The notes under the pieces were generated by a model. It saw only the letters and a list, made by a program, of their open reading frames with translations. It had not been told where the DNA came from and made no database searches. From a virus: a DNA stretch of 64,000 nucleotides. Location of the stretch: the IMG/VR virus record IMGVR_UViG_3300024261_001362, positions 1 through 64,000 of that record. One strand, 5' to 3'. A program made the position numbers and the translations under genes. Position 1 is the first letter of the stretch. The number at the start of each line of letters is the position of its first letter. Positions 1 to 64,000 of the stretch are shown here, in pieces.

Positions 1-2821
1 TATTGGTTCTGCTAACCTTAATACAATGAATAAAAAGGGTGTTGTTGGATTTAACAAAGGTGGTATGGTTGGTTTTGAGGCTGGTGGTCGTGTCACTCAG
101 GGTAGACATTTTTATGGCTTGGGGCATCCAGGTACAGGATTTGGGATGTCCACTCCCAAACCTACTGGTCCTAGTGAAGATCCTACAGACAAAACAACTA
201 ACAGATTACTTGCATTGAGTCTTGCTGTTGGAACTTTATCTACAGTTGCCGATCAATCTAGAAAACGTCTGGGTGAATTTGGTAATGTACTTGGTGATTC
301 GATTGATGGTTTACTTAAGGTTGCTACAACTGCTGTAGCGATTCAAGCTTTACTTTCTACTTTACAAAAGGATAGTAAATTAAAATCTTTAGGTACAGCT
401 ATTGGTGGAGCTTTTGTTGCATTTCAAGCTCTAAGTGCTATCACAGATGTAGTTGTTAATAAATTTAAGAGAGCGGCTGAGGCTGCTATTGAAAAAGGTG
501 ATGCAGATGAAGCAGCAGCACAATCTGATGAGGCTGCAAAATTTGGTCTATTGGGATCGGTATTGACTGGTGTTGGTACTGGTGCTGTAGGGGGTGGTTT
601 ACTGGGTGCTAAAATTGGTGGTGGTATTGGGACGTTTATTGGTGGTCCAGCAGGAACGGCTGGTGGTGCCTTGCTTGGTGGTATCGGTGGTGCCCTCGTT
701 GGTGGGATTGGAGGTGGTATTGTTGGTTACATGTCAGCACCTGAGAATGATCGTGAACAATCTGCTTCGTCAGCTATCATTAGGAAGTTACCTGAGCTAG
801 ATAAAAATTTTGAAAGTTTTTCAAAAGGTCAACGTACTGCTGCTCTTACCATTCAGCAAACTAATGCTGCATTAGCAAAAGCGAGATCAGATGCACAAAA
901 ATATATAAAAGATGAGACATTAGCGGCTAAAACAGAAGCTGAGATTACTAAACAAGAATTACGATTAGCGACGGAGGTTATTGGACCAACTGCTAAAAAT
1001 ATGGCAGAATTACGAAAACAAACTGCAAACATGACGAAGGCTAATAAAGAAGCTGCCATTGCTGCATTTAAAGTTGCTGCGGCCCAAAGAGAATTAATAA
1101 AGATTAATCTTGATGCTGCGAGAATTGGAGGTGCTGCTGCACGAGCAGGTACTGCTGCTGAAAATGTAGTAGCCAGATTCCAACCGGGTAGTAGTTCATT
1201 AGAAGCGGACTTTAAGACTTTAGAAACAAGTACAACTACTTTTGGTACTAGCGATGATGGTAAAGCGGCTTTAGATAGAATAGAAGGAGATATCAATTCC
1301 CGATTAGATCGCATTGGTGTTAAAGGGTCGGCTAGAGATGTGATTAATAGATCTGCTGCTTCATCGGGTGCTGCTGTTGAATTTAGTGCTCGTTTGTCAG
1401 AAAAAATTGCTGGAGCACAATTGACTAGAGGTCAAGATAAGAAAGGTAAAATTGAAGAAATTGTAACAACAATTACTGGAGAAATAGAAAACAAGTTTAA
1501 AGGTACTGCAGGAGCTAATTTAACCAAGACTATTAATGGCTCTCTTGAGTCTGTTATTAAGCAAGCCACATCAGTCGATGGTACAATTGATGAGTCTAAA
1601 GTCGTAGAGGGTTTGGCTAAAGCGGCCAATGCAGCCGGTAAACCATTACGGATGTTGGGTGAAGCATTTATTAAACATGAAAAGTTGATTAATAAGTTAA
1701 CTGCTCAACGTCGGATACAAGAACAAAAATTAATATCAGCACAAAGTAAGGCTATTGATCTTCAACTTGAGGGTGCTAAAGTTATAGAACAGGCTGGTGG
1801 TAGAAGATTAAGTTTCCAAGATAAATTAGGTGCGAGAGGCAATCAAGCAAATCTGCGATTAAGAGACGCTGGTGTTGGTGGTTTGGGTGGTACTGGCACA
1901 GGAAATATTATAGGTGCTAGTAGAAGACTGGTGGATCGAAATGCTCAGTTAAATCAAAAGGTTAATAGTGGTGGTCGTTTAAGTGTCGATGAAGCTAGAG
2001 GTCCAGCAATATTAAAAGCAAATAATGCATTAATTGAGTTTACACGACAAAGGATTAAATTAATCCAAGAGGAAATGAACATTATTAAACAGAAAAATGC
2101 TCTTGAGCGAAGTGCTATTGATGCGTTGTTGTCTGGTAATGCTGAAGAATTCTTTGAAAAACAGAGTGCGTCGGCAGCGGCATCAGCATTAAAGAGTGGT
2201 AATACGGCTTTAATTAGATCATTAGATGCCTCTGCTGTAGGAGCTGGACTAAAGAGTTTACAAGATCAGGGTACATCATCTACTGAATTATTTAGTGCTG
2301 CTAGAACTGCCGGTCTGTCACAGCAACAGGCAAGGATCTTTTCTGGTACAACTCCGGAAGAAAATTCTTTAAGACGAGAATTGATGGCTAGTGGTCGTAC
2401 ATTGGGAGCTTTGGGTAATACTGGTTCAGAGTTGGAAGCTAGTAATCTTGGGGTTGCAATACAGATAATAAATCAAGCAAATAATGCATTTGCAGAGACA
2501 TTAAAGAAAGAACTTAATTCTGCTAATGATACTCAAAATCAAGTTACAGAGAGGAATATTAAGGCTACGGATAATTTGACCGAACAGCTTAAGGACACTA
2601 GCAAACAACTTAGTATATTATCAGATGCTATAGAGGGAAGTCCTAACGAAATAACGAGCACGATTAATGTTAATTCGGCTAGCAGTGGTCCTAGTGATAA
2701 CTTACTTAGTTATTTACCAGGTGTATTAGCTGAAAGTCTTAAAAGACTTATACCAAATTTAACACATGATAATAACGGTAATCATCAAATAAACACTCCA
2801 AATGATGTATTTCTACATTAA
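1..2821 (+). CDS. Tail tape-measure protein, C-terminal part (ORF open to the window's left edge)
   Basis: Frame is open upstream of ATG 26. GGxVGF(N/E)xGG repeats, Ala/Gly-rich hydrophobic glycine-zipper segment, long helical/coiled-coil composition, upstream of tail-type genes. Confidence 0.75.
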   Translation, partial: IGSANLNTMNKKGVVGFNKGGMVGFEAGGRVTQGRHFYGLGHPGTGFGMSTPKPTGPSEDPTDKTTNRLLALSLAVGTLSTVADQSRKRLGEFGNVLGDSIDGLLKVATTAVAIQALLSTLQKDSKLKSLGTAIGGAFVAFQALSAITDVVVNKFKRAAEAAIEKGDADEAAAQSDEAAKFGLLGSVLTGVGTGAVGGGLLGAKIGGGIGTFIGGPAGTAGGALLGGIGGALVGGIGGGIVGYMSAPENDREQSASSAIIRKLPELDKNFESFSKGQRTAALTIQQTNAALAKARSDAQKYIKDETLAAKTEAEITKQELRLATEVIGPTAKNMAELRKQTANMTKANKEAAIAAFKVAAAQRELIKINLDAARIGGAAARAGTAAENVVARFQPGSSSLEADFKTLETSTTTFGTSDDGKAALDRIEGDINSRLDRIGVKGSARDVINRSAASSGAAVEFSARLSEKIAGAQLTRGQDKKGKIEEIVTTITGEIENKFKGTAGANLTKTINGSLESVIKQATSVDGTIDESKVVEGLAKAANAAGKPLRMLGEAFIKHEKLINKLTAQRRIQEQKLISAQSKAIDLQLEGAKVIEQAGGRRLSFQDKLGARGNQANLRLRDAGVGGLGGTGTGNIIGASRRLVDRNAQLNQKVNSGGRLSVDEARGPAILKANNALIEFTRQRIKLIQEEMNIIKQKNALERSAIDALLSGNAEEFFEKQSASAAASALKSGNTALIRSLDASAVGAGLKSLQDQGTSSTELFSAARTAGLSQQQARIFSGTTPEENSLRRELMASGRTLGALGNTGSELEASNLGVAIQIINQANNAFAETLKKELNSANDTQNQVTERNIKATDNLTEQLKDTSKQLSILSDAIEGSPNEITSTINVNSASSGPSDNLLSYLPGVLAESLKRLIPNLTHDNNGNHQINTPNDVFLH

Positions 2822-2899
2822 AACAACAGTCTTCCCCCTAGTGCGTTTACCTCTCTTAAATAAAGTGTCGGATCTAACTACTAAAGTATAAGAAATTAA

Positions 2900-3247
2900 A
2901 TGAATTACACACATCACTTAAGTTGTTCTTGCACTAAAGCTGCATCGGGAGATCCTACGAGTGTTGGATCAATGATGACGGGTAAATTAGTTGGGGACAT
3001 TCGTTTATATTCCGATAATACATTGAGTATTGGAAAATTACATACTACAATAATTAATTGCGAGGGTGGAACTCCATTATTTAATGTTATAGATCTTTCT
3101 CCTTCTCATAACCCTAATTCCACTTATCGTATTTTCATAAACACAAATGATTTAGATCTCCCCCCAAGACAAGGGGATGAATTTACTGCGGTTTCATTTG
3201 ATGGTTTTTCTTATGTTTACAATATTTTAGCAGTTTCAGAAGTTTAG
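2900..3247 (+). CDS. Hypothetical protein (115 aa), probably virion-associated
   Basis: Fills the gap between TMP and the giant gene. Its N-terminal ASGDPTSVGSMMTGKLV resembles an internal segment of the downstream giant protein. Confidence 0.55.
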   Translation: MNYTHHLSCSCTKAASGDPTSVGSMMTGKLVGDIRLYSDNTLSIGKLHTTIINCEGGTPLFNVIDLSPSHNPNSTYRIFINTNDLDLPPRQGDEFTAVSFDGFSYVYNILAVSEV

Positions 3248-3258
3248 GGCGGATATAA

Positions 3259-6200
3259 ATGGCTATTAATGAGACAATAAGACCAAATGGCAATGTTAAT
3301 CAATTGTGGAATGTGTATGACTATACAAAGATCATTGACAGTAATGATCTTACTTATGCTATGGCTGATGATGACAATGAATTAGTAGAGCAGATATGGA
3401 GTTTTGACAATCCAGCATTCACATTCGAGACTTTAGTTTCCGTTGAAGTATTTGTTAAACATAAAGATGCCGGCATATCTGGTAATCCAGATGCTTCTGT
3501 TAATGTAAAGATTGGTGGTTCTTGGTACACGGGCCAAAATATTTCATACAACGGTACTTATAGTGTGGTTTCTGTAAGTTGGGATGGTGTTTGGTCAAAT
3601 AGTGATTTCAATGATTTTCAAGTTGGTATAACGGCACCAGATATTTCTAACAAAAATCGTGAATATAAAGTTGCTGAAGTATATGCTGTAATATCAGTAG
3701 CAGAAGCTGGTTACAGTCAAATTACAATCAATAATCAAAAATCAGATTCTCCTAATCAACCAGAGTTTGAAAAGTCCGAAGGTGAGAGTTTTGAAATAGA
3801 GTTGTATCATAATGGTATTGATCTTGGTACGACTATTGATTTTACAATTGCAGCCTCTCCAAATGATTCGATTCTTGGGAATGGAGGGTTCACACTTGAT
3901 GATATTGCCTCCGTAACTGTAGGTAGTACTACTTATGAAGTAGTAGAAGGTGTTCTTGCTGGTCAAACATCTGTAGTAGATGGAGTCAAAACAGAGAAGA
4001 TTGTAATTACTCTTGCTGAGGATTCTATATCTGAAAATACGGAATATTTCAGGTTAACATTTGCTACAACTGACAGTGCTGGTAATCCTACAACTCTTTC
4101 GAGTACTCAAGAAAGTTGGAATCCAAGCAATCTCGCTCAAACTTGGGATATGTTGATTACTAATGTTGTTCCCTCTGATGTTGTTTCGGTTGTGGCAACT
4201 CAAAATGGTACTGAAGCTGGTACTCCAGTACAATTTACATTTACAAGAACAGGTGACACAAGTAGTTCATTGAATGTAAGTTATCGGATGTTTGGAACTG
4301 CGGTAGCGGGTACTGATTATACAGGTTCTCAGACTGGTACGGTGACTTTTGGAGCGGGTGTAAGTAGTGTTGTGCTTTCGCTTCCAACTATAGAAGACTC
4401 TGTAATTAATCCAGTTAAGATAGTGGGAGTTTATATTGATAAACTTTCTACATATGATATTACTCCAGCTAAACAGTTTGCGGAAGCTACGATTGTTGGT
4501 GATGGTATTGTTAGTAGTGAAATACAGACCTCTACTGTGCCAATACCAAGGAATGGCTCGAATTTTACCAATACCAATAACTTTATGGCGTTGAGAACAG
4601 ATGGTTCGGTCGTCAACGTCATGTCAGTCATGTCAACCGATGATGCTCCTCCTGTCGGTTTAGATAATGTCAGCCAGGTCTTCTCGAACGACATAGCCTT
4701 TGCAGCGTTGAAAGAGGACGGCTCGGTCGTCACATGGGGGCATCCAACGGCTGGCGGAGACAGCAGCGGCGTGGCTGCACAGTTGAGCAGTGGGGTTGTT
4801 CAGATCTTCTCCACAATCAGTGCTTTTGCAGCGTTGAAAGATAACGGGTCGGTTGTCGTATGGGGTGATGCAACGAGGGGTGGAAGTAATAATACTGGAG
4901 TAGATTTAAGTAGTGGTGTTGTAAAAATCTTTTCAAATTATGGTGCTTTTGCAGCATTGAAAACAAATGGTAGTGTTGTTACTTGGGGTGACAGTAGTGC
5001 CGGTGGAAATGGAGCATCTGAATTAAGCGGTATTACTGATATAATAGATATTTGTTCAACTTATGATTCCAGTACTAAAGGAGCTTTTGCTGCATTAAGA
5101 GCAACTGGTGAAGTTATTACCTGGGGATGCGTGGGATGTTCCGCCCCTCAAGTTGGTAACGATAGTTCTGGAGTACAAGCTGAATTAGTCAATGTTGTTA
5201 AAATTTTTGCAACCCGAAATGCATTTGCGGCGTTGAAAAGTGATGGTTCGGTCGTCACATGGGGAGGCAATTATGGTGAAAACAGTGGTGCTGTAGCTGC
5301 AGATTTAAGCAGCGGTGTTACTTGGATCTCTGCACAGTGGCATAGTTTTGCTGCATTGAAAGAAGATGGAACTGTTGTTCATTGGGGGAGCGGCGGTGAG
5401 GATGGCGGCACTGATTGGGATGATGTAAAAAGTGATCTTACTAATCCAGCAACGGCAAATGTCATTCAGATTTATGATAATGTATGGGCTTTTGCAGCAT
5501 TAAAAAGTGATGGTTCGGTTGTTACTTGGGGTACTGAAACTAATAGACCAAATGGATCTAATAGTAATAGTGTAAGTGCAGATTTGAGTAGTGGTGTTAA
5601 ACGTGTCTATAGGACCGATTATGCATTTGCGGCACTAAAAACAGATGGATCAGTTGTCGTTTGGGGTGATTCAGCTTATGGTGGTACAAATAATACTGGA
5701 GTAGATTTAAGTAAAGATATTGTACGGGTTTTCGCTAATAGACGTAATTTTACAGCATTGAAACGGGACGGCTCGGTCGTCACTTGGGGGAAAGATAACC
5801 TTGGAATTAACAATAATGTAACAAATGTCCGAACATTTTCTAATATAGAGACATTAGATACTTTAGATCCTGTTGCTCTTAATGATAATCCTCCGACATT
5901 AAACGCTATTGATGATATCACTATTGATGAGGATGCTCCTGAGCAAACCGTTAATTTAACAGGAATTGGTGATGGTGATTCGGGAACTCAACCATTACAG
6001 ATTACGGTTTCTAGCAGTAATCCCACATTAATTCCGACTCCAACTGTAACATACACATCAGATAATGTGTTTGGAAGTTTGACTTTCACTCCTGCTCCGG
6101 GATTAAGTGGTGAATCTACAATTACAGTAACGGTTACAGATGGTGGGTTAGATAATGATCTAAGTACAACAACTGACAACAAAACATTTTCTCGTGAATT

Positions 6201-9200
6201 TACAGTAGGGGTTGATTCGGTTAATGATCCACCGACATTAAATACCATTGGTGACATAACTATTGAGAAGAATTCTGGTCCACATACAGTTTCTCTTGCG
6301 GGTATCACTGATGGTGATGATGATACTCAAGCTTTAACTGTAACAGCCGTAAGTAGTGCTACGGGTACAATTCCAAATCCAACCGTAACATACACTTCAA
6401 ACAATACAACTGGTAGTTTGACTTTTACCCCTGTAACTGATCAAACTGGCACAGCTACTATTACTGTGACAGTACAAGATAGTGCTGGTGGTACAGTAGC
6501 TCGTACATTTACTATAACAGTAATTGATGTTAACAATCCTCCAACATTAGATGCTATTTCTAATGTCACGATTGAGGAAAATGATCCTGAGCAAACTGTT
6601 AATTTAACGGGAATTACTGATGGCGATGGTGTAAGTGCTCCATTAAAAGTAACAGCTACCAGTAGTAATACAAGTATAATCCCAAATCCGGTTATTGCTT
6701 ATACATCCGCACAGACAACGGGCACTCTAAAATTTACACCAATTCAAAACAGATTTACTCCTGTCGGACAACCTGTAACAATTACGGTAACAGTTGAGGA
6801 TGCGGGATTAGATAATGATCTCAGCACCACTTCAGATAATCTCACCTTTAGTCGCACGTTTACAGTCACTGTAAATGAATATATACCACCAAGATATTAT
6901 GTAATTGACATTGAGTTAGTATCACATCCTGGAAATCAATCAATATTATTGAATAATGGATTTAGTGCTGAAGTTTGTCATATCACAGAATATGCAAATC
7001 CTGTAGCAGAATATGTTAGGGGATTTGGTCATACATTAGATAATCCTCTCGTTGCAAGTGGTGATACTAGTATTAAATCAAGATTAACTGGTGTGCTTGT
7101 AGCAAGTGGAGACTTTTTATCTTCTGGTGCAATTCCTAATTCTGGATTATTTGTTACTCATGGTCCATCCAAACACATTGATGGGTCAGGTTCATTACAA
7201 GCTACATACACCGACAAACTTGCTGGTGATTTTGGTGACTACAGGTGTGCTGAAAAATTATATCCTATTGCTGATATTTCTAATAGTTACTTCGTGACCT
7301 CCAGTGGTACACATTCTGATTTATATAGTTCGATTGACGAAGGTGTATTCTCTGGAGATGGTATAAAAGAAAATGGTGTCTCTACATTAATAGCAGACTC
7401 TACTACATTCATTCAGCCATCATCTATTCATACAGATGATACATTTAGTTATAAATGTAAAGTTACTACTCCTCTTGTGAGACCAGAACATACCAGATTA
7501 AGAATTAGAGCGGCAGCACCATTATTTACTCATGAAGCTAAAATTCCGCCGAAATATACTTTTACCGATATTAAATTTGAAGACCCAGATGGTGCCTTAA
7601 TTGTTCAATATAATGATATTGTGGTTTCTGGTGACTCTACGTATATTAGTATGAGTGGTGATGAGAATTTTGCTACATATTCCAGTGCCCCTAAAGTTAA
7701 TAATATCACATATTCATGGGATGATACTTATCCTAATTTAAGTGGTAATGAATATACATTATCATTTAATTTATTGAGTGAAGACCCTGGAGATGCCTTC
7801 AGTGCTGGTTTTGATCCTGGTTTTGAAGAAGATTATGATGTACCAGATCCACTACATAGTGGTGATGATTATCTTGCTTTAGATGGTTCTCCTTTATCCA
7901 GTATGGGTCAGAGTTATATAAATCCAACACCAAGTATTAGAATTTCTGCGATTGAAATTTGTAATAGTGGTGGTCGTGGTCCTCGTACTGAAGATTATAT
8001 TACTCTTTTCTCGGAAGTACGTTCTACTGGTAATAAAGTACAAAGAACATTAATTCCAACATCTATGCCGTTGGTTGATTTTGATACTACTATATATCCT
8101 ACGGTAAGTAGTGTTTGGTATGCAAGTGATGATGCTAATTTTTCAAATTATAATACTGTAGGAACAAAAAGATTAATTCATAATATTAATAATAGTTTTG
8201 ATTCAGACTTTATTATTATGAACCATACATCTGGTGTAGCAGATTCTGGTAAATTAACATTAAAGATGAGTCATAATGCAGACCCTAATAATCTTAAAAC
8301 CAGAACTCGTGGTGCATTTGATTTAGGCTTTGATGGAACTATCGGTGGTACATGTATTAGAAATGGTGCCTTTAATAAATTAAATATTGAAGATGATGAT
8401 ATCAATGATGGATTCTTTGTCGCTGATCGTGATTGTATAACTCTACGAGTTAGGGCTAAAAAGCAATCTGGTTCAAGGGACTATGTGCTTGATGTTGTCG
8501 GTTATAGTGACGATTGTATTTTAAATATAACAAGTGCTGTTGGTGGATTCTTACAGGCTTCATCAGGTAATCCTATTGGCAACTATCCTGTCTCATCTGG
8601 ATTTAGTGGATCAGATGATCTTGCTCTTAGTGCCACATCTCTGTCTCAACGGGAAAACTATTTCCAGGTAAGTGGTGATAATAGTCACTTTGTTAATCTT
8701 GGGGAAGACCATTATTCTCTTGTTGATGGACCATTGGTTAATACTACGGAATTTGCTTGGTATGAAATCCCACTAAAGATTTATGATGACAATGTTACTC
8801 TCGGTCGTTCTCGTGATTATCGAATGAGTTCATTGCTTGAGAATCTATACTTAGATATCTATCCATTACCGAGTGGTGCGAGTATTTCTCAAGTAGAGAT
8901 GCTGGTTACATATGCACCGCAAAATGCATTAAAGATGATTACTGAAGGTGGTGAAGTTAGAAAAGTTACATCGGAAGATAGACCAGAACCTAAGATTTTC
9001 CCAAGCTCGATGCAGCCTAATGATAGTTATTTAAATGCTGGATCTGGTTACGGTTCATTATCTTACATAAGTGGAATTCCTCAAGCTTATTCTACTAAAA
9101 ACACCTCATTAAAAACTAACTATTCCAGAAGATGGCGGGGTATGGATGGTTTAACTGAAGGTCCGTATGACCAAGAGGCATTCGGCTTTGGTTTCTACAA

Positions 9201-12200
9201 TCCACAATTAGATTATCCATTCTTATCTGGTTTCTATGATTTTGATAAAGAGAATGGTGTTAGTGTTATACCTCGTGTTGGTAATTTGACAGGGGTTATT
9301 TCAAGCACATATTCTACATATAGAATTAACAACTTAGGTTGGCGATTTAAAAATTCCACTTTGTTCGCTGATCAGTTGCCAGGATATACTGGTGCTTATG
9401 AAACTATTGACTGGAGTTCATTATCGAACGGTTCCAACAATTTCCATAACCATCCATTGTCTGGTCAAATTGCAGATGCGTTTAATACTGCCATTAGAAT
9501 ATCTGGACATAATTCCAATATTAACTTTGGTGATATAAATATTGTTCCTGATTCTGGCTTTAGTATGTATGCCAGATTTTCTCCAGATGCCAATGTCTCT
9601 GGAGTAGGATACGATCTATTCGAGAGTGGTTGCTTGTTCTCTAAATGGGATACAGGTAATGATCTTGAATTCGCTTTAGGTTATGCTAGTGGCTTCTTAC
9701 GTGGTTATGCTAGAGACAATGCTGGTGCTATACATACAGTACAAGACCCTGCTATATGTTCTGGCTACCAATATCCATTAAGTGTAATCTTGACTTATAA
9801 CGATGATGGTCTTAGTGGTTTAAAACTTTATACTGATAATGAATTCGAACCCAACTGGCAAACTTTAAGAGCCAGTTCTGTCGCACCATTCCATTTACAT
9901 AGTGCGAATAGTAATTTCGTGGTTGGTAATTCAACAGGTTCCGGTGTTGGTTTTAATATGTTCCTTACTGAGTTAGGTGTCTCTAACTCTGGTAATGTTG
10001 TATATTCTAATCCAGATCCTACTTATAAGCAAATCACTGCACAAAGATTTTTAGAAAACAACAGATTATTCTGGTGGGATAATACTGACACATCGTCTAA
10101 TGATGGTTATACATTATGGAAGAATATCGATGAGGATACTCGTACCGATTGGACTTTGGGTGATTTCAAATATGAACCTTTCTCATTAGCGTTTTCTCAA
10201 ATTTCCAAAAGAACCAATAGAGATCTTGTTAGTTTCAAAGTCTGTAGTGATGGTCAACCTTATTATGCTAAAACAAATCAAACTCTACCTTCTACAATTG
10301 ATAGCGGTGTAGCATATCATAGTCAAATTGAAAATGACTTTTTAAGATTCCATTTAAGTGATACTCCTAATAATTTCTATTCTGTTTATCCACGAATTAG
10401 CAAGAGCCTACCAAGAGGTTATAATTTTGTAGATGATGCTTTAGTCGTAGAGACTGTTTTGGAGCACACTACTAATCACGATATTACATGGAGTGGTGGT
10501 CAAGTTGGACCGAAATTGATTGTTAGTCTGTATACCAAAAAACAAGAACCATATTATGAAACTGCCAATCCTAACTGGGGATTAATTAATCGTAGTACTC
10601 ATTATCTGGAACCATCTGGTGGTATACATAGGCTCGATAGTACATTTACATATGATGATGTGTGTGATAAATCTGAGGAATGGGCCACTTTCCCAATTGA
10701 AGCCAAACTAAAAGAATTTAAAGAGAAATATTTTTCACAAGATGTGGATGATATGTTCTTACAGTATGATGTTGTGTATCCATCTGGTGGTTCATTTGAG
10801 TCTACAATTGATATCCACACTGCACATGTCAGGATGGAAAATGCATATGTGAATCCTACTGCTGATTCTGGAATCCTTAATATTGCTACGAGTGGTGGTC
10901 ATGTTGTAGATGATAGAGACCTAATGTTGTCTCTATATAATGGTCCATCGCCAACTAGTGGTGAACTTACACTATACACTATTGGTCCTATCCAGGTTGA
11001 AAATTCAGGGTTGCCACTTCACACGAGTGGATTATTTGCAAGTCGAGGTGAATTTAATTTATTCACCACTAACTTCATGACAATTGAACAATCTGGTCTG
11101 ACTTTATCTACCTCTGGTAAAATGCCGATTGAGCAATCTGGTGCTGTAAATCTACATACTTTAGGTAAGGGAATCCTCACATCGGCCAGTGGTGATCATT
11201 TAGGATTTTCCTTAACGGCAGTAAACACTGAAACTGCTGGTTTGATTAGTGGTATATTCAACTTAAATGCATTTGTTAGTCCAACTGCTGACACAGATGC
11301 TATACAAGCTAATATGCCAATATTTGTGCTGAATGATTTTCAGACAGATCCAACTGATAATAGTGGTATTCTTAACTTAAGAACATTAGCTACATCGGCA
11401 TTAGTATCAATATATCCTACAGCATCAATGAACCTGTATTTGGAAACAGGTTATGCTTCTACTAATGCTGATATGAACCTTACATTGTATGGTGATAATT
11501 ATAGCACAACCGCATCTAGTGGTTCTATGAATCTATCAACTGCAAATTATGCTGGTCCATCCAATCCACTATCAACATATAATTATGCCAGTGCTGGTTC
11601 AGATTACTTATATTGGTTCAATAATAATGTAGGTACAGGAATTAATGTTTTTGATAATTCCTATGCAACCTTACCTGCCGATGATGAGCTTAGAGGTGTA
11701 GATTTAATTGGTTATGGATCTTGCATTGGAAATAGTCCAGACAAAGCTATTGATGCTGTCATAGAAACAGATGATGTTGTGTGGCGTGAAGAACAATGTG
11801 TCGAAGGCGGTATTATGAGAGCCGACAAGACATATACAAATCTTGAAGCTGGTTACAGTGGTAATTATTATGGTATAAGAAAATATACGGAATTAGTTCC
11901 TAGTTATTCTTATTTTGCTACACTGGAAATGAAAACTGGTAATACAGAATCTATTAAAGTTCCGAGAGATTTAGAAGAATGGGAATATGGAATAAATTCT
12001 GATATCAATTATTCTGGGGTTAAGTTGATTGGTGATGATCCCGCCTTAAGTGGAGATGCATCTATTGAATATCCTCTACCAGACTCTGGAAGAAACCCAG
12101 AGGATAACTATGGTAAATCAGTTGCGGTCCACAAAGACTTAATGGTTGTCGGTTCTCCGTTTATAGATATTCCAGATGAGTCTGGCTACAAAATGACCAA

Positions 12201-15200
12201 TGCTGGAGCTGCATTTGTCTATAGAAGAAATGAAGATGCTCCTGGACAAAAAGCTGACTGGAAATTAGCGACTCATTTAATTCTTCCTTCTGGATTTAAG
12301 AGAGATTTTGTTAGTAGAGAAATTCCAAATGCTATAAGTTTCGGTAGTTGGAATATTGATGCTAAAAAATGGAATGTTGGTCAAGAAGGTAGAGAGTTAG
12401 GTCACTCAGTAGATATTGCATCTTCTGGAGACACTGAAACTATTGTAATTGGTGCTCCCGGTGCTGGATGGACTAGACAATTCGATACTATTACAGAATC
12501 TGGTATTCCAGTATGTATGATGGTATTTACTGACCAGTTTAATTATCAAGATGAAGATTTGGGAGTAATTGCTAATACTGCAGAAAAGAATAAAATCTTA
12601 TATCGTTATTTCTCTGCTCCTTGGCTAGAGGGTTTTCAGCCTCGTATAGATATTAAATTGTTAGTATTCCAAGCGGCACGTCACGTAGATAACAAGCCCG
12701 TAGTTTACTCTGATCTTGAATGGTTTAATCACCAATATATTGAACGAGAAAATGATCCTGATTTACTTGAACAAACTAGTAAAGAAGTCATTATAAATGG
12801 AAATGTTAGTGGAATTCAAGATGCATTCTTGGAGATGTTCCCTCATGACACTACAAGTCCGCATAGTGGAATTCCTCCAATTGTTGGTATCTTTAAGGAT
12901 AACACTGCTTCAACAAAATACACTGATGCATTTAAAGAATCTGTTGATCGATTTATAAGTTATTATAATGATTATTCTTTTGTTAGTGGTGTAAATGATC
13001 CATCGAATGCATCTCCACAGGCTGGTCATGTCAATGAAATTGATGGTAACCCAAACACTGCTAACTTCTTAACAGACTCAGTAAAATTGCTTGATGACAC
13101 ATTGGCTACTGGTTATTTAAATTCTCAAAATGTCTTAAAATTTATAACCAGCGGTGTTGGTCAAGAATGGGCTAATAGTAATGCCTATCAATTCCAAATA
13201 CCTCCTGCGTCTGGTGGTAGAGTATATATCTTTGAAAAAGAAAATAATGAGTTTAACTTAGTTCAAGAAATTAAATCAAAAACGGAAAGAGATTTTACAT
13301 CAACATTTTCTAACAATGGTATTGATGATTATGCTATTAATTTAGGTTCTATACCAAGTACAAGATTTGGACATTCTGTTTCTATTAGTGATGAAAATGA
13401 AATTATTACAGTTGGTAGTCCTTATGATGCAAATGCTGTAGAAGTATTTGAAAGAAATCCATCTGAGCATACAAGGATGCTTAATAACATTCGACCGTGG
13501 CTTGTTCACCAAGATAAAACTGAAGAAGTTACTAAATACGATTTACTATTAACTGCTTCTGGTACAACACAAACTGCTCAACAAATCTACTATGATTTAT
13601 CTACAAGTGATAAGTTTTTACTTAGAATAGATGAGTCGTATTGGATTAATCGTCCAATTGAGTTATATAAGAATATTTACACTTATGGTTATGGTAATAT
13701 TCCTTATCGTGGAACTTGGAGTTTTATTCCTGATGAGTTTGCTGGAACATCCAGACTCGGTTATAGCACAGCAGTTTCATCAAGTGGTAAAACTATTGCT
13801 GTGGGTGCTCCTACAGATTCATTTAATGAATTTGACGACAATAATGTTTGGTATAGAAGTCAGAATACTTGGGCTTCTTATACTAATGCTGGTGCTGTTA
13901 GAGTCTTTGAATCAAGAAACTATTATCCTCATAATCGTGTAGTAGAATTTTATAAGTTTGGTAATTTAGATAGGACAATGCATCCGAGTGTAGTAGATCA
14001 GGGTTTCTACGATCAATGGGATTTATTCTATGGGTCTGAGCGTCCGTTTACAAGAACTGCATTTAGTGATATTGAAATTCCACAAGATGCTGGATTAGCA
14101 TTTATTATTACTCCAGAAGTAGATGCGGCTAGTGATGAAATCATTCAGAACATTAAAGACTGGTTAGCACTTGGTGATAGGACACTGGTGCTGGTCGGTA
14201 ATGACCCATCTTACGAGGAAAATGGATTATATAGAGACTCTAATGTTATTCTCAATAAAATTCTTGAAAAACTTGGCTCAAGAATGAGTATTCATCCAGC
14301 AAGAAATGCACATGAAGCTTTAGTTGGTGCTAGAAATGAGAGCCAAGTATTTGATAAGAAATATAATGTTGTAGCATCTAAAGTGCCTTCATATGCTACA
14401 TCGACTAGGATCTCTAACGCAAGTATATTTGCAAGTGGTGTTGGTGATATTAGAATTAATGTCTCTGACGATTTGGGTCCAAATTATCTTGCATTTACAC
14501 CTTGTAATGATTTTAATGCGGGATGTGGATTACCACATATGCATAATGGTGATTTACGTGCTGAATGGACTGAAGTTTGTACGAAAACTATTCCAGGTGT
14601 TGGTGCATTTGATGTATATTATAAAAATAATTGGCCACTCCAGTTTGGTAATTTTGAACCAGATTGTGATTATCCTCCAAGGGGATCAATCAGGCGACCT
14701 AATCAAGATATACGTCCTATTCTTGTTGCTGCTGAAGATGTGCCAGAAAGAACTTATACTATTCCTGCAGTTCCTCCAGCTTCAAGTTTAATGTCTGAAC
14801 CTATTTATGCAGATTTAGAAGAAAATACAACATATTTGCAACGTGAATTTGCTGAACAACAAATTGATGAAGTAGCATTTTCTATATACGAAGATGATAA
14901 TTCTAATTTTGCTGGTGTGAATATTAATCAATACAGTAGGGGTACTTTTGATGATCCAGACTCCTTTACGACTGCTGATGGAAGTACGAGAGATGGATTG
15001 ATATATGCTACAGGTGTTAATCAAGCTACACCTCCAATTAGTCAAACTGAAGTATTAGCTGAGGAAACAATAGCTATAACAAAAGAACAATACTTTGATG
15101 ATGAAAATAATCCTACAATACATAGTGTTTATTTAATGGCTAATATGAGTCTTGAGTCATCAGTGGCTCTTGGTGTGAATAATGTAGACACTCCTAATAG

Positions 15201-18200
15201 TGACCAGAACATTCTATTTTATAATAATTTGATTATGAAAGATTGTATCAATGCTGGACAAGTTTATCAGTTAGGCGGATGGACTGGACGTTCATCCTTT
15301 ACTTCGGCATATTCTCAATCAGCCATAACTCAAGCGTGGTCAGAATATCAAGGTTTGGAATCCTATCGAGAAAATGTAATTCTTGGTTCTAATTCTGAAG
15401 CTGGTGAAATACAAGAGATTCCAGATGATGTAAATGTTTTATGGATTGCCAATCCTCAAGGGTTACCAACTGAAGCAGATCTTAATGCTATAAAAAGTTG
15501 GTTACATGCTGAACCACAAAATTTGGGAGACACAGAAAATCCTAATCTTGTGGAGAAGAAAATTGTTATTACTTATGGTGCAAATCAAGAAATAGCATCT
15601 AATGTAAGAAGTATTTGTGAAAGTTTAAATTTAACTACAAAACCTCGACGTTCTGAAAATCCTTACGGTCCTCAAGTTTACTTTGGTGGGTTTTTCTTGA
15701 GAAGTGCTCATGGACTTAATAATGGTGTATATCAACATCAGAATGTCGGTTTAGATATATCTACAATTGGATGTACTGAAGGTTATGTTTTTGCCAGTAT
15801 AACAAACGCCACCGAAGTAGATGGCGGATTATTCATACCTCTTCCCTCTATTAATCATGTCTCTCTACCAGATGTTGCAGATCCAACAAACTTTGTCTAT
15901 TCTTCATTTTTCTCCATAGAACTAGGCTCCAATACTACTAAACTGTTATATTTTGATGGTCCTCCGGATCAGATTGTAGAGGACATATTAATTGCATCTC
16001 CAGATAGTTGGTATGTTCCTGGTAATAATGCCTCGGCTACATTTAATGTTGAGAAAGGTTCAGGATATAGATTATTCATTAATCGGGTTTCTGAAAATAC
16101 TAATGAACAGCTTAGTTTAAGTTATAGCACAAATAATGTGGCATTTCCAGGAGGAGGAGATTGGTTCTTAGAGCAAGATGAGGATGATCCAACTATTTTC
16201 TCAGATCAGGTATTTGTGCCTCCGGGTGATTTTTATCATGAACATAGGTTGTCGTCAACTACTAATCATAATATTGAGACTTTACAGTTAGATTTTTATG
16301 TTCCATCGGGTGATACACTTGGTACAACTACTTTTAAACTTAATTTCAAAACCCCACAAAATACTGCTGGTCCATCACAGATTGGTGGTGGTTTAATAGA
16401 GCCGGACACATCGTTTCATGATTATCTACTCGATAATAATACCTTTCCTGCTACCACAAGGTTATTATCTATATCTGGTTGTTTATTGCCAGTTAATAAT
16501 AGTAGTTTTACAACTACTGAAACAACTCAAGTACAGGTTGGCGAGAGGTTCTACTGGAGAATAACAAACCAAGGTAGTCCTGAGAGAATAGTTACACTTC
16601 CAGCTACATTTAGACCCATTATGACGGATAATACCAAGTATTGTGATCCAGGTAATAATCCCACAGGAGCTGGAGATACTGATCCAGACCAAGAAATATT
16701 TAATACATTAGATGGAGAATCAGATAAGGAGTGTCTTGGTGGTAGTGAAATTGAAGATGGTCCGATGGTTTGTGCCGTAGAGAGAGAAAACTTCAGTGGG
16801 TTTGTTAATGGATTAAACAAATCTACTATTGTAGTAATATCTGATTCTACAATCGTACAGGGTCAAAATGCTTATTACAGAAATGATACTAATGCTGGTA
16901 ATCAGGCATTTATGAGAAGTTTATATCCAGTAAGCCCAGGAGATCCTGATGACGATGGTAACTTCTTTACAGAAGGTAGAAATTATAGTCAAGTGCAAAA
17001 ATTATTATCACCAGAACGCGGTAGTCCTGGTAAATATCTTGCATTAAGTAGTATCGATAATACAACACTTAAGTTTGGTGATTCAAACTATTCTACACCA
17101 AGTGTTAATGTCTTTTCTGATACTGAAAATAGTTTACATCCAAATGATATTTTTAGGGAACCAGATCCAGACACTGGAGAGGAAATAAAAGAAGCAATTG
17201 ATATATTTGAAACTGGAATTATCAAGAATTATGGTGCATATCCGAGATATAGCGGTGTTATTAATGGTGTGGATTATATGGATGCTCGTAGAGGAGGGGG
17301 TGTTCCAGATCTACTAAAGAAAACGGGTAAAGATTATCTTGATTTAGATGTATATAGTACTGGTTATCCAGGTGATTTGTTTGGATATGATATTAGTATG
17401 TATGAAGACAAATTAGTAGTTGGTTCTCCATTCAATGCATTTACTTCTGGTCATCCTGCTATAAGCTGGCCTTCTGTACTTAATCATTATAATAGCGGTA
17501 TTGATCCAGCTAAGATATCAGGTAATGGTGGAGTTGGTGCAGTATTCTATTTTGAAAGAACTGAAAAAGCTTCTAATGTAGTGGGTTCATTCTTACCTTG
17601 GGAATATAAAGACAAAATTAAAGCTGGTTGTTTAAGTTTAGGTTTTGATAATCCAACTGTGGATAATCTATCTGATCACAAGGGTGATCATAATGTTCTA
17701 CCTGCCGACGTGATTGCTCATGCTCACAGAAATGATGAGTTTGGCAGGTCTGTAGCTATTACTTCTGATATGTTGGCTGTCGGTGCCCCATGTCATGATT
17801 TTGAAACAATTCATCAACATGTATTCTATAGCGATACTGCTTTTATTAGAAAAGACTTTAATGCTGAATTTAAGATACACGAACATAATTCTTGGGATTT
17901 AGGTTGTTCTGGCAATCGTGTAGATCTTTTTGAGGGCGACAGTGGTAAGATGGTACTTAATAACGGTGCAGTATTCACCTTTAAACATCGAATTACTGAC
18001 TGGCCAAATAGAATTAAAACATGGGAAGAAGCTGATAAGATTAATGCCCAAGGGTATTCAGATAGAAATACAGACTTAATAGATGCTGCTAGTTCTGGAA
18101 CTGAAAATGATTACTTTGGTACATCGGTAGCATTACATAGAGCTAAACGTGGTGATAGTGATTATACATTAGTTGTTGGTTCTCCTAATCATAATTATTC

Positions 18201-18810
18201 TACAAGTGGCAATCATATTACCAGTGAAAATATGGAAAATGCTGGTGCAGCATATACATTCGATGCGATGCTTCGAGAGCAATTACCAACTATTCCTAAT
18301 TCTAATAGTTTTATGACTGCAAGAGTATTTGGAGATCGTGAGGCTGATCATTTAAATACATTAACACTAAATGTTAGTCAAAACACTACTGGAGATCCAA
18401 TCACATATACCACCAGCGGTATAGTTAATAGTAATTCCAAGGGTCATATCTTCTTAGAAGCATCAGGATATGATGCCTCAACTAAAGGATTTGCGATACA
18501 GAGACCATATGTGGTATCAGTTAGAGGTAATTTACTACCTGGCACACCAGACTCCGGTAGCTTTACCTTGTTTACTACTGGAAAACCAGTCGATATGAGT
18601 GGTAATATGAACCTGATGTTATCAGGTGCTCCATCTGCAAATGTGTATAATAATATGGCTTTATATAATCGTGGTGTCCTTGGTTTGGATAGTGGTAATT
18701 TACAAATGTTCTTAAAAACTGTCAGTGGTGTCGAACAAGAACAAGTCACTCTCTATGTTGAGAATGAAATTCTCACAGAGAATTTAAATCTAAGGGTAAG
18801 GGGTAAATAA
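3259..18810 (+). CDS. Giant (5183 aa) modular virion/tail adhesin-like protein: Calx-beta, RCC1-like repeats, 3 cadherin-like Ig repeats, LamG-like domain, FG-GAP beta-propeller
   Basis: Uninterrupted 15.5-kb ORF. Motifs FTFTRTGDTSSSLNVSY..GTAVAGTDY (Calx-beta), AFAALKxDGSVVTWG x10, NxPPTLxxIxxxTI x3, FG-GAP motifs x7. Confidence 0.85.
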   Translation: MAINETIRPNGNVNQLWNVYDYTKIIDSNDLTYAMADDDNELVEQIWSFDNPAFTFETLVSVEVFVKHKDAGISGNPDASVNVKIGGSWYTGQNISYNGTYSVVSVSWDGVWSNSDFNDFQVGITAPDISNKNREYKVAEVYAVISVAEAGYSQITINNQKSDSPNQPEFEKSEGESFEIELYHNGIDLGTTIDFTIAASPNDSILGNGGFTLDDIASVTVGSTTYEVVEGVLAGQTSVVDGVKTEKIVITLAEDSISENTEYFRLTFATTDSAGNPTTLSSTQESWNPSNLAQTWDMLITNVVPSDVVSVVATQNGTEAGTPVQFTFTRTGDTSSSLNVSYRMFGTAVAGTDYTGSQTGTVTFGAGVSSVVLSLPTIEDSVINPVKIVGVYIDKLSTYDITPAKQFAEATIVGDGIVSSEIQTSTVPIPRNGSNFTNTNNFMALRTDGSVVNVMSVMSTDDAPPVGLDNVSQVFSNDIAFAALKEDGSVVTWGHPTAGGDSSGVAAQLSSGVVQIFSTISAFAALKDNGSVVVWGDATRGGSNNTGVDLSSGVVKIFSNYGAFAALKTNGSVVTWGDSSAGGNGASELSGITDIIDICSTYDSSTKGAFAALRATGEVITWGCVGCSAPQVGNDSSGVQAELVNVVKIFATRNAFAALKSDGSVVTWGGNYGENSGAVAADLSSGVTWISAQWHSFAALKEDGTVVHWGSGGEDGGTDWDDVKSDLTNPATANVIQIYDNVWAFAALKSDGSVVTWGTETNRPNGSNSNSVSADLSSGVKRVYRTDYAFAALKTDGSVVVWGDSAYGGTNNTGVDLSKDIVRVFANRRNFTALKRDGSVVTWGKDNLGINNNVTNVRTFSNIETLDTLDPVALNDNPPTLNAIDDITIDEDAPEQTVNLTGIGDGDSGTQPLQITVSSSNPTLIPTPTVTYTSDNVFGSLTFTPAPGLSGESTITVTVTDGGLDNDLSTTTDNKTFSREFTVGVDSVNDPPTLNTIGDITIEKNSGPHTVSLAGITDGDDDTQALTVTAVSSATGTIPNPTVTYTSNNTTGSLTFTPVTDQTGTATITVTVQDSAGGTVARTFTITVIDVNNPPTLDAISNVTIEENDPEQTVNLTGITDGDGVSAPLKVTATSSNTSIIPNPVIAYTSAQTTGTLKFTPIQNRFTPVGQPVTITVTVEDAGLDNDLSTTSDNLTFSRTFTVTVNEYIPPRYYVIDIELVSHPGNQSILLNNGFSAEVCHITEYANPVAEYVRGFGHTLDNPLVASGDTSIKSRLTGVLVASGDFLSSGAIPNSGLFVTHGPSKHIDGSGSLQATYTDKLAGDFGDYRCAEKLYPIADISNSYFVTSSGTHSDLYSSIDEGVFSGDGIKENGVSTLIADSTTFIQPSSIHTDDTFSYKCKVTTPLVRPEHTRLRIRAAAPLFTHEAKIPPKYTFTDIKFEDPDGALIVQYNDIVVSGDSTYISMSGDENFATYSSAPKVNNITYSWDDTYPNLSGNEYTLSFNLLSEDPGDAFSAGFDPGFEEDYDVPDPLHSGDDYLALDGSPLSSMGQSYINPTPSIRISAIEICNSGGRGPRTEDYITLFSEVRSTGNKVQRTLIPTSMPLVDFDTTIYPTVSSVWYASDDANFSNYNTVGTKRLIHNINNSFDSDFIIMNHTSGVADSGKLTLKMSHNADPNNLKTRTRGAFDLGFDGTIGGTCIRNGAFNKLNIEDDDINDGFFVADRDCITLRVRAKKQSGSRDYVLDVVGYSDDCILNITSAVGGFLQASSGNPIGNYPVSSGFSGSDDLALSATSLSQRENYFQVSGDNSHFVNLGEDHYSLVDGPLVNTTEFAWYEIPLKIYDDNVTLGRSRDYRMSSLLENLYLDIYPLPSGASISQVEMLVTYAPQNALKMITEGGEVRKVTSEDRPEPKIFPSSMQPNDSYLNAGSGYGSLSYISGIPQAYSTKNTSLKTNYSRRWRGMDGLTEGPYDQEAFGFGFYNPQLDYPFLSGFYDFDKENGVSVIPRVGNLTGVISSTYSTYRINNLGWRFKNSTLFADQLPGYTGAYETIDWSSLSNGSNNFHNHPLSGQIADAFNTAIRISGHNSNINFGDINIVPDSGFSMYARFSPDANVSGVGYDLFESGCLFSKWDTGNDLEFALGYASGFLRGYARDNAGAIHTVQDPAICSGYQYPLSVILTYNDDGLSGLKLYTDNEFEPNWQTLRASSVAPFHLHSANSNFVVGNSTGSGVGFNMFLTELGVSNSGNVVYSNPDPTYKQITAQRFLENNRLFWWDNTDTSSNDGYTLWKNIDEDTRTDWTLGDFKYEPFSLAFSQISKRTNRDLVSFKVCSDGQPYYAKTNQTLPSTIDSGVAYHSQIENDFLRFHLSDTPNNFYSVYPRISKSLPRGYNFVDDALVVETVLEHTTNHDITWSGGQVGPKLIVSLYTKKQEPYYETANPNWGLINRSTHYLEPSGGIHRLDSTFTYDDVCDKSEEWATFPIEAKLKEFKEKYFSQDVDDMFLQYDVVYPSGGSFESTIDIHTAHVRMENAYVNPTADSGILNIATSGGHVVDDRDLMLSLYNGPSPTSGELTLYTIGPIQVENSGLPLHTSGLFASRGEFNLFTTNFMTIEQSGLTLSTSGKMPIEQSGAVNLHTLGKGILTSASGDHLGFSLTAVNTETAGLISGIFNLNAFVSPTADTDAIQANMPIFVLNDFQTDPTDNSGILNLRTLATSALVSIYPTASMNLYLETGYASTNADMNLTLYGDNYSTTASSGSMNLSTANYAGPSNPLSTYNYASAGSDYLYWFNNNVGTGINVFDNSYATLPADDELRGVDLIGYGSCIGNSPDKAIDAVIETDDVVWREEQCVEGGIMRADKTYTNLEAGYSGNYYGIRKYTELVPSYSYFATLEMKTGNTESIKVPRDLEEWEYGINSDINYSGVKLIGDDPALSGDASIEYPLPDSGRNPEDNYGKSVAVHKDLMVVGSPFIDIPDESGYKMTNAGAAFVYRRNEDAPGQKADWKLATHLILPSGFKRDFVSREIPNAISFGSWNIDAKKWNVGQEGRELGHSVDIASSGDTETIVIGAPGAGWTRQFDTITESGIPVCMMVFTDQFNYQDEDLGVIANTAEKNKILYRYFSAPWLEGFQPRIDIKLLVFQAARHVDNKPVVYSDLEWFNHQYIERENDPDLLEQTSKEVIINGNVSGIQDAFLEMFPHDTTSPHSGIPPIVGIFKDNTASTKYTDAFKESVDRFISYYNDYSFVSGVNDPSNASPQAGHVNEIDGNPNTANFLTDSVKLLDDTLATGYLNSQNVLKFITSGVGQEWANSNAYQFQIPPASGGRVYIFEKENNEFNLVQEIKSKTERDFTSTFSNNGIDDYAINLGSIPSTRFGHSVSISDENEIITVGSPYDANAVEVFERNPSEHTRMLNNIRPWLVHQDKTEEVTKYDLLLTASGTTQTAQQIYYDLSTSDKFLLRIDESYWINRPIELYKNIYTYGYGNIPYRGTWSFIPDEFAGTSRLGYSTAVSSSGKTIAVGAPTDSFNEFDDNNVWYRSQNTWASYTNAGAVRVFESRNYYPHNRVVEFYKFGNLDRTMHPSVVDQGFYDQWDLFYGSERPFTRTAFSDIEIPQDAGLAFIITPEVDAASDEIIQNIKDWLALGDRTLVLVGNDPSYEENGLYRDSNVILNKILEKLGSRMSIHPARNAHEALVGARNESQVFDKKYNVVASKVPSYATSTRISNASIFASGVGDIRINVSDDLGPNYLAFTPCNDFNAGCGLPHMHNGDLRAEWTEVCTKTIPGVGAFDVYYKNNWPLQFGNFEPDCDYPPRGSIRRPNQDIRPILVAAEDVPERTYTIPAVPPASSLMSEPIYADLEENTTYLQREFAEQQIDEVAFSIYEDDNSNFAGVNINQYSRGTFDDPDSFTTADGSTRDGLIYATGVNQATPPISQTEVLAEETIAITKEQYFDDENNPTIHSVYLMANMSLESSVALGVNNVDTPNSDQNILFYNNLIMKDCINAGQVYQLGGWTGRSSFTSAYSQSAITQAWSEYQGLESYRENVILGSNSEAGEIQEIPDDVNVLWIANPQGLPTEADLNAIKSWLHAEPQNLGDTENPNLVEKKIVITYGANQEIASNVRSICESLNLTTKPRRSENPYGPQVYFGGFFLRSAHGLNNGVYQHQNVGLDISTIGCTEGYVFASITNATEVDGGLFIPLPSINHVSLPDVADPTNFVYSSFFSIELGSNTTKLLYFDGPPDQIVEDILIASPDSWYVPGNNASATFNVEKGSGYRLFINRVSENTNEQLSLSYSTNNVAFPGGGDWFLEQDEDDPTIFSDQVFVPPGDFYHEHRLSSTTNHNIETLQLDFYVPSGDTLGTTTFKLNFKTPQNTAGPSQIGGGLIEPDTSFHDYLLDNNTFPATTRLLSISGCLLPVNNSSFTTTETTQVQVGERFYWRITNQGSPERIVTLPATFRPIMTDNTKYCDPGNNPTGAGDTDPDQEIFNTLDGESDKECLGGSEIEDGPMVCAVERENFSGFVNGLNKSTIVVISDSTIVQGQNAYYRNDTNAGNQAFMRSLYPVSPGDPDDDGNFFTEGRNYSQVQKLLSPERGSPGKYLALSSIDNTTLKFGDSNYSTPSVNVFSDTENSLHPNDIFREPDPDTGEEIKEAIDIFETGIIKNYGAYPRYSGVINGVDYMDARRGGGVPDLLKKTGKDYLDLDVYSTGYPGDLFGYDISMYEDKLVVGSPFNAFTSGHPAISWPSVLNHYNSGIDPAKISGNGGVGAVFYFERTEKASNVVGSFLPWEYKDKIKAGCLSLGFDNPTVDNLSDHKGDHNVLPADVIAHAHRNDEFGRSVAITSDMLAVGAPCHDFETIHQHVFYSDTAFIRKDFNAEFKIHEHNSWDLGCSGNRVDLFEGDSGKMVLNNGAVFTFKHRITDWPNRIKTWEEADKINAQGYSDRNTDLIDAASSGTENDYFGTSVALHRAKRGDSDYTLVVGSPNHNYSTSGNHITSENMENAGAAYTFDAMLREQLPTIPNSNSFMTARVFGDREADHLNTLTLNVSQNTTGDPITYTTSGIVNSNSKGHIFLEASGYDASTKGFAIQRPYVVSVRGNLLPGTPDSGSFTLFTTGKPVDMSGNMNLMLSGAPSANVYNNMALYNRGVLGLDSGNLQMFLKTVSGVEQEQVTLYVENEILTENLNLRVRGK
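4580..5850 (+). repeat. Ten tandem RCC1/BLIP-II-like repeats (~42 aa period)
   Basis: Recurrent (A/S)FAALKxDGSVV(T/V)WG. DNA-level duplicates, e.g. aataatactggagtagatttaagta near 4888 and 5689. Confidence 0.85.
5878..6878 (+). repeat. Three tandem cadherin-like/Ig-like repeats (~105-115 aa)
   Basis: NDNPPTLNAIDDITIDEDAPEQTVNLTGI / NDPPTLNTIGDITIEKNSGPHTVSLAGI / NNPPTLDAISNVTIEENDPEQTVNLTGI. Confidence 0.8.
18643..18652 (+). promoter_or_regulatory. Putative phage (late) promoter motif GTGTATAATA
   Basis: Exact copy of the motif at 29705 and 60617(-). Lies ~160 nt upstream of the 18810 gene, inside the giant ORF. Confidence 0.4.
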
Positions 18811-20531
18811 TGCCTATTAGAATAAGATATCAACATCAAGACGAGTGTACTATTAGACCAACTCCATTGGTTAATATTGGTACTCAGATCTTGAAGAATG
18901 GTGCTGGTGAAGCATTTGGTGTTACCTATAGTATCACTCTAACGGGCACATTATTGGCTGATCAAGGCACTCCTTATGCAATTGATCATTTAACAAATAA
19001 TAGATATACTTTATACAATCCAAATAATCAGGCGGATGATCCATTAATATTTGGTGGTCCCTATGGATGTTTTGATACTAATCAATCTCATTATGGTAAT
19101 TTTAGACCAAGTAAACAACAAATTGAACCTAATGAAGCCGCTACAGCACTTGTTACAAAACAGAGAGCATTACGTGCATTATTTGCCCAGGATGGACAAA
19201 GATTAGAAATTACTGATTTCAATGAAGATCTTCCAGTAGTTATATGTTATCCAAGATTAGTAGATATTCAATTTTCGGAAGGCATTTGGGTTGATAAATG
19301 TGATTTTACGATAAGCCTTGAGGCTGATACATTACTTTATGGGCAAGGCGGTGATAGTAGTTTAAAAGTTGATAATGAAGGTACTTTCATTGTTCCTAAT
19401 TCTGGAGAGCTACAAAATGGTAAAACAGAAGGAGATTTATTAGGATCTTTAAGTGGTGCATTTATTAATGATTACACTGAAGATTGGTCTATTGAAGTTG
19501 ATGAATCTACTGGGGAAAGTCCCGATCTTCCATTTTCATATCGGATCACTCATAACTTAAATGCCACTGGTAAAACACATTATAAACCAGGTGGAGAAAG
19601 ATTAGTAGCTTGGGAACAAGCTCGCAAATTTGTAACCGATAGACTATCTGATAATGTTACTGAATACCCTAATATTATGGGTCAAATTGGTAGCGGCACT
19701 ATTAATTTAGTAGATAGTTTTGGTGGATTTAGTCATGTTAGAAATGAGTCTATAGGTCAATCCGCTGGTACATATACTGTTACAGAAACTTGGTTGCTCG
19801 CAAGTGGAACTGCTTATGAGAATTATTCTTCATCAGTTTCTTCTGATACCTCATCCGCTTTTGTTGGTGTGAATATAGATGGAACTATTAAAGGTTTAAG
19901 TCAAATATCTCCAAGTGGACATGGTTCTGAGGATAAACCATCAGCCTTTGATAATGCGATGTCTAAATACATTGCTGTTAGTAATAGTGGTCAGTTTGGT
20001 TTAATTAGTGATATTTATAAGCGTGCAAATAATCTTGTTGCTGTAGAACTTAATTCTCAACCATTAAGTATGACGGTTGGTACTAATGAATATACAGGGC
20101 AAATAACTTATTCTACACAATTCGATAATAGACCAACTAATATCATCTCTGGTGTTTTAACTGAAAGTATATCTGTCAATGATACTTATCCTGGTGATGT
20201 TTTTGCTGTCATTCCCGTGTTAGGTAGAAAAACTGGTCCAGTATTACAATATATCGGCGGGAGAACTGAATATACAAGAGATCTTTCAATTAATCTTTTA
20301 ATGGATTACACAAAGATTCCTTATGGTGGTGGAAGAAATCCACTGTTACTCAAGAAACCAAGTGTCATTGAACCATCTGCCACACAGATAGGTAATTTAA
20401 TTAAAGAGCTGTCTCCTCAAAATGAGCCTGGAATTAGAAAGTATTTCGTTAGTCCTCCTTCAGAAAGTTGGGAACCAAAAACTGGATCATATTCTTTCAA
20501 TCTTACTTGGACATATGAATTGGATTCTTGA
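18810..20531 (+). CDS. Putative tail/baseplate structural protein (573 aa)
   Basis: TAATG overlap with the giant gene, beta-rich S/T/Y composition, tail module context. Confidence 0.6.
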   Translation: MPIRIRYQHQDECTIRPTPLVNIGTQILKNGAGEAFGVTYSITLTGTLLADQGTPYAIDHLTNNRYTLYNPNNQADDPLIFGGPYGCFDTNQSHYGNFRPSKQQIEPNEAATALVTKQRALRALFAQDGQRLEITDFNEDLPVVICYPRLVDIQFSEGIWVDKCDFTISLEADTLLYGQGGDSSLKVDNEGTFIVPNSGELQNGKTEGDLLGSLSGAFINDYTEDWSIEVDESTGESPDLPFSYRITHNLNATGKTHYKPGGERLVAWEQARKFVTDRLSDNVTEYPNIMGQIGSGTINLVDSFGGFSHVRNESIGQSAGTYTVTETWLLASGTAYENYSSSVSSDTSSAFVGVNIDGTIKGLSQISPSGHGSEDKPSAFDNAMSKYIAVSNSGQFGLISDIYKRANNLVAVELNSQPLSMTVGTNEYTGQITYSTQFDNRPTNIISGVLTESISVNDTYPGDVFAVIPVLGRKTGPVLQYIGGRTEYTRDLSINLLMDYTKIPYGGGRNPLLLKKPSVIEPSATQIGNLIKELSPQNEPGIRKYFVSPPSESWEPKTGSYSFNLTWTYELDS

Positions 20532-20564
20532 GAATGATTTGTACCAAATGTAAAAGGGCGGAAA

Positions 20565-20969
20565 ATGACAAATGAACCTTTAACAGATGAACAAAAAGTT
20601 TTGGGTTCTGGACAGGTTTTGCCCTCTGGAGAATCCAACTTTTATGATTATTCCCAAGACCATTCTTACAATGATGGTTCTGGTATTAATGTTAATTTTC
20701 CAAGTCCAAGTACTTTTATAGATGCTTCAGGTACAATTAGGACATATGCTCCTAGTGGAAATGTTGTAGAGACTTCTGGTATTTTTGCTGCTAGTGGATT
20801 ACAGACATCCTTTTCTAATTCTATGGATGCGGCATTATCAGGTATCACAGATTTTACTATTTTTAATAATTATATCCATCATACTACAGGTGTAAATAGT
20901 ATACCTGTACAGATACCATATCTTTCAGATTATACAATATCTAACGGTTTTAATCCATATGTATTTTAA
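20565..20969 (+). CDS. Small Ser-Gly-rich putative virion protein (134 aa)
   Basis: In structural operon; 8 SG dipeptides. Confidence 0.6.
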   Translation: MTNEPLTDEQKVLGSGQVLPSGESNFYDYSQDHSYNDGSGINVNFPSPSTFIDASGTIRTYAPSGNVVETSGIFAASGLQTSFSNSMDAALSGITDFTIFNNYIHHTTGVNSIPVQIPYLSDYTISNGFNPYVF

Positions 20970-20980
20970 GGTGAGGAAAA

Positions 20981-23900
20981 ATGTCGGAACATTCAATTAT
21001 ACCACCAACTGGTGAATATGGCTTAGATTGGCCTGCAAATCATGTGTTACCACAGGGTAAAGGTGGATCTATTTCCCAGGCTGGATGGACTGAGGAAGCA
21101 CAGGGATTTCCCCAACAAACTTTCTTGGGTGCTTCTATTAGAAGTTTTAATATAAGTGCTGGCTTTGGTGATACTTCATCTCAACTAAGTGTAGATTTAG
21201 TTAATGATGAATACAACAAATCTGATGGCTTGCCACTTGGTCAAGGAGATGATGTCTACCATAATGGTTTGATTGATACATTCCAACCTCCTGTGGTTGG
21301 TACTCCTGTGTATTTTAAATTTGGTAAAAATTTTGCTACAATAGATCAAGCTTACAGAAAAACCTTAGATGGTACATACAACGAGAGTACTATTCCGTCC
21401 GTTATTGATTTTCCCACCGTGACAACTAATGGTGATATCACACAGATTCCTGGTGATAATTACTTCTTAAGAGATACTACTGGCACTGGTGCCAATGCAG
21501 TTCATACATGGGTTGATAAAAGTTCATTGCTTGATGCCACTAATAATTCCCGTGGTAAAGATCATTTTGTGTTTGGGGGTATTTTACAGAGTTATACTCA
21601 AACTAAAGGTCCAAATGGTAATCCATTATATAGTTTAAATGTAACTGATCCAAGAGAAATTTTATCAAATGCTACTGTAATTTTAAACAATTATCAAGGA
21701 ACTACTTTTAATAATAAGAATCTATTTAATGTATATGGTTTTCTTGAGTATGATGTTAGTGATGAATTGAAAGAAGAGATTGAAGGTACTGATGTTTTAC
21801 CAAATCTTGATTTAAAATCTAAAAATATACTAACAAAAAATGTGGATGCAAAAGGTATCATTACATATACGGGCGATGATACATATATATTTGATGTTAA
21901 GCCTTTTACTACTAGTAATTATCCACCATCTTTCCCAATTACGGGTCAGGGTTTTTCTCGACGTGGTGATCAAGGTATTCCTTGGTATAGAGTTGACCAA
22001 GCATTGTCTGCTTTATTTAATTTTAAAGGTGCTCTTCCTCAAGAATATGTTAATTCTGGATTTGGAGGAGCAATTGATTTTAGGGGTTATAAATATGTAG
22101 TTGATTTTGGTGGTATTCCTTTAGAAAAAATACCTCAAATGTATTTTATGGACTTTGATCAATTAACATTAATGGACTTGGCACAAGAGCTTGCTGATGT
22201 CATCAGTCATGATTTATTTGTTAGTTTATTGCCGGTCATTGATCATCCAGCATATTCTTGGTTATATAATCTTAATCAGTATAATATTAACAATGGGAAT
22301 ACTACAGATGTTATTGCTGGAGTTATTCGTATAGATGCTATTGATAGATCGGTTCAGCCAGATTATGGCTCAATTAAGTCTTATATTGATGATCTTGCGG
22401 CGAATGGTGTTGAGGTTGAAAATCAAGACGTTGGTTTTGAATTATCTAACGTGACAACTGATAAATTTGTTGTCGGTGCAAATGAAGTTGATATGTTCTA
22501 TTTTTCTAATCATAGGGATAGAAATAATTTACAACTTAGAAGGAAAAATAATGGACTTCCCAATGATTTTGAATTGTTAGAGGAAACACAGTGGGATTTA
22601 GAAACTTCGCTCAAACAACAAATCCTTCCGTTTTATGGTTTCTTAGGTAAAAGTGCTGTTAGTATTCCAAGGGGATTTGGTTCATATCAACAGATACTAT
22701 TAGACACATCTCAACTGAATGCTTATGGAGTTGGTAATTATTATATTGCTACTGAACTTGAATTAAGAACTGTTTTAAAAAGTTATAGTAGTTGGTCTAA
22801 ATTTTTAGCTAATTATAGTGAATTGTATATTGAAGATCTTTCTGCCGATCAACAGTTCTATAAAGGATATGCTGGTGCTGCTTTAGTGAATTTAGAAGAT
22901 GATGTTGATTTTAATGCTCTGTTGGATAAATATTCAGAGACAAGCCCCAGAAATCGGTTAGCACTTGAGGCTATTCGTAATGGGAATTATGGAGTAACTT
23001 GTCCACGTTGTTTATTTAATTCTGATAAAGATTTTATGGGGTTAGATGGTTATCCAGCAAGTCCTTGTTCTCCCCCTTATGGTTATCCGCTTTATTATAA
23101 ACGTGCTGAAAAAATAGGAATTGCCCAAGCTGCATCCGTCAGCTTTGCTGAACCATATAAGCAAATACAAACTAATTTTGACAACATGAAAAAACGTATC
23201 GAGGAAAAAATTGATAGTGGTGCTATAGTTGTGCAAGAGGATGCTTTATCTGAAGTGCTTGAAGATATTATTTCTGGCACAATTGATGACTTAGATATAT
23301 CTCCAGAATCACAAAAAATACTATCTGATCAAATAAAAGAATCTAGAAACTTATCTAAAGATCATCAAGAATTCTATAACCTTATTGGTGAAACCGTTAA
23401 GAGTGCGAATTTTTTAAAAAATAATGCTGGTTATATAGCGGCGGTTACAGATATTGGTTTAGATGGCGAAAAAAATGCTAAAAAAGTATATGCTTTTCTA
23501 AGACGAATTGCGGAGGAAAATTTAGGTAAAAAATTCTTAGTGAAAATTCCCAAGGCTTGTAATTTATCTTATGATACTCAATTTAAATTTGATCCATATG
23601 AAGTTGAGGTTGAAAAAGGTCCATTTGGATTTAAGTCACAGCCGATTAATTTCGATGCTGGTTATTCTTCATCTTCTATATTCAATATAGAGATTAGTGG
23701 ATTATTAAGTCAAGTACAAATAATAGATGTTAATCAAGGAACATCGACAACTAGTAGTAGGGAATTGTTTAATCATTATTTAGATAAGGATGCTAAGGCA
23801 GAATATACATATGGGGCATTGAAGAATAATTATAATCCTGTTTCTGAAAAGTGGGAGTTTAATTATCAACCTGCTACTAATGGTGGGTTTTTTAACTTTG

Positions 23901-25825
23901 CTTTACATAATAGAAATTTATCTTTTACAGAATCTTCTACTCTTAGTGAATCAGAATTACCTTTGTCAACTCAATTTCTTTTAGCACCCAAAGATTTGAG
24001 TACTATCGTTGATTACAATGGTAGAATGAAATGTTATGTTAGATATGATAATAGTCAATTTTTGGATATGAGTTCAGTTTCTAAAGATAAGATCGTACAG
24101 CAGTCACAAGGGGATAGAGGTTTTATCCCTGATATTATGGAGGAATTGGAAAATACAAATCCTGGTTATAGAACTGACATGGATAGAATTAAGAGAATGA
24201 ATGCAATAGATACTCCAAAAACTGTTACATTTGTTTCGTGTGATATTGATGCTCAATTGTATATGTGTCCAAAGCCCTCTAGTTCACAAGTTACTGTATA
24301 TGGTAGGGATGTTAAATATGTAGCAAATGAAAGACCGTTACAATTTGTAGAGGAATCTTCTGGTTGTTTCAAAGCAATGATTGAAGATCCATATAGAATA
24401 TATTCTCCAAGTGCTAATGGTGGTGCTGATGGTAGGGTTGTAGAAAATATAGATTTCCAAAGAACATATAACGAATACGTAGATGCCTATTTAATTGATA
24501 CTGAAAAAGAAAATCTTGATCCAGATCATGTTTACGCTTTAATCACCGTACCCGGAAGAATTAAGCCTATTTTAGATTCTAGATATGTAGATGGTGATGC
24601 TTACAATGTGAATCCAGCAAAGATTAAACATCAATTGACTCAAGATGTAGTACGAGGTCCGAAGGGTTTTGACAAACCAGCACCTGTTGTTAATAGGGAT
24701 GAATTTCTTGCATCCGGCATTGAATGTCCAATAGACGTTGGGGATTTGACATATAACAGTATTGCTAAGAGTAAGATTAATGATGTGGAAAAAGCAAAGA
24801 TACTTTTAAATTGGCAAAAACAAGAATTTAAACAGTTTGCTGCGGCGATAAAAGCTCAAAGAGAAGCTTTGACTTCTGCATATATGAATGAAGATTTCAA
24901 TGTCAGCACATCACAACCATCACCAATATATCCAGATTTAGTTGCTATGCCATTACTTTCTAATGAAAGGTGTTATGGACCTTGGATGTCTGCAAGTATT
25001 ATAGACTCCAATGCTTCAGTAAGATACTCAAATATAGGCGGTAAAGTAGAATTTGTCAAGGATGAAAATCTTGCTCCTTGGAATTTTGCTGGTTATCAAT
25101 TAATGAACGAGGCTGGATCGTTACAGGCTCAATTTTCTAATAGTTTATTATTATTTGGTGAAAAGGGTAGTTTTTCTATACCTGAAGCACCAACTGGATT
25201 ATCTATTGCTGCAGCATTAAAAGCTGGTGGTCCTTTGGTCACTTCTATTAATGTTTCCGTGGATGAATCAAGTATTCGTACCAGTGTAAATATGGATTTA
25301 TATACTTCACGGTTTGGTAAATTACAGAAACAAAAAGAAGAATTAATCGGAAAAATTGCTAGAGAAAGACAAAAGATTATTGATCAAAATAATAGTATGA
25401 TTCGACAAGGACTCGGAAAGTCATCTTCAATCGTCTCTAATACAGCCAGCGAAATTTTAGAAAGAGCTTCGGAAGATATAGAAGATGCATTTAATGAATT
25501 AAGTTTTGATCAAACTTCAGTGTTTAAAGCTAAAGGTAGTATTGATGCAGGTCATGATACGGCTGGTAATATTACATTGAATGGAGGAGACAAGACTTCA
25601 GAATCTAAAATATCTTTACAAGCTGCTATTAGGCGTCAAGCTAACTTGACTCCCTCCCAAAGAAATGCTGAACGTGGTCGTACATATATTTTAGGTATGG
25701 AAAAAGAACAATCAACAGCCGTAGTTAGTAAAGATGGCAGAGAGAGTAGTCGGTTTATTCGTGGTTGGCATAATTACGAGAGACAAGATATAGTAGATCA
25801 ACAACTGGATGCAAAGGAAGAATAA
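20981..25825 (+). CDS. Large putative baseplate hub/tail-tip protein (1614 aa)
   Basis: RBS GGTGAGGA. C-terminal VTSINVSV..IRTSVNM beta motif followed by a coiled coil, as in hub/Tal-like proteins; context. Confidence 0.5.
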   Translation: MSEHSIIPPTGEYGLDWPANHVLPQGKGGSISQAGWTEEAQGFPQQTFLGASIRSFNISAGFGDTSSQLSVDLVNDEYNKSDGLPLGQGDDVYHNGLIDTFQPPVVGTPVYFKFGKNFATIDQAYRKTLDGTYNESTIPSVIDFPTVTTNGDITQIPGDNYFLRDTTGTGANAVHTWVDKSSLLDATNNSRGKDHFVFGGILQSYTQTKGPNGNPLYSLNVTDPREILSNATVILNNYQGTTFNNKNLFNVYGFLEYDVSDELKEEIEGTDVLPNLDLKSKNILTKNVDAKGIITYTGDDTYIFDVKPFTTSNYPPSFPITGQGFSRRGDQGIPWYRVDQALSALFNFKGALPQEYVNSGFGGAIDFRGYKYVVDFGGIPLEKIPQMYFMDFDQLTLMDLAQELADVISHDLFVSLLPVIDHPAYSWLYNLNQYNINNGNTTDVIAGVIRIDAIDRSVQPDYGSIKSYIDDLAANGVEVENQDVGFELSNVTTDKFVVGANEVDMFYFSNHRDRNNLQLRRKNNGLPNDFELLEETQWDLETSLKQQILPFYGFLGKSAVSIPRGFGSYQQILLDTSQLNAYGVGNYYIATELELRTVLKSYSSWSKFLANYSELYIEDLSADQQFYKGYAGAALVNLEDDVDFNALLDKYSETSPRNRLALEAIRNGNYGVTCPRCLFNSDKDFMGLDGYPASPCSPPYGYPLYYKRAEKIGIAQAASVSFAEPYKQIQTNFDNMKKRIEEKIDSGAIVVQEDALSEVLEDIISGTIDDLDISPESQKILSDQIKESRNLSKDHQEFYNLIGETVKSANFLKNNAGYIAAVTDIGLDGEKNAKKVYAFLRRIAEENLGKKFLVKIPKACNLSYDTQFKFDPYEVEVEKGPFGFKSQPINFDAGYSSSSIFNIEISGLLSQVQIIDVNQGTSTTSSRELFNHYLDKDAKAEYTYGALKNNYNPVSEKWEFNYQPATNGGFFNFALHNRNLSFTESSTLSESELPLSTQFLLAPKDLSTIVDYNGRMKCYVRYDNSQFLDMSSVSKDKIVQQSQGDRGFIPDIMEELENTNPGYRTDMDRIKRMNAIDTPKTVTFVSCDIDAQLYMCPKPSSSQVTVYGRDVKYVANERPLQFVEESSGCFKAMIEDPYRIYSPSANGGADGRVVENIDFQRTYNEYVDAYLIDTEKENLDPDHVYALITVPGRIKPILDSRYVDGDAYNVNPAKIKHQLTQDVVRGPKGFDKPAPVVNRDEFLASGIECPIDVGDLTYNSIAKSKINDVEKAKILLNWQKQEFKQFAAAIKAQREALTSAYMNEDFNVSTSQPSPIYPDLVAMPLLSNERCYGPWMSASIIDSNASVRYSNIGGKVEFVKDENLAPWNFAGYQLMNEAGSLQAQFSNSLLLFGEKGSFSIPEAPTGLSIAAALKAGGPLVTSINVSVDESSIRTSVNMDLYTSRFGKLQKQKEELIGKIARERQKIIDQNNSMIRQGLGKSSSIVSNTASEILERASEDIEDAFNELSFDQTSVFKAKGSIDAGHDTAGNITLNGGDKTSESKISLQAAIRRQANLTPSQRNAERGRTYILGMEKEQSTAVVSKDGRESSRFIRGWHNYERQDIVDQQLDAKEE

Positions 25826-25827
25826 CA

Positions 25828-28800
25828 ATGGCTGATACACATTTATTTACAACTAAAAATCCGATAATGAACGATCTTGGACTTGGGTCTTTTACTACAG
25901 GTATTTTATATGATTGGGTTACTGAGCAGAATGGTGCTAATTTAATTAATATTACACCAGATTACTGGGATCTTTTTTCCATTGATGAACCTAATGATCC
26001 TCTCGCTGCAATGCGACATATTCTAACAAATAATGTTCCAACAGATATGTCGCAATTTTATATTGAGACCAAAAGACCCAAAGGCAGGACATTTGAAAAT
26101 ATAACTTATACTGGATTGACTTCAAATAAGAGTTATGATAGTAATTGGCGTTATAAGGTAAAGGTTATAGACTATAGTTTTAATTATCTTAAAATTAGTG
26201 ATTTTTCATCTAGTGCCGGTAAATATACAGATAAAATAACCTCTATTATCAAACTGAATGATTGGGTTAATGATAAAGGACATATGAGTGATCCTTTATA
26301 TCAAGCTCGTGCTACATTTGTAAGAGATATTCGTCGTAGTGATCATGAAGGGATTATTTGGACTAATTATGTAGATATTCGTTTACCAGGGTTTGATCAA
26401 ATCTGTACAATTCCTGTCAAATGGAAACTTCTTTTATATAAAAAGAAACCTTTAGCAACTCATACTCTCGCAACTAAAAATCCAAGTTTTGCTATATCTC
26501 AACAAAATTCTTTAGGAGTAAAACATGGAGCAAGGGATGTTACAGGAAGATTAGTAGGTAATGAAGAAATTGCTGGTGAATTAGATGTATGGACAGATCC
26601 AGCTTCTGGAAAAGTTCGTGCAGGAAATAAACTTGTAATGGCTGTTATGACTAGTGATCTTCCTAAAGCTGATGCACCTGATGACGAAACTCCTGAAGGT
26701 GCTCGGAATACGACAACAGGACGTTCAGTCAAATTTGGTACAGCCAGACCAATTATGATGAAGGATGGAAATCCTCTTGATTGGGGTCCAGAATATAAAT
26801 ATAAAAATGCCTGTGGACTTTCTGACGATGAAAAAAATGAATTATACGAAATTCCAGTAATCAATGCATATTCAACTGTTTCTTTTGCTAAAGGTGAAGA
26901 GGTGATGCTGGCCGATAATGGTGGTGGAGGAGTTTGGCAAGTATTAAAGGTCTTTGATATTACTTCGGGACCACAGCCGATTGTTCCTAGTGTGGATAAT
27001 TGGTCTATTACATCTATGGCTTCTAATGCTGAACATTATTTTAAATCCTCAAATAGATCATTAACAAACCCAATAACGTTCGATGAATATGAAAAGGGTA
27101 TTTATAATGAATATTATGATTTAGAAGATAATCCTTATTTAGATCATATCAAACATGATCAAAATGGTTATGTACAGATTACTTCTTTTGATATGATGGG
27201 AAAAAATGTTGGTGGTACAAGAGACACACATGCTTTAGGTAATACTCAAATCGGCACTAGAGCTAATGGTCAACCTATGGAAGATCTTACTGATGTTCTT
27301 GGAATAACCACCACGCCATTTTTTGGTTGTGTTTTTCCTGATGGATATGAGGGTGGTGCGAAATATACAGAATATCGTGAATCGAGTACTGTTAAGATGG
27401 TAGCTAGCAATCCCGACAAGGGGTCGCAGGGGCGGAAAAATCTTGTGTATGTCAATGATATTCCGACAGGCACAAAAATATTTGATAGTGACGCTGGTCA
27501 TTCTAACACTGCAGGAAGTCCTTTTCAAGATGGTTCGCCATCATTACTTCAACTTCCAGCGGATATTGCTCTTCATGCATCTCCTAATAGTGATGGTATT
27601 GGTAGTCCTATTACTTTAGTTGATAGCTTATATTGGTGGTTTAAGCCAATCCCTCCGGATCCGACGATTCCACCTGGGTTCAACATGCAACGCAACACTC
27701 GGCTATGGAGTGAAGATTCGAAGAGATATGCTTGGTTACAACGTGAGGATGGTGGTGATACCTTTGGGTTTACACCAAAAAATAAAGGTAGGATTCAATT
27801 TAGACCATTGAAGGCTGAAATTTATGCGGCTTTTGAGATTTCAAAAGGGGGATCACCCACTAAAATAACCGATGACAGTGTTCGTGGGTGTTGGGCAAAT
27901 AGAGGTTATCTTAAGACGGGATATACTGGATCACCTATATCAGACAAAGTTTGGCAGAGGCAAACGATTTTTAAGAAACCCGGTGAATCCACGGGTATTA
28001 TAGGTCCATCAGGCTTTAAATATAATTTAGATATTGAAACTTATTTACCATCTGAAAATAGTGCATTTCCTAAACCTTATTTCCGATTAGGTGGTCCGAA
28101 TGGCTGGCAAAAATATGATAGACCTGCTGGTGGTGTTGGAATTATTGGTGCTCAAGTTACAGTTACTGCGGGTACTGCTATTAGTTTTCAAGTTAAAGAG
28201 AATTATTTTGGTATGGATGATTGGTTTTTTAATAATCCTGCGGGTGGTGATTGGAGTTCATCTTTTGGTGATAAGCCAACTGATTATAATAGATTAAATA
28301 ACACCAGTTTACATGCGAGGGTTTTTCAACACTGGCCTAAAAAACAAACAGTATACGATCCACGGTTCTTTGCTGTATTTCATTTTGGTGAAGGTTTGGG
28401 GGGAGATAACAGATTTCCAAGTGTCAAATATATGGCATCATATAAAATAGAAGGTAAAATGACGGTTACAGAGATTACTGGTGGTCCAGATAATACCCCA
28501 TCAGCAGAACAAAATTGGCTTGATTTAAAAGATGTAGATAGTTTTGGTGGATTTAGTGGGATGAGCAACCGAGTGCCAATAGGATATTCTCCAACAGGTT
28601 CTGAATCGGGTAAGTGGAAGGTAGAGGAACTAAGTTTTCCTAAAGCAGATATCAGAGTACCAACATTAATTAAAGACACTGGAAGCCATCCGAATACTGG
28701 AATGGGTACAATAGCAATCCCGACTGGGGATAAACAAAATTCATGTGATACCTGTCCGTACCAGATATGGGGTGCTCAAGATGTAAATAATGTTCCCTTA

Positions 28801-29673
28801 AGTGGTGTATGGAATGATTCTAGTATATCGGGTTGGAGAAACCCTGAAGATTGGCAGCTAGACGTTTATTTTAGGGGACGTTTACTACCTGCTACTAATA
28901 AAGTTAAAGTAATTGGTATTGAATCGATAACATCTCCGGACGGTTTTACATATGACGATCAAGTTGTAATTCATAGTCGAGGTGCAGGATATAGTGACGA
29001 AGATACCTTTACTACGAAAGGTGGTTCTGGACAAAATGTCATTTTAAAAGCAAACACAGGAACAAATGGGGTGATTGAGAATTTTACTATCATTGAATCT
29101 GGTGGTGGATTTATACCTGCGGATTTCTTCGCACCCACAGATAAACCAAGCTACCAAGCTGCAAAAGTTACAGTTGAACCATTGAACATTACGAGTGACG
29201 GCGATGGTTTACAAGCATATATTAAATATGGTTTAATTATAACCCAAAAGATTACACTAACCGGCCCCCAAGAGGCTACAGATGAGAATATCTTTGATTT
29301 GGTAAATGAACCTCCAGTTCCGACTGAATTAAATGGATCAATTAGAAAAGCTATATCTAGTCCCTCTACTACGAATGCTATTATAACCAAGCCCAGTCCT
29401 ACGAATCAGTATGATGTATTTCTACATTATCATAATGATATATCTCATGTTTTTGATGAACGATGGAATGTGGGAGGAGGTGGACCAAGGGCGATGGAGC
29501 AATTTATTAATTTGGAAATAATTCCAGATGGTTCAGCCTCCACAACTGTTATTGCTAATGATGGTAGTACAGCCAATACTAGGAATCAGGGTAGCAGCAG
29601 TAGTACATTAAGCGATGCCACAAGTCTAAGCAACCAACTTAGGCCAGATACGGGATTGACTTATGGTTCATAA
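25828..29673 (+). CDS. Putative tail fibre/baseplate protein (1281 aa)
   Basis: VIHSRGAGY...GGSG...NGVIENFTIIESGGGF module of the kind common in phage baseplate/fibre proteins; context. Confidence 0.55.
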   Translation: MADTHLFTTKNPIMNDLGLGSFTTGILYDWVTEQNGANLINITPDYWDLFSIDEPNDPLAAMRHILTNNVPTDMSQFYIETKRPKGRTFENITYTGLTSNKSYDSNWRYKVKVIDYSFNYLKISDFSSSAGKYTDKITSIIKLNDWVNDKGHMSDPLYQARATFVRDIRRSDHEGIIWTNYVDIRLPGFDQICTIPVKWKLLLYKKKPLATHTLATKNPSFAISQQNSLGVKHGARDVTGRLVGNEEIAGELDVWTDPASGKVRAGNKLVMAVMTSDLPKADAPDDETPEGARNTTTGRSVKFGTARPIMMKDGNPLDWGPEYKYKNACGLSDDEKNELYEIPVINAYSTVSFAKGEEVMLADNGGGGVWQVLKVFDITSGPQPIVPSVDNWSITSMASNAEHYFKSSNRSLTNPITFDEYEKGIYNEYYDLEDNPYLDHIKHDQNGYVQITSFDMMGKNVGGTRDTHALGNTQIGTRANGQPMEDLTDVLGITTTPFFGCVFPDGYEGGAKYTEYRESSTVKMVASNPDKGSQGRKNLVYVNDIPTGTKIFDSDAGHSNTAGSPFQDGSPSLLQLPADIALHASPNSDGIGSPITLVDSLYWWFKPIPPDPTIPPGFNMQRNTRLWSEDSKRYAWLQREDGGDTFGFTPKNKGRIQFRPLKAEIYAAFEISKGGSPTKITDDSVRGCWANRGYLKTGYTGSPISDKVWQRQTIFKKPGESTGIIGPSGFKYNLDIETYLPSENSAFPKPYFRLGGPNGWQKYDRPAGGVGIIGAQVTVTAGTAISFQVKENYFGMDDWFFNNPAGGDWSSSFGDKPTDYNRLNNTSLHARVFQHWPKKQTVYDPRFFAVFHFGEGLGGDNRFPSVKYMASYKIEGKMTVTEITGGPDNTPSAEQNWLDLKDVDSFGGFSGMSNRVPIGYSPTGSESGKWKVEELSFPKADIRVPTLIKDTGSHPNTGMGTIAIPTGDKQNSCDTCPYQIWGAQDVNNVPLSGVWNDSSISGWRNPEDWQLDVYFRGRLLPATNKVKVIGIESITSPDGFTYDDQVVIHSRGAGYSDEDTFTTKGGSGQNVILKANTGTNGVIENFTIIESGGGFIPADFFAPTDKPSYQAAKVTVEPLNITSDGDGLQAYIKYGLIITQKITLTGPQEATDENIFDLVNEPPVPTELNGSIRKAISSPSTTNAIITKPSPTNQYDVFLHYHNDISHVFDERWNVGGGGPRAMEQFINLEIIPDGSASTTVIANDGSTANTRNQGSSSSTLSDATSLSNQLRPDTGLTYGS

Positions 29674-29704
29674 GGGTAATAATAATTAATTAAATTAACT
29701 TTCC

Positions 29705-29714
29705 GTGTATAATA
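29705..29714 (+). promoter_or_regulatory. Putative phage (late) promoter GTGTATAATA, followed by RBS AGGAGA
   Basis: In an AT-rich intergenic region ~33 nt upstream of ATG 29747; the motif recurs elsewhere. Confidence 0.55.
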
Positions 29715-29746
29715 CAATATAATGACCTTCTTTTAGGAGAATTTAA

Positions 29747-30487
29747 ATGGCAGCTATTACATTTCATATAAATAACTTTGAAGCGGCAACAGATCAAACC
29801 ACTGAAGCTACATTGATTCGACATGACCTTGGTTCAGGTCTTGGTTTCTATGGTGGTGGATTTGGTATTTCCGTACCTGTTGCTGGCTATCAAGATACAA
29901 CTTTCGTCACGAGTGCTGATGGTACTACTCAGGCGGTTCAGACGCAGAATACAAAATATGTTTCAGAAAGTGGCTTATCTTTCAATGGTGCTGGTTCTGC
30001 TGGTACATCTGGTATTCCCAACTATAAAGCACCACTAAACATTAGATTTACTCATGATTCTGCTGTTAGTGTTCAGAATTGTAAATTGAGAATTTTTGAT
30101 AGAAGTGATATTGGAACTCATGCTACTGAAGTTACTACTAAAGCTTATGAATTGAGACATCCTAATCCTCTTGATGGACATAGTGCTACTAAAGGACATT
30201 TAGCACATCGTGGTTCAGCTAATCATAGTTGGACAGAATATGACCCTACAGAAGGTGGCACTCCACCTGACTTGACTTTGACAGCATCTCCTGGTACAAG
30301 TGGGTTAAATACTGTTGCTGGTGATCCACTACCTACAGGTGATACTACTTATTTCAATCATATGACTAAAGAAGGTACAGCCCATCAAGCTACTAGACAC
30401 GATTGGTATTTAGCATTATCTGCTTCGCCAACCACTATTGGTAGTAAAACAAACTATGGATTATACTTCACTTTAGAGTATATCTAG
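29747..30487 (+). CDS. Putative abundant virion structural protein (246 aa)
   Basis: Own promoter motif, strong RBS and downstream terminator; T/G/S/A-rich beta composition. Confidence 0.6.
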   Translation: MAAITFHINNFEAATDQTTEATLIRHDLGSGLGFYGGGFGISVPVAGYQDTTFVTSADGTTQAVQTQNTKYVSESGLSFNGAGSAGTSGIPNYKAPLNIRFTHDSAVSVQNCKLRIFDRSDIGTHATEVTTKAYELRHPNPLDGHSATKGHLAHRGSANHSWTEYDPTEGGTPPDLTLTASPGTSGLNTVAGDPLPTGDTTYFNHMTKEGTAHQATRHDWYLALSASPTTIGSKTNYGLYFTLEYI

Positions 30488-30526
30488 TCCGTCACCATTA
30501 TCTCTTATTATTCGACGGTCATTATT

Positions 30527-30556
30527 AAACCCCGCCCAAAAGGACGGGGTTTTTTA
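30527..30556. terminator. Bidirectional rho-independent terminator
   Basis: AAACCCCGCCC-AAAA-GGACGGGGTTTTTT GC hairpin (fully paired with one G-U on the minus strand) between convergent genes, with T-tracts on both strands. Confidence 0.85.
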
Positions 30557-30562
30557 TTTGGT

Positions 30563-30898
30563 TTATTCGTTTTTCTCTGTTTTTGGATTCCACTTGGTCC
30601 ATCCACCATCAGGTAGCCAGTTCCCCTCCGCATCTTTACGACGTGGGAACAATCCACCACCCTTCTTGTGGGAGCCAAATGCAAGCCTTGCACCACAATC
30701 CATACAACGAACCTCGTAATATAGGTTGTCGTCCACATTCCTCACTACAAATCGTACATTCTCTGATCCGCATTTTCCACACTTGGTTTCTTCAAAAACC
30801 TCCTGAAACTTAGCCAGATCTTCAAATACATTCTTTGCAGAATCACCTTCTAATTCTACTGTTAATCTACCATTTCCCGTTGTGTAATTTACTCTCAT
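30563..30898 (-). CDS. Zinc-ribbon protein (111 aa)
   Basis: CGKC...CMDC cysteine pairs; start overlaps the upstream stop. Confidence 0.7.
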   Translation of the reverse strand: MRVNYTTGNGRLTVELEGDSAKNVFEDLAKFQEVFEETKCGKCGSENVRFVVRNVDDNLYYEVRCMDCGARLAFGSHKKGGGLFPRRKDAEGNWLPDGGWTKWNPKTEKNE

Positions 30899-31665
30899 TA
30901 ATTTCTCCAGTCACTGTTATAGCCAATAATAGACTTAGGGATTGACGATGTATCACGTTGGAAGGAATTTAACTGTTCGATAGCCGCACTGGCTTGTTTC
31001 TTAGTTACTTTTCTACTCACAGATACACTAAACTCTTCTTTAAATAAATTTCCCACATTAATATTTAATTGCTTACATTTCACATTAATATGATTACTTT
31101 GTGGATCAGTCATTCTTGATGAATCTTGATATTCACCAGCGGTTGGCTCTTCAACCGTTTTCCCACGACTAATGCTCCTAACAACTTGTGCGGTATCCTT
31201 CTTAGTTACCTCTTCAGCGGCCACAGATCGCAATCTGAGAGCCTTCCTCAAAGCTCTAGCCTCTGCACGAGTTCCAGCCGTAGCGACTGAGAAGGCACAA
31301 AATGTGTCGTCTGTGTTACCCTCCCAGCAATCCGCTACATCACCAAAAGATTGTCCGTTCATAAACTCTATTTTCCATACCACAGTGGCACGTCCATGAG
31401 AATGGTCATCTTTAGGTGGGAACACTTGTACAGGTCCACTACTTCTTACTGGTCCTAAAATCAACTCTGCTACTCGTCGTAAACCAGCAGATTTTGGCAT
31501 ACCATCGATTAGCTCGTTAGATTCGAATAAACTGATCACATAATTATTCCATTCTGGAGATGTTATATTTGGTGCGTCTTCTAGCACAATATCCGTTACA
31601 GATGTATCAGTATTCATTGGTGAATCTAATGTGACACTGTCAAACAAATCTCTTTCCTCATTCAT
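30898..31665 (-). CDS. Putative single-strand annealing protein (Rad52/Sak-like)
   Basis: GLRRVAEL...ATVVWKIEF...ATAGTRAEARALRKAL core and C-terminal MTDPQ...TKKQASAAIEQL helical module typical of phage recombinases. Confidence 0.45.
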   Translation of the reverse strand: MNEERDLFDSVTLDSPMNTDTSVTDIVLEDAPNITSPEWNNYVISLFESNELIDGMPKSAGLRRVAELILGPVRSSGPVQVFPPKDDHSHGRATVVWKIEFMNGQSFGDVADCWEGNTDDTFCAFSVATAGTRAEARALRKALRLRSVAAEEVTKKDTAQVVRSISRGKTVEEPTAGEYQDSSRMTDPQSNHINVKCKQLNINVGNLFKEEFSVSVSRKVTKKQASAAIEQLNSFQRDTSSIPKSIIGYNSDWRN

Positions 31666-32429
31666 AATTCAACCTCAATAAAGCGTTTAGATTTAGACGG
31701 AAAACTTTCCTTAATAGACTCTAAATGTTCAATAATATTATCAAGCAGTTTTTTAGTTCTGCTTAATGATGCAGCATTTAATGCTTTAACTCTTATAACA
31801 ACAAATCCTCTTGATAGCAATGTTCCATTTTTCTTCAGATCAAACTTTTCTTGTTTTCTTAAATGGTCATCTCCCCATATTGGTAGAAAATGTGATGGAC
31901 CGTCTACCTCTATTATAGTTTTCAAAGCAGGAATGTACATATCTATTTCTAATTTTTCTGTAGGAATTAAATTTTCGTTATGAAAGTCTACAGAATACCC
32001 TGCTGAAGATAATCCCTTCAAAATTTCTTTTTCCAGTTTTGATCCTTCTTTAGCTGTCCTACGAATTGCGTTGATTCCAGACGAGATCATTTTTTGTTTT
32101 TCTTCTTCTGATCTCGATTCCCATCTCTGTCGGGCTTCTTCTGCTCTTCTCTGCTTGACATCTACATCCATATCGTCCCAATAACCCTCCATACTACTGC
32201 TAATTTTTAATTTCTCAGCCTCCGTTCTAATTTTTCCCTTCGTTGGATGTGTAGATGTACCCTTTTCCAAAGAAGCCTTTTGAGCTTCACTGGCATTTCT
32301 GGTTTCAATACCATTTTTTATTAATGTTCTTCGGATTTTATTAGGGTATGTGTTTAGCTTTTTTGCTATTTCGTGTGTACTGTGACCATCTTCATACATA
32401 GTAATGATTTTATCATCTATTTTACTCAT
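31662..32429 (-). CDS. HTH + Vsr/DUF559-like PD-(D/E)XK endonuclease (homing-endonuclease-like)
   Basis: N-terminal HTH, NUMOD3-like linker (KGKIRTEAEKLKIS), LEIDMYIP..KTIIEVDGPSH nuclease motif. Confidence 0.7.
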   Translation of the reverse strand: MSKIDDKIITMYEDGHSTHEIAKKLNTYPNKIRRTLIKNGIETRNASEAQKASLEKGTSTHPTKGKIRTEAEKLKISSSMEGYWDDMDVDVKQRRAEEARQRWESRSEEEKQKMISSGINAIRRTAKEGSKLEKEILKGLSSAGYSVDFHNENLIPTEKLEIDMYIPALKTIIEVDGPSHFLPIWGDDHLRKQEKFDLKKNGTLLSRGFVVIRVKALNAASLSRTKKLLDNIIEHLESIKESFPSKSKRFIEVEL

Positions 32430-32872
32430 GTCAACACCTCTAATAATTCTATAGCATCAATTTGCTCAAATTGGTGTACGGGTTTCTTACCAGTGATTCT
32501 GTAAAATTCCTTTGCATCCTCTTCGTCTTCAGTAATAACATCAATAGTATTTGCTACTTCTAAAACTTTGAGTATATCTTTATCATCCCACCTATTGTAG
32601 ATATGGAAGAGTTTAAATTTGTTCACAATTTTGTTGGCACTAAATGCATTATTCAGTGATGTTGTGAATAATGTTCCCGTAAAGTTCCACATATCCGCAG
32701 CGTTAAACATTCCAAAAGATGGAATCGTAGGATTGTAATCAATATCATTATAAAACAGACTAGCATCCTTTATTTTTCTACGTCGAATACTGCTATTTAG
32801 AGTCTTGAAAATATCTATATTGCGATTTGCCGTATTTACTTTGTCTATATAAAAACCAATGTTCTTAAGCAT
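32426..32872 (-). CDS. Hypothetical protein (148 aa), possibly a degenerate GT-B half-domain
   Basis: Likely start MLKNIGFY at 32872 with RBS GGAGA, overlapping the fcl stop; alpha/beta pattern. Confidence 0.5.
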   Translation of the reverse strand: MLKNIGFYIDKVNTANRNIDIFKTLNSSIRRRKIKDASLFYNDIDYNPTIPSFGMFNAADMWNFTGTLFTTSLNNAFSANKIVNKFKLFHIYNRWDDKDILKVLEVANTIDVITEDEEDAKEFYRITGKKPVHQFEQIDAIELLEVLT

Positions 32873-33791
32873 GTTTATTCTCCATATACCATTTAATGGT
32901 TCTCTGTAGACCTTCTCTGAGGTCAATTTCAGCCTCAAATCCCAATCGTTCTTTTGCTCTTGATACATCTAAGCATCGACGAGGCTGACCGTCTGGTTTT
33001 GAGGAATCGTATAGTACTTCGCCATCATAGCCCATAATGTCTACAATCTCAGCGACCAAATCTTTAATTTTGATTTCTTTACCAGTGCCAATATTGATAG
33101 GCTCTGGAGAAACATTATTTGTAATAGCAGCAACAATTGCTCTGCCACAGTCACCAACAAATAAGAATTCACGAGAAGCTTCACCAGTTCCCCATAAAGT
33201 AATTGATGGATCACCATTTTCTATTGCTTGATGAACTTTCAAGATAAGTGCGGGAATTACGTGACTACTTGTTAGGTTAAAATGATCATGAGGCCCATAC
33301 ATATTTACTGGAATTAAATTGACACCATTAAAATCGTATTGCTCATGATATGCTTCCACCAGTCTCATAAGGGTCTTTTTAGCAATACCATATGGAGCAT
33401 TGGTTTCTTCTGGATAACCATTCCATAAATCTTCTTCCTTAAAAGGCACAGGTGTGAATTTGGGATATGCACAAACTGTTCCAAGTAAAATAAACTTAGG
33501 GACTTTTGCTTTCATCGCTGAGTGAATAATATTAGTTCCCATAATCAGATTTTCATACATAAACTTTCCGGGATTTTCCTGGTTTGCACCAATACCTCCC
33601 ACGCTTCCCGCAGTATGTATAATAACATCTGGAGCACTTCTACTGATAACATCATCAGTGCATCTAGCTTTACATAAATTATAAGGTTTACTACCTATTG
33701 ATCTGACTTGGCTACTGCCAAATGTTTCTTGTAAAATTTTGGTAAGGTTTGTGCCCAAAAACCCAGTACCACCTGTTAGTAATATTCTCAT
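32865..33791 (-). CDS. fcl: GDP-L-fucose synthase (extended SDR epimerase/reductase)
   Basis: ILLTGGTGFLG, AGSVGGIGAN, LGTVCAYPK, YGIAK, PVNMYGPHD, SHVIPALI, WGTGEASREFLFV, KPDGQPRR. Confidence 0.92.
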   Translation of the reverse strand: MRILLTGGTGFLGTNLTKILQETFGSSQVRSIGSKPYNLCKARCTDDVISRSAPDVIIHTAGSVGGIGANQENPGKFMYENLIMGTNIIHSAMKAKVPKFILLGTVCAYPKFTPVPFKEEDLWNGYPEETNAPYGIAKKTLMRLVEAYHEQYDFNGVNLIPVNMYGPHDHFNLTSSHVIPALILKVHQAIENGDPSITLWGTGEASREFLFVGDCGRAIVAAITNNVSPEPINIGTGKEIKIKDLVAEIVDIMGYDGEVLYDSSKPDGQPRRCLDVSRAKERLGFEAEIDLREGLQRTIKWYMENKHA

Positions 33792-33831
33792 TAATAATGT
33801 TCTCCTTCAACTCGGTTTATATTTGCTACAT

Positions 33832-34635
33832 TTACCAATAACATCCAAATTCCATTGTTCCGTGATAGGGAGGGACTTCATGTGGCATTGGTCTTATCCA
33901 ATCTTTTGTACCATACCAGTTATGTTGTTTGAACCCATCATCCCATCTCTTACCTCTTACACCATATAGTATTTGATTTCCCCCGCCGAGGTGGACACAC
34001 GGTTTCCCCATTGCTTTGATATGCTGACAGATATGTAGCGATAGACCTCCACATCCTACTGTCGCAAAATCAAAATCTAATTTGTCAATCTCGGATAACA
34101 TACTGTCCAGTTTCTGTCTCCAAGGTATTGGCTTATCACCAGTCCAATGCTCTGAGAATCTAGACGTTACCGTGGCTAACTCTTTAACTTTAGCCCCATC
34201 CCATATTTTATCAAATTTTTTGATTTGGTTTTTTATAGTGTCGGAGAAAGGAGATACACACAAGACCTTCTTATCAGATAGACTATGGTGCCATCCCTCT
34301 TTACCAAACACAAATGGTTCCAATCCTTCAAAATCATTAAATACATTTTTATTGTGTGTGACATTGTTTATAATTTCTTCATCTTCCTTTTGTGGAGACC
34401 ATTGTAAGATGTAGTCTAAGTCTGTCACGGCTTCTAGAAACGAAGAGCACCAATCGTTGAATTCATCTATACTGGGTGTGAAAATACCAGCACTTGAATG
34501 TAAAAATGAACCAAAAAGCCGAGGCTGATTATTTGCAAAACTGAGAGCGTGCATTGCTTCCACATTGCCCATTTTACCAAATGAAATAGGTTTGTTATCT
34601 ATGATTGAAGATTTTATTATTTGGTTTATATTCAC
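33832..34635 (-). CDS. Putative glycosyltransferase (GT-D/DUF1792-like)
   Basis: KKVLCVSPF, DFDFATVGCG, GKPCVHLGG..QILYGVRGKRWD; probable GTG start at 34635 after AAGGA. Confidence 0.5.
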   Translation of the reverse strand: MNINQIIKSSIIDNKPISFGKMGNVEAMHALSFANNQPRLFGSFLHSSAGIFTPSIDEFNDWCSSFLEAVTDLDYILQWSPQKEDEEIINNVTHNKNVFNDFEGLEPFVFGKEGWHHSLSDKKVLCVSPFSDTIKNQIKKFDKIWDGAKVKELATVTSRFSEHWTGDKPIPWRQKLDSMLSEIDKLDFDFATVGCGGLSLHICQHIKAMGKPCVHLGGGNQILYGVRGKRWDDGFKQHNWYGTKDWIRPMPHEVPPYHGTMEFGCYW

Positions 34636-34662
34636 TTTTTGTTCCTTCTGACCCAACGCCAA

Positions 34663-35277
34663 TTATTTTTTAGTAAAAATTAAATCCTGTTGAAATAACT
34701 TACCGTCTGGATATCTTCCTTCACCACAGAGTCCAGATATTTTATAGTCTATACTATCCATATATTTAACAACTTCATCTTGATCTGGAGAACCAATATT
34801 ATATTCCTCTAAAGAAGTTTCTAGACATATTACCTTGAAATTATCTATATATTCACTTGCTCCTTTTAAGATATCTAATTCTGAACCTTGAGTATCAATT
34901 TTGATAGAATCATAGGTTATATCTTGATCTTTTAGAATATCATCTAACATTGTGGTTTTTTTAACAATATAATTTTCTGGTAAATAGTAATCATTATTTT
35001 CTTTGTAATATGACGTGCCAGTACAAGTGTCATTATTTTTATTAAGGTAAAACTTTACTTCCTTTTCAACATCAGACAATATTGCAATTTTATGAGGTAA
35101 AAATTTTCTACTTAATTCTATTGAATTTTTTTCATTACCTTCTATACAGTAGACGTACAGTTCTGTATTAAATCTTTTTTGAGTTGTGGCCCAATCTCCA
35201 TCATGAGCACCAATGTCTAATAAATAGAAACATTGATTATCTATTAAAGTGGACCCTAAAATATCATGGCGAAACAT
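34663..35277 (-). CDS. FkbM-family methyltransferase
   Basis: LDIGAHDG, CIEGN, LDD, IKIDTQGSELDILKGA, QQDLIF. Confidence 0.85.
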   Translation of the reverse strand: MFRHDILGSTLIDNQCFYLLDIGAHDGDWATTQKRFNTELYVYCIEGNEKNSIELSRKFLPHKIAILSDVEKEVKFYLNKNNDTCTGTSYYKENNDYYLPENYIVKKTTMLDDILKDQDITYDSIKIDTQGSELDILKGASEYIDNFKVICLETSLEEYNIGSPDQDEVVKYMDSIDYKISGLCGEGRYPDGKLFQQDLIFTKK

Positions 35278-35315
35278 TATGACATCCTTTCACGCTTTGT
35301 TGTTGTTATTGTTTT

Positions 35316-36059
35316 TTAAAATTTAATTATACTCCCGTCTCCCCAGCCCGGAAGAAAATGATCGTGTCTAACAAAATACCAATTATTTTCAAGTATAAAT
35401 TTAAATTCTTTATTAAGCTTGTTAAGGTGGTAAAACGACATTCTGTGATCACAGTGGTCGATTCCCTCATTAAAAATATCCATGAAATTTAGATAGAGGT
35501 CTAAGTAGTGTTTGATGTGAGTAGGAGTTGAAGCTATAATCCCTGTAGTTACATGGTCTTTATGCATACGTGAGTCTGGGCTATAGCCATCGTATATAGC
35601 GTCATCATCTATTTGTTCTACAAACTTAGCGGTAGGTGCTACATCTGTTCTAGTCCAAACAGCTAAATCATATTCATCCATAAATTCTGACATCATCTCT
35701 CCAGATTTCCACCTAGAGTATAACATTGATTGAAATATATCGGAGGAAGCTGTTGCTTTAAGTGGTTTGCCGTTGTTGTTATCTAATATTTCTATTTTGG
35801 GAAACTCTTTTTGTTTTTCAAATAAATATTTTCTTGGTTTATAAAGGTCTAATATTTTCTTGTCAGTATCTGGCTGTACAACATCTGATGTTCGCGGGTT
35901 TCTATCAGAATATATTTTTAATTCTTCTCCAATATTTGATTCGTCAAACCACAGGTGGAAGAAATAATCTACTTCATGATTTGATAAGCTTTCAGATAAG
36001 TATTTGTGCCCAATATTAAAATGTCTTGGTTGACCACTTAAACATACTGCTATCTTCAT
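35316..36059 (-). CDS. Putative glycosyltransferase (KIAVCLSGQPR family)
   Basis: MKIAVCLSGQPR, DYFFHLW, SMLYS, YDLAVWTRTD; ATGA overlap with the upstream gene. Confidence 0.55.
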   Translation of the reverse strand: MKIAVCLSGQPRHFNIGHKYLSESLSNHEVDYFFHLWFDESNIGEELKIYSDRNPRTSDVVQPDTDKKILDLYKPRKYLFEKQKEFPKIEILDNNNGKPLKATASSDIFQSMLYSRWKSGEMMSEFMDEYDLAVWTRTDVAPTAKFVEQIDDDAIYDGYSPDSRMHKDHVTTGIIASTPTHIKHYLDLYLNFMDIFNEGIDHCDHRMSFYHLNKLNKEFKFILENNWYFVRHDHFLPGWGDGSIIKF

Positions 36060-36910
36060 GATAAATTCTCCCAAAAAAAGTGTAAGATATCATGTATTTT
36101 ATCTTTGTGATCTAAATATGGTACTGGGCAGTGAATATCCACATAGTTACTTTTTGTGTTTTTATCAAACTGACATCCTGTAGACCTGCATATTTTTTTA
36201 GAGGGATTACGTTTAAACGGTCTTTCAAATCCGGTAAATTTATCTAAGTAATTTTTATGTATTAGGGATGTCGTATAAATCTCTTCCCATGCCCATATGC
36301 CGTGCTGTCTGATCTCAGTTTCACCCCAGTGTCGTTGATCTTGTAGTTCTGCATAAGAAGCTCCAATTTTTTTACGGTGCGATCTCCACTGATCCAGTAA
36401 TGCTACAATGTGTGTTTCTAATGATAGATTCAGTTCTAACGCTTTTGTGAATGTAGATCCTTTTGCGACGTGGTAGTGTGCATTTAGATAAGACCTGTCT
36501 GGAGCAGGCCCGTCTTTTTTCCATATTCCTATTGGAACCCCAGTCGATTCCTCCGTAGCGTCTTCTGCCAAGTGTACATAGTGGTCGTCTGGAACATTAG
36601 AAATGTTATCAATAAAGTGTTCTCTTTGTAAAGGTATTTGATCTATATCTCCTATCATCCAAGTTGTGTCTGGTTCATTGCTGGTATAATGGAATTTATT
36701 AAATGCAAATTGAACTGTGGTTGGATATCCTTCTATATAATCAATCTCTATAATTTTCCCATACTCTTCACTTAAATCGCAGTTCTCTTTTTTGCCGTAT
36801 AGTAGCAGGACACAATCCATATCTAAAAACTTATTATGTATTTTAGAATTGATGTTCCAAAAATCGCTATATTGCTCTGTAGCACACCATATCACTTTAT
36901 CAATTTTCAT
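36056..36910 (-). CDS. Putative GT-A glycosyltransferase
   Basis: DxD motif in WMIGDIDQIPL, WEE, DIHCP; island context. Confidence 0.55.
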   Translation of the reverse strand: MKIDKVIWCATEQYSDFWNINSKIHNKFLDMDCVLLLYGKKENCDLSEEYGKIIEIDYIEGYPTTVQFAFNKFHYTSNEPDTTWMIGDIDQIPLQREHFIDNISNVPDDHYVHLAEDATEESTGVPIGIWKKDGPAPDRSYLNAHYHVAKGSTFTKALELNLSLETHIVALLDQWRSHRKKIGASYAELQDQRHWGETEIRQHGIWAWEEIYTTSLIHKNYLDKFTGFERPFKRNPSKKICRSTGCQFDKNTKSNYVDIHCPVPYLDHKDKIHDILHFFWENLS

Positions 36911-37778
36911 TATTCTTCTCTCTATTTATAGCTTCTAGTTTTTCTCTTAATAAACTTGTAAAACCATCTTTATCAGTGTTAATCAAAAAGTTTGGGTTGT
37001 CAACATATGTAAACATAGGAAACTGAGCGGTTTCCAAATTTTTTCGTGTTAGCGAGAGTAAATTATTCATATGTGCATACACTGCCTGTCCACCACCCTC
37101 ACCAATATGAATATTGAAAGCAGATCTTTTTAATATCTTCATATTCTTAATTATACATTCGAGATTATATAAACTTAATGAATCTTCATGAGTTAAGTCT
37201 TGTAAGTTTTTAATACCACCATTGATAATATCTTCGTATATAGAGAATGTTCCGTGCCAAGACAACTCTGAGCATTCAGTAAATTTTTTCTCTCCAATGA
37301 TTTTTACTTTTGTGTCGTAGTTATTAAATATGCTAAATAAGGTATCTTTTATTCCACTCCATGATTGATGTAGGTCTTTATCTATTCCTGTCATACACTT
37401 TGTATTCATCACGATATAGTTTTCTTTCTCACCTACATCACCAAATAGGTTGCTTGCTGAGTGAGATGGTAATGAGTTTTTGGGTGTGCCGAGAAGGGCG
37501 GCTATATCTTGTGCAAGGGTATCAGATATAATTTCTACGTTAGGTGTTCCTCCTCCTTCCTCTATTACTTTTACATTCGGAATATCGTTACATAAAAATT
37601 TTAATAAACTTAAAAGATCTTCAGCCCATGTTTTAGGATATTCAGGACGAATTACTTGCATAGTATCATAATCAAGAAACAGCTCAAAATTTATATTTGG
37701 ATGCCCCCTAAATACAACTAAATAGTCTAAAAACACTTGCATACCTGAATATACTTTTACTTTTTTAACAACATTCAT
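36900..37778 (-). CDS. Hypothetical protein, possibly GT-B (GT9-like) fold
   Basis: YIVMNTK...IIGEK...NIHIGEGG pattern; context only. Confidence 0.35.
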   Translation of the reverse strand: MNVVKKVKVYSGMQVFLDYLVVFRGHPNINFELFLDYDTMQVIRPEYPKTWAEDLLSLLKFLCNDIPNVKVIEEGGGTPNVEIISDTLAQDIAALLGTPKNSLPSHSASNLFGDVGEKENYIVMNTKCMTGIDKDLHQSWSGIKDTLFSIFNNYDTKVKIIGEKKFTECSELSWHGTFSIYEDIINGGIKNLQDLTHEDSLSLYNLECIIKNMKILKRSAFNIHIGEGGGQAVYAHMNNLLSLTRKNLETAQFPMFTYVDNPNFLINTDKDGFTSLLREKLEAINREKNNEN

Positions 37779-38235
37779 GTTTATCCTTATATTTTAGTGG
37801 GAAGTCCGTTAGTATAGCTAGGCATTTTTCATCGGAACACATATAATTATAGTACTCTGGCATAACTAAAACACAATTTTTATCTAAATTTTTAGTTGGT
37901 TTACAAAATAAATAGTTCTTTGAAGTTAATACATATTCATCGTCATCATGTCCGAAGTAATTTAATTCATTATTTGAATCATTCTGTCTTAGGTAACGCA
38001 TAACGTCTAAGTTTTTACAATGAATCCATAACTTATCTTTATGGGTGTATAAAAAATCTTCTGTCACATTATACTCTGGTCCGTCATGACCTAAAAATAG
38101 ACCATCATATGTATACCATAGATCCACTTCTACGTGGAATTCTTTGTTTATAGCATTAATAATATATTCTGGACTATTTTCTAATTCCGTAATTGGTCCA
38201 TCAATATTACCTCTATGAGCGATTAAAATCATCAA
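37765..38235 (-). CDS. Small GDPD/PLC-like phosphodiesterase-domain protein
   Basis: IAHRGN, ENSPEY, VEVDLW, LGHD, WIHCKN. Confidence 0.75.
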   Translation of the reverse strand: MMILIAHRGNIDGPITELENSPEYIINAINKEFHVEVDLWYTYDGLFLGHDGPEYNVTEDFLYTHKDKLWIHCKNLDVMRYLRQNDSNNELNYFGHDDDEYVLTSKNYLFCKPTKNLDKNCVLVMPEYYNYMCSDEKCLAILTDFPLKYKDKHECC

Positions 38236-38983
38236 ACCACCTCATCCAAAAAATATAATCTTCTACATCTCTAGGTACTCCAAGTGCCACATATGGACAT
38301 TTATATGCTTTTACTTTTAGTCCATCCTTGACCATATGTTCGACAGCTTGAGTAACATAAAATTCATTGTTGACCTTAATATCTTTATCTATTAAGAAAT
38401 TAAAATATTCCTTCATAGTACTACATCTTCTAAAGAAATAATTACCACTTGATCCTCCCTTGTTTGCATCTGCGAAATCTTCTTCTGTAAAGGAATGTTT
38501 TTCACGAACATTCGTCACGTTTAGATTTTCATCGTGCTCAACGAGACAGTAATAACTATTGCTTCTCCAATGTGGGTTTTTAAAGTCGTGGACTGTCATT
38601 CCGCCATCGTAGCCATCGAAGGCTTTGACCATATCACGTATAGTAGTACCTTGCAATGTGTCTATATAGCTAACTAATATTGGCTGATCGTCATCTAATT
38701 CTGAAAATATTTGTCTAATGGAGTAGATTGGGCCAAGGTTGTTATGAGGTATTGTTAGAACACAGGCATCTTTACAATATTTATGTATCTCATCTTTTAT
38801 CTTATAGTTTTCGAGATCTTCTTGTCTACATAAAAATATAGACTCGTAGTCATTAAAATCCTTAAACGAATTCACAAATGTTCCCACCATAGACATTCCA
38901 TTTATATCGGCAACTGCTTTGTGTGGATATCCGTTATCGGTAAATCTTTTACTATTTCCTGAAAGTGTAATTAAATGTATCAT
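38213..38983 (-). CDS. Sugar nucleotidyltransferase-like protein (BcbE-like)
   Basis: LSGNSKRF..GYPHK, SYID, VREK, SSGNYFF, VNNEFYV, LGVPRD. Confidence 0.7.
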   Translation of the reverse strand: MIHLITLSGNSKRFTDNGYPHKAVADINGMSMVGTFVNSFKDFNDYESIFLCRQEDLENYKIKDEIHKYCKDACVLTIPHNNLGPIYSIRQIFSELDDDQPILVSYIDTLQGTTIRDMVKAFDGYDGGMTVHDFKNPHWRSNSYYCLVEHDENLNVTNVREKHSFTEEDFADANKGGSSGNYFFRRCSTMKEYFNFLIDKDIKVNNEFYVTQAVEHMVKDGLKVKAYKCPYVALGVPRDVEDYIFWMRWFDDFNRS

Positions 38984-39696
38984 TTATTAACCTTTTTAAA
39001 TACTGATTTCATCTTGTGTTCTTCTCTCCAATGGGGCTTATCTACGGTTAACAAATACGAGTCTTTATGTTTGAATATACAGTAGTCTCCGTAATCGTAT
39101 GTATACAACCTACATCGTAGGTTATCAAATTTAGCAGAACTCATCTTTTCGTTAATAGTTGAATCTGACTTTTTGTAAATATTAATATCAAGTGGGAACA
39201 AAATTTCTCTAACAGCCGATGAATAAACTTGCGGTCCTGTTAATTCTAATATATTTTCTGTCGTTTCATTTTTAATATTGTAAACACATTTTTCGATTGT
39301 TCTTTCTAAAATGGGGTGTTCTTTACTAAACATTAAGCACCATTGAACGAATGTATCTTGATTCCCTTCTCTGCTGATTATAGCACGATCAGACTCTTTT
39401 ATTAGTCCATCAAGATTTTTATGTATGTGGGAATCTATATCTAAATAAATCCCTCCTTGTTTATATAGTATTAGATATCTCCATAGGTCTGATTTAGCTG
39501 CTCCTATATTTAGTTTTTCGTAGGTTGACAGCATGTCTTTATCGTAGTGTTGTTTGATAAAATAGAATATATCTTCGTCGTCATATAACTCATATTCATA
39601 TGACGGATTCAAAAATATCATTTCGTCCACATAATCTTTTACTCTATGCGGTAAGTTTTTAGTAACCCAAGTTTGATATATTTTTTTAGTTATCAT
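38980..39696 (-). CDS. GT32 (OCH1-like, DxD) glycosyltransferase
   Basis: KKIYQTW, AAKSDLWRYLILYKQGGIYLDID, LTGP. Confidence 0.85.
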   Translation of the reverse strand: MITKKIYQTWVTKNLPHRVKDYVDEMIFLNPSYEYELYDDEDIFYFIKQHYDKDMLSTYEKLNIGAAKSDLWRYLILYKQGGIYLDIDSHIHKNLDGLIKESDRAIISREGNQDTFVQWCLMFSKEHPILERTIEKCVYNIKNETTENILELTGPQVYSSAVREILFPLDINIYKKSDSTINEKMSSAKFDNLRCRLYTYDYGDYCIFKHKDSYLLTVDKPHWREEHKMKSVFKKVNK

Positions 39697-39733
39697 TTTT
39701 GCTCACAAATGGATATTTATTAATGTCCATTCC

Positions 39734-40690
39734 CTAATCTAGATATATTTTTTTGAATGTTTCCATTATCACACTAGGTATATATTCTCTATATGCGTTC
39801 CAGTCTTTGCCTTCTTGTCGTTTAAAATTAAGAAATATTTCTAATAACTGATCTTTATTGTCGTAGTAAATCCCTTTCTCTCCGAGGATTGATATGTGAG
39901 TTCTTTCTCTAGATCCAAACCAAGTGATAACTGCTTTATTTTTTGTTGAAAATTCTCCACAAGTTAGTCCAAAGCTTTCTCCTTCATGTCTAGCGTGTAT
40001 CATGGCGTCACAGCTATTTATAAATTTTGTTTTGTATTCCATATCTGCTGTTGGCTTTATGTGAATTATTCTTGGGTGTTCTATAAACTCATTTGTATTT
40101 TGAAAGATGAAGTATATATCATCTCTTTTTGATAGTGCTTCTATTATCACGTCTTCAACGAATGGTAAATTCCAAGTATTAAGACCTCCATTTCTACCAA
40201 ACACAATTGAGTTTTTTGGTATACCAAGCTCTGATCGTAAATCCTCTTTTAATTCTGGTAAATCTATCATATGAGGGACCGCTGGGATTTGTCCGCTGGA
40301 GCAATATTCACTAACCCAATATGAGTTGTAGGCATATACATCGCCATGTGATTCTGATGGTGGCACAAGACCCACAGCTTGCACTAACATTTTAGAATTC
40401 TTAAAGAAAACTCCATCGTCTTTTCTTCCTGCCTTTATTACGAAAATAGCATCTATATTTAATTCTTTTAATCTATCGTCTATGTCTGAAATAGATTTCC
40501 CAGAAAATACTCTATTTGTAAAACGTCTCTCAAATTTATCTATAGCTGTTTGATCATTTGCAGGATTATTTTCGCGGTAGAATATAAAGGATTCATTACC
40601 TAGAATTGATTCATTATAGTTTGCATAATCGTAAATAGCTACAGTTGTGCCCATCAAACAAAGGGAGTTGTCATAAAACGCAATCTTCAT
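39734..40690 (-). CDS. GT4-like (GT-B) glycosyltransferase
   Basis: GTTVAIYDYANYNESILGN, CDAMIHARHEGESFGLTCGEF. Confidence 0.75.
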   Translation of the reverse strand: MKIAFYDNSLCLMGTTVAIYDYANYNESILGNESFIFYRENNPANDQTAIDKFERRFTNRVFSGKSISDIDDRLKELNIDAIFVIKAGRKDDGVFFKNSKMLVQAVGLVPPSESHGDVYAYNSYWVSEYCSSGQIPAVPHMIDLPELKEDLRSELGIPKNSIVFGRNGGLNTWNLPFVEDVIIEALSKRDDIYFIFQNTNEFIEHPRIIHIKPTADMEYKTKFINSCDAMIHARHEGESFGLTCGEFSTKNKAVITWFGSRERTHISILGEKGIYYDNKDQLLEIFLNFKRQEGKDWNAYREYIPSVIMETFKKIYLD

Positions 40691-40692
40691 TA

Positions 40693-41364
40693 TTATTCTC
40701 CGTACTTTTTAATTAAATATTCTTCGGTGTGGATAGTTGTATTAAAAATTTCTGAGTTTTTATTTTGCTCTGCTAGAGATGGCTCGAACCAATAGTTATT
40801 AAGTTGGAATGTTTCTATTAGGTAATTAAAATAGTGGTCAGCAGCATCATTAGCATCATGGATATTATGGATCAATTTATTAATACAGTTTCTACTAATC
40901 ATAAATGCGTGTGTACATCTTGAACCATTCACCCTATAGACATTTTGGTGAGGAACTGCTTTTGCGTGTAGGTCACAACATGAACCAACCCAAGCCAAAT
41001 CCCAATTTTCTGGTAATTGACCTTTAAAGTTATTAAAAAGGTTTATGAAGTCTGGATGTAACTCAACGTCATCCTCTAGCATAAGTACAGACTCGTATCC
41101 TTGCTCGTATGCATCTTTAATCGCCCAGCAATACTTTAAGGTTAAGGATATTTCTGAAAGGTTGAGTTTAGTGTTTCTTGATGATGACCCAAAAATTTTA
41201 GGATACTCTTTTTGAACTTGGTCAATATCCCAAGTTTCCTTATCGAAGCATTCAACAAAATGATATTCATTTAAACCAAGCTGTTCCAGATGTTCAATAA
41301 CATACTTTTTTCTTTCTTTTAGCTTATTCCAGTGACATATGTATATGTGATCCACATCTATCAT
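40693..41364 (-). CDS. GT25-family glycosyltransferase
   Basis: IYICH..L.ERK, SEISL, VLMLEDD, CTHAFMIS, AAD. Confidence 0.75.
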   Translation of the reverse strand: MIDVDHIYICHWNKLKERKKYVIEHLEQLGLNEYHFVECFDKETWDIDQVQKEYPKIFGSSSRNTKLNLSEISLTLKYCWAIKDAYEQGYESVLMLEDDVELHPDFINLFNNFKGQLPENWDLAWVGSCCDLHAKAVPHQNVYRVNGSRCTHAFMISRNCINKLIHNIHDANDAADHYFNYLIETFQLNNYWFEPSLAEQNKNSEIFNTTIHTEEYLIKKYGE

Positions 41365-41365
41365 A

Positions 41366-42280
41366 CTACAGTATTCCTTCTATAAATTTTAGTACATTGT
41401 TTGGTTTAACAAAGTCTGGCATTTCTCCATTTGTGAATAGCGGTTGATTAAACATTTCTTGATACAATTCTTCATCTTTATCTATTTTGATTATATCCTC
41501 TATCAAATCTTCCATATCTTCATAATCGTTTAAATTAAGAAAACACTTTGTATTGAAATCATAATCACATTTTTCATCAGACCAGTAGATTGGTATAGTT
41601 CCAGCAGTTTTAGCATGGAGCAATTTTTCCGTATAATATCCCTTGGTTGGAGATAAAGAGTTTTCAACACAAATAGAGAATTTATATTTAGATAGCGTCT
41701 CATATTTTTTACTTTCACCATAATTCCAATTCCCGAAAGATTTCCCGTATCCATGAACCTGTTTGTATTTACTTAGTGTGTTCATCATTTCCAGCCTCAT
41801 TGGGATAGGGTTACTGAAAACAAAGGCACAAAATTCAGTTTTCGGAGTGTTTATATATGTATTATCTGATACTTGATTTATAGGTATCAAATACTCTGGA
41901 TTTCCATATGTTTTACTATCAAACCAGTCTATATACATACCCCACAGTGGGAACCTGTAATTTCTTTCGTCCTCTGAGAAATCAAAAGAGATAGCAAAAT
42001 CTGATTTTACGACTGCATTCCCTCTTTGTATAACGTAGTCTGGTCCGTCAAAGTTTGGCCTACAATTTTCTCCAGTATAAAAAATCTTTTTGCACTTGTG
42101 GTGTTTATAATTTAATGCAGACAGATCACCCCCATATCCGACTGTAAAGAACAGAAGATCGGGATCAGCTTGATCTATTTGAACTTCATACTTTGTCCTA
42201 AGCAAATTTGTAAAATAGTTATTTTCTCTATCAAATCCATCTCCCCAAAAATCTACAAATCCTATTTTTATTTTTTCCAT
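41366..42280 (-). CDS. GT10 alpha-1,3-fucosyltransferase-like protein
   Basis: KIFYTGENCRPNF, YKFSICVENS..GYYTEKL..A..AGTIPIYW (alpha-1,3-FucT motif). Confidence 0.88.
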   Translation of the reverse strand: MEKIKIGFVDFWGDGFDRENNYFTNLLRTKYEVQIDQADPDLLFFTVGYGGDLSALNYKHHKCKKIFYTGENCRPNFDGPDYVIQRGNAVVKSDFAISFDFSEDERNYRFPLWGMYIDWFDSKTYGNPEYLIPINQVSDNTYINTPKTEFCAFVFSNPIPMRLEMMNTLSKYKQVHGYGKSFGNWNYGESKKYETLSKYKFSICVENSLSPTKGYYTEKLLHAKTAGTIPIYWSDEKCDYDFNTKCFLNLNDYEDMEDLIEDIIKIDKDEELYQEMFNQPLFTNGEMPDFVKPNNVLKFIEGIL

Positions 42281-42284
42281 GCTA

Positions 42285-42935
42285 TTATGCTCCCACTGGA
42301 AACTCTAACCCAGTATATAACTTAAATTGATACGATGCTTGTAAATTAGCTAGCTGCTTACCAGTTTCTGTAGACACTAAACAGTCAATAAATTGCACAG
42401 AGTTATGTAGTTTATTTTTGATACCTTCCACTGGGGTACAATTAAAAACAACACAGTCCGTAAGTTGCTGTATTTCACCCCAGTTTTTTCTAGTAATATT
42501 AATATAAGTTATACCAAGTGTTTCTGCCGCTGCCTTAACCGCTAGTGCGTATCCTCCATTCCCTAGTATGTAAAAATTACTATTAGTAAAACATTTTAGA
42601 TAATCTATTGCAGCCAAGAAGTCTGTATTGTATGCTTTTAACTTATTGTTTTTGTTTATTACAGTGTTTGCTGCCCCTATCTTTGCTGAATCGTCAATTT
42701 CGTCCACATACTTTAGTACTTGTTGTTTGAATGGCATTGTTACCGCAAAACCCTTTATTCCAAGCGTCTTTACAGATTTTATAGCATCCTCTATGTTGTC
42801 TACAGAAAATGATTTATACACCTTATTCAATCCATAATAATAAAACGCAGTGTTAATCATTTGACAACCAGTGTTGCCAGAAGTCTGTGCAAACGAACAA
42901 TATAAATCAGTGTCTTTATTTATCCACGAGTTCAT
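42285..42935 (-). CDS. Shikimate dehydrogenase-like protein, SdhL subclass (short, 216 aa)
   Basis: INKDT.L..S start, VTMPFK, GAANTV, AYNTD, GNGGYA, NCTP, LQA..QFKLYTG. Confidence 0.8.
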   Translation of the reverse strand: MNSWINKDTDLYCSFAQTSGNTGCQMINTAFYYYGLNKVYKSFSVDNIEDAIKSVKTLGIKGFAVTMPFKQQVLKYVDEIDDSAKIGAANTVINKNNKLKAYNTDFLAAIDYLKCFTNSNFYILGNGGYALAVKAAAETLGITYINITRKNWGEIQQLTDCVVFNCTPVEGIKNKLHNSVQFIDCLVSTETGKQLANLQASYQFKLYTGLEFPVGA

Positions 42936-43872
42936 GTAAGATCCTCAATTTGTTTTTTATCACCCTGTTAATTTTATCATCTATGTTGGGTTTAATGAGT
43001 AGAAATTTATCATCAGAAAATACATAGTGTCCACATATCTTTATTAGTTCTTTTTTGTTATTTTCAGGGATAAAGTGTTTATTAACCCATTTTTTCCATC
43101 TACCTGAACGATAACAAATTTGATAATATTCTTCTATGTCGTTACCCATTTCATCTAAATAACACAGTGTTTCGAGTTGACCAAATTCAGGAGCTATATT
43201 TATAGCATCCAGACCTAAATCAAACCTAGCTTTATATTCACTATTCAATAAGTAGTCCCCATTATGTTCTTTACTTTTCTTCCCGAAGCTTTTACAAGTG
43301 GTGATCATTTGCTCCATGATGGTGGGACTGAAAGTTCCAGTATTAATCCTCTGTCCTAAGTTTAATCCAACTCCAGACTGTATAGATACATACTCTATAG
43401 CTTCAAATATTTCTGGTGATAGTCTTGATTCTAAATCTGACAAAAATGTATGCAGCGATGCCGGGTCAAATTCCTTTATGGCCGCTTCTGTGCCGACCTC
43501 GAACTTAATATTTCTATTGGTATAATAACAAAACTCTAAGTTGCTTATGCACGCCTTTAGTCCCTCGCGGTATTTGGGGTACTTTTTCCAAGGATCTATG
43601 TGAATTATCTCTACATTTTTGCAGTCTGTTTTTAAGGACTCGTATCCGTCATCATCTATATAACCCTGACCTGCTCCTGCATGGTCTCTTTCAATAATAA
43701 TTTGTCCATTCACATATTTGGTGAATGTTTTAGTGGTCCAATTATTAACATATCCACCATCGTAATCAATTTGTCTCCTAGAAGGAATAAAGCCAAAAAT
43801 ATTACCAATATCTATAACAGCATCAACTATATTACGAGACATTGGGCCTATAAAATATTTAATATTATTCAT
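42916..43872 (-). CDS. GatZ/KbaZ-like TIM-barrel (tagatose-6-P epimerase/aldolase-subunit family)
   Basis: SRRQIDYDGGY, ERDHAG, IHIDP, FEVGTE, KEHNGDY, INIAPEF. Confidence 0.65.
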   Translation of the reverse strand: MNNIKYFIGPMSRNIVDAVIDIGNIFGFIPSRRQIDYDGGYVNNWTTKTFTKYVNGQIIIERDHAGAGQGYIDDDGYESLKTDCKNVEIIHIDPWKKYPKYREGLKACISNLEFCYYTNRNIKFEVGTEAAIKEFDPASLHTFLSDLESRLSPEIFEAIEYVSIQSGVGLNLGQRINTGTFSPTIMEQMITTCKSFGKKSKEHNGDYLLNSEYKARFDLGLDAINIAPEFGQLETLCYLDEMGNDIEEYYQICYRSGRWKKWVNKHFIPENNKKELIKICGHYVFSDDKFLLIKPNIDDKINRVIKNKLRILHELVDK

Positions 43873-45772
43873 AATGCTTTTGTAACATTTGGGTTGACTT
43901 TAAAAACAATAAGTCTCCAAATTCCTTTTCGTGTAAAGGTGCCATATTTAAAAAAATGAGAGAAGTGATGGTTTTTATTTTTTCTAAGTCATATTTATTA
44001 TTTACAATCCATTGTTCATAAATTAGTTTAAATTCATCCAATTTAGGCTCATGTTTGTAATCATAAGTTGCCATCTCTTTGTCAATGTAGCAAGAAAAAT
44101 TATTATTATCCTTCATTAACTTATAAGACATTAAGATACCACCATATAGTTTTGCTAAGTCATAATATACATCCCCGATAGATTGTTCTGCAAAATCTTG
44201 CCTCCAGTCTAATAAGCAGAATATACCGTGATCTTGATCAGTACAAATTACATTGTCAAATTGCAAATCTCCATGAAACATTTCTGTAGCCAGTCCGTCA
44301 CTAATTAGATCCCAATCAAAATCATCCAATAATTTCACCACGCTTTTATTTTTTACACCGTTAATAATGTGGTCACCTGAATATGACCCTTCCCTATTGG
44401 ACAAGAACAATTGTAGTCTATTTAGTGTTTTGTCTTTATAGAATTTCAGACATTCCTCTTTAATCTCCTTATCAAATCGTTGCCACATATTGGTTTCTAT
44501 GAAAGTAAGAAACTTTTTCCAAATATCGACATCGTTACAATCATATAGGGTGCTACCTTCCAGCCACTCGTATGCATACAAGTGATTACCGCTATAAATT
44601 ATTTCTGGAACCAGCTTACCAAGTTTCTTGGCTCTGTCAACCCGACCGCTGATGAATTTACCGTCTGAAGACAGTTTAATAAAATTATCGTTAACCTTGT
44701 ACAGAAATTCCCCATTGGTTTTAGGGATACTGTACTGTACAGTGTCATCGAATATCTTTTGGGCATGTAGGTAACTTTCTATAGTCCCAATATCATACCA
44801 GTCAAACTTATATCCTTTAAATGTTGGATATTTATCACTGTTATAATAAGCACTTACAATTTCTGAACCGCTCAGTTGCTCCCAGAAGATTTTATAATCA
44901 TTAACCCCAGCTAATCCAATGAATGCGTAATCATACCCATCTTTGGATTTATTTACAAATGCAACTATGTCATCGTCTTCGATATTCGCAGTAGAGTATC
45001 GTTCTGACATACTGGTAGGATATAGTCCAAGCCAATTGGAGTCTATAGAAGTAGGTAGATCGTCTGTAATAATTACATCCGCCGTTGCCCAAATAAACGG
45101 TCTTTGTAGGTATTGTTCAGCTTGCTTGATTGAATAACCAGGACCAGTTCCTTCGCCTTCATATTTATCAACTGTAACAAAAGTAAAATTTTTATCTGGA
45201 TGGGCTGCATGACAATACTCTCTAACCATTTCACCCTTGTATCCCAGCACCATAATAATATCGTACTCTTCTGGAACCTTATTAATGAGATGAGAGATAA
45301 TCGCCTGATTGTCGAGCGGTAGCAGTCCCTTGTTTATATGTCGCGACAGATTTGCTAGCCTACTACCTACTCCCGCAGCCAGTATGCACAGTGCTGGTTT
45401 CATATGCTCGTGCTCTATTCTGCCATCCTGACGATTAGTATCATCTGAAATTCTTATTACATCGTCTACTTCAGGAGTAGAAACTTCCTGTAAAATAATA
45501 TCAGTTATCGCTATTACCCTATGTTTTCTTGGTGGAAGGACAGTAAAAAAGTCCCCCGCCTTCATAGTTTTCTTTTCTACGACTCCTTGATCATTTTCTA
45601 GCCAAACTTCAGCCACGCCCTCAATTATATAATTTGTTTCCAGCTTTTCATGATGATATTGATAGCTTGTTTTTTGCCCAGCGTTAATATAGATTCGTTT
45701 ATAACAATATTTATCGTTCAATTCAAGCCAAGTTTCTTTTCCCCAAGGTTTATATATTGTTTTATAACTCAA
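43865..45772 (-). CDS. Trifunctional cupin + nucleotidyltransferase + APH/choline-kinase-like protein
   Basis: KPWG..SYQYHHEKLET..H..EVSTPEVDDVIR (PMI type II-like cupin); ILAAGVGSRL..NKGLLP..WYDIG (NTase); FHGDLQFDN..LDWR..GDVYYDLAK (kinase). Confidence 0.8.
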   Translation of the reverse strand: MSYKTIYKPWGKETWLELNDKYCYKRIYINAGQKTSYQYHHEKLETNYIIEGVAEVWLENDQGVVEKKTMKAGDFFTVLPPRKHRVIAITDIILQEVSTPEVDDVIRISDDTNRQDGRIEHEHMKPALCILAAGVGSRLANLSRHINKGLLPLDNQAIISHLINKVPEEYDIIMVLGYKGEMVREYCHAAHPDKNFTFVTVDKYEGEGTGPGYSIKQAEQYLQRPFIWATADVIITDDLPTSIDSNWLGLYPTSMSERYSTANIEDDDIVAFVNKSKDGYDYAFIGLAGVNDYKIFWEQLSGSEIVSAYYNSDKYPTFKGYKFDWYDIGTIESYLHAQKIFDDTVQYSIPKTNGEFLYKVNDNFIKLSSDGKFISGRVDRAKKLGKLVPEIIYSGNHLYAYEWLEGSTLYDCNDVDIWKKFLTFIETNMWQRFDKEIKEECLKFYKDKTLNRLQLFLSNREGSYSGDHIINGVKNKSVVKLLDDFDWDLISDGLATEMFHGDLQFDNVICTDQDHGIFCLLDWRQDFAEQSIGDVYYDLAKLYGGILMSYKLMKDNNNFSCYIDKEMATYDYKHEPKLDEFKLIYEQWIVNNKYDLEKIKTITSLIFLNMAPLHEKEFGDLLFLKSTQMLQKHYE

Positions 45773-46118
45773 TTTCTGCGATCCCTTCGTTTCTGTGAAT
45801 ATTTATTGAATATGCAGTATCTATACCACTATCAGGCTTTCTGTCGTTTATCAATATTCTATTCCCACCACCAATTCCCATAATCAACTGATCATAAAAT
45901 ATATTATTTTCTTGTAACTGCATTTCTGTCTGTTGCCTACAAGATTCTCTCCTCCCAGTTATAAGAATTATGTTATAACCCTTTTTATCCCATTTATGTA
46001 ATTTTTCTCGTACACCTTCTAATACCACTGGCTTTTCACTCATTTGTGCATGAAGATCTCCGTGGTGGTACAAAAGGGTTCCATCTATATCACATATAAT
46101 TGTTTTTGGTTTATTCAT
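45762..46118 (-). CDS. Small cap-less HAD phosphatase
   Basis: IICDIDGTL, LITGR, LINDRKP. Confidence 0.85.
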   Translation of the reverse strand: MNKPKTIICDIDGTLLYHHGDLHAQMSEKPVVLEGVREKLHKWDKKGYNIILITGRRESCRQQTEMQLQENNIFYDQLIMGIGGGNRILINDRKPDSGIDTAYSINIHRNEGIAEIEL

Positions 46119-46119
46119 T

Positions 46120-46824
46120 TTACCCCCTTCTATGAAGGTCTATAATACAAGAAAATCCTTCTTCTCTCACATGATTGCCGCACTGTGAAGGGTCTGGAAG
46201 GGTTTTAATATTGTGTTTTACTGCTAAATTTGTGAGAATACTTTGGTCGTGTCTATGGTCTTCAAATTCAGGGTAATTCGGGAGACCGCAAATATTGGGT
46301 AGGTCAGTTATAATATTTTCATTTTGAGCATATTTCAAAGCTTCTGTGTAGAATTCTATAGAAAAATCTGTTTTTTTTACAAATTGAAATCCTGCTGTTA
46401 GTTGGGTGGCATTAATATATTTTTCGCTATCGACATCCATATATACGAAACAATCTCTTTTGGTAAACTTTTTATTTATATGTCCATCTCTAAATAAAAT
46501 TATGCCTTTTTCGTTTTGCTTACATGCTTCTATATATGGTTTAACATGATTAATAAATGATGCTCCTGAATCACAATAAAATAGAACATCTTCTGTGGTC
46601 ATACGTTGTAGTGTTTTGTGAATTATATATGGTTTCCACATCCAATATCCTGCACCTCTTCTTTGGTTTAAGATATTTGCGAATTTAACTCTGTAATCCT
46701 CATCTATATCTTCAACACTATATTCAATTACCCTATCAAATCCACCAACTTTCAATCCAGTGGACGTATTGTCCTTTCTAGAGTTGTAATATCTTAAGTG
46801 TGCGTAATTTATTAGTATATTCAT
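46120..46824 (-). CDS. Putative GT-A glycosyltransferase
   Basis: RGAGYWMWKP, LFYCDSG, HRHDQSIL. Confidence 0.65.
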   Translation of the reverse strand: MNILINYAHLRYYNSRKDNTSTGLKVGGFDRVIEYSVEDIDEDYRVKFANILNQRRGAGYWMWKPYIIHKTLQRMTTEDVLFYCDSGASFINHVKPYIEACKQNEKGIILFRDGHINKKFTKRDCFVYMDVDSEKYINATQLTAGFQFVKKTDFSIEFYTEALKYAQNENIITDLPNICGLPNYPEFEDHRHDQSILTNLAVKHNIKTLPDPSQCGNHVREEGFSCIIDLHRRG

Positions 46825-47672
46825 TTTATTCTCTTAATAATATTTTTACAGGTTCCATTTAAAGTAAAATAATCTTTATATAGTTTCATTCCATTATTTA
46901 GCATACACTGATACTGTTCATCGTCTATAGTTGATAATACATCATAGATTTCTGGAATCATATCTTCATGTATCAGTACGGCAAATTCATTCCAATCTAA
47001 TTCATCCGACCAAGGAAGAAAGAATTTATCGGTAATAATAACAGGAACAGATCCTAATTGGAAGCATTCATAAAGTCTAAATGAGTTTAAACCATAACCC
47101 CTTGGACATAGGACGAACTTACTTCTTGTAGAAATATTTACAAATGTGCTTTGGTCCTGATTGCTAACTTCAGGATTCCAATCTTTTAAATGGAAGCTAC
47201 AGTTTGGACTATCCTTCATTGATTCATATACTTTAGACCTAATGGGATGCGTAACAGACCCCACAAAAGAGCATAACAAATCTTTATTCTCTACTGAGAC
47301 TTTATTTGGACACATAAGTAGAGGATTATACATAGTAGAACAAACTAATGGTATTGGCACTCCTCCTTTATTTCCGCCTGCACTAAAATGAATTGTATCT
47401 GGTGGTAGGTTTTCCAAAATACCATCGTCAAATTGGGATACAACAAAGTATTTATCATTTGGATTCAAACTATCTAAAGCTTCCTGTAATCCATTTGTTT
47501 TTTTGTCTATGTAACAAGTAGTCCAACTTACTGGGATGAATTTTCTTGTCGTTTCAATATTGTTACTATAAAACCAATCACAAAAATAGTCTTCAAGGTA
47601 TAATCCTTGGTGGTATGGTGGATATGTAGGATATAATGGTTTGGGTCTAAACTGGTCGAATTTTTCCAGCAT
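46821..47672 (-). CDS. Exostosin-family (GT47) glycosyltransferase
   Basis: SFVGS, SKFVLCPRGYG..SFRLYECFQLGSVPVIITD..LPW..LDW. Confidence 0.85.
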   Translation of the reverse strand: MLEKFDQFRPKPLYPTYPPYHQGLYLEDYFCDWFYSNNIETTRKFIPVSWTTCYIDKKTNGLQEALDSLNPNDKYFVVSQFDDGILENLPPDTIHFSAGGNKGGVPIPLVCSTMYNPLLMCPNKVSVENKDLLCSFVGSVTHPIRSKVYESMKDSPNCSFHLKDWNPEVSNQDQSTFVNISTRSKFVLCPRGYGLNSFRLYECFQLGSVPVIITDKFFLPWSDELDWNEFAVLIHEDMIPEIYDVLSTIDDEQYQCMLNNGMKLYKDYFTLNGTCKNIIKRIK

Positions 47673-48276
47673 TGAATTTTTCCCTTACTAAATCTAAAAT
47701 TTTAATTTTGTTATCAATTCCAGCAACCCAATTTGCGTGATGTACTAGTATGTCATCAGGGATATCAAAGTCTTCTCCATTCCAAGGTCGAGGTACTATA
47801 TGACCAAATGTAAAAAATCTTTTTGATAGAAATTTGTGCTTGCATATGTGTATTTGATCGTTTAACGATGTTTGATCTTCACGGTTATAAAACTCCTTCA
47901 TGTTTTGAAACATCTTTAATGTCGTGTCATTACACTTACAGATGAAGAATCCTGAGCTAAATGTAGTTATATCATCCTGACAGGCTATATCACAATCTCC
48001 TAATTCTTCAATCATTTCATTCTTAAAATTACCAAAGAACTGAATGTCTACATCGGAAAATATAAACATATCTCCGAAATTTTCTTTACATATTTCTTCA
48101 AAAAACTCAACTTTTCTAAAACATGTCTTATCCCACCCTGCTTGGTAGAAACTTCCAGTAGGACATTCTTGTGGTATTTCCTTTACATGTAGTTTAAATT
48201 CATCTGGAATACTTGTGAGAAAGTAATTTTCATACATATCTCTATGGGATGGAGTAAAGATACTATATAAATTCAT
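47647..48276 (-). CDS. Nucleotide-diphospho-sugar transferase (GT77-like)
   Basis: IFSDVDIQF, SSGFF, EDQTSLN, HHANWVAGIDNK. Confidence 0.75.
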   Translation of the reverse strand: MNLYSIFTPSHRDMYENYFLTSIPDEFKLHVKEIPQECPTGSFYQAGWDKTCFRKVEFFEEICKENFGDMFIFSDVDIQFFGNFKNEMIEELGDCDIACQDDITTFSSGFFICKCNDTTLKMFQNMKEFYNREDQTSLNDQIHICKHKFLSKRFFTFGHIVPRPWNGEDFDIPDDILVHHANWVAGIDNKIKILDLVREKFNAGKIRPV

Positions 48277-48278
48277 AT

Positions 48279-48920
48279 TTAACCCTTATTCTTTAGGTAT
48301 AATGCATCGCCCCATGTGCCACCATCTGCCTGCCAATACTCAACTATACGTTGGAATCCAAAATCTGATAAGAAATTATCAATATCTTCAATCCTTGGAC
48401 AGTCTTTGTATAATTCTTCTCTGTTTACTTCTGACAATACCAGATCTATATGTTCTAATGTCTTGGTAGCCCCTCTAAGGACTTCTAACTCATACCCTTG
48501 AACATCCACATTAATAAAATTGTAATCGTTCCTGTCGAACTCCTCATCATCTAATCGTGTGATTTCAACTTCGGTCTTATTATTAAATTCGATTTGTGGA
48601 TATTGTTCTAAATGATAAGCTGGTTCAAGTATTGATGAAGACAATCCTCTATCTTCTAAATACATCTCTACCGTACCAGTAGTATTACCTAAAGCAATAT
48701 TTCTTAATTTTACTTCTGGTCCCACCTTCTCTTTTAAACCAGCAAAATTATCTGGTAGTGGTTCGTAAAATAACAAATTGTCAATACCAAATTGCTTATA
48801 CAGAGGATATTCTTGACCCTCATGTGCTCCAATATGAATACATCCATTAATTTCTAATGAAATTCCATGACGACGATACAATTCATTAGCTATATTTTGT
48901 AACGAACCTAGTATTTCCAT
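48279..48920 (-). CDS. FkbM-family methyltransferase
   Basis: IHIGAHEGQE, YEP, SSSIL, RLDD, NVDVQGYELEVLRGA, WGDALY. Confidence 0.88.
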   Translation of the reverse strand: MEILGSLQNIANELYRRHGISLEINGCIHIGAHEGQEYPLYKQFGIDNLLFYEPLPDNFAGLKEKVGPEVKLRNIALGNTTGTVEMYLEDRGLSSSILEPAYHLEQYPQIEFNNKTEVEITRLDDEEFDRNDYNFINVDVQGYELEVLRGATKTLEHIDLVLSEVNREELYKDCPRIEDIDNFLSDFGFQRIVEYWQADGGTWGDALYLKNKG

Positions 48921-48928
48921 TTTATTCC

Positions 48929-49717
48929 TTAATCTGTAGTTATTCTGTGTTTTGGAAATCCAAGTTTCTTTCTTTCCTCAAATACTTGACCATCTCTACC
49001 CGAAAAATAAAGTGTTTTTTGTGCAGAGGCGTCATAATCGCCAGAATTAGAATTTCCATCTTGAGCATAGTGCTCATGTTTAATAATCATTTGGTCGATA
49101 TATGTTACTTTGTTGAGCCTTTTAACTTCTTGTGTAAACTCATCGTCACAATATAGACTCTTATAATCAGGATGGTAGATATAACCAAAATGATCGTATA
49201 GCTTTCTCCCCAAAATTGAAAAAGTAATCAACCCACCCTTATCAGCATATCCATCGTCGAATGAGACACAACCATCCAGACTTGGGTAATGTTCCATCAT
49301 AGCTGTTGCAATGTAATCATCCCAGTTGTCAACCTGTGGGATCATATCATCTGAAATAACAATTACGATATCCCAATTCGTTGATCCCTCTATGAGAACA
49401 TTCCCTTTAATTGCGTAAGGGTTTTCCCAATTGATATTGGCATTTACAGCACCAATTTTAGTTGTATTTTTTTCAAAGTATACGGCTCCAGAACAAAAGT
49501 TATCGTGCCATTTATCTTGATTGTTCCTAGTCTGATTATGAAATGCCTCCTGCATCATATCCTTCATGTCAGGGTTATTCATAGTTTCGTCAGCGACATC
49601 GCAATTGATATTGAAAAATATACTATGCCGACCACTGGTGTTATTGAGATACTTCTTTAAGCAAGACAAAAACTTTTCAGGTCTTGCTAATGTTGGAAAT
49701 TGAGCCAATATTTTCAT
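48929..49717 (-). CDS. GT2-like glycosyltransferase
   Basis: FPTLARP, DIVIVISDDM, YKSLYCDDE, IKHEH. Confidence 0.75.
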   Translation of the reverse strand: MKILAQFPTLARPEKFLSCLKKYLNNTSGRHSIFFNINCDVADETMNNPDMKDMMQEAFHNQTRNNQDKWHDNFCSGAVYFEKNTTKIGAVNANINWENPYAIKGNVLIEGSTNWDIVIVISDDMIPQVDNWDDYIATAMMEHYPSLDGCVSFDDGYADKGGLITFSILGRKLYDHFGYIYHPDYKSLYCDDEFTQEVKRLNKVTYIDQMIIKHEHYAQDGNSNSGDYDASAQKTLYFSGRDGQVFEERKKLGFPKHRITTD

Positions 49718-50583
49718 AGCTGTTCCTCCAAGGTCTTCACCTTATTGGCTTCGTCTGTACATTCAATAGCCTTTAATAGTCTAATAGTTCTATTAAAACA
49801 TGTGTGCTTACGTTTGATTTGTCCTTTTATAGCCTCGGAAATGTTATCAGCTTCTTGCTCGTGAAACAATGTTGCTAAAATTTTATTTAGAGTTTCTTTT
49901 TGATTGTCTGGAACCTGTAGTATAGTGGAAGGACACCTAAAAGTAGATTCGAAAAATAATTGAGAAAACACAACATGTAAATCGTCAACCAGTAAAGCTT
50001 TCCTATACCTATCAACTATACTGATAAAACTCGCAATGTCAATATTAAAATCAAAATCTTTTTCATCAGTTCCAATTCCTATTGTGTGATATGATTCTTC
50101 CTTGTCTGTAAAACTTTTGATTGTATCTGCGTTACCACTTGTAACAATACAGGTTGATAAATTAAATGGTGTAACTTCTTGTTTAGGAACAAAAATATCC
50201 AATCCCGGTAGTATGTTAATCAATTTAGTCTGTGATTTATTTAATGGACTCATTAACTCGTGAGTGTTTGTAAACAATAGTTTTGATTTAATTTTTCTTG
50301 ATGCAAATTCTTGTTCAATCTGATTAATCATTTGATTATCTGCACCCGTGATATTCAAAACCACCTCAATATTGCTGCCACTTAAATATTTCATAATGTC
50401 TTGTGTAATGAACCGAAAGTGAGTCAGGAAAACATCTGGGCTGGTAGCATCGAAAATATCAAATGTACTAATATTCTTATCGGCCCAAAACACTGCATCA
50501 CATTTAGACTCAACCATACACCTATGAAGATACAATGCTTCAGTAGAAAGCGGTGTTGAATAATTTTGTAGTAGCATTTTCAT
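49714..50583 (-). CDS. Degenerate GT-B (CgeB/Glyco_trans_1_2-like) protein
   Basis: PDVFL N-lobe and C-terminal KHTCFNR matching the HTYxxR-type ending. Confidence 0.4.
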   Translation of the reverse strand: MKMLLQNYSTPLSTEALYLHRCMVESKCDAVFWADKNISTFDIFDATSPDVFLTHFRFITQDIMKYLSGSNIEVVLNITGADNQMINQIEQEFASRKIKSKLLFTNTHELMSPLNKSQTKLINILPGLDIFVPKQEVTPFNLSTCIVTSGNADTIKSFTDKEESYHTIGIGTDEKDFDFNIDIASFISIVDRYRKALLVDDLHVVFSQLFFESTFRCPSTILQVPDNQKETLNKILATLFHEQEADNISEAIKGQIKRKHTCFNRTIRLLKAIECTDEANKVKTLEEQL

Positions 50584-51326
50584 AATTTTGTGGTCTTTCT
50601 TAAAACCTTGATGTTATCAATTTTTCTTATCGGCCTATCTATAACATTTTCTTGAATGTACAGATCTTGTTTTTTACATAATTCATTTATTGCCTCAAAC
50701 ATAAATTTGTTTTTATATTCTGTCGTAGAAACAATTTTATAAAAATGATTGACTGCATTAGTATTATTTAAATATAGGATTTCAGTCCAGTATTTATCCT
50801 TTATGCCTAGCGATAGCCTTTGCAGTTTAGATCTTTCTTCTATAATTCCTATTTCAAAATTAGAATCATCTATTTGATTTTGCGTCACTATCGAAGAATT
50901 TTCAAAATTTAACATGTCTAAATGTAATGGAGAAAATAAAACTCCTCCACCAAAAAAAATAATCTTATTATTCATTATTGTATTTAAACACAACCTGATA
51001 CTCTCGCAGCAGTTTGAATTGTAATACATTTGGTTTTCTACAACTTTAATGTTGATGTTGGAAAATTTCGTTTTTAAAAAACTCACAATCTTAATGGATT
51101 CAAAACCAACACAAACAATAATCTCAAAATTTTGGAAAGTCGCCTGAATACTTTGTATCTGTTTTTCTATAACAGTCTTACCATCCTCTAACTTCAACAT
51201 AGAGATTGGTCCATAGCTTTTCATTCTATATCCATGATTCTCACCAAGCAAGACTACGGTTATAAATTCTTTTTTCTTGGAGACCTTTCCCTTTTTCGGA
51301 CTAGTAATGAAATTCTTATTTCTCAT
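50580..51326 (-). CDS. Nucleotidyltransferase-fold protein (LicC-like), catalytic motifs degenerate
   Basis: VVLLGENHGYRMKSYGP, EIIVCVGF, VVEN..Y..N..ES, KIDN. Confidence 0.6.
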   Translation of the reverse strand: MRNKNFITSPKKGKVSKKKEFITVVLLGENHGYRMKSYGPISMLKLEDGKTVIEKQIQSIQATFQNFEIIVCVGFESIKIVSFLKTKFSNINIKVVENQMYYNSNCCESIRLCLNTIMNNKIIFFGGGVLFSPLHLDMLNFENSSIVTQNQIDDSNFEIGIIEERSKLQRLSLGIKDKYWTEILYLNNTNAVNHFYKIVSTTEYKNKFMFEAINELCKKQDLYIQENVIDRPIRKIDNIKVLRKTTKL

Positions 51327-52069
51327 ACAACCTTTACCATATTACTTAACTGAGCCATAGATTCAATGCTTTCAACTGTTTTATCGAAATCATTATGGTT
51401 CATGTACTCACTATTAATAGCGGAAAACAATGAGCAGACTGTGTCCTGTTGTTTAAATATTATATTCTTATCTAAATCATGATTAAGCGAGATATTTATT
51501 TTAGAGAATAAATCAGGATTAATAATGTCTCCAGCATGTAGTTTAATCAAATAGTTACTACCATACAAATTGGAGAAACAACTGAAGTCACGAACTTCTG
51601 CTTCTTTAACTCCTGTCAAAACTAACTTAGAATTTTTAAACCCATTATCAATTAATGTGTTAGTAAGATGTGCCATCTTTGATACATCTTTAGTTGTAAA
51701 TGAACTAATAATTACTTTTATTTTATCGGGTGGATATTGAGTATCTAAAATTGAGTTGATAGTTTTTTCTACTTTATCGGGATTACCTTCGTCGTATATA
51801 GCTATCCCGAAAGTAGGCTTAATTTCATTCTGTGCCTCTTCAAGTGTAATCTCAGTGTCTTCATCCCTATATAGATTACATAGCCTTGTGAGACCATATA
51901 ATGTACCTGTGTCTTCCTTAACAACTAAACACTCTTGACGCTCTTTAAAGTTTTTTATCCTTTTAGCGGTACAGCCTATTTGTAAATTACCAACCCTCTT
52001 AGCAAATTTACAACCCTTACAGGTCATAGCCACTTTATCGTTCTGCGGTGATTTCATAATATATACCAT
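51323..52069 (-). CDS. Cys-rich N-terminus + degenerate GT2-like domain
   Basis: CKGCKF..GC..RLC; KTINSILDTQYPPDKIKVII; no DxD. Exact start uncertain. Confidence 0.45.
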   Translation of the reverse strand: MVYIMKSPQNDKVAMTCKGCKFAKRVGNLQIGCTAKRIKNFKERQECLVVKEDTGTLYGLTRLCNLYRDEDTEITLEEAQNEIKPTFGIAIYDEGNPDKVEKTINSILDTQYPPDKIKVIISSFTTKDVSKMAHLTNTLIDNGFKNSKLVLTGVKEAEVRDFSCFSNLYGSNYLIKLHAGDIINPDLFSKINISLNHDLDKNIIFKQQDTVCSLFSAINSEYMNHNDFDKTVESIESMAQLSNMVKVV

Positions 52070-52448
52070 TAATCTGAGTGGTTATAACTTTTAAGTCAAG
52101 TTGGGATATAATATTTGCAATTTGTGTTACATCTGACATAGACTTACAATTTGCAACTACTTCGGATGCATCTTCTGTAGACATAAGATTGTTTATAACA
52201 TTAGTAGTAAACATTCTTAGATCAATGCCTCCAATTACTATTTTACCACCAATTCTTAGTTTCTTTCTGAGACTAACTAGACAATCTGTAATATTTTTAT
52301 AGTCAAAATGATTTAGAATTTTATCTGCCAAAATATATTCACACTCATTGTCGGAGATATCTTCAAAATCTATATTACCGTTTTTTACGGCGATTTCTCT
52401 TATGCCTTCAATCTTTTGTTGATTTGGAATAGTAAGTTGTATTTTCAT
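52035..52448 (-). CDS. Truncated class I methyltransferase-like protein
   Basis: DNECEYILADKILNHF...KKLRIGGKIVI; SAM-binding motif I is absent. Confidence 0.5.
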   Translation of the reverse strand: MKIQLTIPNQQKIEGIREIAVKNGNIDFEDISDNECEYILADKILNHFDYKNITDCLVSLRKKLRIGGKIVIGGIDLRMFTTNVINNLMSTEDASEVVANCKSMSDVTQIANIISQLDLKVITTQINGIYYEITAER

Positions 52449-52462
52449 TTATAACTCCGTAT

Positions 52463-53008
52463 TTATTTTAATAACCATAAGCAAGACAATTTGTTTTCAT
52501 AATCTTCATTAAGACAAAGTAGGGGTTGCCCTAAATTAAATGGTGCGGCTTCTAAAGATATTTTAGAATGTTTCATATTTGGAGCTTCCATTCTTGAATC
52601 GTTATCTGCTCCATTAAATGTAGTCGATAGTAGATATTTAGAAGATTTTCTGAATAACTCTATAGATTTATTAACCATATCATTAGGTAAATGTATGAAC
52701 ACATCTCTGCATATGATCATATCAGAATCTCTCATACATTCAGTTATTATATCTAAATTTTGACATTTTAATTTGTTGTTCCATGTGTCTCTTGATATTA
52801 AATCATATCCTAAATAATCTATACCAGACAGATCAATAGTCGAAATCCAATTTAAATCTCCACAGCCAGCATCATTTATTGTTTTAATATCATAATCTTT
52901 AATGATTTGGGGTAATTGTTTTCTAATATTTTCTGTGTGTGCAATTTCAGATCCCCATCCACACACAGTTCCAGACGCAGACCAGCCTTTTTCAAACATA
53001 CTTTTCAT
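52463..53008 (-). CDS. Class I SAM-dependent methyltransferase
   Basis: CGWGS, INDAGCGDLNW, YLGYD, DMIICRDVFIHL, YLLSTTF. Confidence 0.8.
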   Translation of the reverse strand: MKSMFEKGWSASGTVCGWGSEIAHTENIRKQLPQIIKDYDIKTINDAGCGDLNWISTIDLSGIDYLGYDLISRDTWNNKLKCQNLDIITECMRDSDMIICRDVFIHLPNDMVNKSIELFRKSSKYLLSTTFNGADNDSRMEAPNMKHSKISLEAAPFNLGQPLLCLNEDYENKLSCLWLLK

Positions 53009-54003
53009 GACCGACCCGTTCTATATACTTGTGTGAATAAAGAATTCCAATTTTCAATAAATTTTTCTTCAGAAAATAGTGCTAATATTGTACCTCTAGC
53101 TTCAGCACCCATTTTGTTTCTCAATTCTTCATCTTCCAGTAGTTGCTTACAATATCCTCTAAGCTCATTTTCATCATTAGACATAAATCCATTTACGCCA
53201 TTTTTTATTACATTTGGTATTTCACATGTCGCTGTTGTTACTACTGCACAACCACAAGCCATTGCTTCTAATAATACTGTAGGAATAGGACTATAAGTTG
53301 ACGTATTTAGAAATACTTGAGAGCTGTTGTACTCTTGAACTAATTCTTCAACCGAAGAAGTAGGCTCACTCAATCCTTCTGTTTTACCAACAATTCTTGT
53401 TGGAAATTCTTTACCTTCATTAGTGATTCTAACATAACCCTGCCAATTACAACAATAATCTCTGTTAATCCAATCATTGACAATACTCAACACCTGCGGC
53501 TTTTTTTCTGTATGGTTTGGCTTGAATATATCTGTGTCAATTCCATGAGGAATTACAATAGACTCACCATTTATTGACCACTGCTCTTTAGAATAATCTG
53601 TAAGGAATACATTAAAATCACCAGTCATTTGTCTAAAATTATTGAGCTGTTCATTTGTAATGTTGATGGTTGGGACAGTACATTCCATAGAGATAATTGG
53701 AATCTTTAAAACATTAGCAATTTTATAAGCTGCTTGTAGATGTCCAAACTTACTATTAGCAAGTATGAAATCATAATCAATAGAAGACGGAAGGGAATTT
53801 TGAGGCATCATGTAGTAATTATTTGGCACTTCTGCGTATGATGCATCCCAAGTTTTCATACCTTCACCAATGAAACCGTAAAAATCATGGCCTGTTTTAC
53901 AAAGGTCTGATTCAAATCGTTCATGTGTTGGAAAAGTAATTATATTGTATTTATCTTTATCATTAATTGATTGATTGATAAATTTACGAGTTTGTAGACT
54001 CAC
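53005..54003 (-). CDS. GT4 glycosyltransferase
   Basis: VIPHGIDTDIF, VFLNTS..PTVLLEAMACGCAVV, NGVNGF. Confidence 0.85.
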   Translation of the reverse strand: MSLQTRKFINQSINDKDKYNIITFPTHERFESDLCKTGHDFYGFIGEGMKTWDASYAEVPNNYYMMPQNSLPSSIDYDFILANSKFGHLQAAYKIANVLKIPIISMECTVPTINITNEQLNNFRQMTGDFNVFLTDYSKEQWSINGESIVIPHGIDTDIFKPNHTEKKPQVLSIVNDWINRDYCCNWQGYVRITNEGKEFPTRIVGKTEGLSEPTSSVEELVQEYNSSQVFLNTSTYSPIPTVLLEAMACGCAVVTTATCEIPNVIKNGVNGFMSNDENELRGYCKQLLEDEELRNKMGAEARGTILALFSEEKFIENWNSLFTQVYRTGRS

Positions 54004-55126
54004 TTAACAGTCCTTTCATTTGCTGACCAATATTCTCGTAAGAGAACAACTTAGTTTGTTCTAACCCAGCGAGTTTCCATTTTCTTTTAGTACCGACAGG
54101 ATCTTGTTTATGTTCTTCGTATTTATTTCTCATAGCTTTCCGTGTCTGCATTTCACATGGTTGGAACCAGTACTCTCTACCTGTAAATAAATCTGGGAAT
54201 GCTGCATCAGAACATTTACAAACAGAGTAAGATCCACCAACCAGTGTGCCAGAATCTTCATTTATAAATTCTTTAGGTCCACCATAATCACTACAGATAG
54301 GACTAGAACCAAATCCCATAGCATCAAATGATGGCAATGACCATGCTTCCCCATGACTAGGACAAACAAAACAATCAGCATATTGGTGTAAGGCACAAAT
54401 ATGATCGTCGTCTATATTATCTGAAATAATGATGTTTGTATGGTACTGAGATGGATGGGTATACATTCTAAGGTCTTGTTGTACCTTACCTATAATACCA
54501 TCAATTACTTCTTTACATTGATCAGGATTGTGTCCAAACTTTTTAACCTTTAGAATTAATGATACAGGTTCCGATCTATCAAATTCACTATGAAAACAAG
54601 TGATAATTGATTCTAAATTTTTTCTGTCATTAATATCGCCAATATAATAAAACTTAAATGTGCCGTCTGGAATAGGCAAATTAAGCTCTTGATATTTTTT
54701 TGTATATCTAGATACAGAGCATGGATGTGGTACTACATGAATATCGGTAGTTATGCCATCATCAATGAGAGATTTTTTCAGATCATTGTTAGGCACCCAT
54801 AATTCGTCCATCTGTTTTAATTGTTGTAACCAGCCAATATATTTAAGGCTTGTTGATTCTGAAACAAAATAGGCGATGTTCTTCTTAAAAGCTTTACCTC
54901 CAACTAAATGGTGAGGTAAAACATGTTGAATACAAATATCACATCCACTACTGTCCTTCTGTTCTAATTCAAGTAATCTGGGGTGTATATTAGGATTGTC
55001 TTGAGTCAGTGTGACGTTGCGACAAACAACATCGACTCCAGCATTATCCAGAGCTAATATATGTTCTTTTGCAGCAACTGACCATCCACTGCTTTCTTTG
55101 TAGTGTGCTATGTATAATACCTTCAT
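53984..55126 (-). CDS. GT4 glycosyltransferase
   Basis: DELWVP, FYYIG..RKN, DCFVCPSHGEAWSLPSFDAM. Confidence 0.85.
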   Translation of the reverse strand: MKVLYIAHYKESSGWSVAAKEHILALDNAGVDVVCRNVTLTQDNPNIHPRLLELEQKDSSGCDICIQHVLPHHLVGGKAFKKNIAYFVSESTSLKYIGWLQQLKQMDELWVPNNDLKKSLIDDGITTDIHVVPHPCSVSRYTKKYQELNLPIPDGTFKFYYIGDINDRKNLESIITCFHSEFDRSEPVSLILKVKKFGHNPDQCKEVIDGIIGKVQQDLRMYTHPSQYHTNIIISDNIDDDHICALHQYADCFVCPSHGEAWSLPSFDAMGFGSSPICSDYGGPKEFINEDSGTLVGGSYSVCKCSDAAFPDLFTGREYWFQPCEMQTRKAMRNKYEEHKQDPVGTKRKWKLAGLEQTKLFSYENIGQQMKGLLSESTNS

Positions 55127-55127
55127 A

Positions 55128-55676
55128 CTATTCCCTCATATCTATTATGCCGACTTGATTAGCTACATCATACATAGTAATATCTAAATCTGTAGGTATT
55201 AAGGTTCCTTTGATGGAATAATCATCAATAATGACTATAGCTTTCTGATCCTTGATTTTATTAAATTGATCTAAGGTTTCTTGTGGGTCATTACCTCCAT
55301 CTAAGTAATAGATGTCGTATGTGTCATTATCTAAGTAATCTATTGCATCTCCATATTTTGCTTCTATTTTATAGCCTAATGATGATGCTGCAAAAATAGA
55401 GTGACTCAAATTATCAAGATTTATGTCTGCAATAGTCAATTTGCCGCCATATTTTTCTACATATGGGCCAAAGATAGTGTCTGCCCATCCTGATCCAAGT
55501 CTCCACGCTATTCTAAATGTTTCTATAGCACCAACTTGAAAGATTTTCACTGGTTTATTTTTAAATTGAGATAAAGTCCACTCAAATATAAAATCTCTGG
55601 TTGGAACTTCTAATTTATTCTCTATATCACCATTCAACATAGCAACAGCAAAATCATATTCTGAATCATGTGCCAT
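55128..55676 (-). CDS. Class I methyltransferase (Methyltransf_24-like)
   Basis: IFQVG, IADIN, GDAIDYL, DIYYLDG, IVIIDD. Confidence 0.65.
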   Translation of the reverse strand: MAHDSEYDFAVAMLNGDIENKLEVPTRDFIFEWTLSQFKNKPVKIFQVGAIETFRIAWRLGSGWADTIFGPYVEKYGGKLTIADINLDNLSHSIFAASSLGYKIEAKYGDAIDYLDNDTYDIYYLDGGNDPQETLDQFNKIKDQKAIVIIDDYSIKGTLIPTDLDITMYDVANQVGIIDMRE

Positions 55677-57363
55677 TAATAATACCTCTCTGTTTCATTG
55701 TGTCAAATCTCCTCTGTTCCCATTGATTTCTTCTATTGCATTGTCCTTTCATTTGGTCATATGCTATATTGAAATCAAATGATTCTCTAGCACCTGTTCC
55801 AGCAAATGCTTGTGAAGATTCATTGAAGTACATACCACCAGTAGAGGCAGTTGAAGATTTATACATTAAATCTCTTGTCAATCTGGCTTCAAAGAAGGTA
55901 TTAAGTTTTGATGGATCACCTAAGACTTCAACAATCAACCATCGAGCAAGTTCTGCGTGGGGGATTTGTGGGGCTTGTTCTGGTTTTGGTTTGGACTCAT
56001 GTATCTTAGGTTGTGAGGCCCATGTAGCTTCAATTGGTAGTAATTCAACACTATCAAAATATGCTTCCCACTTAGCTCCACTTAAATGCCACTGATAATG
56101 CTTTTCAAAATTCTCTCTTGTTTTTTGACCTATAGCAGCTCTTTCATCATCACTTTTCTCAAAGAATTCTTCAAACATTTGTGCTGCCAAATCGTTATCT
56201 GGAACTGCTCTTAAGCAACCAGTTTCCAACTCCTTATAAAGAGCGGCTGGCTTAATAGGAAAGCCTTCAAGCTTACGAAGTACTGATTCCATAGCAGAAT
56301 AATCTGTACCCATAACGGGAACACCACAAGCAGCAGCTTCAACTTGCGGTAAACCAAATCCTTCACAATTTGCATACTGCACATAAAGATCAAAATAATT
56401 CATTATCTGTGATAGATCTTCATACGAAGCACCATTTTTCACATTTGATAATGTAGCTCCCCACTTCTTAGTATAAGGGGATTGGGCGATGGCACCTTTG
56501 AAGACAGATGGGAATGGCTTCTTTGTGTCAGGACATATGTACGTAAATAGTACATGAGAAGCCAACTCATACTGCTGAAGCAATTCTGGAATATCCCATC
56601 CTAAATCTGGATAGGAAGTATGACAATACAAATAGCATGGGTCTGTATAGCCCTTGGCTCTTTGTAAATCTAAAAACTTCCTAAACGCAGCAAAAAGATC
56701 CGGGTATAATTTCCTCCGTTGATTCCGCATCACTGTGCCGATAATCTTAGAACTAACATCTAGACCATTTTCTAGTCTGAGTTGACGTTTGTCCTCAAAA
56801 GGCTTATAAGCCGGGTGTGCGGATGGAGGAGCACTGCCAAGATAATTAATCTTTCCTCCGGACTGATCTTCTAAGATACCACCTGCCCAATCCGAATATG
56901 TAAAACATGCATCGGCATTTTCATAACTAGCAATCCATTGTCTAGCTTGTGGCCTTGCGTCTACTGTAGGCATAATAGCCCACTTAAAATAATTCCTGAA
57001 AGGAGATCTTTCAGCGAAATCTAACATCCAAAAATCTCGGATGTCACAAACAACATCTGGTAAAAAATCTAAACATACATGTTCAAATATCCACTCACCA
57101 AATTGATTGACTCCATTAGAATTATATCCATCTATTTCTTGTTGAGATGCTTTAGGTTCTGACTGTTGGTTTGGCATGACGCCATAATATGTCCAAGGAA
57201 TATTAGCTGCACGAGAATCATTACGCTCACCGTAAGAAGCCATCTCTGCAATTTCATACTTACCTGTGCCGTGTAGGTAATTCAATATTTCTCTTGTGTA
57301 TGTAGCATAACCAGTATTTAAAAATGTGGCTTCACTACAAAACAAAATTCTTTTTTTTCTCAT
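55666..57363 (-). CDS. GT4 glycosyltransferase (565 aa)
   Basis: RILFCSE..TGYA, RNQRRK, EGFGLPQVEAAACGVPV; likely start MRKKR at 57363. Confidence 0.88.
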   Translation of the reverse strand: MRKKRILFCSEATFLNTGYATYTREILNYLHGTGKYEIAEMASYGERNDSRAANIPWTYYGVMPNQQSEPKASQQEIDGYNSNGVNQFGEWIFEHVCLDFLPDVVCDIRDFWMLDFAERSPFRNYFKWAIMPTVDARPQARQWIASYENADACFTYSDWAGGILEDQSGGKINYLGSAPPSAHPAYKPFEDKRQLRLENGLDVSSKIIGTVMRNQRRKLYPDLFAAFRKFLDLQRAKGYTDPCYLYCHTSYPDLGWDIPELLQQYELASHVLFTYICPDTKKPFPSVFKGAIAQSPYTKKWGATLSNVKNGASYEDLSQIMNYFDLYVQYANCEGFGLPQVEAAACGVPVMGTDYSAMESVLRKLEGFPIKPAALYKELETGCLRAVPDNDLAAQMFEEFFEKSDDERAAIGQKTRENFEKHYQWHLSGAKWEAYFDSVELLPIEATWASQPKIHESKPKPEQAPQIPHAELARWLIVEVLGDPSKLNTFFEARLTRDLMYKSSTASTGGMYFNESSQAFAGTGARESFDFNIAYDQMKGQCNRRNQWEQRRFDTMKQRGIINGT

Positions 57364-57365
57364 GT

Positions 57366-57677
57366 TCAATCCTGATCCAGACACGCAAAGTCAAATTCAT
57401 TAATTCTAAATACTACAAAATCATCATCTCCTGAAGCATGTTTAGCGGAACAAGTAACAGTAATCTTTGTTCCTTTTCTTCCGAGTTTGGCAATTGTTTC
57501 TGCACCCGTGTGCCATGCTTCGCAATCAAGATATACAGGAGTCCTATTCTTTTCCCCGGTACTCTTGCTTCTTCTATAGTTATAAACCACGATCCTCAGA
57601 TCTAAAAAGCTAACACCATCGACGCTTTCTAAAACTGGATCATCAATCATATATCCTGTAAATGTACATATATTCAT
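57366..57677 (-). CDS. ssb: Single-stranded DNA-binding protein (short OB fold)
   Basis: MNICTFTG...DP...YLDCEAW..AETIAK..RKGTKITV. Confidence 0.75.
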   Translation of the reverse strand: MNICTFTGYMIDDPVLESVDGVSFLDLRIVVYNYRRSKSTGEKNRTPVYLDCEAWHTGAETIAKLGRKGTKITVTCSAKHASGDDDFVVFRINEFDFACLDQD

Positions 57678-57722
57678 ATCCACCCCTTAATCTATTATAG
57701 ATCTCAAATCGTCAATTGACTT

Positions 57723-59294
57723 TTAAATTTCGTGAATTTTGTCAATAATAAAAGAATTATCTTTATTATCTACTTTCCCATGAAACAGAAGGTTATTTCC
57801 CTCATAAAGTATAAACTGATACTTGTCTCTTGCTTCTGGAAATACAATGACATTATCTATTGAGCAAGATTCATCTTCTATACTTAAGAAAGACATTGTT
57901 TTACCTTCTGATTTACCCTTTTTGATTGTATGGTTATTAAGTCTATTAATATTTGCCGCGATAGAAATATCTTTACCAGTTTTCCCGTTAAGAATATCTT
58001 TGCAGCTTGTATTACCCAAGGATGTATCAGACGACTCTACTTTAGATAGTGATATCGGACATCCCAAGAATTTTATTTCTTGTTCTATAATCCAACTTGG
58101 ATCATCCGCTAAATCATATGGAGGATTTATAAGAAGTTCAATTTCACCCTCAACGATCTGGCTTCTGTTCATATTATGACATCCGCCACCATTCTTTTTT
58201 GTAGGATGTAACTCCTTAAAACATTGACTTACAGTCTTCCAGTGTTTTTTCTCATAATTTGTAGTTACCCACTTCATCTCTGACTTAGTTAATTCTTTAT
58301 AGATCAGATACTCATACAATGCCTTGTTTCTTGATACTCCAGTGGATTTTATAGAGAAAAACCCAATAGAACATAAAGATTTAAATGCAGTAGAATTTAT
58401 TTTATTAGATATATAAACAAGAACATCCATCCAAGTGAATTCTTTTACAGATTTTCCACTTTCTTCTTCAGCTTCTTTTATAGCCTCAATAACTTTATCG
58501 CCTGTAACACCCGTTAAAGATTTGATATCTTTGATTCCAAAGTAAATATATTTTCCATCTATATTGAACTTCTTATCAAATTTTGATAGATTAGGTAACT
58601 TGACTTCAATATCAAACAACTTAGCTTCTGAAATAAGCTCATATACTTCTTCATGAGGATCTTGTTTTTCTGAAGCATAAAACAGATATGATAGGAAGAA
58701 TTCTTTAGTATAATTTGCTTTATACCAAGCACTTTCATAAGCATTAATGGCATATGATACAGCGTGGGATTTATTAAATGAATATCGTGCGGACTTTTCA
58801 ATCCATCCAAAAATCTCCTTGGCAGATTCTTCACTAACCATACCCACTTCTCTACATCCGTCAATAAACTTGACGCGAATCTTCGCCATCAAGTCTGCCT
58901 TCTTCTTACCAATAGCCTTACGGAGGTCGTCAGCTTGCTGTAAATCAAATCCAGCGAGTTTCTGTGCTATCCTCATAGCTTGCTCTTGATAGACCAGAAC
59001 ACCATAAGTAGGACCAAGGATACTTTCTAATGCATTATCAATATATGAAACTTCATCCTTGCCATTTTTACGATCAACATAGTGTTGAGTCATAGATTTA
59101 CCCTCAGACATAGCCTTTAGGGTGCCAGGACGAATAATACTAATGAGTGCTGATAATTCCTCAATATTACTTGGCTCTAATCGTTTAGACCATGATCGTC
59201 CAAGCTGGCTTTCTAACTGAAAAATCCCCTTGGTGTATCCATCCTTAAATAGATTCCAAGTTTTTTCATCTTTGTAATCGACTTTAATTGACAT
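57723..59294 (-). CDS. dnaE: DNA polymerase III alpha, C-terminal half (fingers, HhH, OB)
   Basis: GIFQLES, IRPG, TYGVLVYQEQ, ADDLRKAIGKKK, YSFNKSHA..Y; start MSIKVD at 59294 with GGAG RBS, overlapping the exonuclease stop. Confidence 0.9.
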   Translation of the reverse strand: MSIKVDYKDEKTWNLFKDGYTKGIFQLESQLGRSWSKRLEPSNIEELSALISIIRPGTLKAMSEGKSMTQHYVDRKNGKDEVSYIDNALESILGPTYGVLVYQEQAMRIAQKLAGFDLQQADDLRKAIGKKKADLMAKIRVKFIDGCREVGMVSEESAKEIFGWIEKSARYSFNKSHAVSYAINAYESAWYKANYTKEFFLSYLFYASEKQDPHEEVYELISEAKLFDIEVKLPNLSKFDKKFNIDGKYIYFGIKDIKSLTGVTGDKVIEAIKEAEEESGKSVKEFTWMDVLVYISNKINSTAFKSLCSIGFFSIKSTGVSRNKALYEYLIYKELTKSEMKWVTTNYEKKHWKTVSQCFKELHPTKKNGGGCHNMNRSQIVEGEIELLINPPYDLADDPSWIIEQEIKFLGCPISLSKVESSDTSLGNTSCKDILNGKTGKDISIAANINRLNNHTIKKGKSEGKTMSFLSIEDESCSIDNVIVFPEARDKYQFILYEGNNLLFHGKVDNKDNSFIIDKIHEI

Positions 59295-59964
59295 ACAGGT
59301 CTCCATCGGCAAATGCTTGTTCAATCTTTAAATTACGATAGACAGCACGGTGAGTTTTCATAAATTTAATCATAATATTAGCAGTATCCTTTACGTCCTG
59401 CAAGGCATCATGAGCATTATCTGAAGAAAGTCCCATTCTTTCTCTCATTGAATCCATACTAATCGACTTAATATTAGGATCACCCTCTGTCCACATCCAC
59501 ACATTATCCATTACATCAATCTTATATACCATACTAAACAACTTCTGTTGTTCTCTTTTGTCATCCCACGGGCCAAATTCTTTACATAATCTATTGATGA
59601 TATGCATATCATATCCAATAATATTGAATCCCGCTGGAATAGGTGCAAAGAATGGTGTTCCCTTCCAGTTATACTTATCAACAAAGGCACAAAACTTTTT
59701 CCATACAGTCTTTAGTTGAGGTGCTTTAGCAATACCTTCCCTAGTCTTACCAGTAACCTTTAGGGCACCTTCCTCAATAGGACCAAGACCAGCGGCAATA
59801 GCTTTGTCATCATCTACAACTGCACGTATCTCACTATTAAATTTTCCTTTCAATTTAAAGTTACGACCATCAAGTGCAATGGCAGCGAGTTGTGTTGGCT
59901 GACAAGTATGTGGATTACGTCCACCCGTCTCAAAATCGAAAACCACGATATCTCTTGAAGCCAT
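59284..59964 (-). CDS. dnaQ: DEDDh 3'-5' exonuclease (DNA pol III epsilon-like)
   Basis: ExoI DFETGG, ExoII GFNIIGYD, ExoIII HDALQD. Confidence 0.85.
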   Translation of the reverse strand: MASRDIVVFDFETGGRNPHTCQPTQLAAIALDGRNFKLKGKFNSEIRAVVDDDKAIAAGLGPIEEGALKVTGKTREGIAKAPQLKTVWKKFCAFVDKYNWKGTPFFAPIPAGFNIIGYDMHIINRLCKEFGPWDDKREQQKLFSMVYKIDVMDNVWMWTEGDPNIKSISMDSMRERMGLSSDNAHDALQDVKDTANIMIKFMKTHRAVYRNLKIEQAFADGDLYVN

Positions 59965-59966
59965 AG

Positions 59967-60572
59967 TTATTTCCTTTCCAAATGAGAATAAGTCTTCATT
60001 ATTTTCTGTCCTTTGTTCTGATAGGTAACTGCTTCACAGAAATCAAGAAATTCCTGATGTGTCATATTTCCTTTCATCACATTAATACGTTTATGTACCC
60101 ACTGTACATTTCCTTCAATGTAGCCCAGAGAGCTATCAATTCTATCTATAGACGCGGTATAATCACCATTGATATGTTCTATATTATCACGAGATAAGAA
60201 TATTTCAATACCACTATAAGCACATTTTCTTTCTTGTTGGATAAAAATATCCCAAAGGTACTCATAACTGACAGAAAATTCTAATCCTCTTTTTTTCGCA
60301 CCCGCCTTTACTCTTGCTAGAAAGGCACCCTGCATTTCCTTGTATCCAGTGAATCTGGGGTTATCAGGACCGCTTAAATAGCAGGCTTTTCTCCTGAATT
60401 CTATCCCATTATTCTTGAGGATTTTCTGGATCTTCTTGGGGTAACTTCCCACTTCCGTGGCAATAGTTCTTACTTTCATACCATTTTCATACATTTCTAT
60501 GATCTGATCCTCGTCCAAGTTATGATTAAACTTTTTACTTGGCAGGAATCTGCCGCTTTCACTACGTTTCAT
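59967..60572 (-). CDS. Free-standing HTH + HNH-like (homing) endonuclease
   Basis: CAYSG..SIDRIDSSLGYIEGNVQWVHKRINVMK; likely start MKRSE at 60572 after AAGGAG. Confidence 0.8.
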   Translation of the reverse strand: MKRSESGRFLPSKKFNHNLDEDQIIEMYENGMKVRTIATEVGSYPKKIQKILKNNGIEFRRKACYLSGPDNPRFTGYKEMQGAFLARVKAGAKKRGLEFSVSYEYLWDIFIQQERKCAYSGIEIFLSRDNIEHINGDYTASIDRIDSSLGYIEGNVQWVHKRINVMKGNMTHQEFLDFCEAVTYQNKGQKIMKTYSHLERK

Positions 60573-60607
60573 TTTTGTCTCCTTGAGTATAAGTACCAGT
60601 TGTAAGA

Positions 60608-60617
60608 TATTATACAC
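60608..60617 (-). promoter_or_regulatory. Putative phage (late) promoter GTGTATAATA for the HNH gene
   Basis: Reverse complement of tattatacac, intergenic, ~36 nt upstream of the HNH start. Confidence 0.5.
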
Positions 60618-60639
60618 AATTTGACTTTAAAACTCGCTG

Positions 60640-62283
60640 TTATGCACTGGCTCCAATTAATTCTTTGATTTTCATAAGTTTGTCCAAGAGATTAATCCCA
60701 AGAACGTCAAATTTAACATGTCCTAGTGCTTCAAGATCAGCCATTTCAAGACCAGCAATCTTTTCATCACTGCTTTTTTGATTAACCATAGGACACACGA
60801 GGTTTAATTCTTCTTTTGATATTACAACCCCAGCAGCATGTTTGCCCTGAGTCTTAAACGTACCTTCCATATCGATAGCTTGTTGAAAGTACTCAGCATA
60901 ATCACCCTGTAATTTACCAGCATCATTAATAAAACAATAATCTCTAAGTTCATTAGAGTTATTAATCAGCGACCATTTAATAATAGACCTATCCTCATCA
61001 TCCATAGCAGCCAGTTGGTCTGAGATATCCGCTTCATTTGGAATACTTTTAGTCATTTCATTCATTAAACCAAAACCGCAAACACCACTAACTCTTAATA
61101 CTTCTTTTAGTGCAGAGCGACCTTGTAATCTACCAAATGTCAACATCTGACTTACATTACCGTGACCATATGTCTCCTTTAGGTAATCGATAATATCATC
61201 CCTTTTGTTTCCGGGAACATCCATATCAATATCTGGTAAAGAAATGTGATCACCAGTATTTCTACCACTGTTGTAGAATCTCTCAAACAGTAAATCAAAT
61301 TCAATTGGATCAATCTTTGTTATACCAATCATGTACGAGATAAGACATCCAGCAGCAGAACCTCGACCCGGACCTGAGATCCAACCATTACTCTCTACAA
61401 AATGTACAATATCCCTAACAATTAAGAAATAACCAAATAGTTTTGCCTCTTCAATAACACTAAATTCATGTAGGAATCGTTGATGATACTTATCCTTACT
61501 TGCTTGATCTTGTACTTTGTTTTGTTTAGCAAGTAGTGTTCGCCAACCATCACGACAAAGCTGCTTCAGGTACTCTTCTTCAGACTCACCACTTGGAGTT
61601 GGAAATGTCGGTAGCATTGGCTTATTAAGAATATCATACTCTTCACATTTATTAGAGATGTCATGTACAACATTTGCATTTTCAGCATCATTCATCAGAA
61701 TTTCAGAAAGTTCCTTAGTATCCCTCAAATAGAAATCATCACATTCAAAAAATTCTTGATTGTCAAAAAGTTCATCAGATCTTAACATCTCCCTTATTTT
61801 GGGCATAGTAGTCTTCATGCCTGAACATAAGATAATTCTATGTAGTTCAGCGTGTTCTTTATTGGTGTAATATGTTGGCCGTAAACATTCTGACACCATA
61901 TAAAAATCATCACCCTGAATAGGTGAATTTGCTAAATTACTCGAAGTACAAACAAGGTTACCAGCTCTACATGCATCTTGAAGAATTCTTCCATCTGGAT
62001 TACCATCCTCAGTGATCGAAGAAACAATCTTAATGAGATCAAACCAGCCATCTTTATTTTTAGCAAACAATTCATAATTATCAAATGCACATCCAATGAT
62101 AGGTTTTACATCATACTTGTGACAAGCCTGAAAGAAGGTGACTGCACCAGAGATGGATTTGTAATCACAAATACCACAGGCTTTATATCCATTCTCAGAA
62201 CACTTCTTAACTAATTCATCTGGTTTGGAGAATCCTTTTAATAGTGAGTAATGAGTAAAATTTCTAAGTGGGAACCAATTCAT
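60640..62283 (-). CDS. dnaE: DNA polymerase III alpha, N-terminal half (degenerate PHP + catalytic palm/thumb)
   Basis: THYSLL.G, GPGRGSAAG, LLFERF, PDIDMD, GKHAAGVVI, VKFDVLG, then stop. Confidence 0.92.
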   Translation of the reverse strand: MNWFPLRNFTHYSLLKGFSKPDELVKKCSENGYKACGICDYKSISGAVTFFQACHKYDVKPIIGCAFDNYELFAKNKDGWFDLIKIVSSITEDGNPDGRILQDACRAGNLVCTSSNLANSPIQGDDFYMVSECLRPTYYTNKEHAELHRIILCSGMKTTMPKIREMLRSDELFDNQEFFECDDFYLRDTKELSEILMNDAENANVVHDISNKCEEYDILNKPMLPTFPTPSGESEEEYLKQLCRDGWRTLLAKQNKVQDQASKDKYHQRFLHEFSVIEEAKLFGYFLIVRDIVHFVESNGWISGPGRGSAAGCLISYMIGITKIDPIEFDLLFERFYNSGRNTGDHISLPDIDMDVPGNKRDDIIDYLKETYGHGNVSQMLTFGRLQGRSALKEVLRVSGVCGFGLMNEMTKSIPNEADISDQLAAMDDEDRSIIKWSLINNSNELRDYCFINDAGKLQGDYAEYFQQAIDMEGTFKTQGKHAAGVVISKEELNLVCPMVNQKSSDEKIAGLEMADLEALGHVKFDVLGINLLDKLMKIKELIGASA

Positions 62284-62293
62284 TTCCTATTCC

Positions 62294-63334
62294 TTAACCG
62301 GGAGCTTCGTAATATCCAATTGAAAAACCTTTTCGGGTACAATCCTTAACAGTCTTATCCATTCCATGTGTTTTTAAGTGATCATGTACATACTCACACA
62401 TACTCTTGTCTGAGCCTTCCCATTTGTTTTTACAGAAATGGCATAGACTTTTACATTTGAAATGTTTTCTGTTTACATCTAGTAACTTGGGATTTTGATT
62501 ATTCTTAATCTCTTCAAATCTGTCTTTCAGCATACCCAAAAATCTTGTTTCATCTGATTTATCAAATGCTAAACTAAATGGATATGGATCAATCTTACCA
62601 TCTTTATCCTTACAGAAAAAGATACTCATAATTCTATTTGGAAACTCTGGGTATAATTTAGAGATAGCATAGAAGTATAAAAGTAACTGAGGATCATTTT
62701 GCATCTTCTTATAGTCTTTGACTTCCATAGTAGCCCAGTCAAGTCTGCGACCAGTCTTCCAGTCAATCACTTCTATTGTATCATCACTTACTTTGGTTAC
62801 AAGGTCAATTGTACCTTTTATTGCCAATTGTCCTTCAATCGTGGTGCCATCCGCAGCCTTAATTGAAATTTTAGCCCAATCTTCTTCAATTGGAATATCA
62901 AAATGGGGTTCTGGATGGTGAATATCTCTATTCCTTGGATCAAACTGACCATCATTATGATTCAGCATCAACCACGCTATCTTAGATATTTCTTTTCTAT
63001 CGGCAGGTCGCCACGGGTGAACTGAATCTTTTTTGTATGCTTCAAGACTAAGATCACAAAGATCTTCTACTGTTTCATCTAAGTATAATTTATCTTTATG
63101 GATTTTAATTTTACCTGCAGCATCATCATCAACTAATAAGTACTTCTTTCTAGGATTGTCTTGTTGAAACTTTTTTAGTCCAGCAAGAATTTCCATAACT
63201 TTATGGACCATAGTGCCAAGTTCTGCCTTCTTACCAGAGGTAGACTGGTGACCAAGAACATAAGTCATAAAATACTGCATCTCACAGTATCGCCAATTGT
63301 TATAGCTGGAGCTTCTGAAATAACTTATTAACAT
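62294..63334 (-). CDS. Cas4/RecB-like PD-(D/E)XK exonuclease with Fe-S cysteines
   Basis: SSYNNWRYC, GTMVH, GTIDLV, IDWKTG, QLLLY, CKSLCHFC. Confidence 0.85.
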   Translation of the reverse strand: MLISYFRSSSYNNWRYCEMQYFMTYVLGHQSTSGKKAELGTMVHKVMEILAGLKKFQQDNPRKKYLLVDDDAAGKIKIHKDKLYLDETVEDLCDLSLEAYKKDSVHPWRPADRKEISKIAWLMLNHNDGQFDPRNRDIHHPEPHFDIPIEEDWAKISIKAADGTTIEGQLAIKGTIDLVTKVSDDTIEVIDWKTGRRLDWATMEVKDYKKMQNDPQLLLYFYAISKLYPEFPNRIMSIFFCKDKDGKIDPYPFSLAFDKSDETRFLGMLKDRFEEIKNNQNPKLLDVNRKHFKCKSLCHFCKNKWEGSDKSMCEYVHDHLKTHGMDKTVKDCTRKGFSIGYYEAPG

Positions 63335-64000
63335 AGATTATCCTTATATAGAGCTTCGATGATATTTTGTAATCTCGCAATAGTCTTCCCTTTACCTTGA
63401 TTTTCAATAACATAATCAAAATTTTTCTGTTTGTAGTTTTTCTTATCTAATTGAGTTTCACTCGGATGTTCATCTTTAAATAGATTTCTATTCAATTTAA
63501 TGACAATACCACCGGCATCTTTAATAACATCAACCTCATTTGGAAACCTAACATCAGCTACAATTGCTAATTCAGATTGTTCTTCGGTAATTCTATTAAC
63601 TGTATTTTGACACCAAATTGGTTCCCAAATCTTTCTCATGATATCAGTGCCGAAGTGTTGCATGAATTCACGTGCGGTCATTGGGCCGTCATCTTTTAGT
63701 TGAAGATTATATCTTTCTGGGTACTGAGTGTATCCGCTAACTACACAGTCCTGCCTTATTGACCAGTCTATTGGAGCCATTACTCCTGGCATATTTTCCC
63801 ACCTCAAATGTTCGACAGGTTGATCTTTCTGTTCATTAGTTCCGAATACATTCTCAGGCGGGATCTCGAAAAGATCGATACATATCGTCTTCAAAGAGTC
63901 AGCGAAGCTGTATAGCTTAACGTATGGATACATAGCTCTTTCTGCATAGCTAATAAATTCATTGTCTTTTCTAGTTATATCAAATTCAGCCCATTCTAAA
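63328..64000 (-). CDS. Deoxynucleoside monophosphate kinase (5' end outside the window)
   Basis: SFADSLK, REFMQHFGTD..R, IVADVRFPNE, HPSE; frame stays open to the right edge. Confidence 0.85.
   Translation of the reverse strand, partial: LEWAEFDITRKDNEFISYAERAMYPYVKLYSFADSLKTICIDLFEIPPENVFGTNEQKDQPVEHLRWENMPGVMAPIDWSIRQDCVVSGYTQYPERYNLQLKDDGPMTAREFMQHFGTDIMRKIWEPIWCQNTVNRITEEQSELAIVADVRFPNEVDVIKDAGGIVIKLNRNLFKDEHPSETQLDKKNYKQKNFDYVIENQGKGKTIARLQNIIEALYKDNLC

What the first reader, a model, noticed from the sequence alone, without database searches (positions are those of the whole stretch)
3259..57363. Candidate phage-encoded proteoglycan-like virion O-glycosylation system: Ser-Gly-rich structural proteins next to a 31-gene soluble glycosylation island
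Seen: in the phage-core part of the giant protein (nt ~7057-11523, ~1490 aa) I counted by hand about 49 Ser-Gly dipeptides but only about 11 Gly-Ser, so the bias is directional and not just compositional. It continues to the C-terminus and in the 134-aa and 573-aa proteins, and is weak in the tape measure (about 7 in 931 Gly-rich aa). The neighbouring island encodes ~17 GT-like proteins, including GT47 exostosin, GT77, GT10, GT32 and GT25 types. Known: Ser-Gly is the glycosaminoglycan attachment sequon of animal proteoglycans, EXT-family enzymes elongate such chains, and some mycobacteriophages glycosylate virion serines. Inference: SG is the acceptor sequon of a phage priming GT, giving a dense methylated/fucosylated glycan coat. 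Alternative: SG is simply a beta-turn preference.
Basis: partly seen in the sequence, partly recalled or inferred. Interest (0 to 1): 0.9.

Follow-up and report, generated by a model that had tools for sequence, protein, structure and literature searches.

The report
Ser-Gly excess on phage tail proteins
The giant tail protein and several other outer virion proteins of this uncultured aquatic phage lineage carry two to three times more Ser-Gly pairs than chance gives; these may be attachment sites for a sugar coat made by the phage's own soluble enzymes, but no chemistry shows that, and the proposed likeness to animal proteoglycans does not hold.

Summary
Observation confirmed. The 5183-aa protein has 97 Ser-Gly (SG) against 42 expected and 48 GS.

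- The excess acts on the amino acids: both serine codon families are used.
- It is Ser-specific: NG, DG and TG are not enriched.
- It holds in all 42 divergent orthologues (median 2.2-fold).
- SG is kept or lost as a unit.
- It spans unrelated folds and also marks fibre and head proteins of relatives.
- It is absent from non-virion proteins, tape measure, portal, putative capsid protein and two large distal tail proteins.
- It is absent from T4 and from two small marine phages that have no glycosyltransferase (GT) genes.

The island is real and soluble, but only 8 GTs have Pfam support, not about 17. Its central 15 kb (GT47, GT10, GT77, GT25, GT32) is a swappable cassette. A relative with 74-97% identical flanks carries nonulosonic-acid genes there, and the SG excess is unchanged. 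The EXT/proteoglycan analogy therefore fails.

A conserved GT4 trio is in every near-complete relative. Serine O-glycosylation at SG is my leading reading (about 0.4). A lineage-specific strand-edge idiom is nearly as likely. Earlier scan reports describe the same pattern in at least eight other genomes.

The parts
26..2821 (+). Tape measure protein, 931 aa. Internal control: no SG excess.
   Evidence: 7 SG against 8.1 expected. Orthologous to the tape-measure-sized genes upstream of the giant gene in relatives.
3259..7056 (+). N-terminal accessory part of the giant protein (aa 1-1266): Calx-beta, RCC1 repeats, Big_9/cadherin-like domains. No SG excess.
   Evidence: Pfam. 13 SG against 11.4 expected and 17 GS. 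Largely absent from the 3.7-4.1-kaa orthologues.
7057..11523 (+). SG-richest conserved core of the giant protein (aa 1267-2755). All-beta, and includes a ConA/LamG-like jelly-roll at about aa 2061-2270 (nt 9439-10068) with 10 SG against 2.2 expected.
   Evidence: 49 SG, 10 GS, 14.3 expected. AF2 model of aa 1267-2466, pLDDT 66. Foldseek hits are to lectin-like jelly-roll domains. SG lies mostly just before strands. 145 representatives, all orthologues.
11524..18810 (+). C-terminal part of the giant protein (aa 2756-5183), with FG-GAP-like propeller repeats and terminal 'SGxhxLxh' repeats. SG excess continues.
   Evidence: 35 SG against 16.5 expected and 20 GS. FG-GAP_2 Pfam hit. The family consensus keeps SG inside FG-GAP-like and terminal repeats.
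18810..20531 (+). 573-aa virion-module protein. SG excess not significant.
   Evidence: 7 SG against 5.0 expected, P = 0.24. No Pfam or PHROG family.
20565..20969 (+). 134-aa protein in which 8 of 12 glycines follow serine.
   Evidence: 8 SG against 1.7 expected. Only the ALSGITDFT site is shared with distant orthologues. The other sites are clade-specific, some in insertions; PSG aligns with PNG and TSG with TTG/SAG.
20981..29673 (+). Two large distal tail-module proteins (1614 and 1281 aa) without SG excess.
   Evidence: 6 against 9.8 and 9 against 9.9 expected. Their G002 orthologues have 5 against 10.1 and 4 against 9.8.
30563..33791 (-). Conserved left flank of the island: Zn-ribbon protein, two 255-aa proteins, a 180-aa ORF and an NAD-dependent sugar epimerase/dehydratase (32865-33791).
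   Evidence: Pfam. 90-97% identical in G002. The Zn-ribbon and 255-aa genes are 53-71% identical in G003.
33832..48920 (-). Variable 15-kb glycan cassette: GT-D-like (weak), two FkbM methyltransferases, NTP-transferase, GT32, GT25, GT10 fucosyltransferase, shikimate-DH-like, cupin/NTase/kinase fusion, HAD phosphatase, GT47, GT77 and unknowns.
   Evidence: Pfam. No orthologues at this position in G002 despite 74-97% identical flanks, and none in G003. G002 has a nonulosonic-acid cassette instead. GT10 is found only here and GT47 above cut-off only here. No TM-like segment.
48929..52448 (-). Five conserved island genes of unknown function (262, 289, 248, 248 and 137 aa).
   Evidence: 75-97% identical in G002. 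Three of them are 26-40% identical in G003. No Pfam family even at E <= 1 for three of them, and none at E <= 0.01 for the other two.
53005..57384 (-). Conserved GT4 trio (332, 380 and 572 aa) with a 182-aa ORF between. Candidate core or priming enzymes.
   Evidence: Glycos_transf_1 hits. Present in all five relatives that are at least 84% complete, and in two of the four more fragmentary records. The 572-aa protein has more than 3600 homologues; the top 120 clusters are 72-99% identical and one carries an intein. AF2 pLDDT 80. Best PDB fold hit is chlorovirus NY2A GT 3oy2, followed by MshA and BshA.

Best explanation
Ser-Gly, usually followed by a hydrophobic residue and placed at the start of a beta-strand or in a tight turn, is a selected motif on a subset of outer virion proteins of this phage lineage. 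I read it as the acceptor site for serine O-glycosylation.

Proposed mechanism, all inferred:
1. The conserved soluble GT4 enzymes (572, 380 and 332 aa) act in the host cytoplasm on folded or folding tail and fibre proteins and put the first sugars on SG serines.
2. The swappable 15-kb cassette supplies strain-specific outer sugars. Here these would be fucose, methylated sugars and an unusual nucleotide-activated sugar. In relative G002 they would be a nonulosonic acid.
3. Virions of close relatives would therefore wear different glycan coats.

Shown: the motif statistics, its conservation and distribution, the gene content and variability of the island, and the absence of membrane-pathway and DNA-modification genes.

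Inferred: that any glycan is attached to protein, that SG serines are the sites, and which enzyme primes.
For: 1. Size and direction of the excess: 97 SG against 42.1 expected and 48 GS. The core has 49 against 14.3.
2. Selection is on the amino acids: AGY and TCN codons are both used, 47 and 48 of the 95 SG hexamers tallied.
3. Ser-specific: in 42 orthologues at most 50% identical to each other, median o/e is SG 2.2 (range 1.63-2.91), GS 1.04, NG 0.72, DG 0.86, TG 0.89.
4. SG behaves as a unit: the odds ratio for keeping both residues is 9.5, against 1.0-5.0 for 19 other adjacent pairs. SG serines are conserved 0.48 against 0.33 for other serines.
5. The excess persists in fast-evolving segments (o/e 2.1 in the least conserved third) and new SG sites appear in clade-specific insertions.
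6. It is not tied to one fold. It occurs in a LamG-like jelly-roll (10 SG in 210 aa), FG-GAP-like repeats, a 975-aa coiled fibre (52 against 15.9), a 704-aa fibre (32 against 12.4), a head protein and small proteins.
7. It is confined to virion modules: pooled o/e 1.80 against 1.05 in G002 and 1.55 against 1.27 in G003. For SG plus a hydrophobic residue the values are 2.65 against 1.16 and 2.28 against 1.36.
8. It is absent from controls: 16 T4 structural proteins pooled give 1.09, and fibres of phages Venkman and CRP-6, whose annotation lists no GT gene, give 0.3-1.7.
9. All five relatives that are at least 84% complete carry the GT4 trio.
10. Island proteins have no TM-like segment. No Bac_transf phosphoglycosyl transferase, no large multi-TM protein and no ThyA-type hydroxymethylase were found. 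This argues for a soluble acceptor that is not hydroxymethyl-pyrimidine DNA.
11. Cassette swapping between near-identical flanks is what is seen for exposed glycans under diversifying selection.
12. Precedent read in PMC4358343: TibC heptosylates serines but not threonines of the TibA beta-helix, including Ser-313 in ...QNSGGAV....
Against: - No chemistry: nothing here shows any glycan on any protein.
- No GT with a known protein-serine specificity was recognised. The 572-aa GT4 resembles generic retaining GT4 enzymes with small-molecule acceptors (MshA, BshA) about as well as the chlorovirus GT. GT9/BAHT and Maf families are absent.
- In confident parts of the model, 67% of SG sites lie just before a strand or between two strands. 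In the fibres SG is part of the periodic repeat. That is what a structural strand-edge motif looks like.
- About 15 sites are near-invariant, like structural residues.
- The putative major capsid protein and the two large distal tail proteins are not enriched, although capsid proteins are the main glycoproteins in mycobacteriophages and chloroviruses.
- 52 sites on a 975-aa trimeric fibre would be sterically very dense.
- The island is co-oriented with replication genes, not with the structural operon.
- The controls cover only three unrelated phages.
Confidence: 0.42

Rival explanations
1. SG followed by a hydrophobic residue is a purely structural idiom of this lineage. It would be a favoured way to cap and start beta-strands and to build rungs in fibre repeats, inherited and spread by domain shuffling among its tail and fibre proteins. 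The glycan island would then act on another acceptor, such as a host envelope component, a small molecule or another protein, or on virion proteins at other sites.
For: SG sits mostly right before strands or in tight strand-strand connections. It is part of periodic units such as SGVAISGWA..NSGVAVSGWA and SGxhxLxh. A subset of sites is near-invariant, like Pro, Tyr and Phe. At several aligned positions the Gly is kept while the preceding residue varies (S, N, T or A), so the Gly is the structural anchor. The SG excess is independent of the variable cassette content. Exposed capsid and distal tail proteins lack the excess.
Against: The excess crosses unrelated folds: jelly-roll, propeller-like repeats, coiled fibre, small proteins. 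Classic turn pairs NG and DG are depleted rather than enriched. T4 and two marine phages build fibres and baseplates without it. It persists in poorly conserved segments and new insertions. The pair is kept or lost as a unit far more than other pairs.
Confidence: 0.36
2. SG marks serines for some other process than glycosylation. Examples are a different post-translational modification, or recognition by a lineage-specific assembly chaperone or attachment factor for tail and fibre proteins.
For: The same features that suggest a sequon apply: Ser-specific, unit-like, fold-independent, virion-restricted. Many genes of this lineage have no family assignment, including conserved island genes and virion-module genes.
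Against: No candidate enzyme or chaperone was identified. The only conserved enzyme set seen next to the virion module is the GT set. A chaperone signal repeated about 100 times in one protein would be unusual.
Confidence: 0.12
3. Proteoglycan-like system as first proposed. A priming GT would recognise SG as animal xylosyltransferase does, and the GT47 exostosin-type enzyme would elongate a glycosaminoglycan-like chain.
For: The dipeptide is the same. A GT47-domain protein is present at 46821-47672. Asp is about 2-fold enriched at positions -5, -4 and +2 around SG in the core.
Against: A GT47 match above cut-off exists only in this genome. Four relatives at least 84% complete (G003, G004, G005, G009) have none, and G002 has only a weak sub-threshold one. 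G003, G004 and G009 were measured and show the same SG excess; G005 was measured on a partial locus, 1.86-1.97. The Pfam scans of the island ORFs hit no GT14, GT7, GT31, GT43 or GT64 family. The GT47 protein is a single 283-aa domain. Glu is not enriched near SG.
Confidence: 0.03
4. Compositional or mutational artefact. The excess would follow from Ser and Gly richness, a DNA motif, or nitrogen-saving replacement of Asn.
For: The giant protein is rich in Ser (9.7%) and Gly (8.4%).
Against: No shuffle of the same composition exceeds 63 SG, against 97 observed. GS is at expectation. SG uses many different hexamers from both Ser codon families. The expected NG count implies Asn is about 7.6% of the protein, so Asn is not avoided. 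The Gly-rich tape measure shows no excess.
Confidence: 0.01

Closest known systems
Virion glycosylation of mycobacteriophages (Che8, Corndog, Myrna; Freeman et al. 2023, as summarised in PMC12363180 and PMC12619734)
   Same: Phage-encoded soluble glycosyltransferases are thought to decorate the phage's own virion proteins in the cytoplasm.
   Different: In mycobacteriophages the glycans are reported on capsid and tail-tube subunits (at their C-termini, per PMC12619734), made by a few GTs, and no dipeptide sequon is known. Here the putative capsid protein is not SG-enriched. The candidates are tail, baseplate and fibre proteins with tens of sites each. The island has about 30 genes with a swappable centre. 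Nothing is shown chemically. The primary paper could not be read here.
Bacterial autotransporter heptosyltransferases TibC/AAH acting on TibA and AIDA-I (PMC4358343)
   Same: A soluble cytoplasmic enzyme hyperglycosylates many serines, not threonines, on a beta-rich repeat protein. One mapped site is an SG (Ser-313 in QNSGGAV).
   Different: TibC is a GT9-like iron-containing dodecamer. No GT9 family match exists in this genome or in four relatives. The other mapped TibA site is S-A, so SG is not a strict sequon there.
Virus-encoded virion glycosylation of chloroviruses and mimiviruses
   Same: Large clusters of soluble, eukaryote-like GTs, sugar-nucleotide enzymes and sugar methyltransferases without membrane machinery. 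The best PDB fold match of the conserved 572-aa GT4 is the chlorovirus NY2A GT 3oy2 (E 5e-15, TM 0.76 on the target).
   Different: Those are viruses of eukaryotes. From my own knowledge, their best-studied acceptors are capsid or fibril proteins, partly N-linked. The fold match is hardly better than the matches to MshA and BshA.
Glycosaminoglycan attachment to Ser-Gly in animal proteoglycans (GT14 xylosyltransferase, EXT GT47/GT64)
   Same: The dipeptide, and the presence of one GT47-domain protein.
   Different: The Pfam scans of the island hit no GT14, linker GT or GT64 family. GT47 lies in the variable cassette and is missing from relatives with equal SG excess. The acidic flank is faint. 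Sites lie at strand edges of folded beta domains rather than in disordered acidic stretches.
Hypervariable surface-glycan loci (O-antigen and capsule loci; flagellin glycosylation islands with pseudaminic or legionaminic acid)
   Same: Conserved flanks with a swapped central cassette. G002's cassette encodes NeuB twice, a CMP-transferase, two DegT aminotransferases, a PseA-like amidotransferase and a sialyltransferase-like GT.
   Different: No initiating phosphoglycosyl transferase of the Bac_transf type, no flippase- or polymerase-like multi-TM protein, and no Maf-type transferase.

Membership tests
Animal proteoglycan / GAG attachment system | Ser-Gly acceptor with a cluster of acidic residues nearby | tested here: inconclusive
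   SG excess confirmed. Asp is only about 2-fold enriched at -5, -4 and +2, Glu is not enriched, and a hydrophobic residue is preferred after Gly.
Animal proteoglycan / GAG attachment system | GT14 xylosyltransferase and linker-region GTs (GT7, GT31, GT43) | tested here: not met
   Pfam scans of the listed island ORFs gave GT32, GT25, GT10, GT47, GT77 and GT4 only. The unknown ORFs gave nothing even at E <= 1. Very remote homologues cannot be excluded.
Animal proteoglycan / GAG attachment system | EXT-type polymerase (GT47 plus GT64) that goes together with the SG-bearing substrates | tested here: not met
   There is a single 283-aa GT47 domain and no GT64 hit. GT47 above cut-off occurs only in G000 of 8 records, while the SG excess is the same in all measured relatives.
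Mycobacteriophage-type virion glycosylation | Phage-encoded soluble GTs in the genome | tested here: met
   8 Pfam-supported GTs without TM-like segments.
Mycobacteriophage-type virion glycosylation | Glycan demonstrably attached to virion subunits (capsid, tail tube) | not testable with these tools
   This needs mass spectrometry or glycan staining of virions. The putative capsid protein of G002 has no SG excess, 2 against 2.2.
Mycobacteriophage-type virion glycosylation | Homology of the GTs to Che8 gp110 / Corndog gp38 | not tested
   No comparison was run.
BAHT (TibC/AAH) autotransporter heptosylation | GT9-like heptosyltransferase | tested here: not met
   PF01075 has no match in G000, G002, G003, G004 or G009, while the control genomes do match.
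BAHT (TibC/AAH) autotransporter heptosylation | Serine-only modification of beta-rich repeats | tested here: inconclusive
   The sequence signal is Ser-specific (TG o/e 0.89) and lies in beta-rich proteins, but modification itself is not shown.
Und-P-dependent surface polysaccharide locus (O-antigen or capsule type) | Initiating phosphoglycosyl transferase, flippase and polymerase (multi-TM proteins) | tested here: not met
   PF02397 is absent from 5 records. Island proteins have a maximum 19-residue hydropathy below 1.8. In G002 the only proteins over 170 aa with a TM-like segment are the tape measure and one 324-aa protein. PF00953 was not searched.
Phage DNA glycosylation (T4-type) | dNMP hydroxymethylase (ThyA family) that creates the base to be glycosylated | tested here: not met
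   PF00303 is absent from G000 and from three relatives that are 94-100% complete. Other kinds of DNA modification were not examined.
Flagellin-type O-glycosylation with nonulosonic acids | Maf-type (MptE-like) transferase | tested here: not met
   PF01973 is absent from 5 records, including G002, which has the NeuB cassette.

The most novel reading that the evidence does not exclude
S-G-hydrophobic is a true sequon for phage-encoded serine O-glycosylation. A highly conserved soluble GT4 core primes dozens to about a hundred serines per protein on the tail, baseplate and fibres. Interchangeable 15-kb cassettes then give close relatives different 'glycan serotypes'. This would be a dense, variable sugar coat on the virions of an abundant, uncultured aquatic phage lineage.
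Probability: 0.4. Interest if true: 0.85.

Novelty: new variant of a known kind. Interest (0 to 1): 0.62.

Why it matters
Virion glycosylation has been demonstrated in phages essentially only for a few mycobacteriophages. No phage glycosylation sequon is known.

If SG serines are modified, three things follow:
- An abundant aquatic phage lineage would coat its host-recognition machinery with strain-variable glycans. The abundance is shown by more than 3600 homologues of its core GT in Tara, ENA, JGI and Logan data. Such a coat would bear on host range, resistance to proteases and grazers, particle stickiness and carbon export.
- It would give a simple sequence rule for finding glycosylated virion proteins in metagenomes.
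- It would offer a soluble, sequon-directed O-glycosylation system of possible use in glycoengineering.

If the motif is only structural, it is still an unusual, lineage-wide rule of protein architecture that crosses folds and needs an explanation.

Tried and rejected
- No cultured relatives. Megablast of 25 kb and tblastn of the giant core against 50,697 phage records gave nothing useful. The core family has only orthologues among 1.8 billion representatives, so no distant homologue outside the lineage could serve as a natural control.
- PDB sequence searches with the giant core and the two SG-rich fibres gave nothing significant.
- PHROGs named almost none of the virion proteins.
- I asked whether the 572-aa GT4 is GtfA-like, that is, like the priming enzyme of serine-rich repeat adhesins. 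A weak 42-residue sequence match to Gtf1 (E 0.006) was not borne out by the fold search, which ranks generic GT4 enzymes and a chlorovirus GT first. Rejected as evidence.
- Nitrogen-saving replacement of Asn by Ser: rejected, because Asn is abundant in the giant protein.
- DNA-level motif: rejected on codon usage.
- Generic type I' turn preference: rejected, because NG and DG are not enriched.
It was redone with shorter rows.
- The AF2 output gives no coordinates, so solvent exposure of the SG serines could not be computed. Only secondary-structure context was used.
- The primary mycobacteriophage paper (PMC10527164) is not held.
- No complex prediction was run, because an enzyme-substrate pair is a poor use of that test.

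Full report
**What the window is**

The window is the first 64 kb of a 96.7-kb IMG/VR virus record that is about 58% complete.
- The plus strand carries a tape measure gene (26-2821), a 5183-aa giant protein (3259-18810), and proteins of 573, 134, 1614, 1281 and 246 aa.
- The minus strand from about 30.5 to 57.4 kb carries the sugar island. It is followed by SSB, a split DnaE and an exonuclease.
- No cultured phage is related at the DNA level or through the giant core.

- The giant protein has 97 SG against 42.1 expected from its composition, and 48 GS. Two thousand shuffles never exceeded 63 SG. SG is the most deviant dipeptide by a wide margin.
That is almost exactly the hand count.
- The 134-aa protein has 8 SG against 1.7 expected.
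- The tape measure (7 against 8.1), the 573-aa protein (7 against 5.0, not significant), the 1614- and 1281-aa proteins, and the N-terminal Calx-beta/RCC1/Big_9 part of the giant protein show no excess.
- SG is written with both serine codon families and many hexamers, so selection acts on the amino acids.

**It is not a generic turn preference**

- NG (o/e 0.75) and DG (1.05) are not enriched in the giant protein.
- HMMER over 1.8 billion representative proteins found 145 relatives of the core. All are orthologous giant proteins or fragments of them.
- In the 42 full-length ones, which are at most 50% identical to each other, median o/e is SG 2.2 (1.63-2.91), GS 1.04, NG 0.72, DG 0.86 and TG 0.89.

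**How SG sites evolve**

- On an alignment of these 43 proteins, SG serines are conserved 0.48 on average. Other serines score 0.33 and all residues 0.39. About 15 sites are near-invariant and many are lineage-specific.
- The two residues are kept or lost together with an odds ratio of 9.5. Nineteen other adjacent pairs give 1.0-5.0.
- The excess is present in every conservation tier, including the least conserved third (o/e 2.1).
- In the 134-aa protein only one SG is shared with distant orthologues. The others are clade-specific, some inside insertions. At aligned positions PSG faces PNG, and TSG faces TTG or SAG.

**Which proteins carry it**

I fetched two near-complete relatives whole. G002 is 157 kb and its giant protein is about 74-80% identical. 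G003 is 166.6 kb with terminal repeats and its giant protein is about 33-38% identical.
- In G002 the excess also marks:
  - a 975-aa tail fibre (52 against 15.9, with the repeat SGVAISGWA..NSGVAVSGWA);
  - a 704-aa fibre (32 against 12.4);
  - proteins of 321, 539 and 1462 aa;
  - a 154-aa head protein.
- The putative major capsid protein, portal, terminase, tape measure and the two large distal tail proteins are at or below expectation.
- Pooled o/e is 1.80 in the virion module against 1.05 elsewhere in G002, and 1.55 against 1.27 in G003. For SG plus a hydrophobic residue it is 2.65 against 1.16 and 2.28 against 1.36.
- Controls:
  - Sixteen T4 structural proteins, including gp34, gp37, gp12, gp7 and gp10, pool to 1.09.
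  - The fibres of Methylophilales phage Venkman and Roseobacter phage CRP-6 give 0.3-1.7.
  - Both share the N-terminal anchor of the 975-aa fibre, and their annotation lists no GT gene.
- This is only three control phages. Even so, it shows that fibres and baseplates do not need the motif.

**Structural context**

- An AF2 model of giant aa 1267-2466 is all-beta (31-row alignment, mean pLDDT 66).
- Its confident part around aa 2061-2270 matches lectin-like ConA/LamG jelly-rolls in the PDB. This resemblance concerns only the common beta-sandwich fold. That 210-aa domain alone has 10 SG against 2.2 expected.
- Of 18 SG in blocks with pLDDT of at least 70, 67% lie directly before a strand or between two strands. 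The figure is 35% for all residues and 48% for other X-Gly pairs. Half of all SG sites lie in low-confidence stretches.
- The family consensus also keeps SG inside FG-GAP-like repeats and in the terminal SGxhxLxh repeats.
- The motif therefore sits at strand edges in several unrelated folds. That position fits an exposed acceptor and a structural cap equally well. Exposure could not be computed because no coordinates are returned.

**The island**

- Pfam supports GT32, GT25, GT10, GT47, GT77 and three GT4 enzymes. It also supports an epimerase/dehydratase, two FkbM methyltransferases, nucleotidyl transferases, a cupin/NTase/kinase fusion, a HAD phosphatase and a shikimate-DH-like protein.
- Ten more ORFs have no family even at E <= 1. 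The count of 'about 17 GT-like proteins' is therefore not verified.
- No island protein has a TM-like segment.
- The key new result is that the centre, 33832-48920, is a swappable cassette.
  - G002 has flanks 74-97% identical. In the same 15 kb it carries two NeuB genes, a CMP-transferase, two DegT aminotransferases, a class-III aminotransferase, a PseA-like amidotransferase, a UDP-sugar dehydrogenase and a sialyltransferase-like GT. This is a nonulosonic-acid pathway.
  - G003 has only a 12-kb island, with an FkbM methyltransferase, a GT2 and a UDP-GlcNAc 2-epimerase.
- Across 8 records, GT10 occurs only here, NeuB only in G002, and GT47 above cut-off only here. The SG excess of the giant orthologues is the same everywhere.

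**The conserved core**

- The conserved genes are the GT4 trio (332, 380 and 572 aa), five unknown genes (48929-52448) and the left flank.
- The trio is in all five relatives that are at least 84% complete, and in two of the four more fragmentary records. The decisive natural experiment, a relative without it, was therefore not available.
- The 572-aa GT4 is strikingly conserved and abundant. It has more than 3600 homologues, the best 120 clusters are 72-99% identical and come from ENA, JGI, Logan and Tara, and one carries an intein.
- Its model (pLDDT 80) is a GT-B enzyme with a C-terminal helical extension. The best PDB match is the chlorovirus NY2A GT 3oy2, closely followed by MshA and BshA. 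Nothing marks it as protein-specific.

**Other targets for the island**

- No ThyA-type hydroxymethylase exists in three relatives that are 94-100% complete. This argues against T4-type DNA glycosylation.
- No Bac_transf phosphoglycosyl transferase and no large multi-TM protein were found. This argues against a lipid-linked surface polysaccharide pathway run by the phage alone.
- GT9/BAHT and Maf families are absent.

**Weighing**

For a serine-glycosylation sequon:
- Ser specificity.
- Unit-like evolution.
- Independence from fold.
- Restriction to a subset of virion proteins.
- Continued gain in new sequence.
- Absence from the control phages.
- Constant company of conserved soluble GTs.
- A cassette architecture typical of exposed, diversifying glycans.
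- The TibC precedent of serine-only hyperglycosylation of a beta-helix, including an SG site.

Against it:
- No chemistry.
- No recognised protein-serine GT.
- The strand-edge, periodic and partly invariant placement of SG.
- The unmarked capsid and distal tail proteins.
- The density of sites on the fibres.

I put the glycosylation reading at about 0.42, a purely structural lineage idiom at about 0.36, another modification or assembly signal at about 0.12, and the original proteoglycan model at about 0.03.

**Earlier notes of this scan**

Earlier notes describe the same SG or S/T-G excess in at least eight other genomes of 154-175-kb marine and lake phages. All were judged 'partly supported'. 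I used them as leads for the TibC paper and for the SG-hydrophobic test, and I tested both here. They are not independent evidence.

Noticed in passing
window 55666-57384 (-); homologue P0250: One homologue of the highly conserved 572-aa GT4 is 929 aa long and carries intein-splicing and LAGLIDADG domains (PF14890, PF14528). From my own knowledge, inteins usually sit in essential, highly conserved genes, which would be unusual for a glycosyltransferase.
   Followed up: no
L037:5654-19286 (G002 45.6-60.8 kb): The closest relative replaces the fucose/methyl-sugar cassette with a full nonulosonic-acid (pseudaminic or legionaminic type) pathway. It includes two NeuB genes, a CMP-transferase, a PseA-like amidotransferase and a GT29-like transferase, but no Maf-type transferase.
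   Followed up: partly
L042:7661-10588 (G002 975-aa fibre): The first ~105 residues are 43-62% identical to the N-termini of annotated tail fibre proteins of small phages of OM43, Roseobacter and SAR11 hosts (Venkman, CRP-6, HTVC023P). This points to a shared fibre anchor module among unrelated aquatic phages. The shaft has Asn-rich heptad-like stretches and a weak match to the UspA1 stalk.
   Followed up: partly
L042:4991-6610 (G002 539-aa virion-module protein): It contains a mucin-like Thr/Pro/Ser-rich linker of about 45 residues followed by a Cys-rich C-terminal domain. This would be a second, more conventional kind of candidate O-glycosylation region. The orthologous part of this window's genome is missing from the record.
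   Followed up: no
window 9439-10068 (+), giant aa ~2061-2270: A ConA/LamG-like jelly-roll domain sits inside the giant tail protein. The protein also has Calx-beta, RCC1, Big_9 and FG-GAP-like parts, so it is a mosaic of adhesion-type domains.
   Followed up: partly
window 57723-62283 (-): DNA polymerase III alpha is split into two genes (533 and 547 aa). An exonuclease and a 216-aa ORF lie between them. The arrangement is conserved in G002 and G003.
   Followed up: no
homologue P0161 of the 572-aa GT4: One 75% identical homologue lies on a 56.7-kb contig binned as a Verrucomicrobiales MAG. This is either a binning artefact or a hint at the host.
   Followed up: no
window 30898-32429 (-): Two adjacent 255-aa genes and a 111-aa Zn-ribbon gene at the junction between the tail module and the island are conserved down to G003 (53-71% identity). 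One has a weak DUF559 (endonuclease-like) match. Their function is unknown.
   Followed up: no

What the first reader, a model, noticed from the sequence alone, without database searches (positions are those of the whole stretch)
42285..46118. Four-gene cassette for an unknown nucleotide-activated sugar: HAD, cupin/NTase/kinase, GatZ-like epimerase, SdhL dehydrogenase
Seen: four overlapping genes directly upstream of the GT10 gene. Known: the NDP-heptose route uses isomerase, kinase, HAD phosphatase and nucleotidyltransferase; some GatZ-family proteins are ketose-phosphate C4-epimerases. Inference: the same logic is rebuilt here from different folds (ketose-P epimerase, cupin isomerase, APH-type kinase, HAD, NTase) with an extra NAD(P)H step, yielding a rare aldose, alditol or cyclitol donor. 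I know no characterised pathway with this enzyme set.
Basis: partly seen in the sequence, partly recalled or inferred. Interest (0 to 1): 0.75.

Follow-up and report, generated by a model that had tools for sequence, protein, structure and literature searches.

The report
Viral cassette activating an unknown sugar
Four coupled genes in an uncultured aquatic phage are one copy of a widespread but biochemically untested enzyme set that most likely turns a common sugar phosphate into a nucleotide-activated rare sugar for the phage's large glycan-building gene island.

Summary
Four translationally coupled minus-strand genes encode a 118-aa HAD phosphatase, a PMI-type cupin/nucleotidyltransferase/APH-fold kinase fusion, a 318-aa remote GatZ homologue and a shortened SdhL-like dehydrogenase. 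A GT10 gene follows 4 nt downstream.

Of 76 IMG/VR loci (phages and giant viruses) holding the GatZ-like gene, 72 hold the kinase, 71 the NTase, 68 the cupin and 66 the HAD. Gene fusions link all five. The dehydrogenase is an accessory: it occurs in 26 loci, always with one cupin subtype.

The kinase and NTase are homologous to RB69 gp52:53, the counterpart of AfhE in the phage UDP-arabinose route. That supports the order isomerase, 1-kinase, phosphatase, nucleotidyltransferase.

Most likely route: a ketose phosphate is C4-epimerised, isomerised to an aldose phosphate, phosphorylated at C1, stripped of its terminal phosphate and nucleotidylated. The sugar, the nucleotide and the dehydrogenase step are unknown.

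This scan has already noted the same cassette in at least 42 other genomes. I found no paper in the held library describing it. I class it as a new variant of a known kind.

The parts
45762..46118 (-). Minimal capless HAD phosphatase (118 aa); proposed to remove the terminal phosphate of a sugar 1,n-bisphosphate
   Evidence: PF25109 1.3e-9. The family profile hits the Pnkp1 phosphatase domain at 2e-12, GmhB at 0.004 and 1xpj at 0.005. HAD motif residues D10, D12, T14, G55/R56, N91/D92 and K94 are invariant in 28 homologues. It is present in 66 of 76 loci. In 5 loci it is replaced at the same position by an RB69-gp51-like HAD.
45419..45772 (-). PMI-type (type II mannose-6-P isomerase C-terminal) cupin domain, residues 1-118 of the fusion; proposed ketose-P to aldose-P isomerase
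   Evidence: PF01050 is over its cut-off. Q38, H40, E45 and H84 are invariant or nearly so across three cupin subtypes and E. coli CpsB. The start codon is TTG with an upstream AAGGGA.
44738..45418 (-). Sugar-phosphate nucleotidyltransferase domain, residues about 119-345
   Evidence: PF00483 and PF12804. G16, G18, R20, K30 and D114 are invariant. The profile hits RfbA at 7e-13, LicC at 8e-12 and HddC at 3e-9. hhalign to RB69 gp53 gives 94% probability, E 8.5e-8, over the full length.
43865..44737 (-). APH/choline-kinase-fold small-molecule kinase domain, residues about 346-635; proposed anomeric (C1) kinase of a sugar phosphate
   Evidence: AlphaFold2 pLDDT 92. VIA-align Z 15-16.7 to APH(4)-Ia, LicA, fructosamine-3-kinase and choline kinases. 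K22, H156-G157-D158, N163 and D178 are invariant. hhalign to RB69 gp52 (AfhE kinase counterpart) gives 96% probability, E 1.6e-9; no solved structure scored better than E 0.13 by sequence profile.
42916..43872 (-). Short (318 aa) remote GatZ/KbaZ homologue with a class II aldolase-type TIM barrel; proposed metal-dependent ketose-phosphate C4-epimerase
   Evidence: GatZ D87/H88/E171/H257 (PMC11907403) align with D63/H64/E129/H203. The H-x-x-D-Y motif is shared with GatZ in place of the aldolase H-G-x-S-G loop. GatZ K279 aligns with N225. Match to GatY is only 42% probability.
42285..42935 (-). Shortened SdhL-class shikimate-dehydrogenase-family NAD(P)-dependent oxidoreductase (216 aa); accessory redox step of unknown substrate
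   Evidence: PF08501 2e-17. HI0607 4e-28 and 5-ketofructose reductase 7cok 1e-12. K70, N90, D105, G125/G127/G128, R149 and Q203 are invariant. Two deletions (16 and 23 aa) relative to the full-length Omnitrophota homologue. Present in 26 of 76 loci.
41366..42280 (-). GT10-family glycosyltransferase immediately downstream; candidate user of the product
   Evidence: PF00852 8e-20 and PF18025 9e-19. Homologues of this window GT10 lie in 10 loci and a second GT10-like family in 21 loci. Its use of the cassette product is inferred only.
35316..36074 (-). Member of an unknown about 250-aa family ('c5') that in other loci sits directly next to the HAD gene; candidate dedicated transferase
   Evidence: Family c5 is in 24 loci and family c4 in 25, with one locus holding both; they usually follow the HAD gene. 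No Pfam or PDB relative was found.

Best explanation
The four genes encode six catalytic domains that form a self-contained, mutase-independent route from a central ketose phosphate to a nucleotide-activated rare sugar. That sugar is then used by the surrounding glycosyltransferase island.

Proposed order:
1. The GatZ-like TIM barrel, a metal-dependent retro-aldol/aldol enzyme, epimerises C4 of a ketose phosphate. The simplest case is fructose-6-P to tagatose-6-P.
2. The PMI-type cupin isomerises the ketose phosphate to an aldose phosphate. With PMI stereochemistry this would be D-talose-6-P; galactose-6-P is the alternative.
3. The APH-fold kinase phosphorylates the anomeric carbon, giving a 1,n-bisphosphate.
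4. The mini-HAD removes the terminal phosphate.
5. The NTase domain makes the NDP-sugar.

The shortened SdhL-like enzyme adds an NAD(P)H-dependent step found only in this cassette subtype.

Shown here: the domain identities, intact catalytic residues, co-occurrence, fusions, and homology of the kinase and NTase to the AfhE counterpart. Inferred: the order of the steps, the substrate, the nucleotide, the stereochemistry and the role of the dehydrogenase.
For: - Co-occurrence: kinase, NTase, cupin and HAD accompany the GatZ-like gene in 72, 71, 68 and 66 of 76 viral loci, and in four cellular MAGs.
- Fusions link every pair of domains: cupin-NTase-kinase (window), HAD-cupin of about 250 aa, TIM-NTase-kinase of about 855 aa, and TIM plus cupin plus NTase plus kinase in the 1390-aa protein P0159.
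- Back end homologous to a tested pathway. The kinase profile matches RB69 gp52 at 96% probability, E 1.6e-9, and the NTase matches gp53 at 94%, E 8.5e-8. PMC13326640 reports that AfhE, their counterpart, is an Ara5P 1-kinase and UDP-Ara pyrophosphorylase, and that AfhF is the HAD acting on Ara-1,5-bisP.
- The only five loci that lack the window-type HAD carry, at the same position, a HAD that matches RB69 gp51 by BLAST at 1e-12 to 1e-17.
- The TIM protein keeps GatZ's proposed catalytic Asp and metal ligands and its H-x-x-D-Y motif (PMC11907403).
- The cupin keeps Q38, H40, E45 and H84, which correspond to the Gln/His/Glu/His zinc ligands of PMI as I recall them.
- None of the 76 loci holds a phosphomannomutase, a GatY-type aldolase or a SIS isomerase.
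- Many loci carry SDR epimerase/dehydratases, DegT aminotransferases and methyltransferases, which typically tailor NDP-sugars.
Against: - No enzyme of this cassette has been assayed.
- The TIM protein differs from GatZ: it is about 100 aa shorter, has N225 where GatZ has K279, and carries extra basic residues R32, R33, R62 and K201. Its substrate, and whether it is an epimerase or an aldolase, are open.
- The kinase fold and the NTase score equally well against LicA and LicC, which activate an alcohol phosphate.
- The window HAD itself shows no significant similarity to RB69 gp51.
- The dehydrogenase has no assigned step.
- The nucleotide is unknown.
Confidence: 0.7

Rival explanations
1. The cassette makes an NDP-alditol or other NDP-alcohol phosphodiester donor, by CDP-ribitol, CDP-glucitol, CDP-2-glycerol or LicA/LicC logic. 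The SDH-like enzyme reduces the ketose phosphate (for example tagatose-6-P) to an alditol phosphate. The kinase and NTase then activate it for transfer as a phospho-alditol.
For: - The kinase model is as close to the choline kinase LicA (Z 16.4) as to any sugar kinase.
- The NTase profile hits LicC at 8e-12, inositol-1-P cytidylyltransferase at 8e-9 and ribitol-5-P cytidylyltransferase.
- An NAD(P)-dependent reductase is embedded in this copy of the cassette.
Against: - Two thirds of the cassettes lack the reductase.
- The cupin with an intact PMI metal site would have no role, yet it is fused to the NTase-kinase.
- The kinase has specific sequence homology to the AfhE-type sugar-phosphate 1-kinase, but no significant sequence match to any solved kinase, LicA included.
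- No LicD, TagF or Stealth family match appeared among the proteins scanned.
Confidence: 0.12
2. The TIM protein is an aldolase rather than an epimerase. It condenses dihydroxyacetone or a ketose fragment with an aldehyde (phosphate) to build an unusual carbon skeleton, such as a heptulose, a deoxy-ketose or a pentulose. That skeleton then passes through the same isomerase, kinase, HAD and NTase steps.
For: - The fold and residues belong to the class II aldolase superfamily.
- N225 aligns with the Asn of GatY's KINVATE segment, where GatZ has Lys.
- Epimerisation and aldol cleavage share one mechanism (PMC11907403).
Against: - The protein is closer to GatZ (97% probability) than to GatY (42%).
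- It shares GatZ's H-x-x-D-Y motif in place of the aldolase H-G-x-S-G segment. By my recollection that segment binds the DHAP phosphate, which would argue against a 1-phosphorylated substrate.
- The other relatives in this branch, UxaE and tagatose 4-epimerase, are also C4 epimerases.
Confidence: 0.12
3. The NDP-sugar is used to hypermodify phage DNA, as in the Afh arabinosyl-5-hydroxycytosine system, rather than to build a glycan.
For: The nearest tested homologues, AfhE and RB69 gp52:53, serve DNA glycosylation.
Against: - No thymidylate-synthase-like dCMP hydroxylase was found in the 96.7-kb record, which is only 58% complete.
- The cassette sits in a block of about 25 kb of minus-strand genes that includes GT10, GT25, GT47 and Fcl-like matches and many ORFs without a family match.
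- Related loci carry polysaccharide-type tailoring genes.
Confidence: 0.04
4. It is a catabolic auxiliary metabolic gene set for tagatose or galactitol use. The GatZ-like protein acts as an aldolase chaperone, as viromics annotation assumes.
For: JGI names some homologues GatZ/KbaZ. One virome paper reads viral gatZ/kbaZ as enabling tagatose use (PMC13243649).
Against: - None of the 76 loci holds a GatY or KbaY partner, a PTS component or a tagatose kinase.
- The gene is fused to, or coupled with, an NTase, a kinase, a HAD and a cupin.
- The context is anabolic glycosyltransferases.
Confidence: 0.02

Closest known systems
Phage Afh route to UDP-D-arabinose (arabinose-5-P isomerase, AfhE NTase-kinase, AfhF HAD; RB69 gp55, gp52:53, gp51), as summarised in PMC13326640
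   Same: Both have a bifunctional NTase plus kinase protein and a minimal HAD of about 120 aa, and the order isomerase, 1-kinase, terminal phosphatase, NTase. The kinase and NTase domains are homologous (hhalign 96% and 94%). An AfhF-like HAD replaces the window-type HAD in 5 related loci.
   Different: The isomerase here is a PMI-type cupin, not a SIS-fold enzyme. There is an extra GatZ-like enzyme and, in this subtype, an SDH-like reductase. The window HAD is not detectably related to gp51 beyond superfamily motifs. The context is a glycan island, not DNA modification. The sugar is unknown.
NDP-heptose pathway (GmhA, HldE/HddA, GmhB, HldC/HddC)
   Same: The chemical logic is the same: ketose-P isomerase, anomeric kinase, HAD phosphatase acting on a bisphosphate, then NTase. 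The NTase profile hits HddC (5xhw, 3e-9) and the HAD profile hits GmhB weakly (0.004).
   Different: The isomerase (cupin versus SIS) and the kinase (APH fold versus PfkB or GHMP) are different folds. The heptose route has no C4-epimerase or dehydrogenase step.
E. coli GatZ/KbaZ and Agrobacterium-type tagatose-6-P/fructose-6-P C4-epimerases; UxaE and tagatose 4-epimerase
   Same: The TIM-barrel fold is shared, GatZ is the best hit, and the catalytic Asp, the His/Glu/His metal ligands and the H-x-x-D-Y motif are conserved (PMC11907403).
   Different: The protein is 318 aa rather than about 420, lies below Pfam and NCBIfam detection, has Asn where GatZ has Lys279, and carries extra conserved Arg and Lys residues. 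Its role is anabolic, coupled to sugar activation, not catabolic.
SdhL (H. influenzae HI0607) and 5-ketofructose reductase, within the shikimate dehydrogenase family
   Same: The N-terminal substrate domain, the catalytic Lys/Asp pair, Asn, Gln and the glycine-rich NAD(P) motif are conserved.
   Different: There are two conserved deletions of 16 and 23 aa. By my own assignment, the second removes the segment that carries AroE's carboxylate-binding Tyr. There is no shikimate-pathway context. The protein scores far below the equivalog cut-offs (135.7 versus 306 bits).
Cyanomyophage heptose-like module (S-CAM1 SXBG_00217 to 00220)
   Same: It holds a PMI-type cupin (34.5% identical) next to a mini-HAD homologous to the window's (hhalign 92%, E 5e-7), alongside a sugar-activating NTase.
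   Different: It has a gene annotated as HldE-type and no APH-fold kinase match, and it has no GatZ-like gene. It exists in cultured phages, so it is a tractable relative.

Membership tests
GatZ/KbaZ family (PF08013 / IPR012062) | Match to the curated family model | tested here: not met
   No Pfam or NCBIfam family at E <= 0.01; the 120 homologues listed carry no precomputed Pfam domain.
GatZ/KbaZ family (PF08013 / IPR012062) | Remote homology and the class II aldolase-type TIM-barrel fold, with GatZ as nearest relative | tested here: met
   The profile hits 2fiq at 1.9e-7. hhalign to E. coli GatZ gives 97% probability, E 5.6e-11. The top Foldseek hits are 3txv and 2fiq at about 2e-11. GatY reaches only 42% probability.
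GatZ/KbaZ family (PF08013 / IPR012062) | Catalytic Asp87 and metal ligands His88, Glu171 and His257 (PMC11907403) | tested here: met
   They align with D63 (invariant) and with H64, E129 and H203 (at least 90% conserved).
GatZ/KbaZ family (PF08013 / IPR012062) | Family-specific Lys279 in place of the aldolase residue, and a length of about 420 aa | tested here: not met
   K279 aligns with the invariant N225, which also aligns with the Asn of GatY's KINVATE segment. The protein is 318 aa.
GatZ/KbaZ family (PF08013 / IPR012062) | Fructose-6-P/tagatose-6-P C4-epimerase activity | not testable with these tools
   Needs an enzyme assay.
Afh-type sugar activation (AfhE/AfhF) | One protein carrying an N-terminal NTase and a C-terminal kinase, both homologous to AfhE counterparts | tested here: met
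   The domain order is the same. The kinase matches RB69 gp52 at 96% probability, E 1.6e-9. The NTase matches gp53 at 94%, E 8.5e-8 and by BLASTP at 2e-7. HY126 AfhE itself was not available; RB69 gp52:53 served as its stated counterpart.
Afh-type sugar activation (AfhE/AfhF) | AfhF-type HAD phosphatase | tested here: inconclusive
   The window HAD against RB69 gp51 gives no BLAST hit and hhalign E 0.14. Both are capless HADs of about 120 aa, and five related loci carry a gp51-like HAD in its place.
Afh-type sugar activation (AfhE/AfhF) | SIS-fold arabinose-5-P isomerase and coupling to 5-hydroxy-dCMP synthesis and DNA arabinosylation | tested here: not met
   No RB69 gp55-like protein in the 76 loci or the window region 30001-56000. 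No thymidylate-synthase-like gene in the held record.
Type II phosphomannose isomerase cupin (PF01050) | Model match over the cut-off, and the Gln/His/Glu/His metal site | tested here: met
   36.7 bits against a cut-off of 23.6. Q38, H40, E45 and H84 are conserved in all 17 aligned cupins, including E. coli CpsB. The ligand assignment rests on my knowledge of PMI, not on a test here.
Shikimate dehydrogenase family, SdhL class | N-terminal substrate domain, catalytic Lys/Asp and glycine-rich NAD(P) motif | tested here: met
   PF08501 2e-17. HI0607 4e-28. K70, D105 and G125/G127/G128 are invariant.
Shikimate dehydrogenase family, SdhL class | Full-length Rossmann domain and equivalog-level score | tested here: not met
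   There are two deletions of 16 and 23 aa relative to a full-length homologue. The score is 135.7 bits against a cut-off of 306.
LicA/LicC-type alcohol-phosphate activation | Choline-kinase-like kinase plus LicC-like cytidylyltransferase, with a LicD-type transferase | tested here: inconclusive
   LicA at Z 16.4 is tied with APH enzymes. LicC scores 8e-12. No LicD, TagF or Stealth family match was seen in the neighbours scanned, but those scans were not exhaustive.

The most novel reading that the evidence does not exclude
The subtype found in this window (fused cupin plus shortened SdhL-like reductase) does not just make a C4-epimeric hexose. It uses the NAD(P)H step to make a class of donor not known from viruses. 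That donor could be an NDP-alditol, or a sugar inverted at a further centre (an L-series or otherwise very rare aldose). In this reading a GatZ-type enzyme works anabolically, and thousands of marine phages and giant viruses decorate virions or host envelopes with a sugar that is so far undescribed.
Probability: 0.2. Interest if true: 0.8.

Novelty: new variant of a known kind. Interest (0 to 1): 0.6.

Why it matters
The GatZ-like family has about 4,800 members at 90% clustering and 794 clusters at 50%. The related NTase-kinase clusters are 72-100% viral among members with a taxon record. None of these proteins has a tested function.

Identifying the product would:
- name a new viral nucleotide sugar;
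- show a second use of the recently described AfhE-type kinase, phosphatase and NTase route, this time outside DNA modification;
- correct the viromics habit of scoring viral gatZ/kbaZ as a tagatose-catabolism auxiliary gene (PMC13243649);
- give a mutase-independent enzymatic route to rare NDP-sugars for glycoengineering.

Tried and rejected
- Sequence-only searches of the GatZ-like protein (Pfam, NCBIfam, phmmer against PDB) found nothing. Only profile and fold searches worked.
- The kinase profile had no significant PDB sequence hit. Foldseek and VIA-align gave a tie among APH, choline, fructosamine-3, methylthioribose and malto-kinases, so the fold does not reveal the substrate.
- I tested whether the cassette simply feeds GDP-mannose to GDP-fucose for the GT10 enzyme. 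The window has an Fcl-like SDR, but the held record has no Gmd. True Gmd is present in only 7 related loci. This gave no consistent support.
- Chaperone for GatY: rejected, because no locus holds GatY.
- DNA hypermodification: no ThyA-like gene was found.
- Families c4 and c5, the candidate transferases, have no Pfam or PDB relative.
- The genome-contig scan found only 4 cellular loci with its single pattern. 2 of 301 sampled genomes of the phylum of the Saccharibacteria MAG (L079) had a match. The family is sporadic in the cellular genomes searched.
- Literature searches for this enzyme set found no description.

Full report
**What is there**

The window belongs to a 96.7-kb IMG/VR virus record, estimated 58% complete. 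Its split DnaE polymerase is at most about 32% identical to that of any GenBank phage. From about 32 to 57 kb the minus strand carries a long run of genes that includes GT10, GT25, GT47 and GDP-fucose-synthase-like matches, together with many ORFs that match no family.

Inside this run lie four genes:
- 45762-46118 (118 aa)
- 43865-45772 (635 aa)
- 42916-43872 (318 aa)
- 42285-42935 (216 aa)

They overlap by 11, 8 and 20 nt. A GT10 gene follows 4 nt later. Promoter-like and terminator-like sites in the region are no more frequent than in shuffled sequence, so the block reads as one operon. The 635-aa gene must start at its TTG to include the conserved KPWG cupin N-terminus. An AAGGGA site lies 9 nt upstream of that TTG.

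**Domain identities**

- **HAD.** It matches the PNKP-type HAD model (1.3e-9). All HAD motifs are invariant in 28 homologues. Its profile hits the Pnkp1 phosphatase domain at 2e-12, and GmhB and 1xpj weakly.
- **Cupin.** Residues 1-118 of the fusion match the type II phosphomannose-isomerase cupin over the Pfam cut-off. Q38, H40, E45 and H84 are conserved in all three cupin subtypes and in E. coli CpsB. I identify these as the PMI zinc ligands from established knowledge, not from a test here.
- **NTase.** Residues about 119-345 have the G-x-G-x-R...K signature and D114 invariant. They match sugar-1-P and alcohol-P nucleotidyltransferases alike: RfbA 7e-13, LicC 8e-12, HddC 3e-9.
- **Kinase.** Residues about 346-635 fold with pLDDT 92 as an APH/choline-kinase-type kinase, Z 15-16.7. 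The ATP lysine, the HGD...N loop and the metal-binding Asp are invariant.
- **GatZ-like protein.** The 318-aa protein has no Pfam or NCBIfam match. Its family profile hits E. coli GatZ (2fiq, 1.9e-7). hhalign gives 97% probability, E 5.6e-11. An AlphaFold2 model (pLDDT 97) has the two GatZ-type structures as top Foldseek hits, ahead of class II aldolases, UxaE and tagatose 4-epimerase.
- **Dehydrogenase.** The 216-aa protein is an SdhL-class member of the shikimate dehydrogenase family (HI0607 4e-28). The family also contains 5-ketofructose reductase, which shows it can act on keto-sugars.

**Is it a unit?**

A scan of IMG/VR returned 76 loci with the GatZ-like gene, from phage contigs and giant-virus MAGs. 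Within a few kb of it:

| Partner | Loci of 76 |
|---|---|
| Kinase | 72 |
| NTase | 71 |
| Cupin | 68 |
| HAD | 66 |
| SDH-like gene | 26 |

Gene fusions tie every part to the others:
- cupin-NTase-kinase, as in the window;
- HAD-cupin, about 250 aa;
- TIM-NTase-kinase, about 855 aa;
- a 1390-aa protein with TIM, cupin, NTase and kinase.

The same set occurs in four cellular MAGs: Saccharibacteria, Legionellales, Gribaldobacteria and Omnitrophota. It is rare there: 2 of 301 sampled genomes of the Saccharibacteria MAG's phylum had a match.

So the conserved unit is five domains, and the SDH is an accessory. It occurs only with one cupin subtype, at least 71% identical to the window's against at most 40% for the others, and in the viral loci that cupin is always fused to the NTase-kinase.

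**A natural swap**

Loci L009 and L016 are 75-94% identical across 18 of the 20 L009 genes, including TIM (82%), HAD (75%) and all the glycosyltransferases. The segment [cupin-NTase-kinase plus SDH] of L009 is replaced in L016 by [free cupin, NTase-kinase at 31% identity, TylF-like methyltransferase]. This shows two things. The SDH travels with its cupin-NTase-kinase gene. TIM and HAD are generic parts that serve both module types.

**How it probably works**

Earlier notes of this scan pointed to the phage Afh pathway, and I checked that lead. PMC13326640 reports the following:
- AfhE of phage HY126 is a bifunctional D-arabinose-5-P kinase and UDP-arabinose pyrophosphorylase.
- AfhF is a Mg-dependent HAD that converts Ara-1,5-bisphosphate to Ara-1-P.
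- RB69 gp52:53 and gp51 are their counterparts.

Tests here gave these results:
- The cassette's kinase profile matches RB69 gp52 (96% probability, E 1.6e-9, 227 columns). This is better than any solved structure by sequence.
- The NTase profile matches gp53 over its full length (94%, E 8.5e-8).
- Several cassette NTase-kinases hit gp52 directly by BLASTP, down to 2e-11.
- The window HAD is not significantly similar to gp51.
- Exactly the five loci that lack the window-type HAD carry, at the same position, a 115-123-aa HAD that matches gp51 at 1e-12 to 1e-17. I read this as displacement between functionally equivalent enzymes.

The back end is thus best read as anomeric kinase, then terminal phosphatase, then NTase. 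No phosphomutase, GatY-type aldolase or SIS isomerase occurs in any locus.

The front end is the new part. The TIM protein keeps GatZ's proposed catalytic Asp and its His/Glu/His metal site (D63, H64, E129, H203; PMC11907403). It also keeps GatZ's H-x-x-D-Y motif where GatY has H-G-A-S-G. By my recollection that aldolase segment binds the DHAP phosphate, so the motif favours a ketose with a free C1 hydroxyl, as in the F6P/T6P epimerase reaction.

It also differs from GatZ:
- it is 100 aa shorter;
- it has the invariant N225 where GatZ has K279, a position that aligns with the Asn of GatY's KINVATE segment;
- it carries conserved R32, R33, R62 and K201.

Cultured cyanomyophages such as S-CAM1 place the same cupin and a homologous mini-HAD (92%, E 5e-7) next to a gene annotated as HldE-type, and no GatZ-like match was found in them. 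That fits the cupin as the ketose-P/aldose-P isomerase and the mini-HAD as a GmhB analogue.

The simplest full route is:
1. F6P to tagatose-6-P (TIM);
2. to D-talose-6-P or galactose-6-P (cupin);
3. to the 1,6-bisphosphate (kinase);
4. to the 1-phosphate (HAD);
5. to the NDP-sugar (NTase).

Sedoheptulose-7-P or xylulose-5-P as entry points are not excluded. I give about 0.7 to the general scheme and about 0.3 to the hexose version.

**The dehydrogenase**

The catalytic K70 and D105, together with N90, Q203 and the glycine-rich motif, are invariant. The viral proteins carry two conserved deletions (16 and 23 aa) relative to the full-length Omnitrophota homologue found in the same kind of cassette. 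By my own alignment-based assignment, the second deletion removes the segment that holds the carboxylate-binding Tyr of AroE. The substrate is therefore very unlikely to be shikimate. Which intermediate the enzyme reduces or oxidises cannot be told from sequence.

**Rivals**

1. NDP-alditol or LicA/LicC-type activation (0.12).
2. TIM as an aldolase that builds a new carbon skeleton (0.12).
3. A DNA-modification donor (0.04). No ThyA-like gene was found, and the context is a glycan island.
4. Catabolic tagatose gene or GatY chaperone (0.02).

**Known or new**

I found no paper in the held library that describes this enzyme set. One virome study reads viral gatZ/kbaZ as a tagatose-utilisation gene, which the context here contradicts. 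The scan itself has noted the cassette in at least 42 other genomes.

It is a new variant of a known kind: the heptose/Afh activation logic with an undescribed front end. The window's copy belongs to the SDH-bearing subtype.

**Limits**

- No enzyme of the cassette has been tested.
- HY126 AfhE itself was not available, so RB69 proteins stood in for it.
- Residue roles in TIM, cupin and SDH rest on alignments, not on structures with ligands.

Noticed in passing
L009:5484-7995 versus L016:5573-8008: Two closely related phage loci have flanks, TIM, HAD and all glycosyltransferases 75-94% identical. They differ by a clean swap: [cupin-NTase-kinase plus SDH] in one, [free cupin, NTase-kinase at 31% identity, TylF-like methyltransferase] in the other. 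This is a natural experiment on what the SDH module does.
   Followed up: partly
window 35316-36074 (-); for example L005:9300-10061 and L009:9315-10424: Two unknown protein families, c5 (about 250 aa, 24 loci) and c4 (about 370 aa, 25 loci), usually sit right after the HAD gene. They are nearly mutually exclusive, with one locus holding both. Neither has a Pfam or PDB relative. They are candidate dedicated transferases for the cassette product.
   Followed up: partly
L006:8950-9321, L047:9062-9409, L053:9092-9445: In the five loci that lack the window-type HAD, an RB69-gp51 (AfhF)-like mini-HAD occupies the same slot after the GatZ-like gene.
   Followed up: yes
L084:5709-6095 (RB69p051) and L078:5685-6008 (S-CAM1 SXBG_00218): Both small proteins are annotated 'phosphoheptose isomerase' in RefSeq, but neither reading holds. 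RB69 gp51 is described as a HAD-like phosphatase in PMC13326640. The S-CAM1 protein matches the window's HAD family (hhalign 92%).
   Followed up: partly
window 32865-33791 (-): A GDP-L-fucose-synthase-like SDR (NF047922, 3.7e-88, below its cut-off) lies in the same island as the GT10 gene. No GDP-mannose 4,6-dehydratase is present in the held 96.7-kb record.
   Followed up: partly
P0125, P0135, P0160; L062:8001-10100: The GatZ-like domain is also found fused to a class I/II aminotransferase (P0125). It is fused to a Methyltransf_23 domain in about 700-aa proteins. A free methyltransferase of about 380 aa often sits between the TIM and HAD genes.
   Followed up: no
L021:4978-6120 and L006 (families c39, c40): A split transketolase/E1-like pair (E1_dh plus Transket_pyr) lies directly upstream of the cupin gene in L021. 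Members of the same two families lie upstream of the cupin in L006, with one ORF in between.
   Followed up: no
L082:5154-9330 (Omnitrophota MAG): A cellular copy of the SDH-bearing subtype has all domains as separate genes and a full-length SDH. Its cupin is 64% identical to the window's. This suggests that the viral mini-SDH is a trimmed derivative.
   Followed up: partly
H27-H30 (records named Listeria phage LM 4-11-1 and LM 4-14-1): The only other GenBank 'phage' hits to the GatZ-like protein are at 25% identity, on unannotated Listeria contigs. They were not examined.
   Followed up: no
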